DNA from: a virus
Direction: 5' to 3' (one strand)
DNA length: 64,000 nt
IMG/VR virus record: IMGVR_UViG_3300037808_001133
Coordinates: 4,601 to 68,600 of that record
In this document: positions 1 through 64,000 of the stretch, piece after piece
Layout of the letters: each line of letters starts with the position of its first letter
Numbering within the stretch: the stretch's first letter is position 1
Notes under the pieces: model-generated
The model's input: only the letters and a program-made list of their open reading frames with translations
Database searches by the model: none
What the model was told of the DNA's origin: nothing
Position numbers and translations under genes: made by a program

Positions 1-22
1 CAAGCCCTCGCGCTGGTACGTC

Positions 23-316
23 GTGCTCAAGGTTGACCACGTCTACGCGCTGGTTTGGTGGGAGGGCGGCGAGCCTCACGCAGTCCCGGTCTCCGAAATG
101 AAGCGCAGGAAGATCAAGCTCGACAGCTTCGACTTCCCTATGTCGCAACTGCTCCACCGTTGGGGAATCACCGCTCGGCAGCTTGACGAGTTCTTGGAGT
201 CGGGCATGTATCGTCACGAGCCCGACGTCTCGCACGTCCGCAGTACCAGGAAGCCAACGAACGGCAGGACGACTCACCACCTCAAACACCGACACAAGAA
301 CTTCAAGCGGACTTGA
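23..316 (+). CDS. hypothetical protein, possibly 5'-truncated by the window edge
   Basis: ORF with genome-like codon usage; the frame is open back to the window start. Confidence 0.5.
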   Translation: MLKVDHVYALVWWEGGEPHAVPVSEMKRRKIKLDSFDFPMSQLLHRWGITARQLDEFLESGMYRHEPDVSHVRSTRKPTNGRTTHHLKHRHKNFKRT

Positions 317-358
317 CGTAGGCGGTTGCCATGATAGCTCCAGCCAGAGGAGGCCCTC

Positions 359-514
359 ATGAACACGCCGGACAAGCTGAAGCCGCCGCCGCTGTCGTTC
401 CCATGCAAGGTGAAGGAAGAGACAGAGAAGGCTGGGCTGGTCGCGCCGCGAGAGCTTCCCTTGTCCTTGCCTGTGCCTCGGTCCGAACGTGCGGTTGACT
501 GGCGGTCGCTATGA
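359..514 (+). CDS. small hypothetical protein (51 aa)
   Basis: Strong SD GAGGAGG before ATG; ATGA overlap with the next ORF; below the ORF-track cutoff. Confidence 0.55.
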   Translation: MNTPDKLKPPPLSFPCKVKEETEKAGLVAPRELPLSLPVPRSERAVDWRSL

Positions 515-714
515 TCGTCCCAATGAGGGGTGAAGCTTCGTTCCGACGCGGCGCGGTGTTCGTGGTCGAGCGCCTCTACTGGCGCGGCCGCCCGCTCCCG
601 GTTGGCGTCCTCAAGCTGCGGTGGCTGTTACCAGCTTCACGCGTCGGCTACGACTACCCGGGTCGCCAGCTGCCAGACGTGCTCGATCGTCCAGGCGAGC
701 GACGCGTCGCGTGA
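511..714 (+). CDS. hypothetical protein
   Basis: Translational coupling on both sides (ATGA, GTGA). Confidence 0.5.
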   Translation: MIVPMRGEASFRRGAVFVVERLYWRGRPLPVGVLKLRWLLPASRVGYDYPGRQLPDVLDRPGERRVA

Positions 715-863
715 AGCCAAAGCTCAAGCTCGTGCGCAGGACCAGCGAGGTCAGGGAGAACAGAACCGTCTGGATCGAGTTGGTCAAGAGCGGCAAGACT
801 TACTTCGAACGCGTCATGAGGCAAGACGGGTCGGAGGTCTCGTGGCGCAAGACCTCCAAGTGA
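711..863 (+). CDS. small basic hypothetical protein
   Basis: GTGA-coupled start within ORF 621..863. Confidence 0.5.
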   Translation: MKPKLKLVRRTSEVRENRTVWIELVKSGKTYFERVMRQDGSEVSWRKTSK

Positions 864-874
864 CACCGGGTGAC

Positions 875-1207
875 ATGGCGGCTACCGCTCTCTCGGTCCT
901 CGTGATTGCCTTCTCCTGTCGGGTAGCTTCGCGGCTTCACGCGAAGGCCGCGGAGCAACGTCACGTCGACAAGGCGGTGGCGTCGGCGAGGGCGAACAAC
1001 ACGATCACGCTCACGTGCGGTAGCGAGATCCGCGTGGTCGCAAAGAAGATCCCGTCAGGGTTCCCAGCTGCTTGCGACGTTTGCCAGTCGTGCGCCGAGG
1101 TCGAGGTCAACGAGACGACAATGCTCTACCTCTGCCCCGGCTGCTTCGTCCAGGTCGCAGCCCGGTTCGTACGCCGAGCCTACAGAGCGAAGCGCTCACG
1201 CGTGTAG
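875..1207 (+). CDS. hypothetical protein with N-terminal hydrophobic segment and C-terminal zinc ribbon
   Basis: MAATALSVLVIAFS; CDVCQSC...CPGC. Confidence 0.55.
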   Translation: MAATALSVLVIAFSCRVASRLHAKAAEQRHVDKAVASARANNTITLTCGSEIRVVAKKIPSGFPAACDVCQSCAEVEVNETTMLYLCPGCFVQVAARFVRRAYRAKRSRV

Positions 1208-1468
1208 CGCGTCGTCCTCCGGGACTAGCGCCTCGTCACTCGGCGGCGGCGGTGAAGCTGGCGCGCACTCAAGGTCTTCCTCGGTGTAAGCCTGCTGTGC
1301 CATGCGGGTGCGCTTCGCGATCTTGAAGAACGCGGAGTCGGTGTCGGTGACAGGCTTCTCGACGTTGCCTCGCAGCTGCCGCAGCGTTGCCCTGACTTTC
1401 TCGCGAACAGATTCCAGCGCCGGGTCAAACGTCCTGGTCGGTCTCGGCTTCGGCTTTGGTGCGAGCAT
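1196..1468 (-). CDS. hypothetical protein
   Basis: SD GAGG upstream; last gene of a 3-gene minus-strand unit. Confidence 0.55.
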   Translation of the reverse strand: MLAPKPKPRPTRTFDPALESVREKVRATLRQLRGNVEKPVTDTDSAFFKIAKRTRMAQQAYTEEDLECAPASPPPPSDEALVPEDDALHA

Positions 1469-1477
1469 GCCTGCCTC

Positions 1478-1705
1478 TTATTGCTTTGTTGGACGACGAC
1501 CCTTGATCCGTGACGCGTGCAGCTTGACCTGCTCTCTCAGCGATCGTAGTTCCGAATCGCTTCTGGTGCCATGTTCCCGAAGCGCTGACTGTCGCTTGAG
1601 GACGACAACCGGTTGCAGTTCTCGGGGGCGCTTCTGCCGAGACGAGGCATAACCCAAGACGAGACAGCTATTCACCGCGAGGAACAGCGCCAACCAGAAG
1701 GTCAA
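1478..1705 (-). CDS. small membrane-anchored protein
   Basis: N-terminal TM helix FWLALFLAVNSCLVLGY; overlaps the upstream stop. Confidence 0.55.
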   Translation of the reverse strand: MTFWLALFLAVNSCLVLGYASSRQKRPRELQPVVVLKRQSALREHGTRSDSELRSLREQVKLHASRIKGRRPTKQ

Positions 1706-1998
1706 GACGGGTCTCCCTTGAGCACCTTAAGCAACTCGTCCATGACTTGCTTTTGCTCGTTGCGCTCGTGACTTAGTGCGGCGCGCATTTCCTGGCGAAT
1801 GTCGTCCTCGCGGGTTTGCCCCGACTTGACTAGCTCGGCGATCCTGCCCGGCTTGCGCTCCGGTTCCTTCGGGTCGCCCTCGTAGAACGTTCTCAGTTCC
1901 CGGTTCTGACGCCACAGCATGTAGACGGCGAGGCCCAGGATTACAGCCATTGGCCCAGACGCGACCAGTGACTTCACAGCTTCGTCAAATAGATCCAC
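1702..1998 (-). CDS. BhlA/UviB-like holin candidate
   Basis: GTG start after GAGG; SGPMAVILGLAVYMLWRQNRE (single TM plus coiled coil) resembles BhlA-type holins. Confidence 0.5.
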   Translation of the reverse strand: MDLFDEAVKSLVASGPMAVILGLAVYMLWRQNRELRTFYEGDPKEPERKPGRIAELVKSGQTREDDIRQEMRAALSHERNEQKQVMDELLKVLKGDPS

Positions 1999-2067
1999 GG
2001 TCGCCTCTTGGTGTGTACTTGTTCCCCGACTCCTCCTCAGAGTAAGGTGCAGCCGGGAGGATCTCCA

Positions 2068-2481
2068 ATGTCCGAGTTCAACGACAAGGTCGAGCAAGCG
2101 ATAGCAAAGACGGCAGACGCCCTCGCTGACGGGTTTGACGCAAGCGACGTCTCTGTCCTGGTCCGGGAGGCGGTCGAGGTCGCAGAGGGCTTGGACAGCC
2201 TGGACGGCCCAGCCAAGCGGAAGCTCGCAATCGAGTTTGCTGGCACACTGGTCGATAAGTTCTTCACCGAGGCCACGCCGCAGATTGAGCAGCTGGTCAA
2301 GGACGTCGATTGGCCGTTCCTCACGGACGGCATGGAGGCGGCGCTCGTCGATCCAATCGTCAAGAAGTTCGCCGTGCCCTATGCGCGTGACCTGCTCAAG
2401 CTCGCGATCCCGAGCATGGTTGACCTCGTCGTGGACGCGTCGAAGGGCTTCGTCAACGTGAACGTGTCAGACGACGCGTGA
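2068..2481 (+). CDS. hypothetical acidic helical protein
   Basis: GGGAGG SD then ATG at 2068. Confidence 0.7.
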   Translation: MSEFNDKVEQAIAKTADALADGFDASDVSVLVREAVEVAEGLDSLDGPAKRKLAIEFAGTLVDKFFTEATPQIEQLVKDVDWPFLTDGMEAALVDPIVKKFAVPYARDLLKLAIPSMVDLVVDASKGFVNVNVSDDA

Positions 2482-2645
2482 CGCACGGCGTCAGGACGCG
2501 TGAGGTTGCTCATACGGAGACCTGTGATATGGGTGCCGACTGCGGTTGCAGCGCTGGTGATCAGGACACGGTCGAGGTTGCCTCGCGACCATGGGACCAC
2601 GACCCAGTGGTTTGATACCGTGTTGCCTCAACCAGAGGAACACCA

Positions 2646-2882
2646 ATGAGCAAACTCCACCGACTCGCAATGCTGAGCGCCTTCCTGCTGCTCGGCACAC
2701 CGGGCTGCAAGCACAACCTTCAGCGACCCTACGTCGACGCCATGATCAAAACCGAGTTGGTGATCCGCGACGACATTGAGGCCGGGGACTACAAGCCCGA
2801 GGCGGGCTCCCTCACGGTGCTGGACGAGTGGAAGAAGGCGAACGCGAACGCTGACGCCGCGCTCAAGGCCAAGGGGAAGTAG
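2646..2882 (+). CDS. lipoprotein (o-spanin-like candidate)
   Basis: Signal peptide with lipobox-like LLLGTPG-C. Confidence 0.6.
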   Translation: MSKLHRLAMLSAFLLLGTPGCKHNLQRPYVDAMIKTELVIRDDIEAGDYKPEAGSLTVLDEWKKANANADAALKAKGK

Positions 2883-2884
2883 CC

Positions 2885-3214
2885 ATGAACCTCCAACCGA
2901 ACGACGACCGAGTACTTGTGCGGCCCTGGAAAGAGGACAAGCTCAACGGTCTTCACCTCCCGACCGAGCGCAAGAAGGAAGCGATCTCAATGGGGCAGGT
3001 TATCGCCTGCGGCCCTGGGCTCAGACGCGAGGGCGAGTTGCTCCCCATGCGCTGCAAGGTCGGCGACACGATCCTCTACGACACCCGCGCCGGTCTCGAG
3101 CTCCGCGCCGACAGCAAGGTGCTTCTCTTCCTTCACGACAGTCAAGTCGTCGCGTTCGTCCGAGCCGAGGAGTCCGAGCCGGCGCTCCCCGAGAAGGTCG
3201 CGGTGGAAGCGTGA
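2885..3214 (+). CDS. groES: co-chaperonin GroES (Cpn10)
   Basis: LQPNDDRVLV, GLHLP, GQVIACGPG and KVGDTILY motifs. Confidence 0.92.
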   Translation: MNLQPNDDRVLVRPWKEDKLNGLHLPTERKKEAISMGQVIACGPGLRREGELLPMRCKVGDTILYDTRAGLELRADSKVLLFLHDSQVVAFVRAEESEPALPEKVAVEA

Positions 3215-3582
3215 GCGACCCAATCAAGGCGTTCGCCGACGCGCTCCCGAGCGAGGACGAGTTCCTCAAGCTCTGGAGCGAGAAGGCAAAGGAGAACGGG
3301 GCCGACGTTACGAAGCTCCTCAAGTCCCAGGCTGACGGGCTCATTGCGACGAGCAAGCAGTTCGTCAGCGCGTTCAACGGGACCGAGCGCGACCAGCGAC
3401 GGCTTGACGCCATGCTCGCTCTCGGCAAGTTCAACGCCGAGTGCGAAGCGTTCATGGAGCTTGACGCCTGGTCGAAGGCGTTGCTTGCCACCCTTCAGGA
3501 GATTGGCAAGGTGGTCCTCGACGTCGGCGTGAAGGCCATTGTCGCGAGCCTCGCCGCGTCGCTTAAGGGCGGGCTCGGGTAG
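3211..3582 (+). CDS. hypothetical protein
   Basis: GTGA-coupled to groES; C-terminal part of ORF 2776..3582. Confidence 0.65.
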   Translation: MSDPIKAFADALPSEDEFLKLWSEKAKENGADVTKLLKSQADGLIATSKQFVSAFNGTERDQRRLDAMLALGKFNAECEAFMELDAWSKALLATLQEIGKVVLDVGVKAIVASLAASLKGGLG

Positions 3583-3599
3583 TCGCGAGTCGTCGTAGC

Positions 3600-3627
3600 T
3601 TGACTCACGAACTCGGTGACGTAGGCT
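3600..3627 (+). promoter_or_regulatory. sigma70-type promoter candidate TTGACT-N16-TAGGCT
   Basis: Intergenic, upstream of an SD and gene 3658. Confidence 0.5.
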
Positions 3628-3657
3628 GAACCTTCCAACCGAACCCAGGAGGAACCC

Positions 3658-3969
3658 ATGGCACTCGACGGAACGATCACGAAGGTCAGCGCACAAGACA
3701 TTGCCGACCGCGAGCACCTGACCCTCGACCTTCAGGGTCCAAGCAGCTACGCCAACGGCGGCGAAGCAATCCTCCCGAGCGCGTTCCCATTCCGCACTGG
3801 CGGGCTGTTGATCGACACGGCTGAGGGCAAGGACGACGACACGACAGCGCAGGCGAAGTACGACCCGACTGCGGGGACGCTCAACTTCTTCGCAGTCGGC
3901 GGGGCCGAGGAAGCCAACCTCGCGGACCTCAGCGCGAACAGCTACCGACTGACTGTCGTCGGTCGCTAA
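3658..3969 (+). CDS. small virion protein, head decoration-like
   Basis: SSYANGGE motif, beta-rich, strong SD, next to portal. Confidence 0.6.
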   Translation: MALDGTITKVSAQDIADREHLTLDLQGPSSYANGGEAILPSAFPFRTGGLLIDTAEGKDDDTTAQAKYDPTAGTLNFFAVGGAEEANLADLSANSYRLTVVGR

Positions 3970-3996
3970 CAAACACTCTCCCCCGAGTACTACGGC

Positions 3997-4040
3997 ACGG
4001 CCCCCGCTCAACGAGTTTGAGTGGAGGCCGTCGCTGTTTG
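3997..4040 (+). terminator. stem-loop, possible terminator
   Basis: ACGGCCCCCGCTCAA...TTGAGTGGAGGCCGT imperfect inverted repeat with weak T tail. Confidence 0.4.
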
Positions 4041-4064
4041 ATAACGTGACAGCTGGAGGCACCC

Positions 4065-5810
4065 ATGCCGAAGGACGTAACGGCAACCCTGATTCAAAAC
4101 GGGGTTGACCCAGAGCAGGCCGAACTGATCGCTGAGGCCATAGTGCTTTCGCGTCAGAAGCGCGGAGGGGTCCTGTTCGAAGACGCGGCGCTCAGGACCG
4201 TGCGCCGCTCCTTCTTCGCGGGGCGTCGTGGTGACGACCAGTACCGCGAGTTCCAAAGCCTTGTCACTTCGGAACTCAAGTCGCTCACGCCTGGCGAGCT
4301 TGCCTTCGGCGACATACCAGACGCGGCACGTGAACAGTATTCGGCGTTCTGCTGGAATATGTACAAGGGCCGACAGGAGCGATACCTCGACCGGCACGAG
4401 GACGAGGACCCAGCCGAGTTCCTCAACCGCCCGCAAAAGCGAACGCTCAACGTCACCAAAATGGTGATCAACATTCTCTCGCAGCTGTACCACTCGTCCC
4501 CGATCCGCGACCACAAAGAGGAGGAGGTGGACCCCGGTGACGCCGAGACCGTTAAGGACAACGCGGCAAAGAACCACCTCGACGACCGGCTTGACGAAAT
4601 CTGGTCTGGCGAATTGTTCAACCGGTCCATGCTTGAGATCGACCGGCTGTGCCGACTGCTCGGGACCGTCGCGGTGCGGCCTATGTACGACACCGAGCAG
4701 CCCGGGTCGATCCGGCTCTGGCTATTCATGAGCCACCAACTGCGAGTGATCCCAGACCCGGTCGCGCCTTGGAAGCCAGCGGTTGTGATTGAGCGGGCTC
4801 ACCCGTTCGGTCGCCAGAAGTCGGTGACGATTTGGACGAAGGACTTCTTCGTTGACCTTCGCCGCGACAACCAGGTGACGGTGGAGCCGCACGGGCTTGG
4901 CAGGATTCCTCACGTGTTCTGCCGCGACGAGCTTTCTTACACCTCGTTCTTCGTCGAGGGGCGCGGCCGCGTTCTCTGCAACCCCAACGCAATCCTGAAC
5001 AACGACCTCTCCGACTTGGAAGAGGTCAAGCAAATGCAAGGGTTCTCCCTGCTTGAGCTAACGAACCCGGTCGAGGACACGCAGCGAATCGGTCCACGCG
5101 AGGCGGTCACGTTCCGACCGACCGACAACACGACACCGTTCGGTGCAAAGTTCGTTGCGCCCAACGCGCCGCTCGCGGAGCTCCGCGCCGACTGCTCAGA
5201 ACAGATCGACCAAATCCTTGAGGTCAACGGCGTCCCGGCCGCAGCTGTCGGCGCGGACATTAACCGGCGCTCGCTGTCGGGCGCGGCTATCCGTGCGGGT
5301 ATGCAGCCGATCATTGCGGACAACAAGAAGCGCGAGTCTCTCTTCAAGCCGCTTGAGCACGACCTTGCCGACTCAATGCTGCGTATGGTCCGTCGTCACG
5401 AGCCGACCTTTGCCTACGACCCAGACACGCAGCGCCCCGAGTTCACGATCTTCTACCAGACCCTAGAGTTCCCAGCCGACACCCGCGACAAGGTCGTGAA
5501 GGACGACTTCGACATTGCCCAGGGGATCAACACGCCAGCCGGTATCCTGCGACGCGACGAGCCCGAGAAGTTCCCCACGCACGAGGAGGCCGTTCTTCAG
5601 TGGCAGAAGAACCTCGCCGAGCTTCGGACGGCTGGCTTCAGTCCTGGCGACGACGAGCAGGACCCGAACCTCCGCGCAAGCTTCGGTGGCTTCCAACCGA
5701 CGGTTGAAGGTCGCGAACCGCAGGAGGAGTACACGTCCAGGGAACTCATTGAGGACCTCGACGTCTTCTCAAACAAGGAGACGGCCCGGGTTCAGGCGAG
5801 CGGACTGTAG
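4065..5810 (+). CDS. portal protein (SPP1 gp6-like)
   Basis: LNVTKMVIN, HGLGRIPHV and LSGAAIR motifs; size and position. Confidence 0.85.
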   Translation: MPKDVTATLIQNGVDPEQAELIAEAIVLSRQKRGGVLFEDAALRTVRRSFFAGRRGDDQYREFQSLVTSELKSLTPGELAFGDIPDAAREQYSAFCWNMYKGRQERYLDRHEDEDPAEFLNRPQKRTLNVTKMVINILSQLYHSSPIRDHKEEEVDPGDAETVKDNAAKNHLDDRLDEIWSGELFNRSMLEIDRLCRLLGTVAVRPMYDTEQPGSIRLWLFMSHQLRVIPDPVAPWKPAVVIERAHPFGRQKSVTIWTKDFFVDLRRDNQVTVEPHGLGRIPHVFCRDELSYTSFFVEGRGRVLCNPNAILNNDLSDLEEVKQMQGFSLLELTNPVEDTQRIGPREAVTFRPTDNTTPFGAKFVAPNAPLAELRADCSEQIDQILEVNGVPAAAVGADINRRSLSGAAIRAGMQPIIADNKKRESLFKPLEHDLADSMLRMVRRHEPTFAYDPDTQRPEFTIFYQTLEFPADTRDKVVKDDFDIAQGINTPAGILRRDEPEKFPTHEEAVLQWQKNLAELRTAGFSPGDDEQDPNLRASFGGFQPTVEGREPQEEYTSRELIEDLDVFSNKETARVQASGL

Positions 5811-5813
5811 GGC

Positions 5814-7439
5814 GTGGCTACCGACCCCGTCAGCTACATGGACGCGGCAGACGACTTCCTCAGCAAAATGGAAGCGTCGAAGCTCGTGGCGAAGGCCGAA
5901 CTTGAGACGGTCCGAAAGGGTCTCGTTCGCGACATTAAACGCGAGGCGAAGGACACAGTGAAGTCGCTTCAGACAACGCGTATCGGTGCGGCAAAGGTCT
6001 TGATTCCGAACGCTTCGAACCTCAAGAAGATTGGGCTCTCGTCGGAGAGGGTCCGATCGAAAATGCAATCCTTCCGACTCAACTACCTCAACCGAGACCA
6101 GGTGACTGCGCTGACCGACGCGGGCACTATGCCCGAGGACACGTCGAAGTTCATTCGCCACTCGCGCCGGCTGGCACGGCACGCTCGCGAGTTCCTCACC
6201 AAGATCAAAGAGGAGTCCCCCGAGCTACAGGAAGAAATCGACGCGACCCTTCTTCAAATGGAGGACAACGATATGGACCTCCTGAAGCTGGAGGTCAAGT
6301 CCATGACGCGCATGAAGGAGACCATGCTTCGCGCAGTCAACGGCCAGAAGGAGCGCGGGCAAGTGCTCAAGGAGATTGAGGACTGGGACTTGAACAAGCA
6401 GCTGTTCAACCTCTCGATCCTCGAGCACCCAGACGCCGTCGTCAGGAACCTCTTCGCGAACGCGTCGACCCGGCAGGGCTCAGCGACCGCTACCAAGACC
6501 AGCGAGATCCCGAAGCGGTCGCACGTCTTTGTCGGGCTCCCGCCGCAGGCCGCGGCGAAGCTCAAGCCGAACAGCAGGACCGCCGACTTCTCCTGGCGAC
6601 TGTTCGATCAGAAGACGCTGAACGAGAAGTTCAAGAACCTCCCAAGCAAGCAGGGAAGCCCTTCGTCGTGGCGTGGGCTCGGGCTGGACTACAACACGAA
6701 GGAGTTCTACTTGCCGGTGCCTCCGAGCATGGTCACAGGGCTCACGCCCCTCGTGACGGCGCGTCGGGCACAAACGCTTGGCGCTGGCGCAGCGGCCAGA
6801 GCAGCCGTTATGCCGCCAGACCGAATCAAGGGCGACGACCAGCTGAACCCGGTAAGCGGCGCGGCTGGGGACTCGGCTGGCGTATGGCTTGCCCGAGAGC
6901 TTCCAGAGCAGAAGGGTTTTCTCGCGAAGGCAAACGACAAAGAGATTGAGTCGATCCTCGACTACAAGGCGGGCGACGCCCTTGAGATCAACGACCTCCT
7001 CCGTGCCGACCGTGCCGACCTGCTCGGCAAGCGGAAGCAGGGAATGGTCGAGTCGCTCGACGGACTCCTCGACAAGACGGCAACGTCGAAGGACCTGGTT
7101 GTCTACCGGCAGAGCACTCACCCGGCGTTCAAGAAGCTCAAGGCCGACGACACGTTCAACGAGAAGGGCTATAGCAGTACCAGCCTCATTCGGGACCACA
7201 AGAAGTTCGGCGAGGCGGCAGAGGAAATCTTTGACGCGAAGGCCGTCCAGCTGGTGATCAATGTGCCGAAGGGTTCGAAGGGTGCTTACCTTGACTTCGT
7301 CGAGGAAGCGTCCAACCGCGAGGACGCTGAGTTCCTTCTTCCGCGTGGCGTGAAATACACAGTCACGAAGGTCGAGCAGCGAAACGACCGCAAGCAGGTG
7401 TTCGTTGACATTGAGCCCCTCGACACTTCTGAAAGGTAG
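5814..7439 (+). CDS. minor head (MuF-position) protein with C-terminal VIP2/exoenzyme-type ADP-ribosyltransferase
   Basis: Directly after portal; Y...INDLLR, VVYR, GYSSTS and DAEFLLPRG (R-S-E clade). Confidence 0.8.
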   Translation: MATDPVSYMDAADDFLSKMEASKLVAKAELETVRKGLVRDIKREAKDTVKSLQTTRIGAAKVLIPNASNLKKIGLSSERVRSKMQSFRLNYLNRDQVTALTDAGTMPEDTSKFIRHSRRLARHAREFLTKIKEESPELQEEIDATLLQMEDNDMDLLKLEVKSMTRMKETMLRAVNGQKERGQVLKEIEDWDLNKQLFNLSILEHPDAVVRNLFANASTRQGSATATKTSEIPKRSHVFVGLPPQAAAKLKPNSRTADFSWRLFDQKTLNEKFKNLPSKQGSPSSWRGLGLDYNTKEFYLPVPPSMVTGLTPLVTARRAQTLGAGAAARAAVMPPDRIKGDDQLNPVSGAAGDSAGVWLARELPEQKGFLAKANDKEIESILDYKAGDALEINDLLRADRADLLGKRKQGMVESLDGLLDKTATSKDLVVYRQSTHPAFKKLKADDTFNEKGYSSTSLIRDHKKFGEAAEEIFDAKAVQLVINVPKGSKGAYLDFVEEASNREDAEFLLPRGVKYTVTKVEQRNDRKQVFVDIEPLDTSER

Positions 7440-7441
7440 GC

Positions 7442-7624
7442 ATGACCGCCGACAAGACTCTCTACGAGTTCCAACTCTACGACGTCAACGGCGAGCTACT
7501 CGCTCGCTCAGCGTGCGTCCCGCCCTTTGAGAGAGCGCCCGAGGTGGCGATCAAGGGCACCAAGTACTTTGTCCTCATGGAGGATATGACCTACCAGGAA
7601 GCGGTCGGCGTTCACTGGCTCTAG
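7442..7624 (+). CDS. small hypothetical protein downstream of the ART gene
   Basis: ATG 2 nt after the upstream stop. Confidence 0.55.
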   Translation: MTADKTLYEFQLYDVNGELLARSACVPPFERAPEVAIKGTKYFVLMEDMTYQEAVGVHWL

Positions 7625-7692
7625 GGACTCGGTTTGAGTCACACGCTCGCGCTCACGATTCCGCAGGGTAGACTGCCAAGGGAGATTCGCTC

Positions 7693-8439
7693 ATGACTAC
7701 ACGTTGGAGAACGAGCCGTTGGCTTCCGGGGCGTGGCGTATGCGGCGGGTCCGGTGGCGGGCCTGGCGCCGCCGCGCCTACACCAATCCCGTTGACCGTT
7801 GACCTGATTAAGATCACGGCGTCACCGCTTGAGCTCGGCGCTGAGCTACCCGCGACGTTGACCTTCAACACGACGAAGGCAGGCGAAGACGGTCCGTTCG
7901 TGTCGCGCACGGTTCAGGACGACGACGGCAACGCGGCTGTCGATATCCTGGGAGACGCGGACCCGGTCCCGACCGGCGGAATGGGCTTTGTCTACACCAA
8001 GACGTTGATCGGCGAAACCGTTGACTTCACCTACACGGCTGACGACGGGACCGACGTGGCGCAGGACGTCGAGACCTACACATGGCTCCCCAAGGTCTAC
8101 GCGGGCGTCGCGCCAATCCCCGGCGCGGTCGACGAGGTCTTCATTGAGGCGCTGCTCGAGAACGAGCTACGCGCCGACAAAGGCATTGCTCGCACCGGGC
8201 TCGCGTGGACGATCGGCGAGTATATCTGGGTCGCGTTCCCGCAGGCGTTCAATCCAACCAGCGTGCTCGACTTCCTCGTGCAGATCGGCGGCGCCGGTTT
8301 CCCCGGTGGCTTCGTTCTCGACACGGCTGGTATCTCGGTGACGCCGAACACGCCGAACGGAGTCGCTGCCCTCTACGACGTTTGGCGCAGCACCGGTTCG
8401 GGCAACGGCTTCGCGGTTGACCTTACCGTGAGCCCATAG
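7693..8439 (+). CDS. virion structural protein, beta-rich
   Basis: SD GGGAG; Gly/Thr-rich; EYIWVAFP...GF motif seen in phage appendage proteins. Confidence 0.65.
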   Translation: MTTRWRTSRWLPGRGVCGGSGGGPGAAAPTPIPLTVDLIKITASPLELGAELPATLTFNTTKAGEDGPFVSRTVQDDDGNAAVDILGDADPVPTGGMGFVYTKTLIGETVDFTYTADDGTDVAQDVETYTWLPKVYAGVAPIPGAVDEVFIEALLENELRADKGIARTGLAWTIGEYIWVAFPQAFNPTSVLDFLVQIGGAGFPGGFVLDTAGISVTPNTPNGVAALYDVWRSTGSGNGFAVDLTVSP

Positions 8440-8446
8440 GAGCAGC

Positions 8447-9214
8447 ATGGCTAATTCAACCCCGTTCGATACCAAAGGCTTTGGTGCTGGCGACACGTTC
8501 AACAGTGCCCCGCTCGCGTCCGGGTCGAGCACCCCGACCGTGCGGAGCATTGACGTCAAAGGCGGCACGAAACAGGTCTTCGACATTGCAGCCCGCGACG
8601 CGATACCAGGCGCGGCACTTGCCCGCGACGACGCAGACCAAATGCGGCAGGAGGGAATGCTCTGCTTTGTCCAAGCCGACCAGACCACGTATCGCCTTGA
8701 AGGTGGGATCGCAAACGGCAACTGGGTCGCGTTCGGCGCGGGCGGCGGCGGGTCGGGCACGACGCTCGACATTGACGACCGCGTGAACCAGTCCGGTGGA
8801 GCTCTAGCCATCGGCGAGATCCTCGCGCCGCACCCGACGATCCCCAGGGCATACGTCAAGGCAGACATCTCCGACCCCGCCCTGGGCGCGTCTCGCCCCA
8901 TCGCTGTCTCAACCGCTGCGCCAGTAGCGACTGACCCCGCACCCTCGCGGATCGCTGGCGAGGTGTCCGTGCTCCTCGTGCCCGGCCTCCTCGGGATCGG
9001 CGTGCCGGTCGCGCTCACTGACGAGGTGATCGTCTCGACGACGGCCGGCCGTGGCACTCTGTCGAAGAACGGACCCGGCGAGCTCGGCCAGCCGACGGCC
9101 GGCCAGGCACTCAACAAGGTCGGCACCATCGTCAGCCTTCTCACATACGACGGAGCTGGCGACGACCTCGTGCTGGTCCAGCTCGACATGAGCCCGCGAA
9201 GGATTCAGAGCTAA
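8447..9214 (+). CDS. two-domain fibre/cement-like virion protein
   Basis: KGG...ARDAIP...EGMLCFV...Y.L.GG..N.NW fibre-anchor module, Gly linker, cement-like C-terminal domain. Confidence 0.65.
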   Translation: MANSTPFDTKGFGAGDTFNSAPLASGSSTPTVRSIDVKGGTKQVFDIAARDAIPGAALARDDADQMRQEGMLCFVQADQTTYRLEGGIANGNWVAFGAGGGGSGTTLDIDDRVNQSGGALAIGEILAPHPTIPRAYVKADISDPALGASRPIAVSTAAPVATDPAPSRIAGEVSVLLVPGLLGIGVPVALTDEVIVSTTAGRGTLSKNGPGELGQPTAGQALNKVGTIVSLLTYDGAGDDLVLVQLDMSPRRIQS

Positions 9215-9387
9215 TGGCCACCACTACATTCACGCTTTCTAACGGCGGCAAGATCCAGGCCCAAGAGCCCGGCACGGTCTGGCAAGGTCTCGCCCTTGTC
9301 GAGACCTCAAGCGTAGAGGTCGGCGACTCTATCAGCGTCGGCTGCGGCTTCGCTGTCATGGACGTCGTCAGCAAAGTAACGGAATAG
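9214..9387 (+). CDS. small hypothetical protein (57 aa)
   Basis: TAATG coupling; MATTTFTLSNGG...; below the ORF-track cutoff. Confidence 0.6.
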   Translation: MATTTFTLSNGGKIQAQEPGTVWQGLALVETSSVEVGDSISVGCGFAVMDVVSKVTE

Positions 9388-9396
9388 GAGAGCCGC

Positions 9397-11148
9397 ATGC
9401 CCGGTCCCAATTTACTCGTCGCCGATCAAGGCCCGCTCGGCGCAGGCGTAGCCTCTGTCCATGAGTTGCAAGGCGGGCGGTTCGCTCGGCAAATCGGGAA
9501 CTCAGACGCAGACATGCGTGCTGTCGCTGCCGTGACTGCCGGTGCGGCGAACGCGTTCATGTGGAACACAGTCACCTGGTTTCTAGGCAAACAGTATTGG
9601 CTAGGCGGGGCCTCGGTGGGGCCGCGCATGTGGCTCAAGGTTCATAATCCGGCAACCGACACCTGGGATACCGTCTTGGAGAAAATCTCCAACTGGGTGA
9701 TTGGTGGACTGATTGTCGTTCAGACTTCCTCTGGACCAGCGCTCGTGATCGTTGCCGGTGACTCTGCCACCATGGGGTTCGTTCGCACGTTCGACGGGGT
9801 GACATTCACGGCGACCGTCTACGGCGGCAACAAGACAAGCTCAACCAGCCGCCCTGGGAACATTATCGCGCACGGCGGGCTCGTGTTTGTTCATAACCCA
9901 GGCTCGCCAACTACAGCGGGCAACCGCCAGACCTTCGATCCCGTATCGCTCTCGATTGGGCAGTTCGCTGTCTCAGGAACCGCTGGCGGTTTCGTGAACA
10001 TGACCGGCTCGTTCTTCAAGTTCGACGGTCGCTTTTGGCATATCTGCGGGTCGGGCTCTTCGCCGGGCAGCGCCGCGAGCCCTGCCGTTCTCACAGAGTT
10101 CGCATTCGGATCGTGGTCTTATCGCGGCTTCGGGTCTGGCTACGGCGGCGTTCAAATGTATCTCGGGGACGACACCTCGGGAGCACTGGCAAACATGAAG
10201 TGCGCCGCCGTCGTCGTGGACGACGACACCGTGCTCGTGTTCGGGACCGGGCACGCTGGCGGTGGCGGGCTTCCCGTGTTCTACGCCTATGAGTTGACTC
10301 TAAGCGCGGGCTCTGGCAGTCAGCTTGTTGCGGCAGACGTGACCAGCACCTACGACCCCGGCGGGCTTGGAGGCGACACCACTAACTATTTGATAAACAA
10401 TATCGGCAGAGGCCCAGACGGGTATTGGTATCTCGCGTTCGCGAATGACGACACGCTGACCGGCCTCGGCCTCGTGCGCGTGGTCAAAGGTTCGGCGTGG
10501 CAAGACGCGGGATCAATGGGAGCGAGCACCGCATACGCGATCTCACTCGCGACGCTTGACGGAGGGGAACGCCGCGACTCACGCGGAACGCTTCCGCTCG
10601 TGAAGCCAGCACCAGCGGGCTCGCCGTCGAGTTCGGCTGGGCCAACTGGCCTTCTGCAAAACTTCCGCATGGACGGCGACCCGCTCATCGCCTTGATAGG
10701 CGCAACGGCGGCAGGTCCGTTCGTGGACGGGGAGGCAATTTCTTGGACTGGTGGAAGCGGAATCATCCTTGCCTTCAGCGCCACCGAGGTCCAAATACAC
10801 ACGGTTGTTGGAGTGGTTCCGGACGGGCTTCTGGTCACCGGAGCAGGCGGCGCCAACGCGACGTGCTCGACGAGCTCGGGAAACGGGCAGGCACACACGG
10901 CTCGGCTGATCTACTTCCGCGACGCAGCCAACACCGGCCTCGGAGCTCCCAGCTTGATCGGCACACTTGTCGCCGGCTCTGGCGTGAATTGCGTGGTGAG
11001 CAAGGGCACCGGCCCAGGCGGAAGCGACGAGGTCATCACGGACGCGGATGGAAGCGGAACCATCAAGACCTTCGAGTGGGATTTCCTGGCAGATTCTATC
11101 TTTGCCTTTGTCGCGGAGAACGTGAAGCTGCAAGCCTCGCGAGTCTAA
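9397..11148 (+). CDS. large beta-propeller-like virion protein
   Basis: 583 aa, Gly/Ser/aromatic-rich, SD AGGAG. Confidence 0.65.
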   Translation: MPGPNLLVADQGPLGAGVASVHELQGGRFARQIGNSDADMRAVAAVTAGAANAFMWNTVTWFLGKQYWLGGASVGPRMWLKVHNPATDTWDTVLEKISNWVIGGLIVVQTSSGPALVIVAGDSATMGFVRTFDGVTFTATVYGGNKTSSTSRPGNIIAHGGLVFVHNPGSPTTAGNRQTFDPVSLSIGQFAVSGTAGGFVNMTGSFFKFDGRFWHICGSGSSPGSAASPAVLTEFAFGSWSYRGFGSGYGGVQMYLGDDTSGALANMKCAAVVVDDDTVLVFGTGHAGGGGLPVFYAYELTLSAGSGSQLVAADVTSTYDPGGLGGDTTNYLINNIGRGPDGYWYLAFANDDTLTGLGLVRVVKGSAWQDAGSMGASTAYAISLATLDGGERRDSRGTLPLVKPAPAGSPSSSAGPTGLLQNFRMDGDPLIALIGATAAGPFVDGEAISWTGGSGIILAFSATEVQIHTVVGVVPDGLLVTGAGGANATCSTSSGNGQAHTARLIYFRDAANTGLGAPSLIGTLVAGSGVNCVVSKGTGPGGSDEVITDADGSGTIKTFEWDFLADSIFAFVAENVKLQASRV

Positions 11149-11164
11149 GAAGGGCGGCTGCTCG

Positions 11165-13903
11165 GTGTCTAAATCACGCTCTGTTTTTGTCGTGGCTCGG
11201 CCGATGGTCAACGGCTGGGGACTGTATGAGGAATACAGCAGGGGCACCCTTTACCTCGGCAGGATCAACGGAGACGCCGCGCTCGCGAACGAGAACACGG
11301 CGGTAAACGTGGAGTGGCGAGCATTCGACCGCTCTGCGTTTGCGTCTGTAGACGTGCCGCCACAAGCGGCGACGCCGGCACAGACTGGAAGCCATAGAAT
11401 CTTTTGGTTCCAGCAGAACGCGATCCAGGAAAGCGTCTCCCTGCCGGTCCCATTCTCTGTCGTTCACACCGTGGTCGGCATGCAGAACGTGCTCGACTTC
11501 GGTCTGCACACCGGCCTCTACAACGTCTTGGGATTCGACGGGCTGCGCTACCTTTGCGGCCTCTACCCAGGCGCGCTAGCTGGCGAGACTGGCTGGGTGA
11601 AGTGGAACCCGCGCACGAACGTGTGGACCAGCGGGATCGTCGCGGGCACGACGCGGCCGAGCGGTAACCGCATGGGTCCGTGTGTCGCGTTCGACGCGCA
11701 ACTGTGCCACGCGAACAACGGCGTGCTCACGATGTTCGACCCTGCCGGCGAGACGATAAACCAGATCCCCTACGCGGACGGCTCAAGCATCGACCGAGTC
11801 GTGGTGTCTTCGGGAGGGCTGTTCATAGTTTCGGCTGGAGCTGGACAGATCAAGGTGCACCAACTTGCGTTTGGGCTGCACGAGATTAGCAACCCAGGCG
11901 CGCACGCGATCAACATCGCAGGCGGCGGCGAGTTCGCGCTGATGCGCTTCGGGTCGGTGGACGACCATAATCTGTTTTACATCATGTTCTATACGACGAC
12001 CGGCGGCACGGGATCGAAGTGCTACAAGGTCGAGACGTCAGGCCCATCGCCTGTCGTCACCGAGACCACGGCCATGGTTCCGACGGCCCTTGAGTTCAGC
12101 CAGCTCGCCGTGCCACCGTTCACGGTCTTCTTTGAAAACAGGCAGTGGCCTGGTGGAACGGCGCACCCCGACGACTGCTATGAGACCTGCTTCGACAACG
12201 TCGATTTTGTGCCTTACGTTCCGAGCGTTGCGGCGCCCTGGGGCCACTGCAAACTGATCCGAACAACCCCACCTGGGACGATCATTTACAACCCGCTGAA
12301 GTTCAACGGCGAGGGCGTCGCCATGAACCAGGAGGCGCTGGGTTCGCCGCCTGGAGGATTCACTGGCGCCGACTTCCTCACCCGCTCGCTGTCCGTCTCT
12401 TCGAGCTGGCTCGGCGGCGACGATACGCGGAACAACGAAGGTCGCCCGAAGGCGTGGCCTATAAGCGCGGTGGAATACTCGGACGCGACGACGCCCAGGG
12501 GTTTGCTCGTCACGTTCTGGCTTGAAGGTTCTGGCGCTGGCGGCGTGTCCGACGTGCTGATTCTCATCGGCAGGAACCGCATGCGCCCTAACCAGGTCGC
12601 GACGCTCGTGGCTGGGAATCCCGTGATCGACTACGGCGGCACGGCGCAATTCAACAATGCGCTGAACCGCCTGGAGAAGTGCAACGAGTCGTGGACGGGC
12701 GGCCCTGGGAACCAGAACCGGGTCTATGACTACGCGCCGCAAACGGTCGGCAAAGTGATCGAGCCCGGCACGACCTTGTCGGAGTTTCCTGCTGGCACCA
12801 AGGGCGGCGTGAATGTCTTCGCCTCGCCGCTCGCCGCCCCGAGACCTGCCCGCATTTACATGATCGAGACGAGCGCGGTTTTCATTGCCGCCGAGACGTT
12901 CCAGCAGAACGGAGGGCTGAACAACGGCGAGCTATTCGACCTGGGCAACGGACTCAGCTCTATCGTTCACCAGGCGATCATTGACCTCGGCGCGATACCG
13001 GACGGCGAGACGATCACCATCCAGCCGCTCATGTTCGGGACGGGCATGGTTGGCAATCCGCTCGCAGACGACTCGACATATTCCGGCTGGACGTTGGAGC
13101 ACCTAGTCGGACCAGGCGCGGTGCCGTTCCAGATCGACGCGGAAGGCCCGACCGTTGACACGTTCACGGAGTCGGTCGGAGGATCGGGCGACTCGGAAGG
13201 CCCGACCGTGGACACGCTAATGCAGTCCGCTTCAGCGTCTTCGGACTCGGAAGGCCCGACCGTGGACACACTCACCCAGGGCGGCGGCGGCGACTCCGAG
13301 GGGCCGGTGGTGGACTTGCTGCCGACGACGCTGCTGACTCCCCAGGACATCCTGCGCGGCCGTGGCTCCGAGCTCGCAGAGGAAGGCGGCGGCGTGATCG
13401 CGTGGCTGGCCGACGGCGTCGAGGGATCGGCGCGCAACGTCCTCAACGTGACGAACAACGGCAAGCCAGGCGAAGCGGCCGCGCTCTCGCTCGGCGCGAT
13501 CCCAGCCTTGAGCCTCACGCTCGACGGGATCATAGAGCTCGGTCGCGTTCTCGTGGACTGCGTCGCGAACCCAGCCAACACGACGTTCCCCGTCGTTGAC
13601 GTGACGGCGCTCGGGCTGTCGGTTGTCGGCGTTGCCGAGGTCAAGGTTCACTTGGTCGCGGCTGTTGGCGTGGTCGGTATGCCGACGATCGGCCTCGGGG
13701 TCGGCGGTGCTTACGACGATCAAGTTCCAGCAACGCCCGTGTCACTGGGTGCCGTTGGCTTTCACGAAGAACTCCCCGTGTTGCAGCCGCGCCCCGTACT
13801 CCGTCCAGGCGACGTCCTCGAGGTCGAGTTGGACGTGGTCGCCGCCGGGACGACGACGTATCAACTGGAGGTCGTCGTGTATGGCTTCCACCGAATCCCA
13901 TAG
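11165..13903 (+). CDS. large multidomain virion/appendage protein
   Basis: 912 aa, beta-rich, internal DSEGPTVD repeats, decoration-like C-terminal domain. Confidence 0.65.
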   Translation: MSKSRSVFVVARPMVNGWGLYEEYSRGTLYLGRINGDAALANENTAVNVEWRAFDRSAFASVDVPPQAATPAQTGSHRIFWFQQNAIQESVSLPVPFSVVHTVVGMQNVLDFGLHTGLYNVLGFDGLRYLCGLYPGALAGETGWVKWNPRTNVWTSGIVAGTTRPSGNRMGPCVAFDAQLCHANNGVLTMFDPAGETINQIPYADGSSIDRVVVSSGGLFIVSAGAGQIKVHQLAFGLHEISNPGAHAINIAGGGEFALMRFGSVDDHNLFYIMFYTTTGGTGSKCYKVETSGPSPVVTETTAMVPTALEFSQLAVPPFTVFFENRQWPGGTAHPDDCYETCFDNVDFVPYVPSVAAPWGHCKLIRTTPPGTIIYNPLKFNGEGVAMNQEALGSPPGGFTGADFLTRSLSVSSSWLGGDDTRNNEGRPKAWPISAVEYSDATTPRGLLVTFWLEGSGAGGVSDVLILIGRNRMRPNQVATLVAGNPVIDYGGTAQFNNALNRLEKCNESWTGGPGNQNRVYDYAPQTVGKVIEPGTTLSEFPAGTKGGVNVFASPLAAPRPARIYMIETSAVFIAAETFQQNGGLNNGELFDLGNGLSSIVHQAIIDLGAIPDGETITIQPLMFGTGMVGNPLADDSTYSGWTLEHLVGPGAVPFQIDAEGPTVDTFTESVGGSGDSEGPTVDTLMQSASASSDSEGPTVDTLTQGGGGDSEGPVVDLLPTTLLTPQDILRGRGSELAEEGGGVIAWLADGVEGSARNVLNVTNNGKPGEAAALSLGAIPALSLTLDGIIELGRVLVDCVANPANTTFPVVDVTALGLSVVGVAEVKVHLVAAVGVVGMPTIGLGVGGAYDDQVPATPVSLGAVGFHEELPVLQPRPVLRPGDVLEVELDVVAAGTTTYQLEVVVYGFHRIP
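13136..13315 (+). repeat. four intragenic repeats encoding D(A/S)EGP(T/V)VD
   Basis: GACTCGGAAGGCCCGACCGTGGACAC-like units at 13136, 13190, 13244 and 13292. Confidence 0.9.
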
Positions 13904-13912
13904 GAGAGATCA

Positions 13913-14491
13913 ATGCCCGGTGCAGCAAGCGCAGGAAGAGGAAGCGAACCCGTATCGCAAGGCGGCGGCATTGCGCTGCGGTTGGACGGCTCGCCGATCG
14001 GCGTCCCTCGCGACACGGTCAACCTTTTGACGAGCCCAGGGATCACGCCAACCGTCACTGACGATCCGACACCGGGAAGCGAAAAGGCGGACGTCGGCTT
14101 CGACTTGTCGGCAGTGGTATTGCTCGTTGCGCCGATCACGGGCGCGGACCTCGTGGCTGGCGTCGGCACGCTGAACCTCATTCCGGCTCTCGCGGGAGCA
14201 ACGCGGCTCATTGTGGACCGCGTTCAGATCGTTCCGGAGACCGTCGACGGTGCACCCGGCGTGCAGCCAATCATTCAAGTCGAAACGCCCGCCGGCGTCG
14301 GCGATCACGTCGCGAGCGGCGCGTTGCTTGTCACGGGCGACAACTTGCAAGACCTTCCCATGGTCACTCCGCGCCCGATCCTTGACTCTGTCGGCGCGAA
14401 CAACTTGTTGAACCTCGTCCAGACAGGGCTTGCCACGGCAACGAACTACACGGTGACCGTTCTCGTATGGGGCTACGTCCTCACGCCATAG
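13913..14491 (+). CDS. virion protein resembling the C-terminus of the upstream gene
   Basis: GIALRLDG...RDTVNL versus GVIAWLADG...RNVLNV; both end in V.V(Y/W)G(F/Y). Confidence 0.6.
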   Translation: MPGAASAGRGSEPVSQGGGIALRLDGSPIGVPRDTVNLLTSPGITPTVTDDPTPGSEKADVGFDLSAVVLLVAPITGADLVAGVGTLNLIPALAGATRLIVDRVQIVPETVDGAPGVQPIIQVETPAGVGDHVASGALLVTGDNLQDLPMVTPRPILDSVGANNLLNLVQTGLATATNYTVTVLVWGYVLTP

Positions 14492-14506
14492 GCGAGCTTG
14501 CCGTAG

Positions 14507-14535
14507 TTGCCTTTCGTATTCCCGTGCGGTAGCGT
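14507..14535 (+). promoter_or_regulatory. sigma70-type promoter candidate TTGCCT-N17-TAGCGT
   Basis: Intergenic, immediately before the protease-capsid operon. Confidence 0.5.
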
Positions 14536-14543
14536 GACTCTCG

Positions 14544-16424
14544 GTGAGCACGACCAACCGCCCAACGGGCGGAGGGGATAGACAATCTGTGTCGTTGCTC
14601 ACCAGCAAAGACAATCGTGCTGAGGCGTTGGGGTCGAAAGGCCCCAACGCTGATCGCGTTTTCCAGACGAGCTTGCGCCTACGCCTTCAGTCCTTCAAAG
14701 AGGCTGTCAAGAGCGGCGAGGTTCCCGAAGGAACAATCTGGCTCGTTCGAATTATCGAAGCGGGGCAATCACTCAACGGCAAGCTCTACACCGAGGAAGC
14801 GCTTCGCGCAGCAGCCCCGGTGTTCGAAGGCGTCACGGTTCAGAACTACGCGTGGAGCCAAGACCCAGCTGCCGACGACGCCGACCACATTCCAGACGCG
14901 GTCACAGCTGTCGACGCTCGCGGCCTCAACGGGAACCAGGTCGGTTCGCTTGAGGGCGTTCACTTCAACGAGACCGCGAAGTCGCTCGACGGCTTCCTCA
15001 AGGTCTACGACCAGACCTTCCGCGAGCACTTGCTCACGGCGTTCAAGCTCGGGGACATTGGCGAAGGCGGCATGCGTGACGCCTTCGGGTTCTCAATCGA
15101 CGCGGACGGTATCGCGGACGAGCAAGGGAACGTGATCAGCATTACAGCTGCTCACGAGCTCACGGCTGTAAACAATCCTGCGGCTGGCGGTCGGGTTCGA
15201 CGCCTCGTTGCCTCGACTGGCCTTGTCGGAACAAAGACCGGCTCGCCAGCGCGAGCCTCTACAGAGGAGTACATCGTGGCGAACAAGTCAAAGCTCATGG
15301 AGAAACTGGGACGCCGGATTGCCCTCCGCGAGAACGCGCTCGAGGACAAGGCGCGCATGGAAATGATCATGCGTGCGTTCACCGACGAGTTGGACTCCCT
15401 CCGCTACGGCAAAATGTCCGACGCGACGACCGAAGAGAAGGTCGCGTTCGCGACTGACTTGACCCGCGACCTCGCCGCGGCCCTCGGCGGTGCCGGTGGT
15501 ATGCAGGAGTCGCTCAAGGTCGCAGCCCTCAAAGAGAACGCGGCAACCGTCGCTGGTCAGCTGAAGCTCTGGGCCGACCAGCTGTCCACCGCAGCTGACG
15601 AAGAGGTGCCCGCGCTGCTTGAGCAGATCAGGGACGAAATCACGAAGGCGCTGGACGAGTTGTCCGGGCAAGAGACAACCGAAGAACCCGAGTCGGAAAC
15701 CGACCAGGAGGCCGAAGTGGCAAAGACCAACGAAACCGAAGAAGTCGCGAGCGCGACTCAGGACGACTTCGCCCGCATGAGCGCTGGCATGACCGAGAAG
15801 CTCAGCGAGGCCCTCAAGAGCGGCGACGCTTCGAAGCTTCGCGAAGCCGCCGTCGAGATCGTCGGCGAGGAGCCGCAGCTAGACGAGAAGGACAAGACGA
15901 TCGCGGCCCTCAAGGAGAAGCTTGAAGGCCAAGCGATTTCCAGCGCCATGAGCAAGCTCGCCGAGAGCCTCGCTGACGGCGCCGGTCCTACCGTGCTTCG
16001 CCTGATCGACAGGAACACGCTCACGTTCAACGAAGACTACAGCGAGGTCAGCGGGCTCAAGGAAGCGATCAAAGCGATCGTCAAAGAGTTCCCAGGCTTT
16101 GGCCGTGTCGCCGAGTCCGTGGTCAAGGAGGAGGAGGCCGTTGTCGCCGCCGCCGCCGCCGCACCCGCGAAGGTTGCCGAGGCCGTCCCCGCGACTCCTC
16201 AGCAGCTTGCCGAGGCAATCGTGGCCGCTGACGCCGCACCCGCAACCGCCGCACCCGCCGCGATCGGTCAGGACGTTGTCCTGCGCGAGTCGGTCGGAGC
16301 CGGTTCCCTTGAAGCCACGCCCGCTCGCCTGAGCCAGCTGCGTCGCTACCAGAAGTCCATGAAGGCCGGAAACGTGAAGGCCATGAAGAAGCACCGCGAC
16401 TTGCGGACCCGTTTGGGTCTGTAG
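14544..16424 (+). CDS. prohead protease-scaffold fusion
   Basis: IIEAGQSLNGKLYTEEAL, GFSID and NPAAGG protease motifs; coiled-coil C-terminal part; precedes the capsid gene; start uncertain. Confidence 0.8.
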   Translation: MSTTNRPTGGGDRQSVSLLTSKDNRAEALGSKGPNADRVFQTSLRLRLQSFKEAVKSGEVPEGTIWLVRIIEAGQSLNGKLYTEEALRAAAPVFEGVTVQNYAWSQDPAADDADHIPDAVTAVDARGLNGNQVGSLEGVHFNETAKSLDGFLKVYDQTFREHLLTAFKLGDIGEGGMRDAFGFSIDADGIADEQGNVISITAAHELTAVNNPAAGGRVRRLVASTGLVGTKTGSPARASTEEYIVANKSKLMEKLGRRIALRENALEDKARMEMIMRAFTDELDSLRYGKMSDATTEEKVAFATDLTRDLAAALGGAGGMQESLKVAALKENAATVAGQLKLWADQLSTAADEEVPALLEQIRDEITKALDELSGQETTEEPESETDQEAEVAKTNETEEVASATQDDFARMSAGMTEKLSEALKSGDASKLREAAVEIVGEEPQLDEKDKTIAALKEKLEGQAISSAMSKLAESLADGAGPTVLRLIDRNTLTFNEDYSEVSGLKEAIKAIVKEFPGFGRVAESVVKEEEAVVAAAAAAPAKVAEAVPATPQQLAEAIVAADAAPATAAPAAIGQDVVLRESVGAGSLEATPARLSQLRRYQKSMKAGNVKAMKKHRDLRTRLGL

Positions 16425-16465
16425 GCGTCGGCTGAAGACAGAACACAAGCAAGCAAGGATAAAAC

Positions 16466-17635
16466 ATGGCTGACAAGTTCACCTTCTCTGCCGGCACTAA
16501 CCTTCCCGAGATCGCGGAAGAGGTTGCGTCGGAAATCGCATTCATTACACGGAGCCTCTCGCCGCTCTTGGTCGAGTTGGGCTTCCCTGGCGACCTGGAC
16601 CAGGTCGGTAGCACGAAGCACGATTGGCAAGAGGACGCCCTCCTGCCCAACTCGGGCACGATCGACGCCGGCGGTGGTCTTGCTCCTGGCGTGACCGCCC
16701 TCGTCTTCGACACTCCTCAGGGACTTAACTTCCTGATCGGTGACGAGCTACAGGTTGAGGGCTCGACTGAAATCATGGTCGTCGTCGCGCCTGCGCCGAC
16801 TGCAACCGTGGTCAACGTGACTCGTGGTGCGAAGGGCACCGTCGCGATCACGATTCCCGACAACTCGCTCGTCAAGCGGATTAGCAATCCCGCCGTCGAG
16901 AACGAGACTGCCCCTGCTGCACGTCCGACCAACCGCTCGCGGTTGTCGAACTACACGCAGATTTTCCGCAACACCGCTTCGGTGACGCGCTCCATGCAGA
17001 ACGTGACCCTGCTCGGCGGGATCGCTGACGAAATGGAGCACCAGGTCGACCGGGTGATCAAGGACCTCGTGCGTGACCTCGCTCACTCCGTGGTCCGTGG
17101 CAAGGCCCAGACGGTCAACCCCGAAGGCACCGCTGCGATTCCCCGTACCATGAACGGGATCATTCAGTCGATCCTGGCTGGCGCGAACCCTTCGGTTCAG
17201 GACGCTGGCGGCGCGGGCCTCGACGAGAGCCGCTTGAACCTCCTCATGGAGGACATGTGGACCAAGGGCGGCACGCCTCGTCTTCTCGCTGCGCCTCCTG
17301 CGCAGCGCCGTCGCCTGTCGGCCCTGCTCCAGGGTCGTCAGCGCTACCGCGTCGAAGACAGCACCCTCGGTGCGGTCGTCGAGCGCTTCGTCTCCGACTT
17401 CGGCGAGATCGACGTTCTCGCTGCGGACATTTTCATTCCGTCGAACGTCGTGCTCGTCCTCGACCCCGCGAAGATTCGCATGGTCAAGCTCGGTGGCGGC
17501 GATCCGTTTGAGGTCATGCCTCTCGCTCAGCTTGGCCTGTCCATGCAGCGTGAGGTCGTCACCGAGGTCGGTATCGAGATCGAGAACGCTGGTGACGGCG
17601 GACAAGGAATGATCACGAACCTGGCAACTGCCTAA
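16466..17635 (+). CDS. major capsid protein (SU10/DUF5309-like)
   Basis: HDWQED, NYTQIFRNTASVT, RTMNGI and FVSDFG motifs. Confidence 0.88.
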   Translation: MADKFTFSAGTNLPEIAEEVASEIAFITRSLSPLLVELGFPGDLDQVGSTKHDWQEDALLPNSGTIDAGGGLAPGVTALVFDTPQGLNFLIGDELQVEGSTEIMVVVAPAPTATVVNVTRGAKGTVAITIPDNSLVKRISNPAVENETAPAARPTNRSRLSNYTQIFRNTASVTRSMQNVTLLGGIADEMEHQVDRVIKDLVRDLAHSVVRGKAQTVNPEGTAAIPRTMNGIIQSILAGANPSVQDAGGAGLDESRLNLLMEDMWTKGGTPRLLAAPPAQRRRLSALLQGRQRYRVEDSTLGAVVERFVSDFGEIDVLAADIFIPSNVVLVLDPAKIRMVKLGGGDPFEVMPLAQLGLSMQREVVTEVGIEIENAGDGGQGMITNLATA

Positions 17636-17667
17636 ACGCAAAGCCAGGGCCTGGTTCTGATACCCTG

Positions 17668-17698
17668 ACGGCCAGCCCTGCGAGGGGCTGGCCGTTTT
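17668..17698 (+). terminator. intrinsic terminator after the capsid gene
   Basis: ACGGCCAGCCCT-GCGA-GGGGCTGGCCGT-TTT. Confidence 0.75.
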
Positions 17699-17734
17699 CG
17701 GCTGTACGACAAAGGCAACCAGAGGAGACCTCAC

Positions 17735-18610
17735 GTGGCAAAGAAGAAGCAGTTCAAGGCATTCAAGATTCACCACCCGTTCAACTCGGCAAGCGGCAAG
17801 CGCTACCGAAGGACCGAATACCTCCAAGCCACCTCCAAGGGCCAGGAGGACGAGTTGCGAAAGGCTCAGTTCGCGCAGGAGCTCGACGCCGGAACAAAGG
17901 CACCGCCAGCCGCTCCCGCTGCGCCAGCTGCCGCGCCGAAGCCAGCCGTTGACCCCAACGCACCCGTATCGCCCGACTGGTCCTTCCAGACGATCAAGCA
18001 AATGCGCGAATGGCTCGACGCGTCAGGCGTCGTGCTTTGCGGCCCACGATCCACCAAAGCGACTCACGAGAAGCTTTGCGCGGCCGCTTGGGCCTCGGGG
18101 TCGAAACCGAATCCCCTCTACGGCTACCCGGGCGGTCCTGTCCCGAGTCCCGGGTTCTCAGCGCTCACCGAACCCGGGGCTGCTGGGCTCGCAGCTGCGA
18201 TTGACGCGGCGAAGGCAGCAGGGTTCTCGGTCGAGGCCGCGCTGGCCGAACTTGAAGCACTTAGCACCGCTGACGCGACACCGACACCCGAGCCCGAGCC
18301 CCAAGACACCGGAGAAGGCACCAAAGAGCCCGCTGGCGCTCCTGAAACCGAAGAAACGACTGGAACCCCGGAGTCAGCAAACGAGACCCCTGGTGAGGCT
18401 CCAGCGACGCCGTGTGAAGGCTGCGACGACGGGACACCCGCTACAACCGAGGACAGCGAGGGAACGCCCCTCTGCGGCGAGTGCTACGCGTTCCTCGTGA
18501 CCGACGCCGACGCCGACGGCCTACCGACCACCGTCCTTCCCGAGGGCGAGACCGAATATCCCGTCAAGTCCGACGCGACAGCCGACACGCCAGCCACCCG
18601 CGAGGAGTAA
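17735..18610 (+). CDS. low-complexity Pro/Glu/Ala-rich protein after the capsid gene
   Basis: SD GAGGAG with GTG start; small helical domain plus a CxxC...CxxC pair. Confidence 0.65.
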   Translation: MAKKKQFKAFKIHHPFNSASGKRYRRTEYLQATSKGQEDELRKAQFAQELDAGTKAPPAAPAAPAAAPKPAVDPNAPVSPDWSFQTIKQMREWLDASGVVLCGPRSTKATHEKLCAAAWASGSKPNPLYGYPGGPVPSPGFSALTEPGAAGLAAAIDAAKAAGFSVEAALAELEALSTADATPTPEPEPQDTGEGTKEPAGAPETEETTGTPESANETPGEAPATPCEGCDDGTPATTEDSEGTPLCGECYAFLVTDADADGLPTTVLPEGETEYPVKSDATADTPATREE

Positions 18611-18613
18611 CCC

Positions 18614-19426
18614 GTGAGCCTGACCTTCGATCACCCGCACGTCGAGACCGGCGACAGCGGTGCCGCCTTGTCCGGGTGGGAGGTCACGGGCTTCGGGTTT
18701 GAGAACAACGACCACGGGCGCGTCTACGTCAGGCTCAACGGCGCGACGGTCGAAGCTTCGAAGAACCGGGCGTTCACGAGCCTTGTCGCGACCGGTCCTG
18801 ACGTCGCAGCGGACACTCAGCTTGTTCTTGCGCCGTCAGGCCCGACTGGTCTCGGCTTGACGGCGCATAGGACCTCCGGACAGATCCCTGCGGTGGGCGC
18901 GACACCGATTACGGTCTGGCTATTCCTGGCGAACGAGACCGACCTTCGCCGGAAGGACAATCAGCTGAGCACAATGCTGCTCAGGGGAGAGGTCGACTTC
19001 CTTCACCCATTGCTCGAGACCATGCAGGAGTTCCTGACTCGCATGGCTGCGATCTATCCGCCGGCCCCGACGACGGGTTACCCGAACGACTTGATCCCGA
19101 ACCCGCTTGAGAACGCTCGCAACGGCTCGCCCGAGTGGTACGCGCAGTTCTTCTGGAGCTTGAACTACCTCGGCGAGTTTGAAATCACCGGGCTGCAGAA
19201 CCCTGGCGACTACCGCCTTTGGTTCGTGAACCAATGCCTCGCGACGATCTACGGGCGCAAGGCCAGGACCGGCGACGAGAGCGACCCGCTCTTCACGCGG
19301 CAGTTCTCGTTCCAGGTCGAGGCCGACCGGCTTTGGTCTATCACGAAGCCATGGGTCACGCTCAGCAAAGACAACACCGCCGACCGCCAGCCCAAGATTC
19401 GCAACGTCAGGCTCAGGCGTGGCTAA
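18614..19426 (+). CDS. head-tail adaptor candidate
   Basis: Position; C-terminal NVRLRRG typical of adaptors. Confidence 0.55.
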   Translation: MSLTFDHPHVETGDSGAALSGWEVTGFGFENNDHGRVYVRLNGATVEASKNRAFTSLVATGPDVAADTQLVLAPSGPTGLGLTAHRTSGQIPAVGATPITVWLFLANETDLRRKDNQLSTMLLRGEVDFLHPLLETMQEFLTRMAAIYPPAPTTGYPNDLIPNPLENARNGSPEWYAQFFWSLNYLGEFEITGLQNPGDYRLWFVNQCLATIYGRKARTGDESDPLFTRQFSFQVEADRLWSITKPWVTLSKDNTADRQPKIRNVRLRRG

Positions 19427-20078
19427 GACCAAGAAGACAACGGGCGGTCTGATCAACCTCACAATCGACAATCCGATTCTCCCGCTCCTCAAGAAGCTCC
19501 CGAAGGAAGTTCAGGACGCGATCGAAGGCGTCGTGAACGACTGGAGCGCCGAGGCGCTTGAGCGAATCAAGAACGCGACCCCGCGAGACAGGGGCACGGC
19601 GGCAGCGAACTGGAAGGTAGACAGCGTCTCCTCGTCAAAGCCTGGCGACGTGAAGGACGTGATCTCAAACGAGACGCCCTATATCAACGTGCTTGAGTTC
19701 GGCGGTTACCCGGTCGTCGCTATCCGTGGCAAGAAGAAGAAGAAAGCCAAGGCCAAGAAGCGGAAGAAGAAGAAGAAGAAGCAGGACGTATCCGCAGCCA
19801 TGCAGGCACTCATTGACTCTTCGACGAAAGCCGCCAAGCGCGTGAGGACCGGAGCCGGTATCAAGTCGGCCTCGGGGAAGGCAATCCTCGGTGGGTTCGA
19901 CCCGGGTCCGCGAACAAGCGCAGCGCCAGGCGGCGACCCAGAAATGCTGAGCAACGTCTCCAACCAAGCGAAGAGTGGAATGGTCAGGCGCGTGCTCGGG
20001 GACATTACGGACCCGTTCGTGTTTGAGCTTGAGGAAGCAATCGACCAGGCGTTCCTAGACATTGACGGTGGTCAGTGA
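19419..20078 (+). CDS. HK97 gp10-like neck/tail-completion protein with poly-Lys insert
   Basis: TPRDRGTAAANW and NETPYINVLEFG motifs. Confidence 0.75.
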   Translation: MAKTKKTTGGLINLTIDNPILPLLKKLPKEVQDAIEGVVNDWSAEALERIKNATPRDRGTAAANWKVDSVSSSKPGDVKDVISNETPYINVLEFGGYPVVAIRGKKKKKAKAKKRKKKKKKQDVSAAMQALIDSSTKAAKRVRTGAGIKSASGKAILGGFDPGPRTSAAPGGDPEMLSNVSNQAKSGMVRRVLGDITDPFVFELEEAIDQAFLDIDGGQ

Positions 20079-20587
20079 AGTCTGCCCACGTAGAGGAGTC
20101 CGTCTACCGCTGGTTCGCCGAGGAGCTCGCGCTCCCCGAGGGCTTCGCGGACGCTGTTCACCTTCACAGGCCGGGTGCGCTGTTCCCCGAGCGAAACGAG
20201 GTCTGGATTTATCCCCGGATCTCTTCGTTCACCCGGGCTGTCGGCGTGCGGCCACGGCGCGGAGAAGAACACGACCGACTCGTTCTCGTTTGCTCGTGCC
20301 ACGTCAAGAACCCTCCCGGCGGGCGTGAGGACAAGCTTGAACTCAGCAAGCTCGCTGACGCCGTCAGGACCGTCATTGACGCGGGTGAGCGTGCGGGTGC
20401 CGCGAAAATCCTCGACGACGAGCGCCGCACAATCGCAATCGTGGACTTCGGTCCAGCGAACGAAGTCAGGACCTACCAACAGAGCGTCTCAGTTGGTGGT
20501 ATTTCAATCCCCGGGGTAGACTCGGCAGTGTTGACTGTCGCTTGCGAGATATCGCCCGTTAAGCCTCGCGTCCAGCCGTTGCACTAG
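20075..20587 (+). CDS. tail terminator candidate
   Basis: Position between neck and tube genes; size. Confidence 0.55.
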   Translation: MKSAHVEESVYRWFAEELALPEGFADAVHLHRPGALFPERNEVWIYPRISSFTRAVGVRPRRGEEHDRLVLVCSCHVKNPPGGREDKLELSKLADAVRTVIDAGERAGAAKILDDERRTIAIVDFGPANEVRTYQQSVSVGGISIPGVDSAVLTVACEISPVKPRVQPLH

Positions 20588-20599
20588 GAGACAGCTCTC

Positions 20600-21400
20600 A
20601 TGACCATTAAGAACTTTCGACACGGACGACTGATTATTGAGGACGGCAGCATTCCCGTGCCGCTTCAAAAGATCGTTACCTTCTCAGGCGCGACCTTCAC
20701 CTATACCGAAGGCCGCACCAGAACCGTTGTCCGCGATCGCGGCGAGATTAAAGAGGTGACGGTCGGTGACCAGGTCCCTGTCTCGTGGTCGCTCAGTGCG
20801 CAGTATGAGGACCGAACCTCGCTGCGGACGCTGCGTGACGGCGTCTGGGACAACCAGGTTGACTCGCTGATTGGCCTCGTGCCTGCCGCGCCGAACCTCA
20901 ACGTCCCGACGACCTACGACTACGAGCAGGACTCGCTGCAAGTTCTTTCGACCGACCCCATGTTCGGTATCGCAACGAAGCTGCCGATCGGAACGCCGCC
21001 AGCTGTCGACGGAGACTTCTCCGAGTCGCTCGGTGCGTCCAACGTCGAGCGCGTCATTGCCGTCGCTGCTGCCGACGGCTTGAACGTCCAGCCCGCCGCT
21101 GGTGACGTTGACGTTGACTTCACCTACGACGCTGTCGGGCGCTCGACGCTCGACCCCGCGTCGGTTGCGGCTGGTGCTTGCACGGGCTCGATCAACTTCT
21201 TCCGGCTCGTCCTGTTGATCTACGATCCCTGCGACCCGCCCTCGACCAACGACCTCACCATTGGCACGGTCGTTGAGCGAATCGAAATCGACCAGGCCTG
21301 GCTTGACGAGAACTCGTTCAGCGAAAACGAAGAGGCCGACGAAATCAGCTTCTCCGGTCAGTCCCTAATCGAGAAGGTCTCAATCACCGCAGTCCCATAG
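20600..21400 (+). CDS. major tail (tube) protein
   Basis: Position before the chaperones; RDRGE...GD motif; acidic and beta-rich. Confidence 0.7.
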   Translation: MTIKNFRHGRLIIEDGSIPVPLQKIVTFSGATFTYTEGRTRTVVRDRGEIKEVTVGDQVPVSWSLSAQYEDRTSLRTLRDGVWDNQVDSLIGLVPAAPNLNVPTTYDYEQDSLQVLSTDPMFGIATKLPIGTPPAVDGDFSESLGASNVERVIAVAAADGLNVQPAAGDVDVDFTYDAVGRSTLDPASVAAGACTGSINFFRLVLLIYDPCDPPSTNDLTIGTVVERIEIDQAWLDENSFSENEEADEISFSGQSLIEKVSITAVP

Positions 21401-21525
21401 GACTCGCCGACAATCCTCTGGCATGTGCCCCGTACCGAATCGCCTAAAAGCGACGACGTCGGGGCGCTGCTTTTGGTTCTGAGATCCGTGATAGGCTCGG
21501 AGGAGCAAGCCAGAGGAGGCGCTAC

Positions 21526-22110
21526 ATGGGAATTCTAGGCAACGTACAGTTGGTCAAGAGGACAAGGCTGGTCACGCTTGGCGTGGCAAGCGACGGGACG
21601 AAGCTTGAGGTGACGGTCTCTGCGCCGCCCCTCCAGCTGTCGCAAGAGATCGCGACCAAGATTCCCTCCCCAGACCCGCCCCCTAAGCGCGACAGCAACG
21701 GCAAGGTCCAGTTCAAGCGCGACCCGAGGACCGGCGCTGAGCTAAAGATTGACGGTGTCCTGGTCCCGCTCCTCGACTACAGCGACGCGAAGTTCGTCGC
21801 CGAGGCCGGCTCGGTAAAGAAGGCGCGGACGATTGCGTTGATCTTTGCGTGCACGGAGTTCCCGGGAGAATCGGCAGTCACGCGCAACGGTCACAGCCCG
21901 GTCGCGTTTGAACTCGCTCGCTGGAAGGAGCTTGAGGACGGAGGTGTTGACCTCGGTGCTTGGGGCGACCTCAACGACGCGCTCAACGCGCTATGCGACC
22001 CCATGACCGTCGGCGAGATCGAAGAGGCCCGAAGGGAACTCGGCGCAGACGAAGAAACGCAGAAGGAAATCAAAGCAAGGCTCGGGAAGGACGCTCCCAA
22101 GGGAAAGTAA
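21526..22110 (+). CDS. tail assembly chaperone (gpG-like)
   Basis: Between tube and tape measure; ends in slippery GGGAAAG. Confidence 0.8.
   Translation: MGILGNVQLVKRTRLVTLGVASDGTKLEVTVSAPPLQLSQEIATKIPSPDPPPKRDSNGKVQFKRDPRTGAELKIDGVLVPLLDYSDAKFVAEAGSVKKARTIALIFACTEFPGESAVTRNGHSPVAFELARWKELEDGGVDLGAWGDLNDALNALCDPMTVGEIEEARRELGADEETQKEIKARLGKDAPKGK
22101..22107 (+). other. -1 programmed frameshift site G GGA AAG
   Basis: Same heptamer as lambda G/T; the -1 frame is open to 22307. Confidence 0.85.
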
Positions 22111-22307
22111 GGACGGGGGTTCTTTGGTGGGCACTCAAAGCCTGCGAGCGACTCCCATTCCTCGACCTTGAGAAGTTCTTCTCCGCACCTCGCGAGGAAC
22201 AAATCCTGCTCCTGATCTATGCGCAGGAGCGGGACCAGGAAGAACTTGAGGACGCGATCTCGCGCTCGGTGGCGAACATGATCCCGGTCCAAGGCGGAGA
22301 CACCTAA
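22107..22307 (+). CDS. gpT-like frameshift extension of the tail chaperone
   Basis: VRTGVLWWALKACERLPF...; stop overlaps the tape-measure ATG. Confidence 0.8.
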   Translation, partial: VRTGVLWWALKACERLPFLDLEKFFSAPREEQILLLIYAQERDQEELEDAISRSVANMIPVQGGDT

Positions 22308-25300
22308 TGGCGACTGAGAAACTTGAAGTCGAAATCGGCGCTGACGCCAGCGGTCTTATTCGCGAGACGAAGAAGGCCGAGGACGCGTTTGAGAAGTTCA
22401 GTCGGAGCGTCGGAGACTCCGCGGACGACGTAGCCAAGTCTTCCGGCGCGGCCCGCGACGCGTTCGGTCGGTTCATTAAGAAGACCGACGAGGGCTCCAA
22501 GAAGACGAAGAAGGCCGCAACCGCGTTCCAGCGACTCGCGGCGACGGCGAAGCGTGCCGCGAGCTCGGTCAAGAAACTCGCGAAGGGCTTCGGGCAGATT
22601 GCGGTCAAGGCTCTCGCGGCTGGGTTCAAGGCCCTCACGAGTGTCGTTGCGGCGTCAGCGAAGGGCGTGCTCGGCTTCGGTGCCGCGCTCGTTGGTATCG
22701 GGACCGCCGCCGCTGTCTCGTTCGCGAAGTTCCAAACCGAGTTCGCGCAAGTCAGAACGCTCGTAGACGAGAGCAAGATTGACGTCGGCGAACTACAGGA
22801 CGGCGTCAGGGCTCTGTCCCGCGAGTTCGGCGTTGACCTCACCGAAGCAACCGCTGCCGCCTACCAAGCGATCTCAGCTGGCGTCGGCCCAGCCGAGGTC
22901 ATTCAGTTCCTTGGGAAGTCATTCGAAGGAGCAGCTGCCGGAGCCGCGACAACCGGCGAGGCCGTCGACCTCTTCACAAGCGCGATCAACGCGTTCGGGT
23001 TGAGCGCGTCTGACGTGACCCGGGTGTCGGACGTTCTGTTCGCAACGATCAAGGCAGGTAAGACGACGGCGTCAGAACTCGCAGCGTCGCTCGGTCAGGT
23101 CGCGCCCGTTGCGGCTGCGGCAGGCGTCTCGCTTCAGGAGGTCGGCGCAGCGTTCGCGACCCTGACCTCCCGTGGTATCAACACCGCAGAGGCCGCAACT
23201 CAAATCAAGGCGACCATTCTCGGAATCACCAAGCCGTCGAAGGAAGCAGCCCGCGCCCTCGAGGACCTCGGCGTCACCGCTGAGTCGCTGTCCGAGACTG
23301 GCCTCTCCGCAGCGCTCGCGAAAGTGAACACTGCGCTCGCCGAGGGCAACGTAAAGATCGGTGAGCTATTCCCGAACACCAGAGCGCTCCAGGGCGTGAC
23401 CGTTCTCGCGGGTAAGGGCTTCGACAAATTCGGCAAGAGCCTTGAGGCGACGGTTGCCTCGGCAGGCGAGACCGCTAACGCGTTCGACAAGATCAGAGAG
23501 GCGACCTCGTTCGCGTTCGGTCAGCTTCGCCGCACTATCGAAGACACGCTTCGCCAGGTCGGCAAGGCGATTGACCCGTTCGTCGCAAGAGGGATCAAGG
23601 CGTTCGCTAAGTTCTCAGCGTCGGCGAGGTCCGAGGTCGAGATTCTTGCGGACGTCCTGGTCAAGCAATTTACGCCAGCCGTCGAGGAAGCCTTCGGGGA
23701 GCTAGAGAAGTCTGCCGGTGAATCAGGCGACCTTGCCTCCAAGGCGCTCGACGCAATCGCGAACTCGTTCAGCTTCGTTGGTGACGCGATACGCGACAAC
23801 GCGCATGTCGTCGCTGCGATCGCGACCACGTTCGAAACCCTCGCTGACGTCGTGAAGGTCGCTGGGAACATTCTCGTCACAGCGTTCACGGCTGCGCTGG
23901 TGACGGCTGGCGGGGCGGTCGTTGTATTCCTCAAGCTCGGCAAGGGCTTCCTCAGCCTGTTCCGAATTGGTATTCCGGACGCGCTTGAGGAGGCGACAGA
24001 AAGCGCGAAGGTGTTCACGAAGTTCATGGCTGTCGCGACGGTCGCCGGCCTCAAGAAGACCGGCGAAGCCATTGAGGACCTCGGCGACGCCGCCGAGACT
24101 TTCGACGGGATCGTCGTCAAGGCACAGAGCTACACGACGAGCGCTGAAAAGGCGGCAGCTGCGACTCAAGAGCTAAACGACAAGGTGAAGGAGGCCAGAG
24201 CTTTCAAGGAGCAGGAGGACAGGGTAGACAGTCTCCTCGACAAGATTGACGCGCTCGGCAAGACCTCGGAGGAGGCCAGCGAGGGACAGGACAAGCTCAA
24301 GGTTGAGACGGAGGAAGCAGCTATCGCCTTCACTCAGTTCGACACCGCCGTGACCGCGAGCAAGACGAACACTGACCTCTTGAACGAGGCGCTCAACCGA
24401 GCAAGTATTTCGACGGGTGGCGTCGCAACGTCTGCGAACGAGGCCGCGACCGGGGTCGACAAACTCAACACCGCGACCGTCAGTGCCGCAACCTCCGCTG
24501 ACGAGGCTGCGACAGGGATCGACAAACTCACCGCGAGCTCTGCGGCCGCGACGACCGCGACTGAGACCATGACTACCAGCGCGGCTGCTGTGTCCATGGC
24601 GTTCCAAATGTTGGTGGAGACCACAGCAACCGCTGACGAGGCCCTGGAGAAAAGCAAGTCAGCGATTTCAAAGCTTCAGCAGGAGGCCACCCTGACACGC
24701 GAGGGCTTGATCCTTCTGTCGACTGTTCTCGGTGGCGAGTTCCAAGCCGCTGGAGACCAGGCGGCAGTCGCGCTCGACAAGGGGAAGATCAGCGCGGGTG
24801 ACTTCCGTATGGAAATCGAAAACCTCGTAGAGCAGCAACGCGCCGCAGCCCTCGGACTGAACAACCTCGTGACCCCGCTATCAAAGCTCGGGAGTGGCTT
24901 CCAGTCTCTTTCGACGTTGGCCGGTGAGGCCCGCGCTGCGATCGGCTCGAGACTGCGAGACGCCTTTGAGGGCTTCACCAAGGCGGTAGACAAGACCGAC
25001 GAGGGAACCGGGAGGCTAATCGACAGGATCTTTGAACTCGGTGAGCAACAGACGAAGCTCGCTGGCCTGAACGACACGACCGTCGTCAGCTACGAGAAGC
25101 TCGGCGAGGCGAACCGTGGCCTTCGCGACGAGGTCGTTGACGTCTCGCAACGCATTGGAAGCGACCTCAAGCCGCAGCTGGACAAGCTACTTGAGGCGTT
25201 CAACGCGGGCATAATTGGTGCCGACGCGTTGGGAGTAGGGCTTGGCAAGCTGAAGGACAAGGCCGGTCTCGTCGTGGACCTTCCGGTCGAGCAGTTCACT

Positions 25301-25882
25301 CTCTCGTTTGCGAACGGCCTGGACGCTGTCGCGAAGTCTGCCGACGGTGCAGCCGAGTCGCTTGAGAAGGTCTCTGAAGCGACAACCGACGCGATCAAGC
25401 GGGCTGCGCAGCTGAAGAAGGAAGGGGACAGACTCGGTGCCTTCGGGTTTGAGTCTGGTCGCCGGCCCGGTGGCGAGAGTCGCGGCGAGGCAACGAACAG
25501 GCTCAGGGGAAGCTTCGGCTTTGGGATTCGTCGGGGCCGCAGCATAGGGCAAGGTCGCGGCGGGCAATTCCAGCAGCAGCACCAATCAGGAACAGGCGTC
25601 TTCGCTAACGGTGGTCCGGTCCTCAAGACAGGCAGACCGCAGGTTGACGCTGGCGAGTTCATTCTCTCCCAGCGCGGGCTGTCCGACATGGGGCGTACCC
25701 TTGGGAACCTACTCAATTCGGGCAGGGGTAGCACCGTCGTCAATCAGACAAACACGTTTCAGGTCAACAGCGTCACGCCTGACGGGAACGGGAACGACGC
25801 GATCAACGACCTCGCGTCCAAGCTTAGGCCAGCCCTCCTGCGAACCGGCAGGCTTGCCGCGAACCAGAGCCCACTCACATGA
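22307..25882 (+). CDS. tape measure protein (TP901-like core)
   Basis: 1191 aa, Ala-rich; AAYQAISAG and GKTTASELA..LGQVAP motifs. Confidence 0.92.
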   Translation: MATEKLEVEIGADASGLIRETKKAEDAFEKFSRSVGDSADDVAKSSGAARDAFGRFIKKTDEGSKKTKKAATAFQRLAATAKRAASSVKKLAKGFGQIAVKALAAGFKALTSVVAASAKGVLGFGAALVGIGTAAAVSFAKFQTEFAQVRTLVDESKIDVGELQDGVRALSREFGVDLTEATAAAYQAISAGVGPAEVIQFLGKSFEGAAAGAATTGEAVDLFTSAINAFGLSASDVTRVSDVLFATIKAGKTTASELAASLGQVAPVAAAAGVSLQEVGAAFATLTSRGINTAEAATQIKATILGITKPSKEAARALEDLGVTAESLSETGLSAALAKVNTALAEGNVKIGELFPNTRALQGVTVLAGKGFDKFGKSLEATVASAGETANAFDKIREATSFAFGQLRRTIEDTLRQVGKAIDPFVARGIKAFAKFSASARSEVEILADVLVKQFTPAVEEAFGELEKSAGESGDLASKALDAIANSFSFVGDAIRDNAHVVAAIATTFETLADVVKVAGNILVTAFTAALVTAGGAVVVFLKLGKGFLSLFRIGIPDALEEATESAKVFTKFMAVATVAGLKKTGEAIEDLGDAAETFDGIVVKAQSYTTSAEKAAAATQELNDKVKEARAFKEQEDRVDSLLDKIDALGKTSEEASEGQDKLKVETEEAAIAFTQFDTAVTASKTNTDLLNEALNRASISTGGVATSANEAATGVDKLNTATVSAATSADEAATGIDKLTASSAAATTATETMTTSAAAVSMAFQMLVETTATADEALEKSKSAISKLQQEATLTREGLILLSTVLGGEFQAAGDQAAVALDKGKISAGDFRMEIENLVEQQRAAALGLNNLVTPLSKLGSGFQSLSTLAGEARAAIGSRLRDAFEGFTKAVDKTDEGTGRLIDRIFELGEQQTKLAGLNDTTVVSYEKLGEANRGLRDEVVDVSQRIGSDLKPQLDKLLEAFNAGIIGADALGVGLGKLKDKAGLVVDLPVEQFTLSFANGLDAVAKSADGAAESLEKVSEATTDAIKRAAQLKKEGDRLGAFGFESGRRPGGESRGEATNRLRGSFGFGIRRGRSIGQGRGGQFQQQHQSGTGVFANGGPVLKTGRPQVDAGEFILSQRGLSDMGRTLGNLLNSGRGSTVVNQTNTFQVNSVTPDGNGNDAINDLASKLRPALLRTGRLAANQSPLT

Positions 25883-26364
25883 GCAATACACGCATGACCG
25901 CCGAGATCCCTGGGCGCGGCACGATTCAGATTACGCTTCGCTCGCCAGAGTGGGGCGACACCCTTCGGCTCGGTCGTCGCTGGAACGTCGGCCAGACCGA
26001 AGCGGGTTCGCAGTTCTTTCAGGACGAAGGGATTGAGACCGAGTTCTACGAGGCGACGTTCTCCGACCTGAACCTTTGCGAGCGAGCGGACCTTGAAGCG
26101 TTCTTTGCCCAGGACGCCGTGAACAAACGAGGCTTCCCGTTCCTGCTTGAAGTGACCGAGAACACGTCGCTCGGGTTCGTCGTTGGGACCGCCCAGGGAC
26201 TCTCGACGCTTGACGGCGTCTCGACCGCCGACGTCGTCGTGCCTACGACTGCTAGCTTTGGCTTCGTCCGGCTGGATCAGTCAGAGGTCGAATTCGCTGC
26301 GACACCTGGCGGGCGTTACACTACGAGCCTACGATTCAGACGCGAACAGCAGCCCGTCTGCTAA
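25879..26364 (+). CDS. distal tail protein candidate
   Basis: ATGA-coupled after the tape measure; size. Confidence 0.6.
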   Translation: MSNTRMTAEIPGRGTIQITLRSPEWGDTLRLGRRWNVGQTEAGSQFFQDEGIETEFYEATFSDLNLCERADLEAFFAQDAVNKRGFPFLLEVTENTSLGFVVGTAQGLSTLDGVSTADVVVPTTASFGFVRLDQSEVEFAATPGGRYTTSLRFRREQQPVC

Positions 26365-26374
26365 GGAGAAACAA

Positions 26375-26740
26375 ATGGCCGGAACGATCAACTACAACCG
26401 TCCCAAGAGCGCACTCGTGAACGTCGCTCCCATGGTTCACACGCTACTCGTGAGCGAGCTCCCTGACGCGCCTGCCGCAGTCGGCGGCACCGGCACGACC
26501 GGTGTCCTTAGCGCTGAGATTCAGGTTGACGCCGACGAAGCAGGCGGCGCCGACATTCAGACCATGTACACGCTCGTCGCTACGCCGACGATCACGAGCG
26601 ACGGCAAGCACACGCTCACGGTTGTCGTGACGCCCGTTGGTGGTGACGGCACGACCCTGCCCGCGCAGACACTCGCCGTCCTTCACCCCGAGACGGTCGA
26701 CGGCTGGCAGTCTGCTGCTGGCAACGGACGCCTGCCCTAG
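26375..26740 (+). CDS. virion protein, hypothetical
   Basis: AAGGAG SD, ATG at 26375. Confidence 0.65.
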   Translation: MAGTINYNRPKSALVNVAPMVHTLLVSELPDAPAAVGGTGTTGVLSAEIQVDADEAGGADIQTMYTLVATPTITSDGKHTLTVVVTPVGGDGTTLPAQTLAVLHPETVDGWQSAAGNGRLP

Positions 26741-26761
26741 TCCTAGAACAGAGGAGTCAGC

Positions 26762-27280
26762 ATGTCAGCAACAGTCGAGGTCCGGGTTCTCCACGGTGCA
26801 GCACCCGGTCTCGGCGTGGACGTGACGTCGCAGACCCTTGAGCTAAAGCAGGCTGACAACGACGTCGTCGACGGCTCCTTCCCGGTGCCGGTCGGCGCCG
26901 TCACGAACTACTCGTGGCGCAAGACCTTTCAACTCGTCGTGACCGGCCCGCCAGACAATCAGATTGGGAACCTTCGGTTCTTCTCTGACGGCGGGTCGCT
27001 TGGCGTTGGTCGGACGGTTCTGTTCAACAGGGCCGCGGCCTACACGCAGGCAACCGTCGCTGACGAGACGACACCGATCAGCGCTGTTGATTCGGTCTCG
27101 CTCACAAGCGTCGCTCCCGAGGTGCTCGTGCCCGGCCAGCTGGTGAGTGACGCTGACCCGGTCCCGACGAAAGGGACTGGCCAAGACCACGTCGAAATGC
27201 AGCTAGCCGTTGACCCAACGGCACAGGTCGGAGACAGCGCGGGCTCACTTGCCTACCGCTACCGCTACAACGAGTCCTAG
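26762..27280 (+). CDS. virion protein, beta-sandwich
   Basis: NYSWRK...NLRFFSDG...YRYNE; strong SD. Confidence 0.7.
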   Translation: MSATVEVRVLHGAAPGLGVDVTSQTLELKQADNDVVDGSFPVPVGAVTNYSWRKTFQLVVTGPPDNQIGNLRFFSDGGSLGVGRTVLFNRAAAYTQATVADETTPISAVDSVSLTSVAPEVLVPGQLVSDADPVPTKGTGQDHVEMQLAVDPTAQVGDSAGSLAYRYRYNES

Positions 27281-27299
27281 CCAGCCAGAGGAGGCGCAC

Positions 27300-27518
27300 A
27301 TGGACAGCCCTGACGCAAGACTTGCACGTCTTGTCACGCAAGCGAAGAAGGTACTGGAGTCGAGCGAAGGCACGATCTCAGACCTCGCCCTCTCGCTTGC
27401 CCACTCGGTCCTCGAGCACGCGGAAGTTTCGACCGAGGAGCCGCCGCCTGGTCCTTCGAAGTTCTCCTTCAAGCTTGACGACGAAAAGCCGAACTCAAAG
27501 ACAGTTACGAGCCCTTGA
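27300..27518 (+). CDS. hypothetical protein
   Basis: GAGGAGG SD, ATG at 27300. Confidence 0.6.
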   Translation: MDSPDARLARLVTQAKKVLESSEGTISDLALSLAHSVLEHAEVSTEEPPPGPSKFSFKLDDEKPNSKTVTSP

Positions 27519-27904
27519 GCCTCGCGACGTGGTCGATCCTGTTCGCTGACGGGTCGGTCAAGAAGGGTCGCGGTATCAAACCGCCTCCCGGTTGGTTCAA
27601 CGACGTGAAGCGCTGCGTCGGCCTCGCGCTCAAGCTCACGGGGAACATTCCTGTCTTCGCGGTCAGGCCGGTTTGCAGCAACGACGTTGACCGAAAGGTC
27701 GGCAGCTGCGGAGGGACCGAGACGGCCCGTTACTGGGGCCTCAAGCCTGAGCCTGGATCGCAGGTCTGGATCTTCCCTCGTGGTGACCTGCTCGGGCTCG
27801 GGAGAGACGTTTGCGAGGTCGAGCGATTGGTGCTCGCGTTCCAAGGTAAGGTGAAAGCCGAGAAGGTAGCCGGTGGTCCAGATCAACGAGGTCAGTCCGA
27901 GTAG
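27515..27904 (+). CDS. hypothetical protein
   Basis: TTGA-coupled ORF filling the gap. Confidence 0.5.
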   Translation: MSLATWSILFADGSVKKGRGIKPPPGWFNDVKRCVGLALKLTGNIPVFAVRPVCSNDVDRKVGSCGGTETARYWGLKPEPGSQVWIFPRGDLLGLGRDVCEVERLVLAFQGKVKAEKVAGGPDQRGQSE

Positions 27905-28787
27905 GTTCCGTTCTGGGGACTTGATTACGATTCACGGCTTCGGCTTCTCGCCAGACTTCGGCGAGAACCAGGTCGCGATTGGTGGGATTCCCGAGGTGCT
28001 CCAAAGCGAGAGCGCGACCGAACTCACCCTCATTGTTCCTGCCGGTATTCCAGAAGACGACTGGGTCTCGGTCTTCGTCTTCCGAAGCGACTCGCTCGAC
28101 AATGCGAGCGACCAGTGGTGGTCGGGTGGTGCCGTCTCAGACCTTCGCGACGGCACAACCAGGGTTCCTGGTCAGATCCCCGGAGAGGCCGAGCGTGCGA
28201 ACCCGGTTCGCGTTGAGGACGTACCGCAGGCTCAGGACTACGAGCGGCTCGCGACGGCGATAGAGCACTTGCTGTTCGACGTCCTGTCGACCGTTGGTGA
28301 CCTCTTTGGATTTGACGGCGCGAGCTTGACGCCTGTTCCGATTGGCGCAGCTGGGAACGTCTTGCGAGCGAACCCTGCCGCAGCGACGGGCATGGACTAC
28401 GCCGGCCTCACGCGTGCTCAGACGTTGTCGTGGGGCGGTCGCAAGGCCGCCGGGGCGGTCACCCTTGGATCGCTCACTCCCAATGCCTCCTCGGACAACC
28501 TCGGCGCGGTCTTCGGTGACCACGTCTCACCGAGGACCGGGACCATGCGCGAGCTCGTCGTCCTGTTCGCCGAGGGCTCGGCTGGCGACACGCTCGACAA
28601 CGTTGAGGTCGAGATCAACGGGGCCCCTCTTTACGCTTCCGCAGCCGGGCTCGCGATACCTCCTGGCGGCACGCACGTCGTTGACCTTGGCCTGGCTATA
28701 AACGTAGGCGACCTGACGCAGGTCAGGGTCAGGAAGATCGGGACGAACGGGACAGCCGACTTCGTCGCGCAGGTTGAGATTCGCTAA
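27873..28787 (+). CDS. IPT/TIG-domain tail protein, paralogue 1
   Basis: INEVSP...GDLITIHGFGFS...NQVAIGG. Confidence 0.75.
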   Translation: MVQINEVSPSRFRSGDLITIHGFGFSPDFGENQVAIGGIPEVLQSESATELTLIVPAGIPEDDWVSVFVFRSDSLDNASDQWWSGGAVSDLRDGTTRVPGQIPGEAERANPVRVEDVPQAQDYERLATAIEHLLFDVLSTVGDLFGFDGASLTPVPIGAAGNVLRANPAAATGMDYAGLTRAQTLSWGGRKAAGAVTLGSLTPNASSDNLGAVFGDHVSPRTGTMRELVVLFAEGSAGDTLDNVEVEINGAPLYASAAGLAIPPGGTHVVDLGLAINVGDLTQVRVRKIGTNGTADFVAQVEIR

Positions 28788-29725
28788 TGCCGACCGTCGC
28801 AACAATCAGTCCAGGCAGAGGCCGACCCGGTGACGTCGTGCTCGTCAACGGAGTAGGGTTCAGCGCTGTCGTCGGACAGAACCAGGTGACGATCGGCGGG
28901 CTTCCGGCTGGCGTGAACGCCGCGAGCGCGACGCAGTTGGAGGTTGTGATCCCAGGCGGGCTCGCGGTTGACCAGCATGTGCCAGTCGTCGTGAACAACC
29001 TCGACGACGCCACCTCGTTCACTTGGTATTGGTGGTCGAAGGACACCGTCGCGAACACAGCAGCCATGGTCTTGCGCACCAAGATCCCGGGCTTCGACGA
29101 ACGCGCTCGCGGACTCGGTCGCTATGTCGCGAACAACGCGACAGCCGAGGCCCGTTACTTTGAGCGCATTGCAACGAAGATCCTTCTCGTCACGGATATG
29201 CTTTCCGCGAAGGGGAACTTCTGGAGTCGAGCAGCTGCCGAGCTTGGCGTTCGCCAGGCGCTCGCCGGCACGCTCGGTCAACCGTTCGTCTCTGCGGTCA
29301 GCGCTGTCGGTGGTCAGTTTCAGGACCGTCGTTGCTCGACGCTTCATTGGGGCTGCTCGCTCGACGTGGCGATCACTTCGCTGCTCGCGGTTGCGAACGG
29401 CATGGACTCGCAGCAGCCAGCGGTCGCAGGGTCAACGACGAAGCAAGTCGTTCCGTTCACGGGCCAGATCGTCCTTATGTCCATGCGTGAGCGGTTCAGC
29501 GCAAGCAGTCGCGTCAACAGCATTGAGGTCCTGGTGAACGACGTCTCGGTTCTCTTGCTTCAGAACGGAGACCCGGATTTCCCTGGTCCCGGGATTCGCA
29601 ACGGTCAGTCGCTGACGTTCTACCCTGGGCTCGCGGTGACGCAAGGCGACAGCGTTCAGGTTCGCGTCACAAGAAACAACACGACGACCGACTGTGCCGT
29701 CCTGGCAACCGCGTTGGTGGTCTAG
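28787..29725 (+). CDS. IPT/TIG-domain tail protein, paralogue 2
   Basis: ATISP...GDVVLVNGVGFS...NQVTIGG. Confidence 0.75.
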   Translation: MPTVATISPGRGRPGDVVLVNGVGFSAVVGQNQVTIGGLPAGVNAASATQLEVVIPGGLAVDQHVPVVVNNLDDATSFTWYWWSKDTVANTAAMVLRTKIPGFDERARGLGRYVANNATAEARYFERIATKILLVTDMLSAKGNFWSRAAAELGVRQALAGTLGQPFVSAVSAVGGQFQDRRCSTLHWGCSLDVAITSLLAVANGMDSQQPAVAGSTTKQVVPFTGQIVLMSMRERFSASSRVNSIEVLVNDVSVLLLQNGDPDFPGPGIRNGQSLTFYPGLAVTQGDSVQVRVTRNNTTTDCAVLATALVV

Positions 29726-29726
29726 C

Positions 29727-30656
29727 ATGCCAGTAGAGATCACGACGCTTGGCTTGAACCGAGTGCGTCGCACAGACCCCGCGCCGCAAGTGACCGTAGA
29801 CGGAACAGGCTTCAGCGCTGCAAACAACTCAGTGTTCGTGTCAGGGTCGCCAGCCGCTATCGTCGTCCAAGGCACAACTCAGATCACATTCAACTTGCCG
29901 CCGCCGTTTACCTTCGGCTTCATTCCCGACGTTCGGTCGATCCACGTCCCGGTGCTCGTCGTGAACAACGACACGGGAGAGGTCAGCACCGAAGCGTTCG
30001 CCTGGATCAAGGCCGACCTTGACGAAGTCGCCGACGAGCGGATCGCCACGCCGATTCCTGGTCCGTTCGAAGTCACTGCCGCACCCGAGTCGCCTGACGT
30101 CTTTGAAGCTCGCGACATGCACAGGCTCGCCGCGCTCATTGAGTCTTTGCTTGTCGACGTCTCAGCAGGCAACGTCCTCGCATGGGACGGCGCAAAGCTC
30201 GCGGAGCCGACTGGCGTGAAGGGTGGCGGCGGTGGGCAGGTCCTCACCGTTGACCTCGCAGAACCGACGAGCTTGAAGTGGGCGTTCGAACTCGACGCAT
30301 GGCTTCAGTTCGGCGTGACGGTTTCTTCGGGTTTGACTTTGAACATGATCGCGAACGGCGACGGGACAAGCTTCGCCGGTTCCCCTGGTCGAGAGAACTG
30401 GGCGCTCGACGACGGCACGCTTGACTTGGTCAGTTGGCGCGGGCGGTCGAGCGGCGGCGGGACGATCGTGCTTGCCCGGGTATTGGTGAACGGTGTGCAG
30501 CAGTTCACGTCGGGCGCGATCTCGGTTTTCAGCTACACGCAGGCGATCAACGTGCCCGTCCTGAAGGGCGACAAGGTCGAGCTTGAATTGACTTGCTCGG
30601 TCGGCTTAGGTCACGCGGTCGCCTGCGTTGGCGGCATTCGGCTCCTGGTAGACTGA
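29727..30656 (+). CDS. IPT/TIG-domain tail protein, paralogue 3
   Basis: VTVDGTGFSAANNSVFVSG; ATG at 29727. Confidence 0.72.
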   Translation: MPVEITTLGLNRVRRTDPAPQVTVDGTGFSAANNSVFVSGSPAAIVVQGTTQITFNLPPPFTFGFIPDVRSIHVPVLVVNNDTGEVSTEAFAWIKADLDEVADERIATPIPGPFEVTAAPESPDVFEARDMHRLAALIESLLVDVSAGNVLAWDGAKLAEPTGVKGGGGGQVLTVDLAEPTSLKWAFELDAWLQFGVTVSSGLTLNMIANGDGTSFAGSPGRENWALDDGTLDLVSWRGRSSGGGTIVLARVLVNGVQQFTSGAISVFSYTQAINVPVLKGDKVELELTCSVGLGHAVACVGGIRLLVD

Positions 30657-30660
30657 GGCC

Positions 30661-33600
30661 ATGTTCGGGAACAACTCACTCGCGACGTGGGGGACGAGTC
30701 AGTGGGGAACGATCCTTCCCGCACCTGGGGCTGTGTTCGCCCTGAACGGAAACGTGAGCGGCGACCTCGACAAGACGTTTGCCCTGGACGCGAACGTGGG
30801 CCTCGAGGACCAGGACGCAACCTTCGACCTCGACGCGACGGTCTCAAGGGACGAAGACGCTGTCTTCGCTTTGAGCGCAGCCATTGCCCTATTGCCGCCA
30901 GCCGTCTACGCGCAGATCACGACGAGCCCTTACCTCTTGGTCGAGTTGCTTCTTCCTGCTGGGCCGATAAGGGTCGCGACGAAATACCGGTGCGCCCTCG
31001 GGAGGACCTTCTCTCCGAGGCTTCGCAAGGGCGGTCAAATCCTTCGGACGATTGGCGTAGGAACAGACGACCTCCGGCTTGAGCTCGACGACACGACAAC
31101 GTCAGGCGCTGAGAGGTTCCGTGACCTCTTCGCCGCCGACGCGCCAGAGGGTTCCCTGGTCAGCGTTTGGCTCGGCGCAGACGGCGCGGCCGACGGTGAG
31201 CACCAACTCGTGTTTGAGGGAAAGATCGAACACGTCCAGGGCTTCAGTAAAACTGTAGCCAGGATACAGGTCGTCAGGCGCGAGCAAGTCGAGGACGTGA
31301 TCCTCGGGCAACTCATAGACGCCGTTGCCTTCCCTGACGCGCCGCCCGAGACGATTTCAAGAATGCTCCCAGTCGTTTTCGGGACGCTCGACTCGCACGC
31401 TGGCGTCGTGGTCAACACGAACGTCCTCGGTTCGCTCTTGGTCAACGTGTTCACTGCCGACGTCGTCGTCCAGCTGGTAGACGCTTCCGAGTTCCCTGCA
31501 GCTGGACAGGTAAGGGTCGGCGGCGAACTGATCGACTACACGACAAAGGTCGGGGACGACCTCGGTGGTCTGACTCGCGGGGCTGCTGGTACGATTGCAA
31601 CGGACCACCCGAAGGGCTCAGAGGTCGCTGAGGTCGGAGCGTTCCAAGTCAAGTTCGCGTCTCACTCGCTCGGCTTCCTCCGTCGCTTCAAGCTACGCCT
31701 CCCGAACGGCAACCTCGGCGACCCCGTACCGCAGCCCACGACGGTTGACCCGCTCACGGCACTCGCGACGTGGGACGAAGGGCTCCCACAGATTCGCGAC
31801 CCCGACGCTCGGCCGACCTATCAGCGCATTCACTTCAAGGAACCAGACGCCGCGAACACGGCTTTGAATGCTCAGTTCGCCTCGCGTGAGAGCACCGGCT
31901 ACGAGTGGTCCAAGGTCGCTCAGGTCCCAGGCGGTTCGACGCTCGCGCTCACGACGCACGTCGAAGGCGTCGGTCAACCGGGTGACATATCGCGTGCCTG
32001 GATTGGGTCAATCCACGACGTCCTGTCGGTGCTCGGGATCATTGCGCACGTGAACGCCGGGTCCTCCTCGTTCATTCTTAACGCTTTCGACACGGTGCCC
32101 GATTCGATTGCTCGCAACGACGAGAAGACCGGAGACCGTATCTACGACGTCCCGCCTCCGGTCGTTGACGTGTCGGCTCCTGCGCTCATTGACTTCTCGG
32201 CAACGCCGCAGAACGTCGTTGACCCCGGCCTCTTCGTGACCGTGAGCCGCGCCAGCAACGCCGTCGACAAGAACGACGACACGTTTGCCTGCTACCAATT
32301 CGTCGGCATTGGCGAGGCGATCGTTGCAGGCGGCGGCGACGTTATCTGCCGCTGGACTCAACAGGAGTGGGAGTCGGCCTTCCCAATCGGCTCGACCCCT
32401 GCCTTTATTGAAATCCGTGCGCTCATGGGCACGACGCTTATTCCCCTCTCGTCACCGTGGGAGGTCTACATAACGCTGGACGGTGTCGAGGTTGTCGGCA
32501 CGCGTCTTAAGTGTCAGACGGCGAACCCTGCCGGTGGCTTTGCTGGGTTCATTGCTGGCGTCGAGGAGTTCAAGCTTCCGATCACTGGCGCAATCGACAC
32601 CTCGATAGTTGACGCCTGGGAGCACTACGAGTTCGTCATGCACCCGGTCACGGGCGTATCGACCGGGCTCTGGTGCGCTCACGAGGTCTCGCTTCAAGGT
32701 CAGAACACACCGCCGTTGCCCGTGATCGACGTCTTGCAGGACACGCGCCGCAGCGTCACGAACTACTTTGAGGTCACGGACCAACTCCTCCTCGTTGACG
32801 GCGAGAAGTCGTGGGATTCATTTACTGATCCGGCGGCGCTTGGTCGCGTGACCTTTACGACTGTCGGTGGCGAGCCGCTAATCATTGAGACGTTCTGGGT
32901 CGTTGAGTTCACGCCGTTCGTCAAGGTTTCGCACCGCGTGCCCGACGTCTTCGCTGACGTCACCGGTCTCGTCCCGAGCGGCTCACCGACAGAGATTGCT
33001 CGCACGTTGATTCAAAGGCCCGCACCCGAGGGGCTCGGACTCGGGCCCGACAGAATTGATCAGTCGGCCTACATTGCGGCTGCGTCGTCCCTTGCCGCGG
33101 ACCAGGTGAGGGCCGACTTCGCGCTGAGCACACGAGTGTCTGCCGTCGGGCTCCTCTCCGAGCTTGCCGGGCAAGTCGATTGCCGAGACACCTGGAACAA
33201 CAAGCTGCACCGTCTAGTCCGCTTGCCGAGGGCAGACACGCTCATTCCCGTTGACCACGACTTGTCTAAGGGCGACTACCTCCGTCTAGGCGCTGGCGTC
33301 TCGGCGAAGTCTTTCGGGAGGACCTCGACGCGTGAGGTTGCGAACCGAGTGACCGCGACTTGGCGGCACTACGCCCCGAGCGGCGACACGAGCAAGACGG
33401 TCGAGTTGAACGACGCCGCGAGCCAAGCCTCAAACCTTGGTCTCCGCGAGGGCGTGCTTGAGCTCCAGCTGCTACAGGACGACGCCTCGGCAAACCTTGT
33501 CGCGACCCGGAAGCTCGAGCGCCTGCGAACGCCGCGCTGGACCGTGAGCCTCGACATTCCGATCTACGCCCTCAACTTCAAGGCGGGCGACTTGGTCTCC

Positions 33601-33708
33601 AGTACGGACCCCGAGTTCTCATTCCAAGTCGGCGAGATTACACAGGTAAACTTGAAGGCAGACAGGCTGAAGAGGGTGGGCCTTCTTATCGTCGTCTGGC
33701 TCAAGTAG
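30661..33708 (+). CDS. baseplate hub / central tail tip protein
   Basis: 1015 aa; VFEGKI, LPVVFG and C-terminal AGDLV hub-type motifs. Confidence 0.72.
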   Translation: MFGNNSLATWGTSQWGTILPAPGAVFALNGNVSGDLDKTFALDANVGLEDQDATFDLDATVSRDEDAVFALSAAIALLPPAVYAQITTSPYLLVELLLPAGPIRVATKYRCALGRTFSPRLRKGGQILRTIGVGTDDLRLELDDTTTSGAERFRDLFAADAPEGSLVSVWLGADGAADGEHQLVFEGKIEHVQGFSKTVARIQVVRREQVEDVILGQLIDAVAFPDAPPETISRMLPVVFGTLDSHAGVVVNTNVLGSLLVNVFTADVVVQLVDASEFPAAGQVRVGGELIDYTTKVGDDLGGLTRGAAGTIATDHPKGSEVAEVGAFQVKFASHSLGFLRRFKLRLPNGNLGDPVPQPTTVDPLTALATWDEGLPQIRDPDARPTYQRIHFKEPDAANTALNAQFASRESTGYEWSKVAQVPGGSTLALTTHVEGVGQPGDISRAWIGSIHDVLSVLGIIAHVNAGSSSFILNAFDTVPDSIARNDEKTGDRIYDVPPPVVDVSAPALIDFSATPQNVVDPGLFVTVSRASNAVDKNDDTFACYQFVGIGEAIVAGGGDVICRWTQQEWESAFPIGSTPAFIEIRALMGTTLIPLSSPWEVYITLDGVEVVGTRLKCQTANPAGGFAGFIAGVEEFKLPITGAIDTSIVDAWEHYEFVMHPVTGVSTGLWCAHEVSLQGQNTPPLPVIDVLQDTRRSVTNYFEVTDQLLLVDGEKSWDSFTDPAALGRVTFTTVGGEPLIIETFWVVEFTPFVKVSHRVPDVFADVTGLVPSGSPTEIARTLIQRPAPEGLGLGPDRIDQSAYIAAASSLAADQVRADFALSTRVSAVGLLSELAGQVDCRDTWNNKLHRLVRLPRADTLIPVDHDLSKGDYLRLGAGVSAKSFGRTSTREVANRVTATWRHYAPSGDTSKTVELNDAASQASNLGLREGVLELQLLQDDASANLVATRKLERLRTPRWTVSLDIPIYALNFKAGDLVSSTDPEFSFQVGEITQVNLKADRLKRVGLLIVVWLK

Positions 33709-33717
33709 GAGAGCGTT

Positions 33718-34869
33718 ATGCCAACAGGATCAAGTCACCATTTCGACGGGCTGCAAGACGGGCAGGGCAACCTCTCCGACGCGAACCTCAACAGCCTTGA
33801 CGCCGGTTGCAATGTTCACGCGGTGCTCGGCAAGCTCCTCGTCAACATTGAGCCCGGTCGGTTCGTTTCTTCTGCTGCGTTTGAGGACTACGCCGGCGCG
33901 ATCGACCAACCGGTCCCAGCCTCAACGGTTGCCGGTGTCGTCTACCTTCTCCCGGCTGGCCCAACGCTCGTGATCGCGGCGGGGCCATTCCCGGGCGGCG
34001 AGCACATGCCGCTTGCCGAGTTCGATTCGGACGGCGTTCAGGTCCTGGCGATCCGCGACAAGCGGGCAACGGTCGGGACGAGCGTCATTGGTGGAGGCCC
34101 GCCCTCTGGCGCAGCCGGTGGCGTGCTCTCCGGCACGTACCCGAACCCCGGGTTCGCAGCTGGCGCGGTCCTTAACGCTCACGTGAACGCCGCCGCCGCG
34201 ATCGCGGAGTCCAAGCTCGCGCTGAATAACCCGACGCACGCGAACGCGAACGACCCGAGCGCTGGCGAGAAGAACGCGCTCGCGGGCACGACTGGAGTCC
34301 CAGGCGGCGGCAACGAGTACGTGACGACGACAGACCCGCGCATGGCTGACGCACGGACGGCTGCGGCGCACGCAGCGTCTCACCAAGACGGAGGTGCCGA
34401 CGAGGTCGCAACGATCACGCCAGCCGCAGACTCGATCCCGAAGGCGCTCGGGACGGGCAAGCTGGACGACGCATGGGTGAACCTCCAGGTGCGCGGACGC
34501 GACCGGGTATACGCCGTAGCTGAAGGGCGCACGACGACGACGCTCGCGCTGCCGCAACTCAAGCTCCAGGTCATTACGCCAGTGCTCACCGGGACCTACA
34601 TGGTTCACTGGCAGGCCGACGTCGACAACAATAACTCGGTGCTGCTCGGCACGGTCAGGCTCCAAGACGTGAGCGCCGCAGCGACTCTCGATCAAAACGA
34701 ATACGGGAACGCTGCGATTCCCCTCACGGCACCGAAGCGCGTATCTGGATTCGTCGAGCTCGTGCTTGTCGCCGAGACCAAGACAATCGAGATTCAGTGG
34801 TTCGACCAGGCAGGCGGCGGCACGCAGGGAATCCAACGTGCGCGGATTGAATTCTTCAGGGTCGGCTAG
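33718..34869 (+). CDS. tail fibre-like protein
   Basis: PSGAAGGVLSGTYPNP, AAIAESKL and HAASHQDGGADE fibre motifs. Confidence 0.72.
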   Translation: MPTGSSHHFDGLQDGQGNLSDANLNSLDAGCNVHAVLGKLLVNIEPGRFVSSAAFEDYAGAIDQPVPASTVAGVVYLLPAGPTLVIAAGPFPGGEHMPLAEFDSDGVQVLAIRDKRATVGTSVIGGGPPSGAAGGVLSGTYPNPGFAAGAVLNAHVNAAAAIAESKLALNNPTHANANDPSAGEKNALAGTTGVPGGGNEYVTTTDPRMADARTAAAHAASHQDGGADEVATITPAADSIPKALGTGKLDDAWVNLQVRGRDRVYAVAEGRTTTTLALPQLKLQVITPVLTGTYMVHWQADVDNNNSVLLGTVRLQDVSAAATLDQNEYGNAAIPLTAPKRVSGFVELVLVAETKTIEIQWFDQAGGGTQGIQRARIEFFRVG

Positions 34870-35984
34870 TGGCACAAAGGCGCGACGCAACTAAGCAGGT
34901 CATTCTTGAGACCCTGGAGGGCGTCCAGGTCTGGCTCGGGGAATGGTCTGCTGTTCACGAGGCGTTGTTCTTGCCAACCGGCGCTCTCGACTTCCCGATC
35001 GCCGGAGCGACTACAGAGAACCCGCCACCGAATCGCGTTCGGCTCAGATACAACGCCGCTGGAACTGCTTTCGAGTTCGTGGACGACGTCGGGACCGTCT
35101 ATCCGATCGGCGGAGGCGCAGGCGTTTCTGATTTCCTCGCGCTTCTCGATACGCCAGCGTCCTACGCAGGCCAGGCCGGCCTGGTGGCAGCCGTGAACGC
35201 TGGCGAGACTGGCATGGAGTTCGTTGCCCAGAGCGGGGGCGGTAGTGGTAGCGGGCTGGCTCGCCTTCGTTCGATGCCGAGCGCCTGTGGGTTCATTGAC
35301 GCAGCCGGCGCCGACGACGGAAAGCAGACAGCGCGTCAATATCAGGGGCTTGGCCTGATCCTTGTCGAGGGCTTCCAGGTTTACGCGGGGACCGGCGGCC
35401 CTGCAAGCCCCGGTGACGAGTCGGACGACGCTGGTGGCAGGACGTCGTTCGTAGAGTTGTCGATGTTCGATGACACGCCAGGCGTAAACGCCACAAACTT
35501 CACGCTAAGAATTGCGATGCCCGAGGGCTTTACCGAGTGGGGAGATGATGGGATCCGCTGGTACACGAAAGTTATAAGCGCGACTGGGCCAGGCGGGCAG
35601 ATCGACCCAACCATCGAGGTGTTCAATCCTCTCACTGGCGCTAGCTACGGGCCGATGCAGGCCACCCGCGCCGTCCCAGAGGCGTCGCTGCCCGAGACCG
35701 CCTATGTGATCCTTCAGATAACAAAGGCCCAGCTTGATGCCGAGCTCGCCGACTTCACGGCGGCCGCAGCGGGCGATGGAGTCTTCAAGCTTAAATGTAG
35801 CTTCCCTGCGCTGGGCGGCTTCTTCCCTGGCGAACAGTGGATTACACGTCTAGGCGCCATCGACATTGACTGGGTAGGGTCTGGCGGCGGCGGCGGTGGC
35901 CCGACCTTCGACCCTGATACGATCCTGGTCAACGCATCGGGCTCCGTCCTGACTAACGGCACAAACGTACTGGTGAGTGGATAA
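34869..35984 (+). CDS. tail fibre / receptor-binding protein, chimeric
   Basis: FLALLDTPASYAGQAG...VN...GMEF anchor motif; Gly linkers. Confidence 0.68.
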   Translation: MAQRRDATKQVILETLEGVQVWLGEWSAVHEALFLPTGALDFPIAGATTENPPPNRVRLRYNAAGTAFEFVDDVGTVYPIGGGAGVSDFLALLDTPASYAGQAGLVAAVNAGETGMEFVAQSGGGSGSGLARLRSMPSACGFIDAAGADDGKQTARQYQGLGLILVEGFQVYAGTGGPASPGDESDDAGGRTSFVELSMFDDTPGVNATNFTLRIAMPEGFTEWGDDGIRWYTKVISATGPGGQIDPTIEVFNPLTGASYGPMQATRAVPEASLPETAYVILQITKAQLDAELADFTAAAAGDGVFKLKCSFPALGGFFPGEQWITRLGAIDIDWVGSGGGGGGPTFDPDTILVNASGSVLTNGTNVLVSG

Positions 35985-36604
35985 TGGCATTGCACAGCGC
36001 AGAGGTTCCGGGCTCAGTCCACGTAGCCCATAACTTCGAGCTCGCTGACGCAGCGGCTCGGATGGCCTTCACCTACGCGGCAACCGACGTCGGCAAGGTC
36101 GTCAGGCAGATAGACGACGGCTCTTTCTGGTTCGTCAAGAGCACGGCTCCCACGTTCTCCGAGGTTGGCGGCGGTGGCGGCGGTGGTGGTGGAACCGCCG
36201 AGATATTCTTTGCGGCCGGCAAGCAGGACAAGGACAGCGGCGACCACGCGGTGACCGAAATTAAGTCCGGCAAGGACAGTAATTTCGAGTTTCATATTCC
36301 GTATGACTTCGCCTCCCTTGTGGAGATCGCCCTGAAGTTCATCCCCGATGCAAACTCGGACGGTCCCGGCCAGGATGTAGACCTGACATCGGACTACGCG
36401 GCGGTCGGGCAGAACAAGTCAACGCATTCAGAGACAGACACGACATCAACATACGACCTCGGAACGGTCGGCAACGTCGAGGAGCTCGACCTGTCTGGAG
36501 TCTTCAACTCACTTTCTCCGGGAGACTCGTGCGGCGTAAATGTTGCTAACAACACGGCCGGAAACATAGACGCCATCGGCTTGCGTCTTAGGTATTCAAA
36601 ATGA
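35984..36604 (+). CDS. fibre-associated protein
   Basis: DVGKVVRQIDDGSFW module, poly-Gly linker, beta-sandwich. Confidence 0.65.
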   Translation: MALHSAEVPGSVHVAHNFELADAAARMAFTYAATDVGKVVRQIDDGSFWFVKSTAPTFSEVGGGGGGGGGTAEIFFAAGKQDKDSGDHAVTEIKSGKDSNFEFHIPYDFASLVEIALKFIPDANSDGPGQDVDLTSDYAAVGQNKSTHSETDTTSTYDLGTVGNVEELDLSGVFNSLSPGDSCGVNVANNTAGNIDAIGLRLRYSK

Positions 36605-37014
36605 TAGAGGCTGGTCGGTCTTGCGGGGAGTGCTCTTTGTGCTGCTTCGCTCCGTCTATCCCATCCATAGGGAAGGAGCAGTACAGCCGCTGCGATCACC
36701 AGGCCGTCTCTCCTAGTGGTAGCTGCGGCATATACGAAGAAGAGAGACCCCCCGCGTGCTCCAACTGCCTGTGGATTCTTGGCCTCCTCGAAGAGGAAGA
36801 TAGGCCAGACAGGATAGGGGTCATCTTCGAGTCGCCAGATTCGATAAGGAAGACAACGAACGTCACGAGGGCGAGGCTAGTGAACGCCACGAATAGGGGC
36901 CGCCTTGTCGTCAAGGCAATCTCTAGAGTGATGCTCCTGGTCGTCACAGACAGGTACGGAAACATGGCAGCAGAAGGACCCAAGGCGCTACCGATAGCGA
37001 AGGTGAATAGGTGA
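36601..37014 (+). CDS. YkgJ-like cysteine-cluster protein
   Basis: CGECSLCC...C.H...CGIYEEERP.AC. Confidence 0.75.
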   Translation: MIEAGRSCGECSLCCFAPSIPSIGKEQYSRCDHQAVSPSGSCGIYEEERPPACSNCLWILGLLEEEDRPDRIGVIFESPDSIRKTTNVTRARLVNATNRGRLVVKAISRVMLLVVTDRYGNMAAEGPKALPIAKVNR

Positions 37015-37583
37015 GCAGCCAGTACGCGTACGACTCTTCGGACGTCCACCTGCACACGCTTTCCAAGGAGGTCGAGGGGGAGCTGCCTGGGCTGAGCTTC
37101 ACGGCCTCTGTTAACTCGACAAACCCAGAGCCCAGCCTGGTCTTCGTGTTCGAGCTAGCCCTCTCGGCGGGCGATCTGGTGACGCTGTCCGACGCCATTG
37201 ACGATCACAAGTCAGGAACATCACCGCTCAAGCTTTCAGCGTACAAGTCCGAAAAGCACGACCAGATCGACGTGCGGAGCAATGAGCTGACATTCATCTC
37301 GTTCGATTACGACGGAAAGACATTCTCATCAAGCAGGGACACGGTGCTAAAAACCTCGACGGCTGCGACCGTTGACCTGATGGGCTCCCTCCCTTACCCA
37401 CTCAACATATCGACACTGGACGGTGAGCCGTACTCACTGGTTGACCAGGCCGCGTTCAGGGCGTTCTTCTTAACGATGTTCGGGTCTGGCGCAGCTCACC
37501 ACACCTCAGGCAAGGCGCTCAAGGACCAGGTAGACGCTGCCGAGTCTTGCGCAGAGGTCGATGCCGTGGTGGACGACAGGTAG
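37011..37583 (+). CDS. DUF4376-like tail fibre assembly protein
   Basis: K..QID.R...FDYDGKTF...LKDQVDAA....EVDAV. Confidence 0.65.
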   Translation: MSSQYAYDSSDVHLHTLSKEVEGELPGLSFTASVNSTNPEPSLVFVFELALSAGDLVTLSDAIDDHKSGTSPLKLSAYKSEKHDQIDVRSNELTFISFDYDGKTFSSSRDTVLKTSTAATVDLMGSLPYPLNISTLDGEPYSLVDQAAFRAFFLTMFGSGAAHHTSGKALKDQVDAAESCAEVDAVVDDR

Positions 37584-37757
37584 GCATGGAACAACAAGGG
37601 CTGGGTCGAACTGAAGGCGAGCACTTTCCCGGAGGAGTTTGGGACGGCAAAGATCGGCGGCACGAGGATTGACGGCGGCAAGGTGATTCGCTGCCGGTTC
37701 CACAACACGGGCGACACCGACGTTCGCGTTTCGATTCGCCTTGAGTTCCTTTATTGA
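37584..37757 (+). pseudogene. start-less coding remnant in frame with the preceding gene
   Basis: AWNNKGWVELK...VRVSIRLEFLY* follows the TAG in the same frame with genome-like codons. Confidence 0.5.
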
Positions 37758-37766
37758 GGTAGAGCC

Positions 37767-38216
37767 ATGCTGGTCTCAGGAGCATTTCGCTGGAGGCACG
37801 TAGGCGTCAAGCTGCGTAGCCGACTAAAGATCGTTGGGATCTTGAACGGGTGCGGACCGAAAGGCGGACCGAAAGGCGGGTGGCTCGCGAGCGTCCTGCC
37901 GAGCAGAATCCTCGGACTGCACATTGAGGAGTTCTGCGATTGGCATGACTTCAACTACACAATCGGCGGAAAGGAAGCCGACCGGGTCAAGGCCGACTGG
38001 CAGTTCTACGAAGCCACTTACGCGCAAGCGATCGCGCTCACCGAGTCGTCGTGCAAGCGCTGGCTTCGACCGCTCTACACGTTCGTCGCCTGGGCCCTGT
38101 ACCGCGCCGTCTGGCTGGACGGTCGCAGGCACTTTCACTACGGAGACCCGAGAAGCGAGGAGGACGTCATGCTGCTCCTCTCGGCGGCTGAGCGCGAACT
38201 CGGGATAGCCGCATAG
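37767..38216 (+). CDS. phospholipase A2-like / DUF1353-related protein
   Basis: NGCG...CDWHDFNY..GG...R..AD..F. Confidence 0.6.
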   Translation: MLVSGAFRWRHVGVKLRSRLKIVGILNGCGPKGGPKGGWLASVLPSRILGLHIEEFCDWHDFNYTIGGKEADRVKADWQFYEATYAQAIALTESSCKRWLRPLYTFVAWALYRAVWLDGRRHFHYGDPRSEEDVMLLLSAAERELGIAA

Positions 38217-38258
38217 CTCACGCCGAATCGCCTGGTAGACTGACCGGGGAGGCAACCC

Positions 38259-38774
38259 ATGGCCAACAATCTAAGAAACCCCGTCGAGGTCAGTCCCGGC
38301 GTTCGTGACACGGACCAGGACGGCACCCCCGACGTCAACACGGTGTCAACCCCGTTCGGCGAGACCAAGGGAACCGACTGGGTCTCCGAGTGGTTCGCGA
38401 TCGACGGCGTCGAGCACGGTGCCGAAGAACTCTCCGTCATGTGCTTTGTCGATTGGCAGGGAGCTACGTTCATTGACCTGCTCCCGCAACTGCGCCACGA
38501 CCAGGACGCCAAGCCCGCCGACCCGCAGGGACTCGTTCGCGAGGCCGAGGCGCTGCCCGTCGCGGTGTTCGACGGCTCGCGCCTCGACACGAACTTTGAA
38601 GCCGTGCAGGACACCGTTCGGTTGCTCGCTGCGAACTTCCGAGTTGACCCCGGTTCGCAGGAGGTCGCGTTCGCTGTCGGCGGCGTAAGCCAGGTTCGCT
38701 TCCTGGCCCAGTCCGACGGCGCTCCGGTGCTGCGCATGCAGCTGCTCTCGGGTGGCGGTTGGCGTGGGGCTTAG
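38259..38774 (+). CDS. hypothetical virion protein
   Basis: GGGAGG SD; acidic and beta-rich. Confidence 0.65.
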   Translation: MANNLRNPVEVSPGVRDTDQDGTPDVNTVSTPFGETKGTDWVSEWFAIDGVEHGAEELSVMCFVDWQGATFIDLLPQLRHDQDAKPADPQGLVREAEALPVAVFDGSRLDTNFEAVQDTVRLLAANFRVDPGSQEVAFAVGGVSQVRFLAQSDGAPVLRMQLLSGGGWRGA

Positions 38775-39129
38775 CGCAGACCGCTCGCGCAACGCTGTCT
38801 CGACAGCCCTTGGCGAGCCGCTCACGCTCAAGCGCGGCAACCGACTCCCGGGTCTGACCGCGAACTTGTTTGCCCCTGACGGGAACCCAGCTTCCTTGCC
38901 AGGGACCGTCACGTTCAGAATGCGAGAGGTCTTCACCCGCGTGACCAAGATCGCAGCTGGCGCGGTCACGATACTTGACCCCGGGACAGCGTCGGTGCTC
39001 TACGCTTGGCAGGCGACCGACACGGACACGCCAGCCGTCTACGAGGCATGGTTTGATCACACCGACTTGAGCGGCCGCGTCGAGTCCTACCCGAGTCAGG
39101 GAGCCATGCGTGTCAGGGTTGAGCCATAG
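38752..39129 (+). CDS. BppU-like baseplate upper domain protein
   Basis: LKRGNRLP.L...V.Y.W...DTDT...YEAWF...G..ESYP; start uncertain. Confidence 0.7.
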   Translation: MAVGVGLSADRSRNAVSTALGEPLTLKRGNRLPGLTANLFAPDGNPASLPGTVTFRMREVFTRVTKIAAGAVTILDPGTASVLYAWQATDTDTPAVYEAWFDHTDLSGRVESYPSQGAMRVRVEP

Positions 39130-39334
39130 CGACCCAGCGTTCCGCGACCCCGTAAGAGGGGACAGGATCAGGAGGGGCCCGAACGAGTACCGCGTGACTG
39201 GGCGCGGCGTTGCCCGCTCAGTCCGGTTCGTCCGGTTGACCGATTCAGGGCACAGCCTGGTCGGGCAGAAGTCGATTCAGTGCTGGCGACGGCTAATCGA
39301 GACCGGCACAGTCGTTGAGCACGGCGGTCGCTAG
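39110..39334 (+). CDS. hypothetical protein
   Basis: Last plus-arm ORF; its stop overlaps the convergent HNH stop (CTAG). Confidence 0.45.
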   Translation: MSGLSHSDPAFRDPVRGDRIRRGPNEYRVTGRGVARSVRFVRLTDSGHSLVGQKSIQCWRRLIETGTVVEHGGR

Positions 39335-39840
39335 ACGACGTCCTTCCAGAGCGTCCCGTCTTCGATCTTCGCAATCGTCGTCCGGCTGACCTTGAACAAC
39401 GCAGCGAGACGCGTCTTCGTTGCGCCAGCCCGAAGGTAGCGCTTGATCGACGAAGCTTGTTCCCTCGTGAGCGCCTGCCCTTTCTTCCTGCCACCGCGAG
39501 CCCGCTGATTGCGAACGGCGTCGGCCCTGTTCTCCTTTCGCGTTCCCCAACGGAGATTCGACAGCTTGTTGTTCAGCGGGTCGTCGTCCCAGTGGAGTCC
39601 CTCTTGGCCCTCGGGACACTTCCCGCTGAAGGCAAGGAGGACGAGTCGGTGCAGCAGTCGCGGGTGCGTCTTGTCGTTGCGCCGCAGCGAGACCCGCTGG
39701 TGACCCGACCCGCACGGCTGCGGCTTGAGACACTTGTTTGTCCTGCCCGAGTGAACCCTTCCGAGGTTCGATACCAAGTAACCCGGGAATCCCGGGACCT
39801 GCCTCCATTGCTCGTGACCGAACGCGCTCATGCTCCTCAC
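39331..39840 (-). CDS. NUMOD4-HNH homing endonuclease with C-terminal HTH
   Basis: EQWRQVPGFPGYLVSNLGRV, HRLVLLAF and HWDDDPLNNKLSNLRWGT..EN. Confidence 0.9.
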   Translation of the reverse strand: MRSMSAFGHEQWRQVPGFPGYLVSNLGRVHSGRTNKCLKPQPCGSGHQRVSLRRNDKTHPRLLHRLVLLAFSGKCPEGQEGLHWDDDPLNNKLSNLRWGTRKENRADAVRNQRARGGRKKGQALTREQASSIKRYLRAGATKTRLAALFKVSRTTIAKIEDGTLWKDVV

Positions 39841-39852
39841 GGTACAGCACTA

Positions 39853-40125
39853 GGCTCCAGCCACAAACGCTCCTTCGGTGATCATGCCGACCGAGCGTCT
39901 GTCTATGTTGGCTGGAGCCAGTCCTACAAAGACAGATCGCCGAAGGCGACTGAGCCTGACGAAGTCAGGTCTGTCTTTTCATTCGTCTGTACAGCAAGCG
40001 ACCCCGACTACAAGAGCCGAGGCCGTTACTGCGCACTCGAGCGGAGCTCGAGGGCCGCGGTCATAACGAAGGCGAAAGGGCCGCAGGCCCGGTTCTGCGA
40101 AGCAGAATTTGCCTTCGTCATGACC
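39853..40125. other. structured non-coding element: two three-way junctions plus hairpins with C-GNA-G triloops
   Basis: Multiple perfect inverted repeats, detailed in findings. Confidence 0.7.
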
Positions 40126-40244
40126 TTCTACGTGTGGACTTGGACCAACCTCAGAGGGCGAAACGCACCTCCTCAAACAGTAGCCACCGACGTCCTGTAA
40201 GAGAGGGAAGAATACCAACCTCGTCTGACAGAACGGGGTGAACC

Positions 40245-40826
40245 CTACGAACCCCGTGCAAGCGCCATGAACTCAGCGCGGGCTTCCGGCTTCGTGCGAA
40301 AGACACCGAGCGCACAGGACGTCACCATTCGCGCACCGGCCTTGCCTACGCCCCTGCAAGACATACACGCATGGGTTGCCTCAATCACCACGCAGACGCC
40401 GCCAGCGCTAAGGGCGTCGTTCAAGGTCGTCGCGATCTGAGTGGTCATGCGCTCTTGAACTTGCAGCCGCCGTGCGAAGCAATCGACAAGTCGCGCAAGC
40501 TTGGAGAGCCCGACTATCTTGTCACCAGGGAGGTAGCCGACAGTCGCGAACCCGGTGAACGGAAGCATGTGGTGCTCGCAAAGCGACGAGAAGGGAATGT
40601 CCCGAAGGATCACGACCTCGTCGTGCTTCTCGTCGAACTGCGTGCTCAGGATTTTCTCCGGGTCCTCGTGGTAACCACGGGTCATTTCGATCATGGCCTT
40701 CACGACCCGCTTCGGAGTGTCGTTCAGACCTTCGCGGTCCGGGTCTGGGTCTAGCAGTTCCAGTAGGCAACTGACACCCTCTTGGGCCTTCGTCTTGAGC
40801 ATTGCTCGTCGTGTTTCTTCGTTCAT
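40245..40826 (-). CDS. folE: GTP cyclohydrolase I
   Basis: REGLNDTPKRV, SLCEHHMLPF, GLSKLAR, RLQVQE and H.CM..RG. Confidence 0.97.
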   Translation of the reverse strand: MNEETRRAMLKTKAQEGVSCLLELLDPDPDREGLNDTPKRVVKAMIEMTRGYHEDPEKILSTQFDEKHDEVVILRDIPFSSLCEHHMLPFTGFATVGYLPGDKIVGLSKLARLVDCFARRLQVQERMTTQIATTLNDALSAGGVCVVIEATHACMSCRGVGKAGARMVTSCALGVFRTKPEARAEFMALARGS

Positions 40827-40835
40827 GTTTGCAGC

Positions 40836-41525
40836 CTACCCGAGCGCCGGGATCACGACCGAGTCGGGGTCGAGCGAATACTCGGCGAGGTCTTTCACGT
40901 CAGCGATCCTGAACGCTTCGATTCGCTCGACGCACGTCCCGCACTTGCCGCAATGCTTCTCGCCGCCCTCGTAGCAAGTCCAGGTCGAAGCCCAGTCCAC
41001 GCCGAGCTTGTCGCCGAGCCGGGCAATGTCGGCCTTGCTCTTGTTGACGAACGGTCGAAGGATTTGCTTCGGGTCGAAGTGGCACAGCTTCGCCGCCTCG
41101 TTCATTGCGTCGGCGAACTCGGGTCGGCAGTCAGGATAGACGGCGTGGTCGCCAGCGTGCGCAGCGTAGGCGACAGCGTCATAGCCGAGCGCAACGCAGC
41201 GGCCCAACGCGACAGACAGAAGGATCATGTTTCGGTTCGGGACGACCGTTGCCTTCATGGACTCCTCGGCGTAGTGCCCGTGCGGGACCGGAACGCTGTC
41301 GTCGGTGAGCGCCGAGCCCCCGAGTATGTCGCGGAGCGCCGTGAGGTCCGCGACGACGTGCGTGACGCCGAGCTTGTCGCAAGTGGCCTTCGCAAAGCCG
41401 AGTTCCTTCTTGTGCCGCTGTCCGTAGTCAATGGAGATCGCGGAGACCAGGTGGCCCTCGTCGCGCAGCTGGTAGAGAAGGGCGGTGGAGTCCATGCCAC
41501 CTGATAGGACGCAAAGAATTTTCAC
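40836..41525 (-). CDS. queC: 7-cyano-7-deazaguanine synthase
   Basis: SGGMDS, YGQRH, VPNRN, YPDCR and TWTCY...CGKCGTC. Confidence 0.97.
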   Translation of the reverse strand: MKILCVLSGGMDSTALLYQLRDEGHLVSAISIDYGQRHKKELGFAKATCDKLGVTHVVADLTALRDILGGSALTDDSVPVPHGHYAEESMKATVVPNRNMILLSVALGRCVALGYDAVAYAAHAGDHAVYPDCRPEFADAMNEAAKLCHFDPKQILRPFVNKSKADIARLGDKLGVDWASTWTCYEGGEKHCGKCGTCVERIEAFRIADVKDLAEYSLDPDSVVIPALG

Positions 41526-42514
41526 GGTGTCGCCTCCTTGGCGATCGGTTGATTTGGAAGGAGCGGGAACGTGTAGCGTTCAAACGTCTCGGCGAGCCGG
41601 CGCTGGAATGCTGGCCTGTCCTTCTTCATGAGGATTCGAAGGCCCTCACAATAACTGCGAGCCTCCTGGTAGTCGAACAGTTCCCCGTTCTTCGCGTGCA
41701 GGACCGAGGCAATCTCCTTGATCCAAGACTCGGACCCCGCGAAGAAGTAAGCCTGCCCGCGCTCCGCGGCATGAACGTGAAGGTTCATGTACGCGTTGAC
41801 GCCCATGAGTGACGCGAGTCCGGTGCGGCCTGTATACGCCGCCGGGTCCTGAAGGATTTTAGTCGTGACGTTACAGCGGCTCGCGTGGCGCAGAACGTAG
41901 GGCGCGAGCTTCTTGGCCTTGCTCATTCGACCGCGAGCCTTGTCGTAGACCATGAAGTAACCGGAGAGCCGACCGTGACCGAACGAGTGGGAGTCAACGG
42001 TCGCGATCGGCAGCTGGAACATTTCGGGGAGGCGCGTGTAGCCGAGCGCGTGAACCTTCGCGTTGCCGCCCGTCACCTTCGCGATTTGCTGGTATCGGTG
42101 GTGAGCGTACTGCGGTCGCGCTCCGACGCACCCGCCAACGCAGACGCGCCCGTCGAGGTAGGTGAGGAGCTTCGGGACAATGTCGAAGCTCATGCCGGGA
42201 GAGAACACGGGCATTGGAGTCAGCCCGTCCTGATACAGCTGGTCAAGCTGCATGGCGGTCACGGCTGGCCTGGCTGGGTCGTCGAGCGAGACGTATGCCC
42301 AGACGCGTCCGTGAACTTGCTGCATGGCCTTTGAGTAGCTCTTGAAGCTAATCGGCGGCACCTTCCCCTTGAGCTCGCTCACGAAGTTCGTGTAGCCGCC
42401 CGAGTCAATCAGGAGGTTCGCGACGTTGGTGATCGAGAGCATGTCCTCCCAGTCGCGAGTCCCGGGCTTGCAATGGGCAATCGTGTAGAGAAGGTTGAGT
42501 CGGGGAATCCTCAT
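41522..42514 (-). CDS. TGT-fold DpdA-like transglycosylase, paralogue B
   Basis: IDSGGYT, LDD, PVF, VGG, VHALG and VDS motifs; ATGA-coupled start at 42514. Confidence 0.75.
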   Translation of the reverse strand: MRIPRLNLLYTIAHCKPGTRDWEDMLSITNVANLLIDSGGYTNFVSELKGKVPPISFKSYSKAMQQVHGRVWAYVSLDDPARPAVTAMQLDQLYQDGLTPMPVFSPGMSFDIVPKLLTYLDGRVCVGGCVGARPQYAHHRYQQIAKVTGGNAKVHALGYTRLPEMFQLPIATVDSHSFGHGRLSGYFMVYDKARGRMSKAKKLAPYVLRHASRCNVTTKILQDPAAYTGRTGLASLMGVNAYMNLHVHAAERGQAYFFAGSESWIKEIASVLHAKNGELFDYQEARSYCEGLRILMKKDRPAFQRRLAETFERYTFPLLPNQPIAKEATP

Positions 42515-43443
42515 GCCTTCAGAAGCTCCGCTAGCGCAGCCCGTTCGGCTGGCTTGCCTGTCCCGAGGTCCAAGAGGTCTTGCCTGATCTTGCATGCGAG
42601 CGGGTAGTCAAACGTCTCACCGGTCTTCGCCGCCCTCACGGCTGCGATCACGCGGAGGTAGTTCTCCTCAAGCGCGAAGAAGAACATGGGGCCCGCGCTG
42701 CGCGACTCGCAGAAGTTGTGAATGTTCAGGAACGCGTTCACGGTCATGGTCGAGACGACGCTCATTTGCCCCTTCGTGTTCTCGCGCATGGCGTCGGTCG
42801 TCACCTTGCACTTCGCGGCGTGCGCGAGCATTGGGGGAGACCATTTGCCGAGCTTCTCGCTCAGCATGGTCCCGCGCCGCTTGTCGAACTTGCAGGCGGT
42901 GCCGAACCTCCCGCCTGACTGGTAAGAGGTGGAGTCACAGCTTGCGATCGGGACGCGGAACATATCCGGCAGGCGCGTGTAGCCAAGCGCGTGAACCTTG
43001 ACCGAGCCCTTCGTGAGCTTCGCGATCTTCTGATACCGGTGGTGAGCGTACTGGGGCCGCGCACCAACGCAGCCCCCGACGCACAGCCACCCTTTCCCCT
43101 GCTCGGCAAGGCGCGGGACCTCGGCGAACGACATACCCGGAGAGAACACCGGCATGACGTCGAGGTTGATCTTCGCGAAGTAGTCGAGGTTCTCCTTCGT
43201 CACCTTCGCGTTGCCCGGGTCGTCGAGGGCAATGACCTTCCACGCCGCGCCACCGAGCGCACGGTGGCGCTCGACGTACTGGTCCCGGGTCAGGAGCGGC
43301 TCCCTGCCCCGGAGTTGCTGCGTGAAGTTCGTGTAGCCACCCGAGTCGATCAGCAGCCGGGCGTGCGGCGCTATCGTGAGGGCCGTCTCCCACGGCGGCG
43401 TCCCCGGTTTCAGGAACGCGAGACTGTAGAGGAAGTTGAGCAC
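42511..43443 (-). CDS. TGT-fold DpdA-like transglycosylase, paralogue A
   Basis: IDSGGYT, LDD, PVF, VGG, VHALG and CDSTSY motifs; adjacent to queC/folE. Confidence 0.78.
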   Translation of the reverse strand: MLNFLYSLAFLKPGTPPWETALTIAPHARLLIDSGGYTNFTQQLRGREPLLTRDQYVERHRALGGAAWKVIALDDPGNAKVTKENLDYFAKINLDVMPVFSPGMSFAEVPRLAEQGKGWLCVGGCVGARPQYAHHRYQKIAKLTKGSVKVHALGYTRLPDMFRVPIASCDSTSYQSGGRFGTACKFDKRRGTMLSEKLGKWSPPMLAHAAKCKVTTDAMRENTKGQMSVVSTMTVNAFLNIHNFCESRSAGPMFFFALEENYLRVIAAVRAAKTGETFDYPLACKIRQDLLDLGTGKPAERAALAELLKA

Positions 43444-43446
43444 GGC

Positions 43447-44136
43447 TTACCCGGCCTGCTGAATCTCGGCTTCCCACTCGGGGAACGTCGCGAGGTATTC
43501 GCGAATGAGTTTGCTCGCCTCAATTACGCAGTCCGGCTTGAGCTTGATTTTGATTGAACCGTTCTCGGTTCGCGTCTCGCCGTCCTCGTCCGACACGTCG
43601 GGGAGCGGCGCGAAGTCTGCGCCGTCGACCAGGACCTTCAACTCGTTGAGGAACTCGGGCTCAATGCCAGGCACCTCGTAGTCGGCCTCGGCGAGCGTGC
43701 TCAACTGACTGAACAGCGCGGGGAGGTCCCAGACAGCTTGTTCCGACGTCCGGTTGTCGGCAATGGCGAACCCGGTCGCGGTTGCCGGGTCGTCGTTGAC
43801 GAACAGGACTGCGGCGAAGCTGAAGCCACCCTCGCGGAGCGACCGCAGCGAACCGTTGCCCTTCTCGACAATCATGGTCCTGACGTTGACCACGAGGAGC
43901 ACCCGCTGCTTGTACTTCGCATAGGACCCCCGGATTCCCTCAAGGTTGTTCTCCGGGTGAAGGCGAACGTTTGAGGGGTCCTCAATCAGCACCGAGAGCG
44001 GTACGGCGTGAAGGCGAACCCTTCCCTGAATGTGCTCGAGTTCCTTGGCGTCATACCAGTCGTCCCCGAGGTCTTGTCTGACGTGGTAGCTGTCTGGGTC
44101 GAACTTAGTCACTTGGAGCTCCTCTGGTTTGGTCAC
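43447..44136 (-). CDS. ParB N-terminal-like protein of DNA-modification loci
   Basis: DPSNVRLH...GNG...IADNR..E...WD. Confidence 0.8.
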   Translation of the reverse strand: MTKPEELQVTKFDPDSYHVRQDLGDDWYDAKELEHIQGRVRLHAVPLSVLIEDPSNVRLHPENNLEGIRGSYAKYKQRVLLVVNVRTMIVEKGNGSLRSLREGGFSFAAVLFVNDDPATATGFAIADNRTSEQAVWDLPALFSQLSTLAEADYEVPGIEPEFLNELKVLVDGADFAPLPDVSDEDGETRTENGSIKIKLKPDCVIEASKLIREYLATFPEWEAEIQQAG

Positions 44137-44151
44137 GATACTCGGTCGGGC

Positions 44152-44736
44152 TCAAGGGCGCCGCCTCTTGAATACGGAGGTGATCTTCGGCGCAACGCCT
44201 GGCGGTAGCGGCTCAGGCTTCGGCTTCGGCTTCGGCTTCGGCTTCGGTGGCGCCGGTCTCGTTGCGCGGGCGCTGTCGAACGCCTTGCGAAGCTCCCTGA
44301 CTGACTTGGTCGCTGCGCGGGCTGCTGGACCAAGACCGCTCATGAACGTGTCGCCCTTGACCTCGACGTAGCCCTTCCGAAGCTTTGACTTGACCAGCTT
44401 GGCAATCTCCAGCTGCGCACGGATCGTTGACCCCTCGTCCTTCTCTATGAGCCTTCCCTCGGTCCCGATTGGTCCGTAGCGAACGACGCGAACCGAACCG
44501 TTTCGCAGGACCTCCCAGAACTTGTTTGACCCGCCCCGGGTGCATTCGAATCGCCTCACGTTGCTACGCTCCTTCAGCGGTGGACCAGCCCTCGGGTCTC
44601 CGAAGGGCGAACCCGACGGAGCGCCGGGCGTAGTATTCCGACCGCAGCTGACGCAGAACGTGTCGTCCCTTTGCTGGCTCGTTGCCATGCAGATCCAATA
44701 GCGCCGGGACTGTTGCTTGTGCGGGCAAGCGCTCAC
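44152..44736 (-). CDS. WGR-domain protein with PK-repeat tail
   Basis: SNKFWEV...VRYGPIGTEG...KLVKSKLRKGYVE. Confidence 0.8.
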   Translation of the reverse strand: MSACPHKQQSRRYWICMATSQQRDDTFCVSCGRNTTPGAPSGSPFGDPRAGPPLKERSNVRRFECTRGGSNKFWEVLRNGSVRVVRYGPIGTEGRLIEKDEGSTIRAQLEIAKLVKSKLRKGYVEVKGDTFMSGLGPAARAATKSVRELRKAFDSARATRPAPPKPKPKPKPKPEPLPPGVAPKITSVFKRRRP

Positions 44737-46886
44737 GACTTCTTCTGCTCAAGGAGCACGAGGTCGGCGCATGCCAAGTGGGCGCGTCTTGTGTTCTTGT
44801 CTTTCTCGGAGACCCACTCGTCGCCAGCCGTGACGGGCTTCAGGCAAACCTCACAGCAGCGATATCCCTTCTTCGTCTTCCGCTGCTTCCTGACCACGTT
44901 CATATCCGCCTTCAGCGTCCACCGAAGCTTTCGTTCCTCCTCGGCCTTCTCGTTCATTGCTTCCGTGACCAGCGGCTCGGGTGGCTCCTCGCTCGGGCGG
45001 TAGCGAACGCACGCGCAGTAGTCCGCGCCGCAGACCGCGTCGGTTTCGTTGTGCTGCTCACGCTTGTGTCCGCAGGCGCACGTCGCAATCACAAGCGGGA
45101 CCATGGGCCCGCCGAGAACCGTCCCGTGTGGAAGGTGCTCGCCACAGATTAGGCAACCGTCCTTCTCGTTCCACTCGCCGTGACCACAAACGAACCCCGG
45201 GCACTCCTCGCAGCGAGCGCACTTCTTCGTCCTGAAGTCGTGCTCCATGCCGACGTGACCGCACTTGCAAACGCGTTCGGCTGGGAGTCCACCGACGCCC
45301 TCCGAGCACGGGTGGCAGTTGCAGTCGAGCGGGCACCGGCACGCCTCGTCCTCGTCCCCGGTGTGCTCGCAGACACCCGCGATCGCGCCGAGCGCTGCGT
45401 CGAGGTTCGCCTTGCCCTGGTCAAGCTGTGACGTGTCAACGGGCGGAAACCAACCGCGACGACTCGTCGGGTGAAGACTCGGCCCGCACCACTCGCCCGC
45501 ACGCATGACCGCCTCTATGACCTCGCGGCATGGCGAACACGTGATCCCTGGAAGCTGGTCGCGCAGCTGCTGGTCTCCGTCAAGCGTGTACTTGTAGACG
45601 CGCCGCGACGTAGAGGGACACGGCGAACACGCGAACGACTCGGTGCACGGGGGAACCCAAGCACCCGAGCAATGAACAACCTTCTCGGCCTTTTCGATTG
45701 CGTCGTCTACCGCCTTGGCTCTTGCCTCCGGTCCTGCTTTCCTGAGCGCCTCCGCGTGCTCGTCGCGCTCGCGTTGCTCCGCTGTCGGTTTGTTCGCGTC
45801 GGCGAGCATGGCGTCACCAATGGGGCACAAGAGGTGGTGACCCGAGTTCGGCGCGTCGCTCGACTCGGGGTCCATGCCCTCGCAGACACCACAGGTGAAC
45901 TCCTCGCCACGCGAGCGAATCGGTTTGACGTCTACCTCGCGCTTGTCCACCGTCGCACCGCACGAGCAGTCCATGGATTTCTCAGCGCCCGACTGAAGCC
46001 ATACCGTCTCGCAGAGCAAACACTCGTGCCGAAGGACCAGCCCGCCCGTATGAAGCTTGCAGAACACGACTGGGCCGTCGCCTTGGTAGACCAACGCCTC
46101 CGAGCACGTCCTAATCCCGCACTCGCCCTCATACCCGGGGTTCGCGGTACAACCTGGGGATCGACAAACGGCACCCTTCTCTTCCTCCGTTTTGACGTTG
46201 CCGCACCCGTTGCAGCGGTCAGCGTCCGGTTCCTCGGTCTTCGGGGCTGGCGAAATGACCTTTTGTGTCCCGACCGGCAGTCCTTCGAAGTTCGCAGCTG
46301 GAAGCTCGCCTCCGATTGCTTCGCCGACCGACTTGTGACCGCACTCCGCAATGTTATCGGCGGGGCACCCTAGGACCGTGCAGGGCGTCCTGACGCGCTG
46401 CTCAAACGAAAGCTTGACGTCGTCGGCGCTTTTCAACTCGCGGCTTGGTAGTCGCCAGAGCTTGTCTCCAATCAGGTAGTCGTCGCCGACCTTCACCGGT
46501 CGCAGCTGTTGCCACCAATCGCACGGCATGAGACCACCCGGTGCTTTGATCGGTTCGGCCTGTTCGAACGCGGCAAGCTTCGGGCCCTCCGGTGTTCTCC
46601 AGAGGTAGACGGCTGCTCGTTGGTCTTCAAGCCAGTAGTACTCGGGCTCCTGTCCTGCGCGAGCCTTGAGCGCTTCAACGAACGCGACAACCGAGGTGCC
46701 GCTCTTTGTGTAACCCGCGACGATCGCTCCGAGTTCGATACCTCTCTGGGCAAGGTAGCTGACTGCTGCCTCCCAGAACTGGACACCGTCCTGGTAGTGC
46801 TCGAGGAGCGCTTCTAGCTCCTCGCGTGGATTGGTCATGCCGAGGATTTGCTTAAGCCTCTCCCTGACGTTTGGTGTGGCGGTCAC
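44733..46886 (-). CDS. large cysteine-rich multi-zinc-finger protein
   Basis: 717 aa with many CxxC and CxCGH..H motifs; coupled to the next gene. Confidence 0.7.
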   Translation of the reverse strand: MTATPNVRERLKQILGMTNPREELEALLEHYQDGVQFWEAAVSYLAQRGIELGAIVAGYTKSGTSVVAFVEALKARAGQEPEYYWLEDQRAAVYLWRTPEGPKLAAFEQAEPIKAPGGLMPCDWWQQLRPVKVGDDYLIGDKLWRLPSRELKSADDVKLSFEQRVRTPCTVLGCPADNIAECGHKSVGEAIGGELPAANFEGLPVGTQKVISPAPKTEEPDADRCNGCGNVKTEEEKGAVCRSPGCTANPGYEGECGIRTCSEALVYQGDGPVVFCKLHTGGLVLRHECLLCETVWLQSGAEKSMDCSCGATVDKREVDVKPIRSRGEEFTCGVCEGMDPESSDAPNSGHHLLCPIGDAMLADANKPTAEQRERDEHAEALRKAGPEARAKAVDDAIEKAEKVVHCSGAWVPPCTESFACSPCPSTSRRVYKYTLDGDQQLRDQLPGITCSPCREVIEAVMRAGEWCGPSLHPTSRRGWFPPVDTSQLDQGKANLDAALGAIAGVCEHTGDEDEACRCPLDCNCHPCSEGVGGLPAERVCKCGHVGMEHDFRTKKCARCEECPGFVCGHGEWNEKDGCLICGEHLPHGTVLGGPMVPLVIATCACGHKREQHNETDAVCGADYCACVRYRPSEEPPEPLVTEAMNEKAEEERKLRWTLKADMNVVRKQRKTKKGYRCCEVCLKPVTAGDEWVSEKDKNTRRAHLACADLVLLEQKKS

Positions 46887-46909
46887 TTGTTCTCCTTCGT
46901 GTTTGGTGG

Positions 46910-47176
46910 TTAGGACATTGGGCGCCCTTGTCGCGGCGCCGCCTCTCGCTTTGGAATTGGTCCGTGTTTCTTCTTAATGCTCTTGAGCTTGACGGTGCAT
47001 GCCTCTTGGACGAACGAACGAATGCTTGCCTGCGGTTCGGGTCCGCGCTGCAAGTAGACGACCGCGTCTTTGATTCGCTCAATGAACTCCTCGTCTAGAT
47101 CGACCGGGAGCTTCTTCTTCTTCTTTGCCGCTTCGGCCTTCTTCTTCTTCGGTGTCTTCTTTGTCCGCGTTGCCAT
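46910..47176 (-). CDS. small DNA-binding protein (ParB_C / ribbon-helix-helix-like)
   Basis: AAGGAGG SD; RIKDAV..L..GP...SI..FV.EA...GRP. Confidence 0.6.
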   Translation of the reverse strand: MATRTKKTPKKKKAEAAKKKKKLPVDLDEEFIERIKDAVVYLQRGPEPQASIRSFVQEACTVKLKSIKKKHGPIPKREAAPRQGRPMS

Positions 47177-47231
47177 GTTTCCCTCCTTGGGTTCGCCGCC
47201 CAGCCTAAGCCGGGCGGCGGTGTTGTTCAGA

Positions 47232-48350
47232 TCAGAACGGTAGGTCAAACCCCTCGGTTGCCTTCGACTCGTCGGACTCAGCCGGAGGGTTCGCCTCTGC
47301 CGCCTTGAGCGCCGCGAGCTCCTGCGCCTCTCCGAGCAAGACACGCTGCCGGTCGATCAACTTCAGGAGCGAAGACTTGCTCCCGCTGACGGACTGCATG
47401 TGCGCCCACGACTTGTCTGCGATATCGGTTGCCCCGACCTCTTTGAGCGCAACGCACAACCGCTCGACCTCGGCGCACTCGGCGCTTGTGTCCTCGGCGA
47501 CGTCCGTCCTCGTGTTCGGCGCTGTCTGCGGGATTGCCTGGGCTGGTGGTGCCACCTCGGAGAACGCAGCGGTCGCAGAGTTCTTCTCGGCCTTCGGGTC
47601 GTCGCACCAACGCTTGACCGCTTCCGCGAGGTCCGCGCCGAGGTGCTGGCTTGACACGTTCTCCAGTCGGTCGTCACGCGTCTTGACCACGTAGCCGGTT
47701 CCGCGCTTGCAGAAGACGGCAACGTCATACTCGTAGATCACGTTGCCGTCCTGGTCGGGCATGACGTCACCCAGTCCGTCCTCGGCCTTCTTGTGGCGAC
47801 TCTCCTTCTTGGCGCGGCACGTCGAGATCACATGCCCGGGATACTCCATGAGCGCCCTGACGAACTGATTGTGCAGCGGTCTTGCCGTGCTCCACCCGTC
47901 ACCCTTGCCGCGAGTCTGCGCGTTGATTTTGTCAACGATTTGCAGGAGGGCCCGCCACTCGTCCGTGATCCCGTCGAGCACGACGATTTCGATTCCAGCC
48001 TGCTTGCAGACCTCAAGGGCCCGGCAGAAAGACTCGGGTCCGCGTGACCCGTCCTCCATGAGCATGACTTGGAACCCGCCGATCGTGAGACCTTGCCGAA
48101 GGCACCGGTTGCAGTTGCACGGGCGGTCGGCATACTTCTCTGCCGAGCCGGTGCCGCCGTCTTTCCTGTCTGCGCTCTCGACCGTTTCGGTGTCGAGCAC
48201 CGCGATCTTTGACACGGGTATTCCGTAGAGCTTTGCGAGGTGGTGAGCTAGCGCGAGAGCGCCGTAGGTCTTGCCCGAACCGGACTCCCCAAAGAAGAGG
48301 AGGCGGCCCCAGATTTTCCCGCGTCGTGCGGGTCGTAGTGTGAATTCCAT
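47232..48350 (-). CDS. Sak4-like AAA recombinase
   Basis: GESGSGKT, VVLDGIT.EW, T.RAK and YEYDV; GAAGGAG SD before ATG 48350. Confidence 0.82.
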   Translation of the reverse strand: MEFTLRPARRGKIWGRLLFFGESGSGKTYGALALAHHLAKLYGIPVSKIAVLDTETVESADRKDGGTGSAEKYADRPCNCNRCLRQGLTIGGFQVMLMEDGSRGPESFCRALEVCKQAGIEIVVLDGITDEWRALLQIVDKINAQTRGKGDGWSTARPLHNQFVRALMEYPGHVISTCRAKKESRHKKAEDGLGDVMPDQDGNVIYEYDVAVFCKRGTGYVVKTRDDRLENVSSQHLGADLAEAVKRWCDDPKAEKNSATAAFSEVAPPAQAIPQTAPNTRTDVAEDTSAECAEVERLCVALKEVGATDIADKSWAHMQSVSGSKSSLLKLIDRQRVLLGEAQELAALKAAEANPPAESDESKATEGFDLPF

Positions 48351-48435
48351 GTTGACTCCTTCAGTGTAGTCAATAGGTGGTAACGGTGTAAACGGAACGT
48401 ATAGAACGGGTCGGACACCCGACCCGGGTGGTGAT

Positions 48436-48579
48436 TCATTCGTCAGTAGCGCGGGCAATGCCGGTGCAACGACCGGCTTGCTCGCCAAACTCTTCGGTGA
48501 GGTCTCGACCGCACGGCTTCCCCGGTGCTTCGTGCTCGGGGACGTCAACGACCTCCCCGCACTTGTCGCAAGCTGTCAC
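48436..48579 (-). CDS. small Cys-containing protein
   Basis: GTGA-coupled; CDKC. Confidence 0.45.
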   Translation of the reverse strand: MTACDKCGEVVDVPEHEAPGKPCGRDLTEEFGEQAGRCTGIARATDE

Positions 48580-48914
48580 GCCTTGCCGTCCTTGTTGCAC
48601 ACCGGGCACTGCCACGAGCGCGGCTCTAGGTCGGGTCGAGCGTTGGGACTGAGCGCTTGCATTCCAGGTGTCTCGGTGATCCAGCCTTTGAAGCACCTCG
48701 GGTAGCTGCAGGTCTCCCTCTCCTCTGGCAACTTCCCGTCTGGCGAGTTCCACCGCTTGTGGAACTCGTCCCAGACCTCCGGGAAAGACCGTCGGAGAAT
48801 GTGCGCGTTGCTACTGTCGGCCTGCCGCATAGCAGCCATGATCAAACCGTAGAACGGCGGCGTCGGGTCCAGCGCGTAAAGCTCACGACTGACCTTGTAT
48901 TCGTGAAGGCTCAT
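48576..48914 (-). CDS. conserved phage protein with zinc ribbon
   Basis: FYGLIMAAMRQADSSN...FPEVW.E...R.N.P.G; ATGA-coupled. Confidence 0.65.
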   Translation of the reverse strand: MSLHEYKVSRELYALDPTPPFYGLIMAAMRQADSSNAHILRRSFPEVWDEFHKRWNSPDGKLPEERETCSYPRCFKGWITETPGMQALSPNARPDLEPRSWQCPVCNKDGKA

Positions 48915-49297
48915 ATCAGTCCCCCGAGTCCGAACCGTCTTGCGCGATCTGCCTTGCTCTTTTCCGTGTCGTAGCTTCGGAGCGTCGCGAGTAGCCACCG
49001 TGAGGTCTCGTCGCTCAATCCTTCAAGCTCGGCCTGGACGCTTTGACGCTGACCGCCACGCGTTCGCGCAGCTGCTCCCTTGAGGGCCCGGGTGACGTCG
49101 CGGTGCGGTCGCCGCAGTTCGTCTCCACGCGCCGCGATCAACGCGACAGCGAGACGGTCGAGTCCGTGAAAGCAGTTGTCGCAAGCGCACCCGTCGGTCC
49201 TGCCTGGGCAAGTAAGACCGGCCTCGGCACACGAGCACCCGTCTGGATTCTGCGGGTGGTGATTGCAAAGGTAGGCGCGAGGCTCAAAGACAATCAT
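48911..49297 (-). CDS. Cys-rich hypothetical protein
   Basis: ATGA-coupled start at 49297. Confidence 0.55.
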   Translation of the reverse strand: MIVFEPRAYLCNHHPQNPDGCSCAEAGLTCPGRTDGCACDNCFHGLDRLAVALIAARGDELRRPHRDVTRALKGAAARTRGGQRQSVQAELEGLSDETSRWLLATLRSYDTEKSKADRARRFGLGGLI

Positions 49298-49461
49298 GCC
49301 TGCTCCTCGTCGTCGTGCTCGGCGTAGTGCCCGCAGCCCGTGCACGGCTCCTCGTGGTCGCACGGTTGCCGGGCTTGCTTGTCCGGTTTGTCGAGCGGCG
49401 CGAACCGCGCCTCCATTTCTTGCTCGTAAGCCTCTGCCGGGTCTGCCGGGTAAATACTCAT
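49294..49461 (-). CDS. small acidic protein
   Basis: ATGA-coupled start at 49461. Confidence 0.5.
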   Translation of the reverse strand: MSIYPADPAEAYEQEMEARFAPLDKPDKQARQPCDHEEPCTGCGHYAEHDDEEQA

Positions 49462-49679
49462 GCCGTGTCCCTCGGTGTTCTTTTCTTGAGTCCTTTTCGA
49501 AATCGATCGCAGTGCCCAACGAGGCACCGCAGCGTTGCTTCCATTTCCTGTGTCGTTGACCCCTGCTCCATTGCCTTGAGCGCGAACCCTCGGAGGTATT
49601 CGTTGAGGTCCTGGTCGGTCACGACGAGGGAGTCAACGCAACCTCGTCGCGGCCCGAACCTTTCGTGTGCCTGTTTCAT
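49458..49679 (-). CDS. hypothetical protein
   Basis: ATGA-coupled to dnaB. Confidence 0.55.
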   Translation of the reverse strand: MKQAHERFGPRRGCVDSLVVTDQDLNEYLRGFALKAMEQGSTTQEMEATLRCLVGHCDRFRKGLKKRTPRDTA

Positions 49680-51058
49680 GCCGGGGTGAACCGCGTGAAC
49701 GTCTTCTCAAAGCGAAGTCTGACCATGCCGGTTGGACCGTTCCTGTTCTTCGCCACGTTCAGGAGCGCAAGCTCGTTGAGTTCAGGCTTGTCGGGGAAGT
49801 AGTACTCGGGTCGGTGAAGCAGCATGATCACGTCGGCGTCTTGCTCGACCTGCCCGCTGTCTCGTAGGTCGGCCATGATCGGTTTCTTGTCGCTCCGGTC
49901 CTCGACCTTCCGGTTCAACTGCGCGAGCACGCACAGGTGAATGTTCAGTTGCCTGGCGTAGCGCTTGAGCATGATTGAGACCTCCGTGATTTCTGCGTAG
50001 CGACCACCGCCCCGTGTGTTCTCCGTTCCCGAGAGCAGCTGCATGTAATCGACGAAGACGATTCGGCATTGGTGCCGCTGGACCATTCGCTCAAGCACGC
50101 GTCCGAGGTCCCGCACCGAAGCGACCACGCCGTCGAAGACGCCCAGGCGTTCGCCGGTCTGTTCAAGCCACATGATCCCGTCGACGGTCCTGCCGTATTC
50201 CTGTTTCGCTGTCTCGCTGTCGAAGCGACCCGGTTCGGTCTCGCCGAAGACCCCGCGTCGAATCTTGGTCGTGTCCACGCCGCCGAACGAACCGGTCGCG
50301 TTGCACGCCAGCTGGAGGCGATCCATTTCCAAGCTCGCGATCCCGACGCGCTCGTTCCGGTTGAGCATTGCGGCTGCGAGGCAAAGCGCGAGGCTCGTCT
50401 TTCCCATGCTCGGTCGCGCTGCAAGGATCGACATTTCGCGGGGCCTGAAACACTGGACGACTTCGTCAAGGTCTCGCCAGCCCGACACGACACCCGGGTC
50501 ACGGTTGGGATCGTTGACGTGGTCCAGCAGTTCCTTCGCGAGCACGTCCCCGGAGTAAATCTTCTGACTTGCCCGGTCGGCGGTCACGGCGAAGAGGAGC
50601 TCATGCGCCTTGTCGAATGTGTCGGCGACCTTCCCATTGCTCCAGCCAAGCTCAACGATCCTCGCGCCGGCTTCGATCAGTTGCCTCTTCCGCGAGAGGG
50701 CCATAACGATCTTCGCGTAGTAGTTCACCTGCGCAGCGGTCGGGACGGTGTCTACCTCAAGCACGACGAGGTCGGTCTTTTGGTCGTCGCTCAGTGCCGA
50801 GCCTTGCCGCTCCATGTCGTTCGTGACCGCAAGGGCGTCCACGGGAATCCGCCGCTCACGAAGAGAGGCCATGCTTCCCCAGACTGCCGAGAGCCAGGGG
50901 CTGTAGAAATCTTTCGGGGCGAGCGGGGTCTCGAGTTCGTCCAGCCCCTTGTATCGATCGAAGCATGCAGCGAGCACGTTTCGTTCGGCGTCTTTGTTGT
51001 TCGGTGGCGTTCGTCGGAGGAGCGGGTTAGGTGCCTCTCCTGTTGTCCATGATTCCAT
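49676..51058 (-). CDS. dnaB: replicative DNA helicase
   Basis: AARPSMGKT, SLEM, DYMQL, AQLNR, LRDSGQVEQDAD and KNRNGPTG. Confidence 0.97.
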   Translation of the reverse strand: MESWTTGEAPNPLLRRTPPNNKDAERNVLAACFDRYKGLDELETPLAPKDFYSPWLSAVWGSMASLRERRIPVDALAVTNDMERQGSALSDDQKTDLVVLEVDTVPTAAQVNYYAKIVMALSRKRQLIEAGARIVELGWSNGKVADTFDKAHELLFAVTADRASQKIYSGDVLAKELLDHVNDPNRDPGVVSGWRDLDEVVQCFRPREMSILAARPSMGKTSLALCLAAAMLNRNERVGIASLEMDRLQLACNATGSFGGVDTTKIRRGVFGETEPGRFDSETAKQEYGRTVDGIMWLEQTGERLGVFDGVVASVRDLGRVLERMVQRHQCRIVFVDYMQLLSGTENTRGGGRYAEITEVSIMLKRYARQLNIHLCVLAQLNRKVEDRSDKKPIMADLRDSGQVEQDADVIMLLHRPEYYFPDKPELNELALLNVAKNRNGPTGMVRLRFEKTFTRFTPA

Positions 51059-52031
51059 TGGGGTCCTTCAGTTGAGTTGGCGTCGGCTTGTTCCAGTTGG
51101 TCGGCGTGTACAGCGGGCGGGTCGAGGGCGGCGGTATCGAGAGACTCGCTGTCGCGTCCTCCTCGACCTCTTCACCCCAACCGCCTTCGCTGAGCCATGT
51201 GCGAAGGCCGCGGCGGAATAATTCCGGGTGACGCTTCGCCAGGACGGCGGCACCCTTTGCGCCGTCGAGAATCGCTGGGAAATCGTCGACCCCGACGGAC
51301 CCTTTGGTGATCAGTTCCTTTAGCCACTTCTCGATCGCGAGCGGTTGCGGGACCACCCGTGGGGCGCCCCTATTGGTCGGGTGCGGGTAGATCGCCCTAA
51401 GTCCATTGATCAGGTCTGAGCTTGACAGCGAGGGAGCGCCTGTACGGCCCTGTTTCCCGGTTGACCGCGTCCCAGGACGGATCTGCTGCGAACGTGCCGT
51501 CTGCGCTACCGCTCGCAGCGTCCGGGGGTCTCCTGGTCGCGGGACGCTGGAGGGTGGCGGCTCAACATGGATTGGGAGGGTCTCGCTTGAGCTAGGCTCA
51601 GCTGAACCTAGCTCAAGTGTCCCCCTAGTTACTGTCTGGTTCATAATAAGGTGGTCGCCCGAACCTAGCTCAAGTGAGCCGCGATTAGGTTCGGTTGAAC
51701 GTGCTTCAGTTGAACGTGCTTCAGTTGAACTACGCTCAACTGACAGCGTGTAGAGGTGCCGCCTCCAGTCTTTGCCAGGGCGACGCGTTATCGAGATCCA
51801 CCCGGTCTTCTTCGCAAGCTTGAGGTGCTTGGAGACCGACGCTTCGGACAGGCCGGTTTCGATCGCGAGCAGGTCGAGGCCCGGGTAGCACGACCCGTCG
51901 TCGCGGCTCATTCGTAGCGAGAGCACGAGCAAGACCAAACGCGTCGTCGAAGACGCGGGACCAGCTGGTGAAGCGACTGCTCGTCGCCAGGCAAACAAAT
52001 CGACTGTCACGGTTCCCCGGTTTGTCGTCAC
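51027..52031 (-). CDS. replication initiator (lambda O-like, N-terminal wHTH)
   Basis: CYPGLDLLAIETGLSEASVSKHLK..K.GWI; upstream of dnaB; internal repeats. Confidence 0.78.
   Translation of the reverse strand: MTTNRGTVTVDLFAWRRAVASPAGPASSTTRLVLLVLSLRMSRDDGSCYPGLDLLAIETGLSEASVSKHLKLAKKTGWISITRRPGKDWRRHLYTLSVERSSTEARSTEARSTEPNRGSLELGSGDHLIMNQTVTRGTLELGSAEPSSSETLPIHVEPPPSSVPRPGDPRTLRAVAQTARSQQIRPGTRSTGKQGRTGAPSLSSSDLINGLRAIYPHPTNRGAPRVVPQPLAIEKWLKELITKGSVGVDDFPAILDGAKGAAVLAKRHPELFRRGLRTWLSEGGWGEEVEEDATASLSIPPPSTRPLYTPTNWNKPTPTQLKDPNGIMDNRRGT
51586..51740. repeat. iteron-like direct and inverted repeats (putative origin)
   Basis: GAACCTAGCTCAAGTG at 51604 and 51661, inverted copy at 51586, tandem GTTGAACGTGCTTCA at 51694 and 51709. 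Confidence 0.7.
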
Positions 52032-52216
52032 CCGTTTGCTACAAGAGAGTCGTGCCGGTGACGTGTGGCGCGTCTCTTGGTACTCCTTCAGTTGGGAGCG
52101 ACCCCTGGGCTAACCAGGGGTCGCTTGCTGTTGTACAGACTCGCTCCAACAAACCCAGCGAAATAGAGGTTGGGAGTAACTGGATTGCCCGGTGTAAACG
52201 GGCTGTGGAGTTGCAC

Positions 52217-52474
52217 CTATCGCTGGCGACTTATTGTGGAGTCGTTGTCGGAATCGCGAGCGGTGTTTCGCTCGTGCAAGATCCGGAGCGCTACTGGCTC
52301 GTCGGTCGGCCAGACGTCCATGACGCCCTCGCAGTCGGGGCAGGGTTCGGTCCTTCGCTTCGCGTTTGGTCGGTTCAGGCTGAAACCGTTCCGACCGCAC
52401 TCGCGACACGACCACCGTTCAGCGGGTGGTAAATCCTCCGGGTTGATCCGGTCGAGAATCCCAGCGCTGCTCAC
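52217..52474 (-). CDS. zinc-ribbon protein
   Basis: GTGA-coupled; CREC...CPDC. Confidence 0.55.
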   Translation of the reverse strand: MSSAGILDRINPEDLPPAERWSCRECGRNGFSLNRPNAKRRTEPCPDCEGVMDVWPTDEPVALRILHERNTARDSDNDSTISRQR

Positions 52475-52869
52475 TGTGGCTTCTTCCCGTGCAGCGACGA
52501 CCAACGAGTGTCGAGGAAGCAACCGCCCGAGCTACAGCTTCGGAGACCGCACGGCTCCCCGTCCCACTTGCAGCGCGGCGAGGTGCGCCGCTGCATTTGC
52601 CGCGCCATGAGTTTCCCAACGGCCATATCCAGCGCGAGCGTTCCCTCAAAGGTTTCCTCGTCATACTGCCCAACGCGGATCGAATACTTGACGCGCTCGA
52701 CGAGGTCGTCTCGCGGCTCAAGCTGCTCGACCGCGTGACCGATCTTGCGGGCTTCAAGCATGCACTCGGCACACAGTAGTTCCTCGGTGGGCGCGGGCCC
52801 GGTCTTCGACTTCGCTTTGGCGATCCGACCCACGGCTGGGCGGTCGCATTCCTGACAGGCTTTGATCAT
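52471..52869 (-). CDS. Cys-rich hypothetical protein
   Basis: GAAGGAG SD; CQEC...CAEC. Confidence 0.65.
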   Translation of the reverse strand: MIKACQECDRPAVGRIAKAKSKTGPAPTEELLCAECMLEARKIGHAVEQLEPRDDLVERVKYSIRVGQYDEETFEGTLALDMAVGKLMARQMQRRTSPRCKWDGEPCGLRSCSSGGCFLDTRWSSLHGKKPQ

Positions 52870-52986
52870 TGGGTTCTCCTTCGGTTGGGTGTAGACACCT
52901 ATCGGTCGTTGCGTGGCGAGACCTTTAGGGGTTTCAAATTTTATTTGTGAGCACCCGCCCGCACGGCGCAGGCGGGTGCTCGCGTG

Positions 52987-53208
52987 CTACCGCTCGTTGA
53001 TACCCGGGTTTCTCTCGGCGTCGGTCAGGCACCCGTCGCCGCAGTCTTCGCCGGTCGAGATCCAGCCCGCGCCCTCGCGAGTGATCAGTCCGTCGCGCTC
53101 CAGGGCGACGAGTGCCTCCTGAAAGTCCAACGCGTCAAAGATTTGAGGCACGGAGCTTTCCTCGACGCGCTTGAGCAGGGCGTCCTTGATTGCTTCCAGT
53201 CCGCTCAT
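52987..53208 (-). CDS. small protein, winged-helix-like
   Basis: ATGA-coupled to queE; LVALERDGLI. Confidence 0.5.
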   Translation of the reverse strand: MSGLEAIKDALLKRVEESSVPQIFDALDFQEALVALERDGLITREGAGWISTGEDCGDGCLTDAERNPGINER

Positions 53209-53867
53209 TCGACGTCCCACGCCTTGTGCTGCTGGACCGAGAGTCTCCAAGCGGGGTTCTCCTTGCACCAATTGATCGCGCACCAAAGGTTCGAAGAGGA
53301 GTCGGAGTCCTGCGGTGCCCAAGCAGGCGAAGCGAACCGGTGAAGCTCGGCGGCATGCCGAGATTCAATCCCGCGATCGTCTGGCGGGTTCCCAGGCGAC
53401 ACGACGCAGCGGACCTCGTCTGCTCGGCGAAGCCGAGTCGGCCCCTTCGGCGAACACGAAATCCAATCAGCCGCGTCAAGCACCTCGTCGCCAGACGTTC
53501 CGTTCGTCTCGACCGCCGTGTACCAGCCGTCACCACGAAGCGCGTAGAGCAGTTCGCGGTCAAGCTGAAGCGTCGGTTCCCCGCCGCTAATCACGACAGC
53601 CCGATTCGCGTGAGGGCGGCTCCCCCAAAGCACGGCCAAGGTTCGAAGGATCTCGGGAATGCCGAGGCGCTCCCCGCCCTTGAAGTCGGTGTCGCACATA
53701 AACCCGACGTCAATCTCAAGGCCCTCCATTTTGCGGTCGAGTTCCTCGGCGTCGACGCACTGAAGGTTGCAGCCCGCGAACCGCAAGAACAGCGTCACGG
53801 TTCCGGCGCGGTGCCCTTCGCCCTGAAGCGTCGGTCCGAAAATCTTCTTCACCGAATAGGTCTTCAC
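53205..53867 (-). CDS. queE: 7-carboxy-7-deazaguanine synthase (radical SAM)
   Basis: TLQGEG, FLRFAGCNL, CDTDF, SGGEP.LQ, ETNG, SPK and WRLS.Q.HK; GTGA-coupled start at 53867. Confidence 0.93.
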   Translation of the reverse strand: MKTYSVKKIFGPTLQGEGHRAGTVTLFLRFAGCNLQCVDAEELDRKMEGLEIDVGFMCDTDFKGGERLGIPEILRTLAVLWGSRPHANRAVVISGGEPTLQLDRELLYALRGDGWYTAVETNGTSGDEVLDAADWISCSPKGPTRLRRADEVRCVVSPGNPPDDRGIESRHAAELHRFASPAWAPQDSDSSSNLWCAINWCKENPAWRLSVQQHKAWDVE

Positions 53868-54589
53868 GACTGTCTCGCATTCATTGTGAGTCCCAGTGCC
53901 TCGGCAAGCTTCGGGTAGATACTCTCCTCGGCGAGCTTTGCGGCGAACTCGCATGCGTCCCCCGAAGGGTGGTAGATCGGCGAGTAGTTGATCTCAAGGC
54001 CAAGGCCCAGGCTGTATCGCTCCTCTAGCTCGTCGGACTTTGACCACAGGTAGGGAGGCGGCCGCCGGCCAGGCCAGCTATGCCCTTCGAACTTTGCTCG
54101 AGCAGGCCACGTCGAGGTTGTCGGGTCAACGATCGTTCCCGACCCGTCGCTGTGCCGCAAAGCGAGCCAGCAATGAAGCTCGGGCATGAGCTCGCGAACC
54201 GTTCCGGTCTCCTCGCAGTAGGCTTCCCGCTTAACGCGTTTCTCACCCTGCCACTCAAAGCCGAACAACGGTGCGTCGGCGTCCTTGTGAGGGTCGGTCT
54301 CTGGCGTATGCCTCGGCCAGTAACACGTCCCGGCTTGAAGCATGAACTGCAACCCGTGTCGCTTTGCTCCAAGCAGCTGGAGCGCGGCTGCGTGAAACAA
54401 ACAGTCGAAGCCTGGCTTGACTGACTCGCTCCAGACGCTCGCGTAGAGAATGAGCGCGTCCTTCACGAGCTTGCGCTGCTTCGTTCGCGAGAGCACTTGG
54501 TCGTTCAACTCGTTCGCGGCAGCTGCGGGGCGTTGCCCGATCACCGCTCGCCTCCGAACCCTCGCGTTGAATTGCTTCTTGCCGCTCAT
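53864..54589 (-). CDS. putative transglutaminase/papain-fold enzyme
   Basis: DCLFHA...AG...HCWL...IVDPT gives a candidate Cys-His-Asp triad; coupled to queD and queE. Confidence 0.55.
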   Translation of the reverse strand: MSGKKQFNARVRRRAVIGQRPAAAANELNDQVLSRTKQRKLVKDALILYASVWSESVKPGFDCLFHAAALQLLGAKRHGLQFMLQAGTCYWPRHTPETDPHKDADAPLFGFEWQGEKRVKREAYCEETGTVRELMPELHCWLALRHSDGSGTIVDPTTSTWPARAKFEGHSWPGRRPPPYLWSKSDELEERYSLGLGLEINYSPIYHPSGDACEFAAKLAEESIYPKLAEALGLTMNARQS

Positions 54590-55053
54590 AGCGAAGCCTC
54601 GGCTTTGCAGTTCGGCGTCTCCCAGACAAGAACCTTCACGACGTCAACGCCCGCGCCAGCGAGTAGGTCTGGGCAAATCACGTCGAGAAGATAGCTCGCC
54701 ATGTTCTCGGCGGTCGGGTTGCACGGCATGAGGTAGAGCTTTTGAAGAGTCCCAACCTCATTCCGACCAGGGCGCGGCACGACCTCAAGGCGACCGACTG
54801 CTTTCGCGAGCGGGTCAACGTCGTTCATGATCATTCCGTGGTCCCACTTCTCGTCCAGCCAGCCGCCGATCTTTTCCTTGAGCACGCTGAAGTCGATCGT
54901 GCGACCGACCTCGTCTAGCTCGTCCGCTTGTGCAGTCACCTCGACAACGTAGCGGTGACCGTGGAGGTGAGCGCACTTGCTCTCGTGCTTGTAGACCCGG
55001 TGGCCCGCGTCGAACTCCAGCTTCCTCGTGCAAGTAACTTTCGTGTCCTTCAT
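54586..55053 (-). CDS. queD: 6-carboxytetrahydropterin synthase
   Basis: FDAGHR...C..LHGHRY, DF..LK, DH, PTAEN and WET. Confidence 0.95.
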   Translation of the reverse strand: MKDTKVTCTRKLEFDAGHRVYKHESKCAHLHGHRYVVEVTAQADELDEVGRTIDFSVLKEKIGGWLDEKWDHGMIMNDVDPLAKAVGRLEVVPRPGRNEVGTLQKLYLMPCNPTAENMASYLLDVICPDLLAGAGVDVVKVLVWETPNCKAEASL

Positions 55054-55295
55054 GCCCTCTTCTCCTTGGCTTTCTGTTCCGCGCTCGCGGTTGCGAGCCG
55101 CTCCTTGTGGAGCTCGATCATTAGTTCCTCACCATACGTACTCTTCCTGCCGACCCGCGAGAGAACGTTTCGGATCTCAAGCAACTCGGTGCCGACGCCG
55201 GGCTCGCTCTCGCGCAACTCCAACTCGGCTTCCTTCTTCAACGCAGCTGCACGCACTCGCGCTCGCTGCTCCTCTTCAATCAAAACTCGTTTCAT
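55050..55295 (-). CDS. hypothetical coiled-coil protein
   Basis: GAAGGAG SD; coupled to queD. Confidence 0.6.
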   Translation of the reverse strand: MKRVLIEEEQRARVRAAALKKEAELELRESEPGVGTELLEIRNVLSRVGRKSTYGEELMIELHKERLATASAEQKAKEKRA

Positions 55296-55320
55296 GGCGC
55301 TCCTTCAGTTTGGTTGTTGG

Positions 55321-55596
55321 TTAGTAGGTCCCGACCGTCAGCGAGTCGGCGTCCGAGAGGTCAGTTCCGTCGCCGGCCTGCCAAAGATCGCACGCAAGTA
55401 TCCTGAGCGCGAAGGTGAAATCGCACTCGTAGACCTCCTCGCCGTCTTCGAAGAACGTGACCTTGAGGTCCGTGACCCTCGGACCGCTGTGCCCCATGCC
55501 GGTTTGCCTCCTCACGCGCTCGATCTCGTTGGCGACGTAGTCCGGGAGGACGGTCCCAAGTTCCTCAAGCAGCGCGTCTCGGTTGTTCAGTTTCAT
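55321..55596 (-). CDS. hypothetical protein
   Basis: ATGA-coupled start at 55596. Confidence 0.55.
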   Translation of the reverse strand: MKLNNRDALLEELGTVLPDYVANEIERVRRQTGMGHSGPRVTDLKVTFFEDGEEVYECDFTFALRILACDLWQAGDGTDLSDADSLTVGTY

Positions 55597-55838
55597 AGGG
55601 GCAACTCCATGAGTTCTTCTTTGCTGCAAGCGCAGCGGATTGTGAGCGTTACCTTGCCGTCGTGACCAACGCGTTTCGCGAACGCCGGGGCCCCAGTAAC
55701 GAAGATCAGAAACGTAGCCAAGTCAGGGAAGTCAATCTCAAGCGGTAGGTCGGGGAAGTCCCTGTGAGTAAGAAGGCCGGTGACCAGGCACGAGGGGCCG
55801 GTCATGCTTTCGAAGAATTCTTCAGGCGTCATGGTCAT
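55593..55838 (-). CDS. hypothetical protein
   Basis: ATGA-coupled start at 55838. Confidence 0.5.
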   Translation of the reverse strand: MTMTPEEFFESMTGPSCLVTGLLTHRDFPDLPLEIDFPDLATFLIFVTGAPAFAKRVGHDGKVTLTIRCACSKEELMELPL

Positions 55839-56188
55839 GCGGCGCACTCGCCGCCACCGCAAAGCCCAGTCAGGAACGTGGTGAGTTCGTCGCACCAACT
55901 GCAAGGCGCCGCTGCGCTGCGAACAAGGATAGACCAGAAGGCGTCCTGCGATTCGTCCTGGTCGAGCGTGGCAAGGTTCGCGACGTCCAAGACGAGGTGC
56001 CTTATCGAAAGCCTCACGACGCGACCGGTCCCTGCGACCCTGTCGAACTCCTTCTTTGCGCTGCGCTCCGCGTCCTCCATTCGCGCAGCACCAGAGAGTC
56101 GGAGGTCACCCGACGAACCGCTCCACGGGTGCCACGCCCCGTCGCGCCAAACGTTGACGCGCCAAGCGACTTCGGTGTCAGCGCTCAT
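55835..56188 (-). CDS. hypothetical protein
   Basis: Coupled on both sides. Confidence 0.55.
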   Translation of the reverse strand: MSADTEVAWRVNVWRDGAWHPWSGSSGDLRLSGAARMEDAERSAKKEFDRVAGTGRVVRLSIRHLVLDVANLATLDQDESQDAFWSILVRSAAAPCSWCDELTTFLTGLCGGGECAA

Positions 56189-56859
56189 TGCGTATACCTC
56201 GGCGCGATCAGAACAAGGTTGTTCGGTGTCGCGTTCTCGTAGCAGTGCTCCCAGCCGTCCTCGTTAATGTCCTGGCCAGGCATGGGAATGAACGCGTAGC
56301 GATTGTCGGCCAAGCACCACGCACGCAGACGCGTCAGCAGGGTCCAGTCGGCAATCGTGCGGTAGTCCCTGTGCCGAACGTCGAGTCGGTCGGCGACTTC
56401 GCCTTCGCCGAGCCTGACGGCTTGCACCGAGAAGCGCCACTGACCGTCAGGTGTCGAGGCTCGGAGGATGTACTTGTCCAGAAGTTCGCTGGTCGCAGCC
56501 GTGGGAGGCGCTCCAGGGAGGCCGTTATCGAGGACAGGGTTCCCCGCCCTAGTCTCAAGCATTTCCTTTAGCAGCCCGATAGGCGGCACCCTGGGCGGGT
56601 GTCGCTGGACCTCGTCCTGAAGCGCTTCAAATAACGGTCGCTGGTTGTCCGGCGTGTTGTTCCTGGCGAACTCCCAACGCGTGATCCCCGTAGCCGGACG
56701 CCACTGGCGAACCGGCACCGTGACCTTCGGCTTGTGCCAGTCGAACAGGCGCGTCGCTTGAGGTTTGAGCATGACCCGCATTGACCCGTCGGGCTGGTGC
56801 CGACAAATCTCCGTGCCGTCTCTGGCGAGCTTGGTGAAGTGTTTCGCTGCGCCATTCAT
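56185..56859 (-). CDS. hypothetical protein
   Basis: Coupled on both sides; RL.V.H......W..L..L....P motif common in phage proteins. Confidence 0.6.
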   Translation of the reverse strand: MNGAAKHFTKLARDGTEICRHQPDGSMRVMLKPQATRLFDWHKPKVTVPVRQWRPATGITRWEFARNNTPDNQRPLFEALQDEVQRHPPRVPPIGLLKEMLETRAGNPVLDNGLPGAPPTAATSELLDKYILRASTPDGQWRFSVQAVRLGEGEVADRLDVRHRDYRTIADWTLLTRLRAWCLADNRYAFIPMPGQDINEDGWEHCYENATPNNLVLIAPRYTQ

Positions 56860-57596
56860 AGTGCGACTCGCTCCATGATGTACGACACCGTGCCACCGGA
56901 CGAAATGATCCCTCGGTTGTCGTCCAGGACCTTGTCGAGCGGTAGGCCCAGGCTCTCAACACCGACGCTGCCGTTCGTGCAGACGTAGAGGTATGGTCGC
57001 TCGTTCTCGTTCTCGCTCAGCGGCTCCCCGTCGAAGTAGACAGCTGCGTAGGCGACACCGCTCCAGTAGGCGTTCGCGAAACCCCGGTCTGACTTGTAGA
57101 CCCGGAGCGACACCTCGCCCAGATGGTTGTCACCACCAATGTCCTTCAGCGTCACGGTCGAGAAAGGAAGCGACATAATCGAGGCGAGTTCGTCGCGAGC
57201 TAGGTCGGGCAGCACGTCAATCGGAATGCTCAGCGACTCGACGTAGTGGTTCACGCGTTCGCGCAGCGATACCCGCTGGCTCTCGTCAGCCGACAAGGCG
57301 CAGAGGCCGAGGTAGTCTTCGCGCTCGGGGTCGTCAGCGGTGAAGACACCCGGGCCAGCGTAGTGAGCCAGCGCGACCTTCTCGCTGACGCTTCCTCGCT
57401 CAAGGTACTGGAGGCTCGCGGGGTCTGCGCCGCCGCTCATGAGTCGCGAGGCAAGCATGGCCTCGTCGCCCTCAAGACCAAGCGCGACAGACGCGGCTCG
57501 CGCCTGGTCGTTGGTGAGGAGTTTCTTCTGACGGGCGTCTTCGATCATTGCGCGGAGCTCGGCGAGAGCTTCGGGCTTGGTGGCGGTTTCAGTCAT
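56856..57596 (-). CDS. hypothetical protein
   Basis: AAGGAGG SD, ATG at 57596. Confidence 0.65.
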   Translation of the reverse strand: MTETATKPEALAELRAMIEDARQKKLLTNDQARAASVALGLEGDEAMLASRLMSGGADPASLQYLERGSVSEKVALAHYAGPGVFTADDPEREDYLGLCALSADESQRVSLRERVNHYVESLSIPIDVLPDLARDELASIMSLPFSTVTLKDIGGDNHLGEVSLRVYKSDRGFANAYWSGVAYAAVYFDGEPLSENENERPYLYVCTNGSVGVESLGLPLDKVLDDNRGIISSGGTVSYIMERVAL

Positions 57597-57883
57597 ACGG
57601 TTCGTCCCTCCTTGGGACAGCAGTTGCAGTGGTGTTTGATCCAGTTGGGCCCGGGACGAACGTAGTCCCAGGTGAGTCCGACGGCGTCGCGTTCGTGAAG
57701 GCACTCGGCGACAGCTGGCGGCAAGAGAGTATCCGGGTCCTGACCGACAGGAACCCAGAAGTGAAAGTGAGCCCCATGGGGCCCCGCCAACGTAGCGTCG
57801 GCGAGGACCCCTGCGAACACGTCAGGGAACGGCGTGTCGCGGTAGTCACGAAAGGCGTGGCGAAGGTCGGCGTAAGAGGTCAC
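57593..57883 (-). CDS. hypothetical protein
   Basis: GGAGG SD; GTGA-coupled. Confidence 0.55.
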   Translation of the reverse strand: MTSYADLRHAFRDYRDTPFPDVFAGVLADATLAGPHGAHFHFWVPVGQDPDTLLPPAVAECLHERDAVGLTWDYVRPGPNWIKHHCNCCPKEGRTV

Positions 57884-58068
57884 GCTTGCCGCGCCTCCCA
57901 TGCGCGGACAAGCGCCGCACGGGCAAGGTCCGCGCTCGTCGCACCTTGCCCCGCCTGGACGTCCCGTGGGACGTAGGAGAAGCCGCACTTGCAGCACTGG
58001 ACTTGGTCTATGTCCACGTCCCACTCGGCGTCGCAGAGGCACGCAGGCTTAGGCTGCGTCCCCGGCAC
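57880..58068 (-). CDS. small zinc-ribbon protein
   Basis: AGGAGGAG SD; CLC...CCKC. Confidence 0.55.
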   Translation of the reverse strand: MPGTQPKPACLCDAEWDVDIDQVQCCKCGFSYVPRDVQAGQGATSADLARAALVRAWEARQA

Positions 58069-58807
58069 CGGTCTCCTCCTTCGTGGGGCCGACGTTGCGG
58101 TTGGTCTTCTCGGGTGCGGTCACGACGACCTTGCCACCCTTCGCGGCACGCGGGCTCTTCTTGGTGAGGTTGACCTTGACCGCGACCGCAGCGATCGAAC
58201 GCTTGAGCCCCTTCCGGTCGAGGGCGAACGCGTCGGACGGGTCGAGCTTCGCGAACGCGATCAGGGTCTTGATCTCCTTCGCGGTCTCGCGGTCGAGCAC
58301 GGGGCAAGTCGCGAGCTTCGCTAGCAAGTCGAGACCACCGGGGTCTGCCTTGCCCTTGCGCCCGAGCGGGACGTCTTGCAGCTGGCGCTTCACGCGCTCG
58401 CCCCACTCGACAAGCTCAGCCGGTGGGCGCTCCTCGTCGGTGGTCGTGATCTCCCACTCCGACACGCCAGCCGTGAGACCCGGCTTCACCTCAAGCTTCG
58501 TCAGTAGCTCGCGACCCGCACCCGTCTTCGGGATCAGGTAGAAGCCGTCTCCCATTGGCGCGGTCATGAACTGACGGCGGAACTCCTCGCGAACCCTCGC
58601 CTGCTCACGCTGCATTTCTTTCGTGTGCTCGTGGGCCTCCTTGCTAATGAAGTGAGACCCGACGCCGCGAATCAATCCGCCCGCCTCCGTTTCGGTCGGG
58701 AGCTCCTCGAGGCCGAGGTCCAACGCCTTGTTCGATTTCACTCCTCGGGCAAAGCTCATGTGTAGCCTGCCGACGATAAGAACGGTTCTCTCGTTTGGGT
58801 TTGTCAT
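58049..58807 (-). CDS. helical protein of the AAA module (DUF3150-like position)
   Basis: TAATG-coupled; GFYLIP motif. Confidence 0.6.
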   Translation of the reverse strand: MTNPNERTVLIVGRLHMSFARGVKSNKALDLGLEELPTETEAGGLIRGVGSHFISKEAHEHTKEMQREQARVREEFRRQFMTAPMGDGFYLIPKTGAGRELLTKLEVKPGLTAGVSEWEITTTDEERPPAELVEWGERVKRQLQDVPLGRKGKADPGGLDLLAKLATCPVLDRETAKEIKTLIAFAKLDPSDAFALDRKGLKRSIAAVAVKVNLTKKSPRAAKGGKVVVTAPEKTNRNVGPTKEETGAGDAA

Positions 58808-59040
58808 TAGTGTTCTCCGTGAAGGTGGTTGTGCTTGGTCGTCGTGGTCGTGCCGTCGTTGTTCAAGTAGGTGTGGACGTGGTCGCCGATATGCCGCTCC
58901 TCGACGTCGCCGAGCGCGTCGGAGATTTTGAGGGTGAGGTCTTCCAGCGCAGCTGCGTCTGACTTCTGCCTACGCCCCTCGGGTAGCCTGATCGTTGCCT
59001 TGCCGTCAACGACCTCGATAGTGAAATTGATTTGTGCCAT
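58807..59040 (-). CDS. DUF2997-like small protein
   Basis: INFTI...DG......G........T..I..ALG.V.ER. Confidence 0.55.
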   Translation of the reverse strand: MAQINFTIEVVDGKATIRLPEGRRQKSDAAALEDLTLKISDALGDVEERHIGDHVHTYLNNDGTTTTTKHNHLHGEH

Positions 59041-59052
59041 GGCTTTCCTTCC

Positions 59053-59280
59053 TTACCTGTTCACGGAGACGTTGAGCTTGTTGCCGACGCGGCGAATGAT
59101 CGCGCCAGGCGAGAGGCGTTGGACGGTGGCAATGCTCGTGAGCACTCCCGCCTCGTCCAGAACGCGCTTTGCGTCCAGGCGGGTGAGGTCTCCCTCGACG
59201 GGAAGCCCGAGGTTGACCCGAGCCCTCTTGTTGATCTCGGTGTCGGGGACTTTGATTTTGACGAGTGTGTAGCAGGCCAT
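59053..59280 (-). CDS. Ycf35/DUF1257-like small protein
   Basis: AAGGAG SD; MACYTLVKIKVPD....RA...LG. Confidence 0.5.
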   Translation of the reverse strand: MACYTLVKIKVPDTEINKRARVNLGLPVEGDLTRLDAKRVLDEAGVLTSIATVQRLSPGAIIRRVGNKLNVSVNR

Positions 59281-59290
59281 GCCTTGCTCC

Positions 59291-60817
59291 TTAGACGCTT
59301 GCGCCGCGACGGCGACGACGAGGGGTTGAGGTGACGACGGACAGTGGTGCGGTGGCAAGGCGAGCGCGGCCGCTCGTTGCCCATTTGCGAAGCGCTGTGA
59401 TTTCCTTCTCCATGGTCTTGCTGATCGGGCTCGTGTTCTTGAGCGCCTCCTCAACGTCGCCGACCTTGAGCTTGCGTGCCTTGTCGGCGAACGCGGTGAA
59501 CAGTCCGTCGATCACAGCTTGCTCAAGCTCCGCACCGGAGTAACCTTCCGACGCTTTGACGAGGCGTGTAACCTCCGACTTGGTGAGCTTGCGGTCGCGC
59601 CGCGCCAAGTGAATGCCCAGGATCGTTTCGCGCTCCTCGACGTTCGGTAGGTCAACGAAGAAGATTTCGTCGAAGCGCCCCTTGCGCAGAAGCTCGGGCG
59701 GGAGGTTCTCAATCTTGTTCGCCGTCGCGACGACGAATACCGGGGCGGTCTTCTCTTGAAGCCACGTCAACAGTGTCCCGAACACGCGTTGCCCAACGCC
59801 CGAGTCGCCACCGCCGCCACTGGACCCCGCGAGCCCCTTCTCAATCTCGTCAACCCAGAGGACGGCAGGGGCGCACGCCTCGGCGGCTGCGAGCGCCGCT
59901 CTGATCTGTTGCTCGCTCTGACCGACCAGGCTCCCCATGACCTTGCCTATGTCCAGGCGAATGAGCGGCAGGCCCCACGAGCGGGCAATCTCCTTCGCGC
60001 TCAAGCTCTTGCCGCACCCGGGAATACCGACGCACAAGACACCCTTCGGCTCGGGCAGTCCGAACGCACGAGCCTTCGCCGAGTTGAACGATTCGCAGCG
60101 CGGCTTCAGCCAGCCCTTGAAGACGTCCAGGCCACCGACTTCCGCAGCTGCTTCGTTCTCAAAACTGATCGCGCCCTTGAGTTGCTCCGTGACCTTGATT
60201 GCCTTTTGCTTTCGCAGCCAGGCAACGTCGAGCAGTTCGTTCTCGACCCAGCACAGGTTGAACAACCGGTTCGCCTGGTGACGGTCGAGGCCCGCGACAG
60301 CGCTCGCGATCGAATAGCGGCGCTCGGGTTTCTCGTCGCCCTCGCGCTGCTCAAGGAAGTCGGCAAGCTCCTCAAGCAACTCGTCGACGGTTGGGAGCGT
60401 CGGGGTCACCAACTCGCAGTCACCGTAGAGCAAGTCGGGGATCTCGGTCTTCGGGTTCTCGATAAGAACGAGTCGCGAGAACCCTTCACCTTGCCGCTGC
60501 TGCAAAGCGATCTCGCGAATGAGCCTGACCGCAGCTGGGTTCTGCCCGTAGACCGAAAGCATATCGGCCATGACAACGACGTCGGGGCGTTGCGAGCTCA
60601 ACGTGTCGAGGGTCGTGTTTGCTTCCGGGTCAGCCGCAGACATAAACGCTCGCTCCTCCCACGTCTTCCCGTTCTCGATATCGGTTCGCTCGAGAGCCTC
60701 GGCGAACGGTCGCGCCGCGTCGATCGCTGCGCTCCTTGCTAGTTCCTCGTCAGCGTCTTGCACGATCACGACGAACGAGCAGCTGAGTCTGTTTGCGATT
60801 TCCTGGGCCAAAGACAT
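59291..60817 (-). CDS. Ycf46-like AAA+ ATPase
   Basis: VGGL...[21 protein letters not shown] and [20 protein letters not shown]; GGAGG SD before ATG 60817. Confidence 0.9.
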
Positions 60818-60840
60818 TGGGACCTCCTGGGTCACTTCGG

Positions 60841-61093
60841 TTACGTGTCACGCCGGCCAACGTGGTCGGCGCGTGTGTAAGGCGGGAGCAGCTGACGTCT
60901 TCCACCACAGTCAGCTGCTCCCTGGAGTCGACCTAGAACAACCAGGTCTATGAGAGCGAGGGGAGTTGCACCTCTCGCCGCCACCGGGCGGGCTCGGCCT
61001 AACGCCGACGCTCTCTTGCGCGTTGCTCGCGAGCGAGGATCTTTCGCTCCTCGCGAGCGCAGCGCCACACTAGGAGCGCGAGGGCTCCTAGTG
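60841..61093. ncRNA. hairpin-rich intergenic element, ncRNA candidate
   Basis: At least five stems, including 13-bp and 10-bp perfect inverted repeats. Confidence 0.45.
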
Positions 61094-61111
61094 CGAACGC
61101 CACGGCTCCGA

Positions 61112-62074
61112 TCAACCGTTCGCCTTCACAGCGACCTTGCGCACCTCGACCAGCAGGATCTGACGAACGACCTCAGCCCACTCGGTGTCCTTGAAGGACG
61201 CCTTGGTCTCACCGGTCTTCGCCGCGACGAGGTCGAGCAACTCAGGCGCCTTCATGGCGGTCAGCTTCTCGCCGCGCTTGATCCACTTCGCGTCGGTCTT
61301 CAGGATCTCCTCGGAGGTCTTCAACACGTTCGCCTCGACGAGTCCCTCGCGGGCCTCGGCGAGTTGCTTCTCCAAGCGCTCGATCTTGGCGGTCAAACGG
61401 TCAACCGCCTTCTCGCCACTCGTGCGACGCGGCGAGTTCGTGCGGGTCAACTCAAACACCTCAAAGCCCTTCGGGTTCCTGCGCAGCCCGTCGATCGTCG
61501 CGAACTCACCCTTGCTGTTCTTGTAGAGGAAGAGTTGCCACGGCGAGTTCCTCACGTTGAGCAAAGTCTGCATGGCCTTGGCTGGCGAGCACTCGCCGTC
61601 CATGTCGTCCATGACGACCTTGCCGTTCACGAGCAGCTTGCCCTTGAACTCCTTCTCGCCGCGCTTGAGAAACACGTTCACCGGCTTGGTGATCGTGAGC
61701 GTGGACTCCTTCGTCGCCTTGGACCGTCCGCTCTTCTTGGTCTTGCCCTTGGCCTTCTTCAACGTCGCGCTTGCGACCTCGGCGAACCGCTCGCGGCGCT
61801 TCGCCTTGGACACCTTCTCGCCAAGCAGTTCGAACAAGAGCTTGAGCGCGTCGTTGGGCTTGGTGCCCTTCTCGGTGACACCCTCTGCGAGCAACGTACA
61901 CAGCTGGCGCGTGAGCTTGTCGCGGTTCATTCCGACGATCGCGCTGAACGGGATCTCGGGTAGCAACGCAGCCGCGACGTTCCTGAGTTCACCAGCCGTG
62001 AGGTCAGTCAGTGTCTTGGGCTCGTTCTTGTCGGCGGTCTTGTCGGCGGTCTTGGTCTTGGTGGCGGTAGTCAT
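61112..62074 (-). CDS. Lys-rich DNA-binding protein with RAMA-like domain and two HeH-like motifs
   Basis: KEFKGKLLVNGKV...CSPAKAM...NSPWQLF....G....IDGLR; U-rich leader plus GGAG SD. Confidence 0.65.
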   Translation of the reverse strand: MTTATKTKTADKTADKNEPKTLTDLTAGELRNVAAALLPEIPFSAIVGMNRDKLTRQLCTLLAEGVTEKGTKPNDALKLLFELLGEKVSKAKRRERFAEVASATLKKAKGKTKKSGRSKATKESTLTITKPVNVFLKRGEKEFKGKLLVNGKVVMDDMDGECSPAKAMQTLLNVRNSPWQLFLYKNSKGEFATIDGLRRNPKGFEVFELTRTNSPRRTSGEKAVDRLTAKIERLEKQLAEAREGLVEANVLKTSEEILKTDAKWIKRGEKLTAMKAPELLDLVAAKTGETKASFKDTEWAEVVRQILLVEVRKVAVKANG

Positions 62075-62143
62075 TTGAATCTCCAGTAAAAGTAAAAGTG
62101 AAAGTGACCAGTCTCTTCATAGCCGGGTAGGTCAGGTCCCGAC

Positions 62144-62165
62144 GACGTTCCCCCGTGGGAACGTT
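62144..62165. other. intergenic stem-loop
   Basis: ACGTTCCC-CCGT-GGGAACGT. Confidence 0.45.
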
Positions 62166-62169
62166 TCGA

Positions 62170-62781
62170 CTAGCGCCGACCGTGGAAGGCGCAGAGCGAA
62201 GGGTGGTGATCGCACGAGCAGTCAGCGAGCGTTGCGTGCGACCGGTAGGTCACCGAGGTCACAGGCACGGGCTGCGCAACCGGCACGTCAGGCAACGCGG
62301 TCTGAACGTAGAGCGCGAGGTCCGAGGCAATGACGTCAGGTTCCCATTGCTCCCAAACGTCCTCGCCGTCTTGGTGCTCCTGCTCGTCAACAGCTTCAAG
62401 CAGCAACTCGACGACGCGCTTCACAGCTGCACCCTTCGGACTCGACGCGAGTGCGTGTAGCTCAAGCGAGTTCATGGTCTCTTCGAACGCCGACAAGACC
62501 GGCGCCCGCGTGAACTCTTCTGGCTCGTCGTCGTCGGGGTCGCTTGCGCCCATAACGAACGTCAGCTTCCCTCCCGTGGTCAGGAACTCCACGCCGACCT
62601 CGATAACGTAGGTCCTCCACAGCGCGGGGCCGGGCGTCAACATGAGCCACTCGTGGTCCTCGCGTGGCGCGTGGTCGGCGGCGTCACCCGGGTAGTTCGA
62701 CCCGTCGTAGTCACCCGCCCCGTAGCGGGCGTCCATGATTGCCTTGACCAGTGCTTCGCGTGTTCGCTTCGTGCCGATCAT
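62170..62781 (-). CDS. acidic hypothetical protein
   Basis: AGGAGGT SD; ATGA-coupled. Confidence 0.65.
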   Translation of the reverse strand: MIGTKRTREALVKAIMDARYGAGDYDGSNYPGDAADHAPREDHEWLMLTPGPALWRTYVIEVGVEFLTTGGKLTFVMGASDPDDDEPEEFTRAPVLSAFEETMNSLELHALASSPKGAAVKRVVELLLEAVDEQEHQDGEDVWEQWEPDVIASDLALYVQTALPDVPVAQPVPVTSVTYRSHATLADCSCDHHPSLCAFHGRR

Positions 62782-63041
62782 GCAGCACCTCCTTTGCGTT
62801 CGTTGTCAATTAGTCGGGTCGGTACTCGGTCGGGGTCGTAGCCAGCGAGGTCGATCATTCGCCAGCAGCCGGCGCACGGTCGCCACAGCAGGAGGCGAAC
62901 GCCCCCGTCGTCGAAGGTCACCTTGAGCACGTCGTCTCCGTAGCTCGTCGGTTCAAGCTTGCAGTCGTCGCGCTCCCAATCGAAGCGGGCAATGTGCATG
63001 CGCTCGCGCTCGCGCCGTGCTGCCTTGCTCGACCGACTCAT
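62778..63041 (-). CDS. hypothetical protein
   Basis: ATGA-coupled start at 63041. Confidence 0.5.
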   Translation of the reverse strand: MSRSSKAARRERERMHIARFDWERDDCKLEPTSYGDDVLKVTFDDGGVRLLLWRPCAGCWRMIDLAGYDPDRVPTRLIDNERKGGAA

Positions 63042-63280
63042 GCCGTCACGTCCGGTCTTTGAATCCTGGCCCAGAGCACATGAAAGGGAACGTCGGTGAG
63101 CGACTCGACGCAACCGTTGAACGGCTCGTTGCGGAAGTCTTCGCTCCCGTGTTCCTTCAGCGCGTGAAGCAGGACCGCCTCGGTCACGCCCGGGACAGCC
63201 AGGACCTCTCGCAGGACCTCGCAGGCAAGGTCGCTTGCGTCGTCGTTGTCGCCGATCATTTGCTTGACGAGGTCGCTCAC
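63038..63280 (-). CDS. hypothetical protein
   Basis: GGAAGGT SD; GTGA-coupled. Confidence 0.55.
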   Translation of the reverse strand: MSDLVKQMIGDNDDASDLACEVLREVLAVPGVTEAVLLHALKEHGSEDFRNEPFNGCVESLTDVPFHVLWARIQRPDVTA

Positions 63281-63918
63281 GCGACACCTTCCTTCGTGGC
63301 GAACATTACGACGACGAGTTTGGCGAGCTTGGACTTGAGTCGCGTCCTGCACTGACTCGCGTTCTCAAGGTTGGCGTGGTCCCAACGAACCCGGTCCTGC
63401 GCCAGGAAACCTTTGCCGTAGGTCACGCCGATTCGGTTGAGCTCCAAGCTCACGTCAATACCTTCGTTCGTCGCGGGGTTCGTGAACAACGACACCGAGT
63501 AACCGGTGACCCGGTTCACGCGCTCGCAGCTGGTCCGGTTCGTGTTGATTGCCTCGGGGTTCCACGTCCCGATCACTTCGCCGTTGAAGACCACGTCTCC
63601 CTCGGGGCATTGCTCAAGGTCGTTACCGTCGAGCTTCGCGAACTTGAGCTTGCTGAAGACTCGCCCTTGGTCGAGCGCCCAAGTCTCAACGCCGCGCTTC
63701 GCGCTCTTGCGCCCGTCGCTCGTGAGCGACCAGGCGTCGCATGCGCCGTGGACATAACCAGGGTCGACCTCGACGAGTCCGAGCGCGACAAGCTTGCGAA
63801 CACGCGAGCGCGTCCCGGATACCGAAAGGCTCAGCGACTCGGCAAGCTCGTAGGCGTCGCACATGCCGTTCGCGTGGATTGCCTGTAGCGTCTCGACTTG
63901 TTTCTTTGAAAGGTTCAC
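63277..63918 (-). CDS. winged-HTH domain protein
   Basis: AYELAESLSLSVSGTRSRVRKLVALGLV...WSLT..G; AAGGAG SD. Confidence 0.75.
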   Translation of the reverse strand: MNLSKKQVETLQAIHANGMCDAYELAESLSLSVSGTRSRVRKLVALGLVEVDPGYVHGACDAWSLTSDGRKSAKRGVETWALDQGRVFSKLKFAKLDGNDLEQCPEGDVVFNGEVIGTWNPEAINTNRTSCERVNRVTGYSVSLFTNPATNEGIDVSLELNRIGVTYGKGFLAQDRVRWDHANLENASQCRTRLKSKLAKLVVVMFATKEGVA

Positions 63919-64000
63919 GGGGTCAACTCCTTGTTGGTTTGAAAGGCGTGGTGGAAGAATGCCGTTGACCGACGGCGGGCGGGTGGATTCGATCCACAGC

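Follow-up and report, generated by a model that had tools for sequence, protein, structure and literature searches.

Near-complete loss of the asymmetric word GATG/CATC from the core genome of a seawater phage lineage, with avoidance of a host enzyme as the best reading

The core genome of an uncultured seawater phage was found to be almost free of the asymmetric tetranucleotide GATG and its complement CATC. The analyzed window comprises 64,000 nucleotides of the IMG/VR record IMGVR_UViG_3300037808_001133 (positions 4,601-68,600), and its core was defined as the sequence outside two islands at 8809-13348 and 35273-37560. The window contains 51 GATG/CATC sites (23 GATG and 28 CATC), 47 of which lie in the islands. 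An exhaustive count left four in the core, CATC at 15272 and GATG at 56467, 56877, and 57122. These are exactly the sites listed in the original prediction, which had also rightly described three of them as GATGTA/TACATC; its eyeballed GC content of ∼65% was too high, the computed value being 62.2%. The 4,600 contig nucleotides that precede the window contained no site. For the window as a whole, 442 sites were expected from a zero-order model and 334.5 from a maximal-order Markov model. The resulting observed/expected ratio of 0.15 was the lowest among the 4-mers, with AATT second at 0.44.

Codon-preserving shuffles within genes (n = 300) were performed on 53,979 nucleotides of core genes and 7,635 nucleotides of island genes. 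Core genes had four sites compared with 262.9 ± 12.1 in the shuffles, where the minimum was 231, and island genes had 43 compared with 57.2 ± 5.8. The original prediction of near-total avoidance in the core had proposed Markov-corrected ratios and codon-shuffled controls as a check; the depletion persisted in both, and the ratio after shuffling stayed far from 1. On the coding strand of the core, GATG occurred 0 times and CATC four times, where codon shuffling gave 105 and 158, respectively. Genes of either orientation and noncoding DNA were purged alike. Such depletion on both strands, regardless of the direction of transcription, is the signal of a double-stranded DNA target. All eight NGATG and GATGN 5-mer extensions were under-represented, so that the avoided unit is, as had been suggested, the bare 4-mer rather than a set of 5-mers. 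The core holds 6,423 one-step neighbors of GATG/CATC, and the four remaining sites therefore equal about 0.2% neutral divergence.

The same count was applied to related phages, as had also been proposed. The complete relative C42 (81,370 bp) had no GATG/CATC site against 603 expected from the Markov model (ratio 0.00) and 486 ± 17 from codon shuffling, and five shorter relatives with capsid identities of 69-77% had zero or one site each. The purge is complete at a capsid identity of at least 69%, partial at 59%, and absent at 57% or less, and more distant relatives show ordinary counts. Core genes of the window and C42, both purged, share 60-80% amino acid identity. Comparison of these sequences indicates that the synonymous sites of the clade are long saturated and that the purge is kept by continuous selection. 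The lineage is a group of uncultured tailed phages of ∼75-81 kb from seawater, which possibly infects Planctomycetota. The only linked bacterial genome, MAG G001, is connected to C42 by binning only; it has a normal GATG/CATC content (2,741 sites in 265 kb, 2,603 expected).

Codon choice in the core follows the word closely. After a C-ending codon, isoleucine was encoded by ATC, ATT, and ATA in 3, 104, and 12 cases, compared with 390, 124, and 20 in other contexts, which bears out the predicted shift from ATC to ATT or ATA. None of the 501 aspartate codons preceding a G was GAT. Likewise, none of the 240 methionine codons was preceded by G, in line with the preference for AAA, CAA, and GAA before methionine described earlier. 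The purge extends to the protein level: the dipeptides Met-Met and Trp-Met, which force GATG/CATC, are absent from the window core (6.8 expected) and from C42 (8.6 expected), whereas ordinary genes of G001 contain 60 (39.9 expected). Because all eight extensions are depleted, the depletion withstands shuffling, proteins are affected, and the purge is kept across a clade long saturated at synonymous sites, the data support strong and sustained selection on the bare asymmetric 4-bp word, as originally proposed.

General palindrome avoidance had been dismissed in the original prediction. This stood for GATC, CATG, and TCGA, which are as common as claimed (342, 234, and 462 occurrences), but not for several longer palindromes that have been eliminated. 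In both-strand counts, the window contains CGCGCG 0 times (80 expected), AGATCT 0 times (18 expected), AGGCCT twice (47 expected), and GGATCC twice (21 expected). C42 lacks GTAC (228 expected), AAGCTT (33), ATCGAT (42), CTCGAG (103), and GGCGCC (83), and the purges of AAGCTT, CTCGAG, and GGCGCC are common to C42, L002, and L003. The set of purged palindromic 4- to 6-mers thus differs by phage, whereas the GATG purge does not vary within the clade. The lineage eliminates restriction-type words by habit.

Table 1. Coordinates of the purged region, the islands, residual sites, and gene clusters in the window
Feature	Positions	Strand	Basis or remark
Core purged of GATG/CATC	1-64000	Both; coding and noncoding	4 sites vs 276 (Markov) and 263 ± 12 (codon shuffle)
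Island 1, 19 sites	8809-13348	+	Distal part of gene 8447-9214, genes 9397-11148 and 11165-13903; about half depleted
Residual GTACATC site (Tyr-Ile, TAC ATC)	15269-15275	+	Sequence context
Island 2, 28 sites	35273-37560	+	Distal fiber gene 34869-35984, genes 35984-36604, 36601-37014, and 37011-37583; no depletion
Predicted HNH_3 + NUMOD4 + HTH endonuclease	39331-39840	-	Pfam HNH_3 2.7e-11, NUMOD4 2.2e-07
ParB-like, two DpdA-like, QueC, and FolE genes	40245-44136	-	Pfam, PHROG
QueE-like gene, ORF without assigned function, QueD	53205-55053	-	PTPS, Radical_SAM
Gene with two of the four core sites (56877, 57122)	56856-57704	-	2 sites vs 3.1 expected

Judged from homology, both islands are imported fiber-like cassettes that are foreign to the core (Table 1). 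Genes of island 1 contain 4, 5, and 9 sites where 7.0, 11.8, and 18.8 were expected, and their identity to the corresponding genes of purged relatives is 26-40%, compared with 60-80% for the flanking genes. The first site in gene 8447-9214 lies at codon 121, where homology to L005 (59%, amino acids 6-126) stops. Per-gene counts in island 2 were 12, 7, and 6, with 9.8, 3.3, and 5.8 expected. Its fiber gene matches C42 only at amino acids 5-119, the three following genes have no match in C42, and a weak tail fiber PHROG match and DUF4376 were detected in the island. CGCGCG and AGGCCT are missing from the islands (∼4 and ∼3.3 expected), so these two purges of the core are present there and the GATG purge is not; it seems that the donors are exposed to the 6-bp cutters that the core also faces, but not to the GATG agent. 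The gene holding two of the core sites has no homologue in C42 and is possibly a third, small import. All three core cases of ATC after C read G-TAC-ATC, the plus strand reads GATGTAC at 56467-56473 and 56877-56883, and neither GTACATT nor GTACATA occurs anywhere in the window. Because this phage, its 47 island sites included, was abundant and identical in several seawater runs, the islands fit a conditional, strain-variable selecting agent.

These results are best read as restriction-site avoidance directed at a host enzyme with GATG/CATC as its recognition word, a reading that we regard as probable, the host agent itself being inferred. The lineage has stripped the word from both DNA strands, which would be a form of anti-restriction by site elimination, using synonymous choice (ATT or ATA after C-ending codons, GAC before G, no G before ATG) along a route that also bars Met-Met and Trp-Met. 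The agent would most likely be a double-strand DNA endonuclease of the host, for example a Type II R-M system of MhoVII specificity. Each leftover site would lower the odds of surviving entry, and purifying selection would then hold the count near zero throughout the clade. The islands would represent recently imported distal cassettes of fiber-like proteins from donors in which avoidance of the word is partial or absent, with cleaning still pending. No R-M system of GATG/CATC specificity was found. G001 has no D12-class methyltransferase (PF02086), and of its six PF01555 matches one lies on C42, the phage contig; the palindromes avoided by C42 are little depleted in G001. The host restriction reading is weakened by the invariance of the GATG purge beside variable palindrome purges, which is unexpected for an ordinary mobile R-M system. 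It is also weakened by the island donors, which share the CGCGCG and AGGCCT purges but not the GATG purge, and by prior rarity, since Rusinov et al. centered on palindromic sites.

A purge that stays fixed while host-type palindrome purges change, that tracks phage phylogeny along the capsid identities given above, and that the island donors do not share might instead be a property of the phage lineage. A conserved phage-made nuclease without a methylase would then read GATG/CATC and shred the DNA of the host and of co-infecting competitors, "self" being defined solely by absence of the word. We consider this unlikely. The one candidate seen for a phage-borne sequence-reading nuclease is the predicted HNH endonuclease (Table 1), conserved in C42 at the same locus with 67% identity, but its domain make-up is typical of homing or packaging endonucleases. 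No other restriction-type nuclease was found among 66 scanned proteins of the window, contig, and C42. For an unconditional self-cutter, moreover, the 47-site islands would be lethal at once, at odds with an abundant phage, unless the phage's own base modification provided shielding, to which both the tolerated islands and the exemption of sites overlapping GTAC might then be due. The original prediction had left the choice between a host defense and a phage enzyme open; the evidence favors the former, with the latter less likely. The word could also be read by a host defense outside classical Type II restriction: a Type III or Type IIS-like system, BREX- or phosphorothioate-type protection with a core of 4 bp, or CRISPR-Cas immunity for which the word serves as PAM. 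The same double-strand signature in both orientations would be expected, and a vertically inherited system present throughout the host clade would explain why the GATG purge outlasts the palindrome purges. However, Type III selects on one orientation only, and here both are gone. PAM recognition is usually loose, whereas the purge is exact. Together with the near-total lack of avoidance of Type I, IIG, and III sites stated in the available part of Rusinov et al. 2018 (PMC6286503), this makes such a defense quite improbable.

In a further reading, the purge would follow from 7-deazaguanine modification, the word being either the DpdA target or incompatible with the modification. The window carries the preQ0 set: FolE (Pfam 1.7e-71, 239.8 bits), QueC (Pfam 1.6e-62, 211.1 bits), and QueD (PTPS 1.2e-30, 106.5 bits), all over cut-off, and a QueE-like protein with a Radical_SAM match below cut-off (22.4 bits). 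Two adjacent DpdA-like ORFs had no Pfam match and were assigned to PHROG 887 (queuine tRNA-ribosyltransferase) by matches at 3.6e-10 and 4.5e-15; the identity of one to annotated enzymes of isolated phages does not exceed 29%, and the other gave no tblastn match. A ParB-like PHROG match lies in the same cluster. Phage DpdAs are known to use short motifs such as GA, as described for DpdA-type modification with phage iggy in the accessible part of PMC10484667. However, C42 carries none of these genes (tblastn, E ≤ 1e-5) and still has no site in 81 kb, so the purge is independent of them. The two gene clusters are themselves purged (0 sites versus 30.2 ± 4.2 by shuffling). Modification as the cause is largely refuted by C42 and very unlikely. 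The probability of a compositional or mutational artifact without selection on the word is negligible: no point speaks for it, and it is refuted by the shuffles. The depletion also survives Markov correction, is missing from the islands of the same genome, from G001, and from relatives with capsid identities of 57% or less, and has removed two dipeptides.

A 4-bp asymmetric word falls about every 150 bp, and an enzyme reading GATG/CATC would therefore be a very severe barrier. The whole clade has rewritten ∼500 positions and banned two dipeptides, a scale that suggests a common, persistent defense reading this word among some marine bacteria. The purge could serve as a sequence-only marker for finding the defense in host methylomes and for linking uncultured phages to their hosts, and the unpurged islands as time stamps of recent cassette exchange in receptor-binding genes.

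Twort-like phages of Staphylococcus, such as phage K, have GATC-free genomes, and the enzyme of their host is Sau3AI. As in our phage, a whole 4-bp word is absent from a large virulent genome, but GATC is palindromic and its enzyme is known. Phage 7-deazaguanine DNA modification was reportedly described by Hutinet et al. in 2019. The preQ0 pathway of such systems, another anti-restriction device, also occurs in the window along with putative DpdA-like transglycosylases, and there the predicted modification coexists with extensive site avoidance and does not replace it. The Type IIS enzymes SfaNI (GCATC) and BccI (CCATC) share the asymmetric 4-bp core with FokI, but their sites have 5 bp; with all 5' and 3' extensions depleted alike, it would take at least four FokI-like enzymes to reproduce the pattern. 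The FokI site is given as GGATG in the available part of PMC12898733. The accessible text of Rusinov et al. 2018 (PMC6286503) states that it is mainly non-temperate dsDNA phages that have eliminated orthodox Type II sites completely; the focus there is on palindromic sites, with asymmetric Type II sites left to the supplement. Our case resembles theirs in the near-complete, mostly synonymous loss of a short word from both strands and in the number of words affected per genome. In those cases, as far as the same text goes, the words are overwhelmingly palindromic and the host is known, whereas here the word is a 4-bp non-palindrome and the GATG purge is clade-wide while palindrome purges vary. 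The closest counterpart in specificity is the MhoVII R-M system of Mycoplasma hominis. Its source is a mollicute of low GC content with no relation to any likely host of our phage. A host system of its type would be expected to encode a methyltransferase in which YhdJ-like and D12-class parts are fused, next to an endonuclease; G001 is without the D12-class domain. The original prediction had spoken of an uncharacterized defense; this is now partly outdated, as it no longer holds for the specificity itself. According to the part of PMC12898733 available, R.MhoVII cuts GATG/CATC only when unmethylated, experimental proof of this specificity came as late as 2026, in a mycoplasma, and REBASE contains more predicted methyltransferases for it. 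A defense that reads exactly this asymmetric 4-bp word thus exists.

A direct count over the window gave 23 GATG and 28 CATC sites, 47 of them inside two islands (8809-13348 and 35273-37560). The remaining four, at 15272, 56467, 56877 and 57122, lie to the base where the original prediction had placed them, and the upstream 4.6 kb of the contig contain none. GATG/CATC was the most depleted 4-mer in the window, with a Markov observed/expected ratio of 0.15 compared with 0.44 for the next 4-mer. Synonymous codons were then shuffled within each gene (300 shuffles) with proteins and codon usage preserved. Genes of the core, the window outside the islands, hold 4 sites compared with 263 ± 12 after shuffling (minimum 231 in 300), the codon usage kept by the shuffle being itself already skewed by the avoidance. 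Island genes hold 43 sites compared with 57 ± 6. The codon choices claimed to bend around the word do so. After a C-ending codon Ile is encoded by ATC 3, ATT 104 and ATA 12 times, compared with 390, 124 and 20 times elsewhere. GAT is never used for Asp before G (0/501), and no G-ending codon precedes any of 240 Met codons. Met-Met and Trp-Met, the sole dipeptides that force the word, are missing from the core (0 versus 6.8 expected) and from the complete relative C42 (0 versus 8.6), whereas ordinary genes of a bacterial MAG contain 60 versus 39.9 expected. All eight 5-mer extensions are similarly depleted, with 0-3 occurrences in the core (54-119 expected) and 0 in C42 (88-223 expected). The target is therefore the 4-mer itself rather than several 5-mers of the FokI, SfaNI or BccI type.

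Three of the residual core sites have the form GTACATC/GATGTAC (Tyr-Ile, TAC ATC; 15269-15275, 56467-56473 and 56877-56883). They include every core case of ATC after C, each being G-TAC-ATC, and neither GTACATT nor GTACATA occurs in the window. Thus ATC follows a C-ending codon in 3/3 cases in GTAC context and in 0/116 elsewhere in the core. The word apparently escapes avoidance where it overlaps GTAC; either GATGTAC is ignored by the agent, or it is shielded by a GTAC-directed modification.

The window covers bases 4601-68600 of a 68,600-bp IMG/VR virus contig with an estimated completeness of 63%. Structural genes occupy the plus strand (~1-39,000), and the minus strand (~39,300-64,000) carries DnaB, AAA_24 and AAA ATPase replication genes together with a 7-deazaguanine pathway. 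In the MuF-like protein the C42 match is confined to the first 307 residues, so the C-terminal domain is exchangeable. The phage has no close isolated relative: neither a megablast with 8 kb of window sequence nor a tblastn with the protein of 581 aa at 4065-5810 matched any isolated phage, and the best tblastn identity of the capsid protein was 27.6%. A PDB sequence search with three proteins without assigned function returned nothing useful.

Features of the window phage (window coordinates)
Feature	Position	Strand	Remarks
Large terminase	directly upstream of window
MuF-like head protein with C-terminal ADP-ribosyltransferase domain	5814-7439	+	PF03496, 3.1e-23
Major capsid protein	16466-17635	+
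Tape measure protein	22307-25882	+
Fibre-like genes	structural region	+
HNH_3 + NUMOD4 + HTH endonuclease	39331-39840	-	C42 copies L165:630-1133 (67%), L166:10253-10801
7-deazaguanine pathway		-	FolE, QueC, QueD, QueE-like, two DpdA-like ORFs, ParB-like

A capsid search yielded 55 homologues, and DNA was obtained for part of them by an alignment-based scan. The close capsid relatives (69-79% identity) are purged, with 0-1 sites each; the purge is a clade trait. Together with the codon shuffle, these relatives support the proposed selection against GATG/CATC.

GATG/CATC in relatives with retrievable DNA
Relative	Capsid identity	Observed/Markov expected
C42	79%	0/603
L002	77%	0/57
L003	77%	0/56
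L004	70%	0/26
L009	70%	0/13
L005	69%	1/79
L006	59%	13/35
L007	59%	15/28
L008, L010-L012	57% or less	normal

C42 (loci L163-L167; 81,370 bp, 66% GC) was binned into a Planctomycetota MAG and has a 141-bp terminal overlap; its genome is therefore complete. It contains 0 sites compared with 486 ± 17 by codon shuffle. A region of C42 that is missing from the window's contig encodes DUF5131 (L165:14787-15716, -), DUF1643 (L165:11744-12277, -) and RusA (L165:17845-18438, -). Core genes of the window are no more than 60-80% identical to those of C42 in amino-acid sequence, so synonymous sites between the two are saturated. The core contains 6,423 one-step neighbours of GATG/CATC, so that four sites correspond to ~0.2% neutral divergence. 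On both grounds the purge is under active maintenance and not a frozen accident. Beyond the clade, 79 prophage-like MAG loci with a 34-38% identical capsid gene all had GATG/CATC observed/expected ratios of ~1 or higher; as labelled, Planctomycetota lineages account for 77 of the 80 loci in genomes, counting C42. In IMG/VR, scans based on the capsid protein, an alignment of capsids, the HNH protein and two island proteins recovered just two loci, L001 and L192; both are distant, and GATG is present in normal numbers in each. The DUF5309 (PF17236) capsid family itself occurs at 34-38% identity in ~77 Planctomycetota MAGs (L083-L161; Phycisphaerae, Sedimentisphaerales and 'Pirellulales'), and these loci represent a very widespread prophage-like element of Planctomycetota.

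Both islands start within a gene, just past a conserved N-terminal part: island 1 at codon 121 of gene 8447-9214 and island 2 at codon 135 of gene 34869-35984. Homology to purged relatives ends about there (aa 6-126 in L005 and aa 5-119 in C42, respectively). Some island genes lack a counterpart in C42, and the others reach only 26-40% identity, compared with 60-80% for neighbouring genes. Island 1 is half depleted (18 versus 37.6 expected), as in the 59% relatives, and island 2 shows no depletion. Gene 56856-57704, in which two of the four core sites lie, likewise shows none and has no C42 homologue; it is possibly a third import. In our interpretation the islands are distal fibre-like cassettes that were imported recently. 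An assembly chimera was ruled out as their source, because the capsid protein and the island protein of 912 aa each have 100%-identical database entries on contigs of up to 76,201 bp. Window-identical contigs are present in several seawater metagenome runs; in four of these, every piece matching 27501-47500 was identical, with no joints. The low-depth run X10 (depth 0-4) showed one uncovered bin in island 2 and a few loose ends, and is uninformative on alternative cassettes.

Several palindromes are purged as well. The window has CGCGCG 0/86 (observed/expected), AGATCT 0/19, AGGCCT 2/52 and GGATCC 2/23, although CGCG itself occurs 761 times. C42 retains all four but lacks GTAC (0/228), AAGCTT (0/33), ATCGAT (0/42), CTCGAG (0/103) and GGCGCC (0/83). 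Three of the C42 purges are common to L002 and L003, and the AGGCCT purge to L005 and the window. Elimination of restriction-type words is a general habit of the lineage, as is known from non-temperate dsDNA phages (PMC6286503), and by this pattern the GATG/CATC purge, too, reads naturally as a response to restriction. The islands carry the CGCGCG and AGGCCT purges of the core (0 versus ~4 and ~3.3 expected) without the GATG purge. They avoid a larger number of palindromes than the core (both-strand counts; 8447-13903 and 35200-37583), with GTCGAC (0/13.6), CCGCGG (0/9.8), CGATCG (2/13.8) and TGATCA (0/5.6) in addition, and the island donors are heavy site-avoiders themselves.

The purge is probably avoidance of host restriction at GATG/CATC; reading of the word by other host systems is quite unlikely, and a compositional or mutational artefact has virtually no probability as the source of the depletion. 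The MAG containing C42, linked to the phage by binning only, has normal GATG/CATC counts (2,741/2,603) and little depletion of the palindromes avoided by C42, word statistics that do not support it as the host; a D12-class methyltransferase was not found in it. A lineage-borne agent, namely a phage nuclease reading the word, would fit a GATG purge that is invariant across the clade while palindrome purges are volatile, and also islands that share palindrome purges but lack this one. The conserved HNH_3/NUMOD4/HTH endonuclease is a candidate (a second C42 copy is 35% identical). However, a self-encoded cutter would make islands with 47 sites lethal immediately, yet the phage is abundant in the seawater runs, and we consider such an agent unlikely.

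A link between the purge and the deazaguanine genes is very improbable. FolE, QueC, QueD, the QueE-like protein and both DpdA-like ORFs have no match in C42 (tblastn, E ≤ 1e-5), so the purge is independent of the deazaguanine system, in a comparison of purge and gene content based on these two genomes. In the window these genes contain 0 GATG/CATC compared with 30.2 ± 4.2 expected by shuffle. Modification and avoidance have therefore long coexisted, and modification did not make avoidance redundant; the idea that it did so and thereby let the islands in was ruled out. At 40245-44136 (-) the window encodes the ParB-like protein, two DpdA-like proteins, QueC and FolE, where C42 has one ParB-N6/N4 DNA methyltransferase fusion (L165:1702-3378, -). 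The ParB parts are 53% identical, so the DNA-modification module was exchanged behind a conserved ParB-like domain. An ORF without assigned function lies between QueD and the QueE-like gene (53864-54589, -). Its homologue in C42, a genome without Que genes, is 48% identical, and the ORF is not necessarily a deazaguanine tailoring enzyme.

Restriction-site avoidance is a known phenomenon, of which the window is probably a striking new case. Non-temperate dsDNA phages that encounter orthodox Type II enzymes are documented to eliminate sites (PMC6286503), and in a literature search no phage was reported to avoid GATG/CATC. The present case is unusual in its 4-bp asymmetric target, its completeness (no site in 81 kb), its cost at the protein level and its clade-wide stability. 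A matching specificity is described for MhoVII of Mycoplasma hominis, in which a fused two-domain enzyme methylates GATG and CATC and the endonuclease cleaves the unmethylated word; its authors present it as the first experimental proof, with further predicted enzymes in REBASE (PMC12898733). The word read by MhoVII is exactly the one purged from the core of the window.

Follow-up and report, generated by a model that had tools for sequence, protein, structure and literature searches.

A cluster of nested palindromes with C-GNA-G triloops between folE and an HNH gene of an uncultured marine phage, with a DNA-level fold slightly favoured

Does the spacer between a GTP cyclohydrolase I gene and a homing-endonuclease-like gene of a marine phage carry a fold that works as DNA, or is it the structured part of a transcript, or a collection of selfish palindromes? 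The question was raised by a first-pass annotation, which described a branched non-coding element capped by five C-GNA-G triloops and proposed folded single-stranded or cruciform DNA. The window analysed here is a 64-kb stretch, bases 4601–68600 of a linear 68.6-kb IMG/VR virus record, with a completeness of about 63% according to the CheckV estimate. The source is an uncultured marine tailed phage with a siphovirus-like contig and is not N4-like. No RNA run was listed among the sequencing runs that contain the stretch. On re-reading, all elements of the annotation were confirmed in coordinates and sequence, and the array is a real, statistically exceptional and orphan palindrome cluster. As to its nature, a DNA-level fold is slightly favoured, followed by a − strand RNA, selfish palindromes and a + strand RNA, in that order. 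The probability that the five-triloop core consists of DNA-level nested palindromes, folding as single-stranded DNA or extruded by supercoiling, was put at roughly 0.35.

The gene setting is that of two opposed arms. Structural genes occupy the + strand up to about 39129, including those of the major head protein, a 1191-aa tape measure protein and tail proteins. The − strand carries an early/replication arm with a DnaB-like helicase, an O-like initiator and a 7-deazaguanine cluster (queD, queE, two DpdA-like genes, queC and folE). The arms actually converge at 39130–39330, where a separate 12-bp hairpin is found (39196–39223). Upstream of the spacer lies folE (40245–40826, − strand; PF01227, E = 1.7e-71), the final gene of the 7-deazaguanine cluster. 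Downstream is the last gene of the − arm (39331–39840, − strand), coding for a 169-aa homing-endonuclease-like protein with NUMOD4, HNH_3 and HTH domains, which shares less than 40% identity over most of its length with any cultured-phage homologue. The array had been placed correctly between these two genes, in a spacer of 404 nt (39841–40244) of which it occupies most. Its supposed position near the junction of the arms did not hold, since the array is set back by about 0.7 kb into the right (− strand) arm, internally in the record (44.4–44.8 kb in record coordinates). Contigs of other runs bridge it in parts, so it is not a replicon 3′ end. Since the spacer is found within a row of genes of the same sense, it is probably transcribed in the − sense.

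From left to right, the array begins with a long hairpin, designated (a), at 39853–39919. It forms on both strands from perfect 11-bp outer arms (39853–39863/39909–39919), an internal loop and an inner helix of 6–10 bp, with an MFE of −40.2 (+) and −42.7 (−) and z values of −6.2 and −7.6, respectively. A first Y-shaped unit, Y1 (39928–39978), also folds on both strands, with an MFE of −23.3 (+) and −23.7 (−). Its closing stem (39928–39936/39970–39978) is paired at 9 of 9 positions, with an A-rich 5′ arm and a T-rich 3′ arm, and encloses two C-GAA-G mini-hairpins on the + strand: one of 5 bp with the tip CCGAAGG (39937–39949) and, after a 5-nt linker, one of 6 bp (39955–39969). The next element, Hx (39991–40032), has 18–19 bp, a 5-nt loop and five G·U pairs, and it forms only on the − strand (MFE −26.1 versus −9.9 on the + strand), so that the same stretch of about 50 nt is unpaired on the + strand. 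Hc (40036–40052) is a perfect 7-bp stem on both strands, with a C-GGA-G triloop and the core heptamer GCGGAGC.

The second Y-shaped unit, Y2 (40059–40125), is again found on both strands (MFE −40.3 (+) and −41.3 (−); z = −6.9 and −7.4). Its closing stem (40059–40076/40108–40125) had been described as 18 bp long; the position is right, but the pairing is incomplete, with 16 of 18 Watson–Crick pairs (89%) and one G·T and one A·C on the + strand. Within it, the + strand shows a 5-bp C-GCA-G mini-hairpin (40078–40090) and a 6-bp C-GAA-G mini-hairpin (40093–40107). Two elements remain on the folE side: a small triloop hairpin on both strands (40154–40171), with the loop AAA on the + strand and UUU on the − strand, and H0 (40182–40244), an irregular hairpin right after the folE stop that folds better on the − strand (−26.5, with four G·U pairs, versus −22.3 on the + strand). 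Taken over the whole spacer, the − strand is almost entirely paired, and the + strand consists of two folded blocks around about 50 open bases.

The tips of the mini-hairpins in Y1, Hc and Y2 follow a single pattern. As had been claimed, five C-GNA-G triloops are present on the + strand, and all five fit the rule for DNA mini-hairpins, with a 3-nt loop that starts with G and ends with A and a C:G closing pair. The loops are GAA in three cases, GGA in one and GCA in one, N being A, G or C only. Exact GCGNAGC heptamers occur in two of the five (GCGGAGC and GCGAAGC), CCGNAGG in another two and ACGAAGT in the remaining one. On the − strand, the same tips read UNC.

Such a grouping is rare by every count that was made. 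Perfect triloop hairpins with a stem of at least 5 bp number 90 in the window, and five of these fall within 171 nt of the array. With the same minimum stem, C-GNA-G hairpins occur seven times on the + strand of the whole window (five of them in the array) and once on the − strand. In a larger set of 518,071 nt (the whole record and 81 other loci), the C-GNA-G or C-TNC-G type accounted for 24 of 702 triloop hairpins, and no second cluster of them was found there; elsewhere in the record, only three isolated hairpins of this type are present. When the 404-nt spacer was shuffled 20,000 times with its dinucleotides preserved, five triloop hairpins of any kind appeared in one shuffle, and hairpins of the special type never exceeded two (five were reached in 0 of 20,000). 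The bare CGAAG motif is non-specific, with 382 occurrences in the window.

The loops also set the array apart from the other hairpins of this phage. Triloops account for five of the six perfect hairpins of at least 5 bp in the spacer, versus 90 of 499 in the window, and the 13 perfect stems of at least 8 bp in the window all have loops of 4–8 nt. Other strong intergenic hairpins of the phage have long stems and loops of 4–5 nt, and Hx resembles them. The triloop units are therefore unlike its ordinary hairpins.

The comparison of folds under DNA and RNA parameters that had been suggested as a check was run on both strands. With DNA parameters, no 200-nt window of the 64 kb is more structured than the array region, on either strand. 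The grid comprised 639 windows plus four centred on elements; the regular-grid window 39801–40000 is the top one regardless of these additions (z = −3.39 (+) and −3.95 (−)), and the element-centred window 39926–40125 gave z values of −3.96 (+) and −5.24 (−). To our knowledge, the DNA parameters of ViennaRNA include no bonus for GNA loops. With RNA parameters, the − strand window 39851–40050 ranked first of 1277, and the + strand was outside the top 15, so that rank 1 was reached on both strands with DNA parameters and on the − strand only with RNA parameters. For the spacer as a whole (39841–40244), z values against shuffles were −6.06 (+) and −7.32 (−) as DNA and −4.83 (+) and −7.05 (−) as RNA, with RNA fold energies of −197.3 kcal/mol on the − strand versus −171.5 on the + strand.

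At the level of single elements, the four core units (a, Y1, Hc and Y2) have nearly equal energies on either strand and contain one or two wobble pairs each, about 3–4 among roughly 80 pairs. Hx behaves in the opposite way: among 3762 windows of 51 nt, none is more strand-asymmetric. The orientation of the tips has to be read with care: outside the array, C-GNA-G tips with stems of at least 4 bp are antisense to genes in 12 of 15 cases, which is probably an effect of codon usage, and since the array tips match this general bias, their + orientation is not independent evidence.

Loop chemistry is the strongest discriminator between the DNA and RNA readings. The C-UNC-G tips that the array would show in a − strand transcript are not a known stable motif of RNA. 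The exceptional stability of C-GNA-G in DNA, which the first-pass annotation had named, agrees with the literature (PMC13037366, PMC4496689). Among GCNNNGC fragments, PMC13037366 describes mini-hairpins from GNA only, with stability falling in the order N = A > G > C > T. The array tips share with these d(GC-GNA-GC) mini-hairpins of Hirao and Yoshizawa the C:G closing pair, the G···A loop and N = A, G or C, and they differ in that the outer G:C is replaced by CC/GG or AC/GT in three of them (PMC13037366). The further idea that such loops contrast with those of RNA stood only in part, as PMC4615370 counts GAA and GCA among the more frequent triloops of natural RNA as well; C-UNC-G loops are missing from the frequent ones given there.

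The loop rule, the near absence of wobble pairs and the scan with DNA parameters together favour a DNA-level fold. Of the original proposal of folded single-stranded DNA or a cruciform, the loop rule, the first rank in the DNA scan and the strand-symmetric core speak in favour, and the restriction of Hx to the − strand and the probable transcription of the spacer speak against. Nearby convergent transcription would be expected to introduce positive supercoiling, which would disfavour extrusion. Selection for the DNA form, and any specific role of it, are inferred.

How such a DNA-level fold might work can be outlined as follows. The + strand would become unpaired as a displaced strand, as a lagging-strand template or under negative supercoiling. 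The C-GNA-G tips would then nucleate very fast into compact mini-hairpins that resist SSB and nucleases, and they would lock two Y-shaped three-way junctions (“rabbit ears”) and two hairpins around the single-stranded stretch of about 50 nt. The folded block could serve as a structure-specific landmark, and Hx and H0 would be ordinary RNA-level hairpins of a read-through message within the same spacer. By precedent, the most plausible role would be that of a priming or ssi-type site, at which synthesis of the complementary strand starts; less favoured are a promoter in hairpin form and a site bound by some structure-specific protein. A weakness of this model is that the leftward fork from the putative origin should expose the − strand, so that the signal would have to use a displaced + strand, for example, one formed in rolling-circle replication or recombination-dependent synthesis. 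That this phage employs internal Y-shaped single-stranded folds of GNA mini-hairpins to start complementary-strand synthesis or hairpin transcription is, as a specific claim, unlikely.

Natural mini-hairpins named in PMC13037366 include those of G4 ori-c, RSF1010 ssiA (CCGAAGG) and the N4 promoter (GCGGAGC), and the ssiA tip CCGAAGG is also the tip of the array hairpin at 39937–39949 (PMC13037366). The array may be likened to ssi signals in general (G4 ori-c, RSF1010 ssiA/ssiB, plasmid ssi/sso), which are orientation-specific multi-hairpin folds of single-stranded DNA of about 100–300 nt. In contrast to the array, these are located at or beside origins and work with known primases. The suggestion that the array could itself be an origin is unlikely for the main origin, because iteron-like repeats are found 11.5 kb away, at 51577–51743, inside the gene of the O-like initiator. 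They consist of a 16-mer in three direct copies and one inverted copy plus a tandem 15-mer, in an arrangement as in lambda. Since the array is far from this likely origin, it does not match the documented ssi sites. Neither a primase nor a DNA polymerase was recognised among the right-arm proteins scanned, in a record that is about 63% complete. That searches for a T7-like RNA polymerase, a Y1/HUH transposase and a reverse transcriptase were negative too, leaving the DNA-level reading with no recognised enzyme to read the fold, counts against it.

Y-shaped folds of a comparable kind are described at chromosome ends. In PMC4513846, the Streptomyces telomere has two G:A-closed GCA hairpins between complementary flanks, a “rabbit ear” like that of parvovirus ends, and the primase Tap binds the loops of the fold. 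The “typical” telomere's 3′ overhang (Pal I–IV) and the parvovirus ends described there resemble the array in their packed palindromes and in the Y shape of Y1 and Y2, formed by two hairpins closed by sheared G:A loops; in those systems, a primase or terminal-protein machinery reads the fold. The array differs in being internal, in lacking sequence similarity and in its protein context, with no family match to Tap/Tpg or a Rep protein among the scanned proteins. Being internal, the array does not belong to the telomere family.

Among dsDNA phages, functional signals made of folded DNA are essentially known from N4-like viruses alone. If the array acts as folded DNA, the mini-hairpin rule would be used more widely and by a new phage group, and the nested Y-shaped architecture, which is otherwise a feature of parvovirus and Streptomyces chromosome ends, would also exist in a tailed phage, in the form of a compact and readily cloned test object. 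If it is RNA or selfish DNA, it would be a curiosity of one orphan phage. Either way, the locus is a clean case for telling DNA- from RNA-level structure by loop chemistry.

The strongest rival is a structured − strand RNA, in which the array would be the inter-cistronic read-through segment from folE to the HNH gene, with about eight hairpins. It appears rather unlikely by itself, and it stays a strong rival because Hx folds on the − strand only. Such an RNA would protect the 3′ end of the upstream message, provide weak terminators or processing sites, and bury the ribosome-binding region of the HNH gene, so that the homing endonuclease would be made sparingly. The location of both flanking genes on the − strand is in line with it, as are the stronger RNA fold of this strand, the first rank of 39851–40050 in the RNA scan and the G·U pairs of Hx and H0, which form only or better there. 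Moreover, the sole GGAG upstream of the HNH start (39853–39856) falls within the 3′ arm of hairpin (a) as read on the − strand. Each Y unit has a U-rich stretch after one of its hairpins, and a simple terminator scan flagged a Y1 hairpin once per strand, including the − strand, both times weakly.

Against this explanation, all five tips are triloops, unlike the other RNA-type hairpins of the phage, and no Rfam match was found: in the search of the array, nothing reached the gathering threshold and nothing relevant appeared at E ≤ 10, the best hit (E = 0.11) being an unrelated picornavirus element. Terminator-like sites, counted for the region and the genome, stayed at chance (3 versus 1.9, 21 versus 17.4 and 19 versus 18.5 expected). 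Four homologues of the HNH gene were picked from the 1904 matching phage records, and the gaps before them measure only about 0, 16, 40 and 72 nt; a long leader is thus no general feature of the endonuclease family. By analogy, the nearest RNA-level counterpart is the “hairpin rule” of Mimivirus in PMC4402537. Like the palindromes of the Mimiviridae rule in that source, and like bacterial intrinsic terminators, the array follows a stop codon and has U-rich stretches after some hairpins. Compared with the hairpin-defined mRNA 3′ ends of PMC4402537, however, it has eight stacked units, triloop tips and weak U-tracts, unlike the other gene-end hairpins of this phage.

Distinctly less probable is an accumulation of selfish palindromic mini-elements, of the REP/BIME, MITE or mitochondrial GC-cluster type, in a tolerant spacer, functionless for the phage and possibly moving along with the neighbouring HNH gene. 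The stems are indeed unrelated and have only the tip rule in common, a homing-endonuclease gene adjoins the array, and no sequence homologue was found in the collections searched. REP/BIME elements are likewise short, GC-rich and palindromic, lie at the ends of genes and have only their tips in common. They are, however, dispersed, multi-copy and strain-variable, whereas the array is one cluster without further copies, for which presence/absence variation was not seen. A dispersed family is missing from the record: the spacer matched only itself in the 68.6 kb, as a single copy, and outside it there are just the three special hairpins mentioned above. Hairpin arms are present on just one side of the HNH gene; its other flank (39130–39330) has z = −1.19 and no GNA tip. 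Inspection of the flanks gave no target-site duplications, no Y1/HUH (RAYT) transposase was found, and none of the contigs in four other seawater runs skips the array. The GC and GC3 of the HNH gene agree with those of its neighbours. Direct and inverted repeats flanking the HNH gene plus spacer were also considered and judged to be chance.

A + strand RNA is very unlikely. Two forms are conceivable, a small non-coding RNA and the distal 3′ end of late-arm read-through transcripts; the GNA triloops would be stable caps, and Y1/Y2 would be terminators shielding the early arm from antisense transcription. GAA and GCA are frequent as RNA triloops in PMC4615370, a T-rich run follows the + strand hairpin of Y1, and the + strand fold (z = −4.83) is stronger than in shuffles. 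Against this, the + strand stays outside the top 15 windows for structure under RNA parameters, and a promoter-like site was not found in the scan. A + strand transcript would have to cross the entire HNH gene antisense, and the convergence point already has the 12-bp hairpin at 39196–39223.

The last comparison is with the early promoters of the N4 virion RNA polymerase, which the first-pass annotation had invoked. According to PMC4496689, a C:G closing pair and a loop with 5′ G and 3′ A let hairpins of 5–7 bp extrude at sub-physiological superhelicity in N4, SSB melts the complementary hairpin and spares the GNA hairpin, and the polymerase contacts a purine at −11, G at −10, G at −8 and C at +1. 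The likeness is good in stem size (5, 6, 7, 5 and 6 bp in the array, within the 5–7 bp of N4), in the 3-nt GNA loop, in the extrusion physics and in the strand, as the hairpins lie on the template strand for − sense transcription (PMC4496689). Two GC-G(A/G)A-GC heptamers are present, and that of Hc, GCGGAGC, is the N4 promoter mini-hairpin (PMC13037366). The contact positions agree in one of five hairpins: that at 40093–40107 has a purine centre, −10G, −8G and +1C, but the other four miss at least one position (+1 in Hc, and −8 or −11 in the remaining three). As a sub-case of the DNA-level reading, it is most improbable that these are supercoil-extruded template-strand mini-hairpins from which a phage RNA polymerase transcribes leftward into the HNH gene, since beyond the contact bases no T7-like RNA polymerase (PF00940) was found in the 68.6-kb record and no giant one either, its largest ORF (1191 aa) being the tape measure protein, the phage is siphovirus-like, and the array hairpins are internal, clustered and nested in larger Y folds far from the genome end, where those of N4 stand separately. 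On the grounds of contact bases and polymerase, the array falls outside the N4 promoter family.

Relatives of the locus were searched at the nucleotide and protein levels. By blastn, the spacer had no match at E ≤ 10 in 50,697 phage records and none at E ≤ 1 in 72,556 plasmids; against 81 loci (80 for FolE and one for HNH), only chance matches of 12–16 nt were obtained, and an exact 30-mer had no match in IMG/VR. The 80 FolE loci, with up to 67% identity, contain no similar spacer, and in two cultured phages with deazaguanine clusters no cluster was seen. For the HNH protein, one 30% match each was found in viral and metagenome contigs. The 357-aa DpdA-like neighbour gave none, and the same holds in IMG/VR and cultured phages for the putative portal protein (581 aa); taken together, these four proteins pointed to no close relative of the phage in IMG/VR, JGI metagenomes or cultured phages. 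As for other classes of element, a search for tRNA and tmRNA (ARAGORN) was negative, and a hammerhead or other ribozyme, a tRNA-like fold and a group I intron were rejected, as no model matched. A retron was rejected likewise, with no model match and no reverse transcriptase found.

A 717-aa ORFan was considered as an analogue of a primase or of Tap and set aside. A word-indexed search returned only the protein itself, 17 distant relatives were collected, and there was no PDB sequence match. In a Pfam scan of ten of the 17 relatives, nine had no family, and one (P0018) showed RAMA and DUF4357 below threshold. The ORFan had no atlas match, and its structural model (pLDDT 57) gave no Foldseek match at E ≤ 0.001; together with an adjacent 194-aa protein, it forms a pair with no recognisable primase or terminal-protein domain. 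The phage population itself is uniform at the array, as contigs from four seawater runs are identical (0–1 differences) with no joints, and near-identical copies of the record are present in 19 seawater DNA runs.

Within the array of C-GNA-G triloop hairpins in the folE/HNH spacer, two segments of the long hairpin (a) (39853-39919) can pair alternatively with the neighbouring Y-unit, Y1 (39928-39978). The first pairing joins 39872-39883 to 39935-39946 with 11 of 12 positions complementary, and the second joins 39898-39911 to 39923-39936 with 12 of 14. These pairings could give rise to folds that exclude each other; alternatively, they may have arisen by chance from repetition of the words TCTGTCT and CCTTCG.

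Outside the element, 12 of the 15 C-GNA-G tips on stems of at least 4 bp in the whole window are antisense to the local genes. The right arm, with early and replication genes on the minus strand, carries seven on the plus strand and one on the minus strand, while the left arm, with plus-strand structural genes, carries five on the minus strand and two on the plus strand. This bias is likely caused by codon usage, with TTC preferred and GAA rare.

A hairpin at 39196-39223 (12-bp stem, GTT triloop) marks the true convergence point of both arms; it sits 67 nt past the last plus-strand ORF and 108 nt past the HNH stop, and may act as a bidirectional terminator. Long GC-rich intergenic hairpins are found at 52097-52125, ~52930-52975, ~57769-57784 and ~47195-47220, with stems of 11-14 bp and loops of 4-5 nt, and without a U-tract. 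Located immediately 5' of the ribosome-binding site of the following gene, they appear to be the ordinary gene-boundary hairpin type of this phage.

The top plus-strand structure under RNA parameters was a region of iteron-like repeats (51577-51743; z -3.9) within the O-like replication-initiator gene (51027-52031, minus strand). The repeats comprise a 16-mer in three direct copies (57 and 66 nt spacing) and one inverted copy, as well as a tandem 15-mer, and likely constitute a lambda-type origin.

Genes for 7-deazaguanine DNA modification occupy two blocks (40245-43443 and 53205-55053) and comprise folE, queC, queE-like and queD-like genes and two DpdA-like transglycosylase paralogues. The latter (357 and 310 aa) are adjacent with an 85-nt gene overlap, and family profiles match both only barely.

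On the minus strand at 44152-46886, genes for a 717-aa cysteine-rich ORFan and a 194-aa WGR-domain protein overlap by 4 nt. The ORFan had zero matches in Pfam, PHROG and PDB, and 17 relatives, all distant, among 1.84 billion representatives; its predicted structure was poor (pLDDT 57).

The region 4065-7439 encodes a putative portal protein of 581 aa, for which PHROG, cultured phages and IMG/VR gave zero matches, and the C-terminal domain of the 541-aa product of the next gene matches MuF/ADP-ribosyltransferase-like head-protein families.
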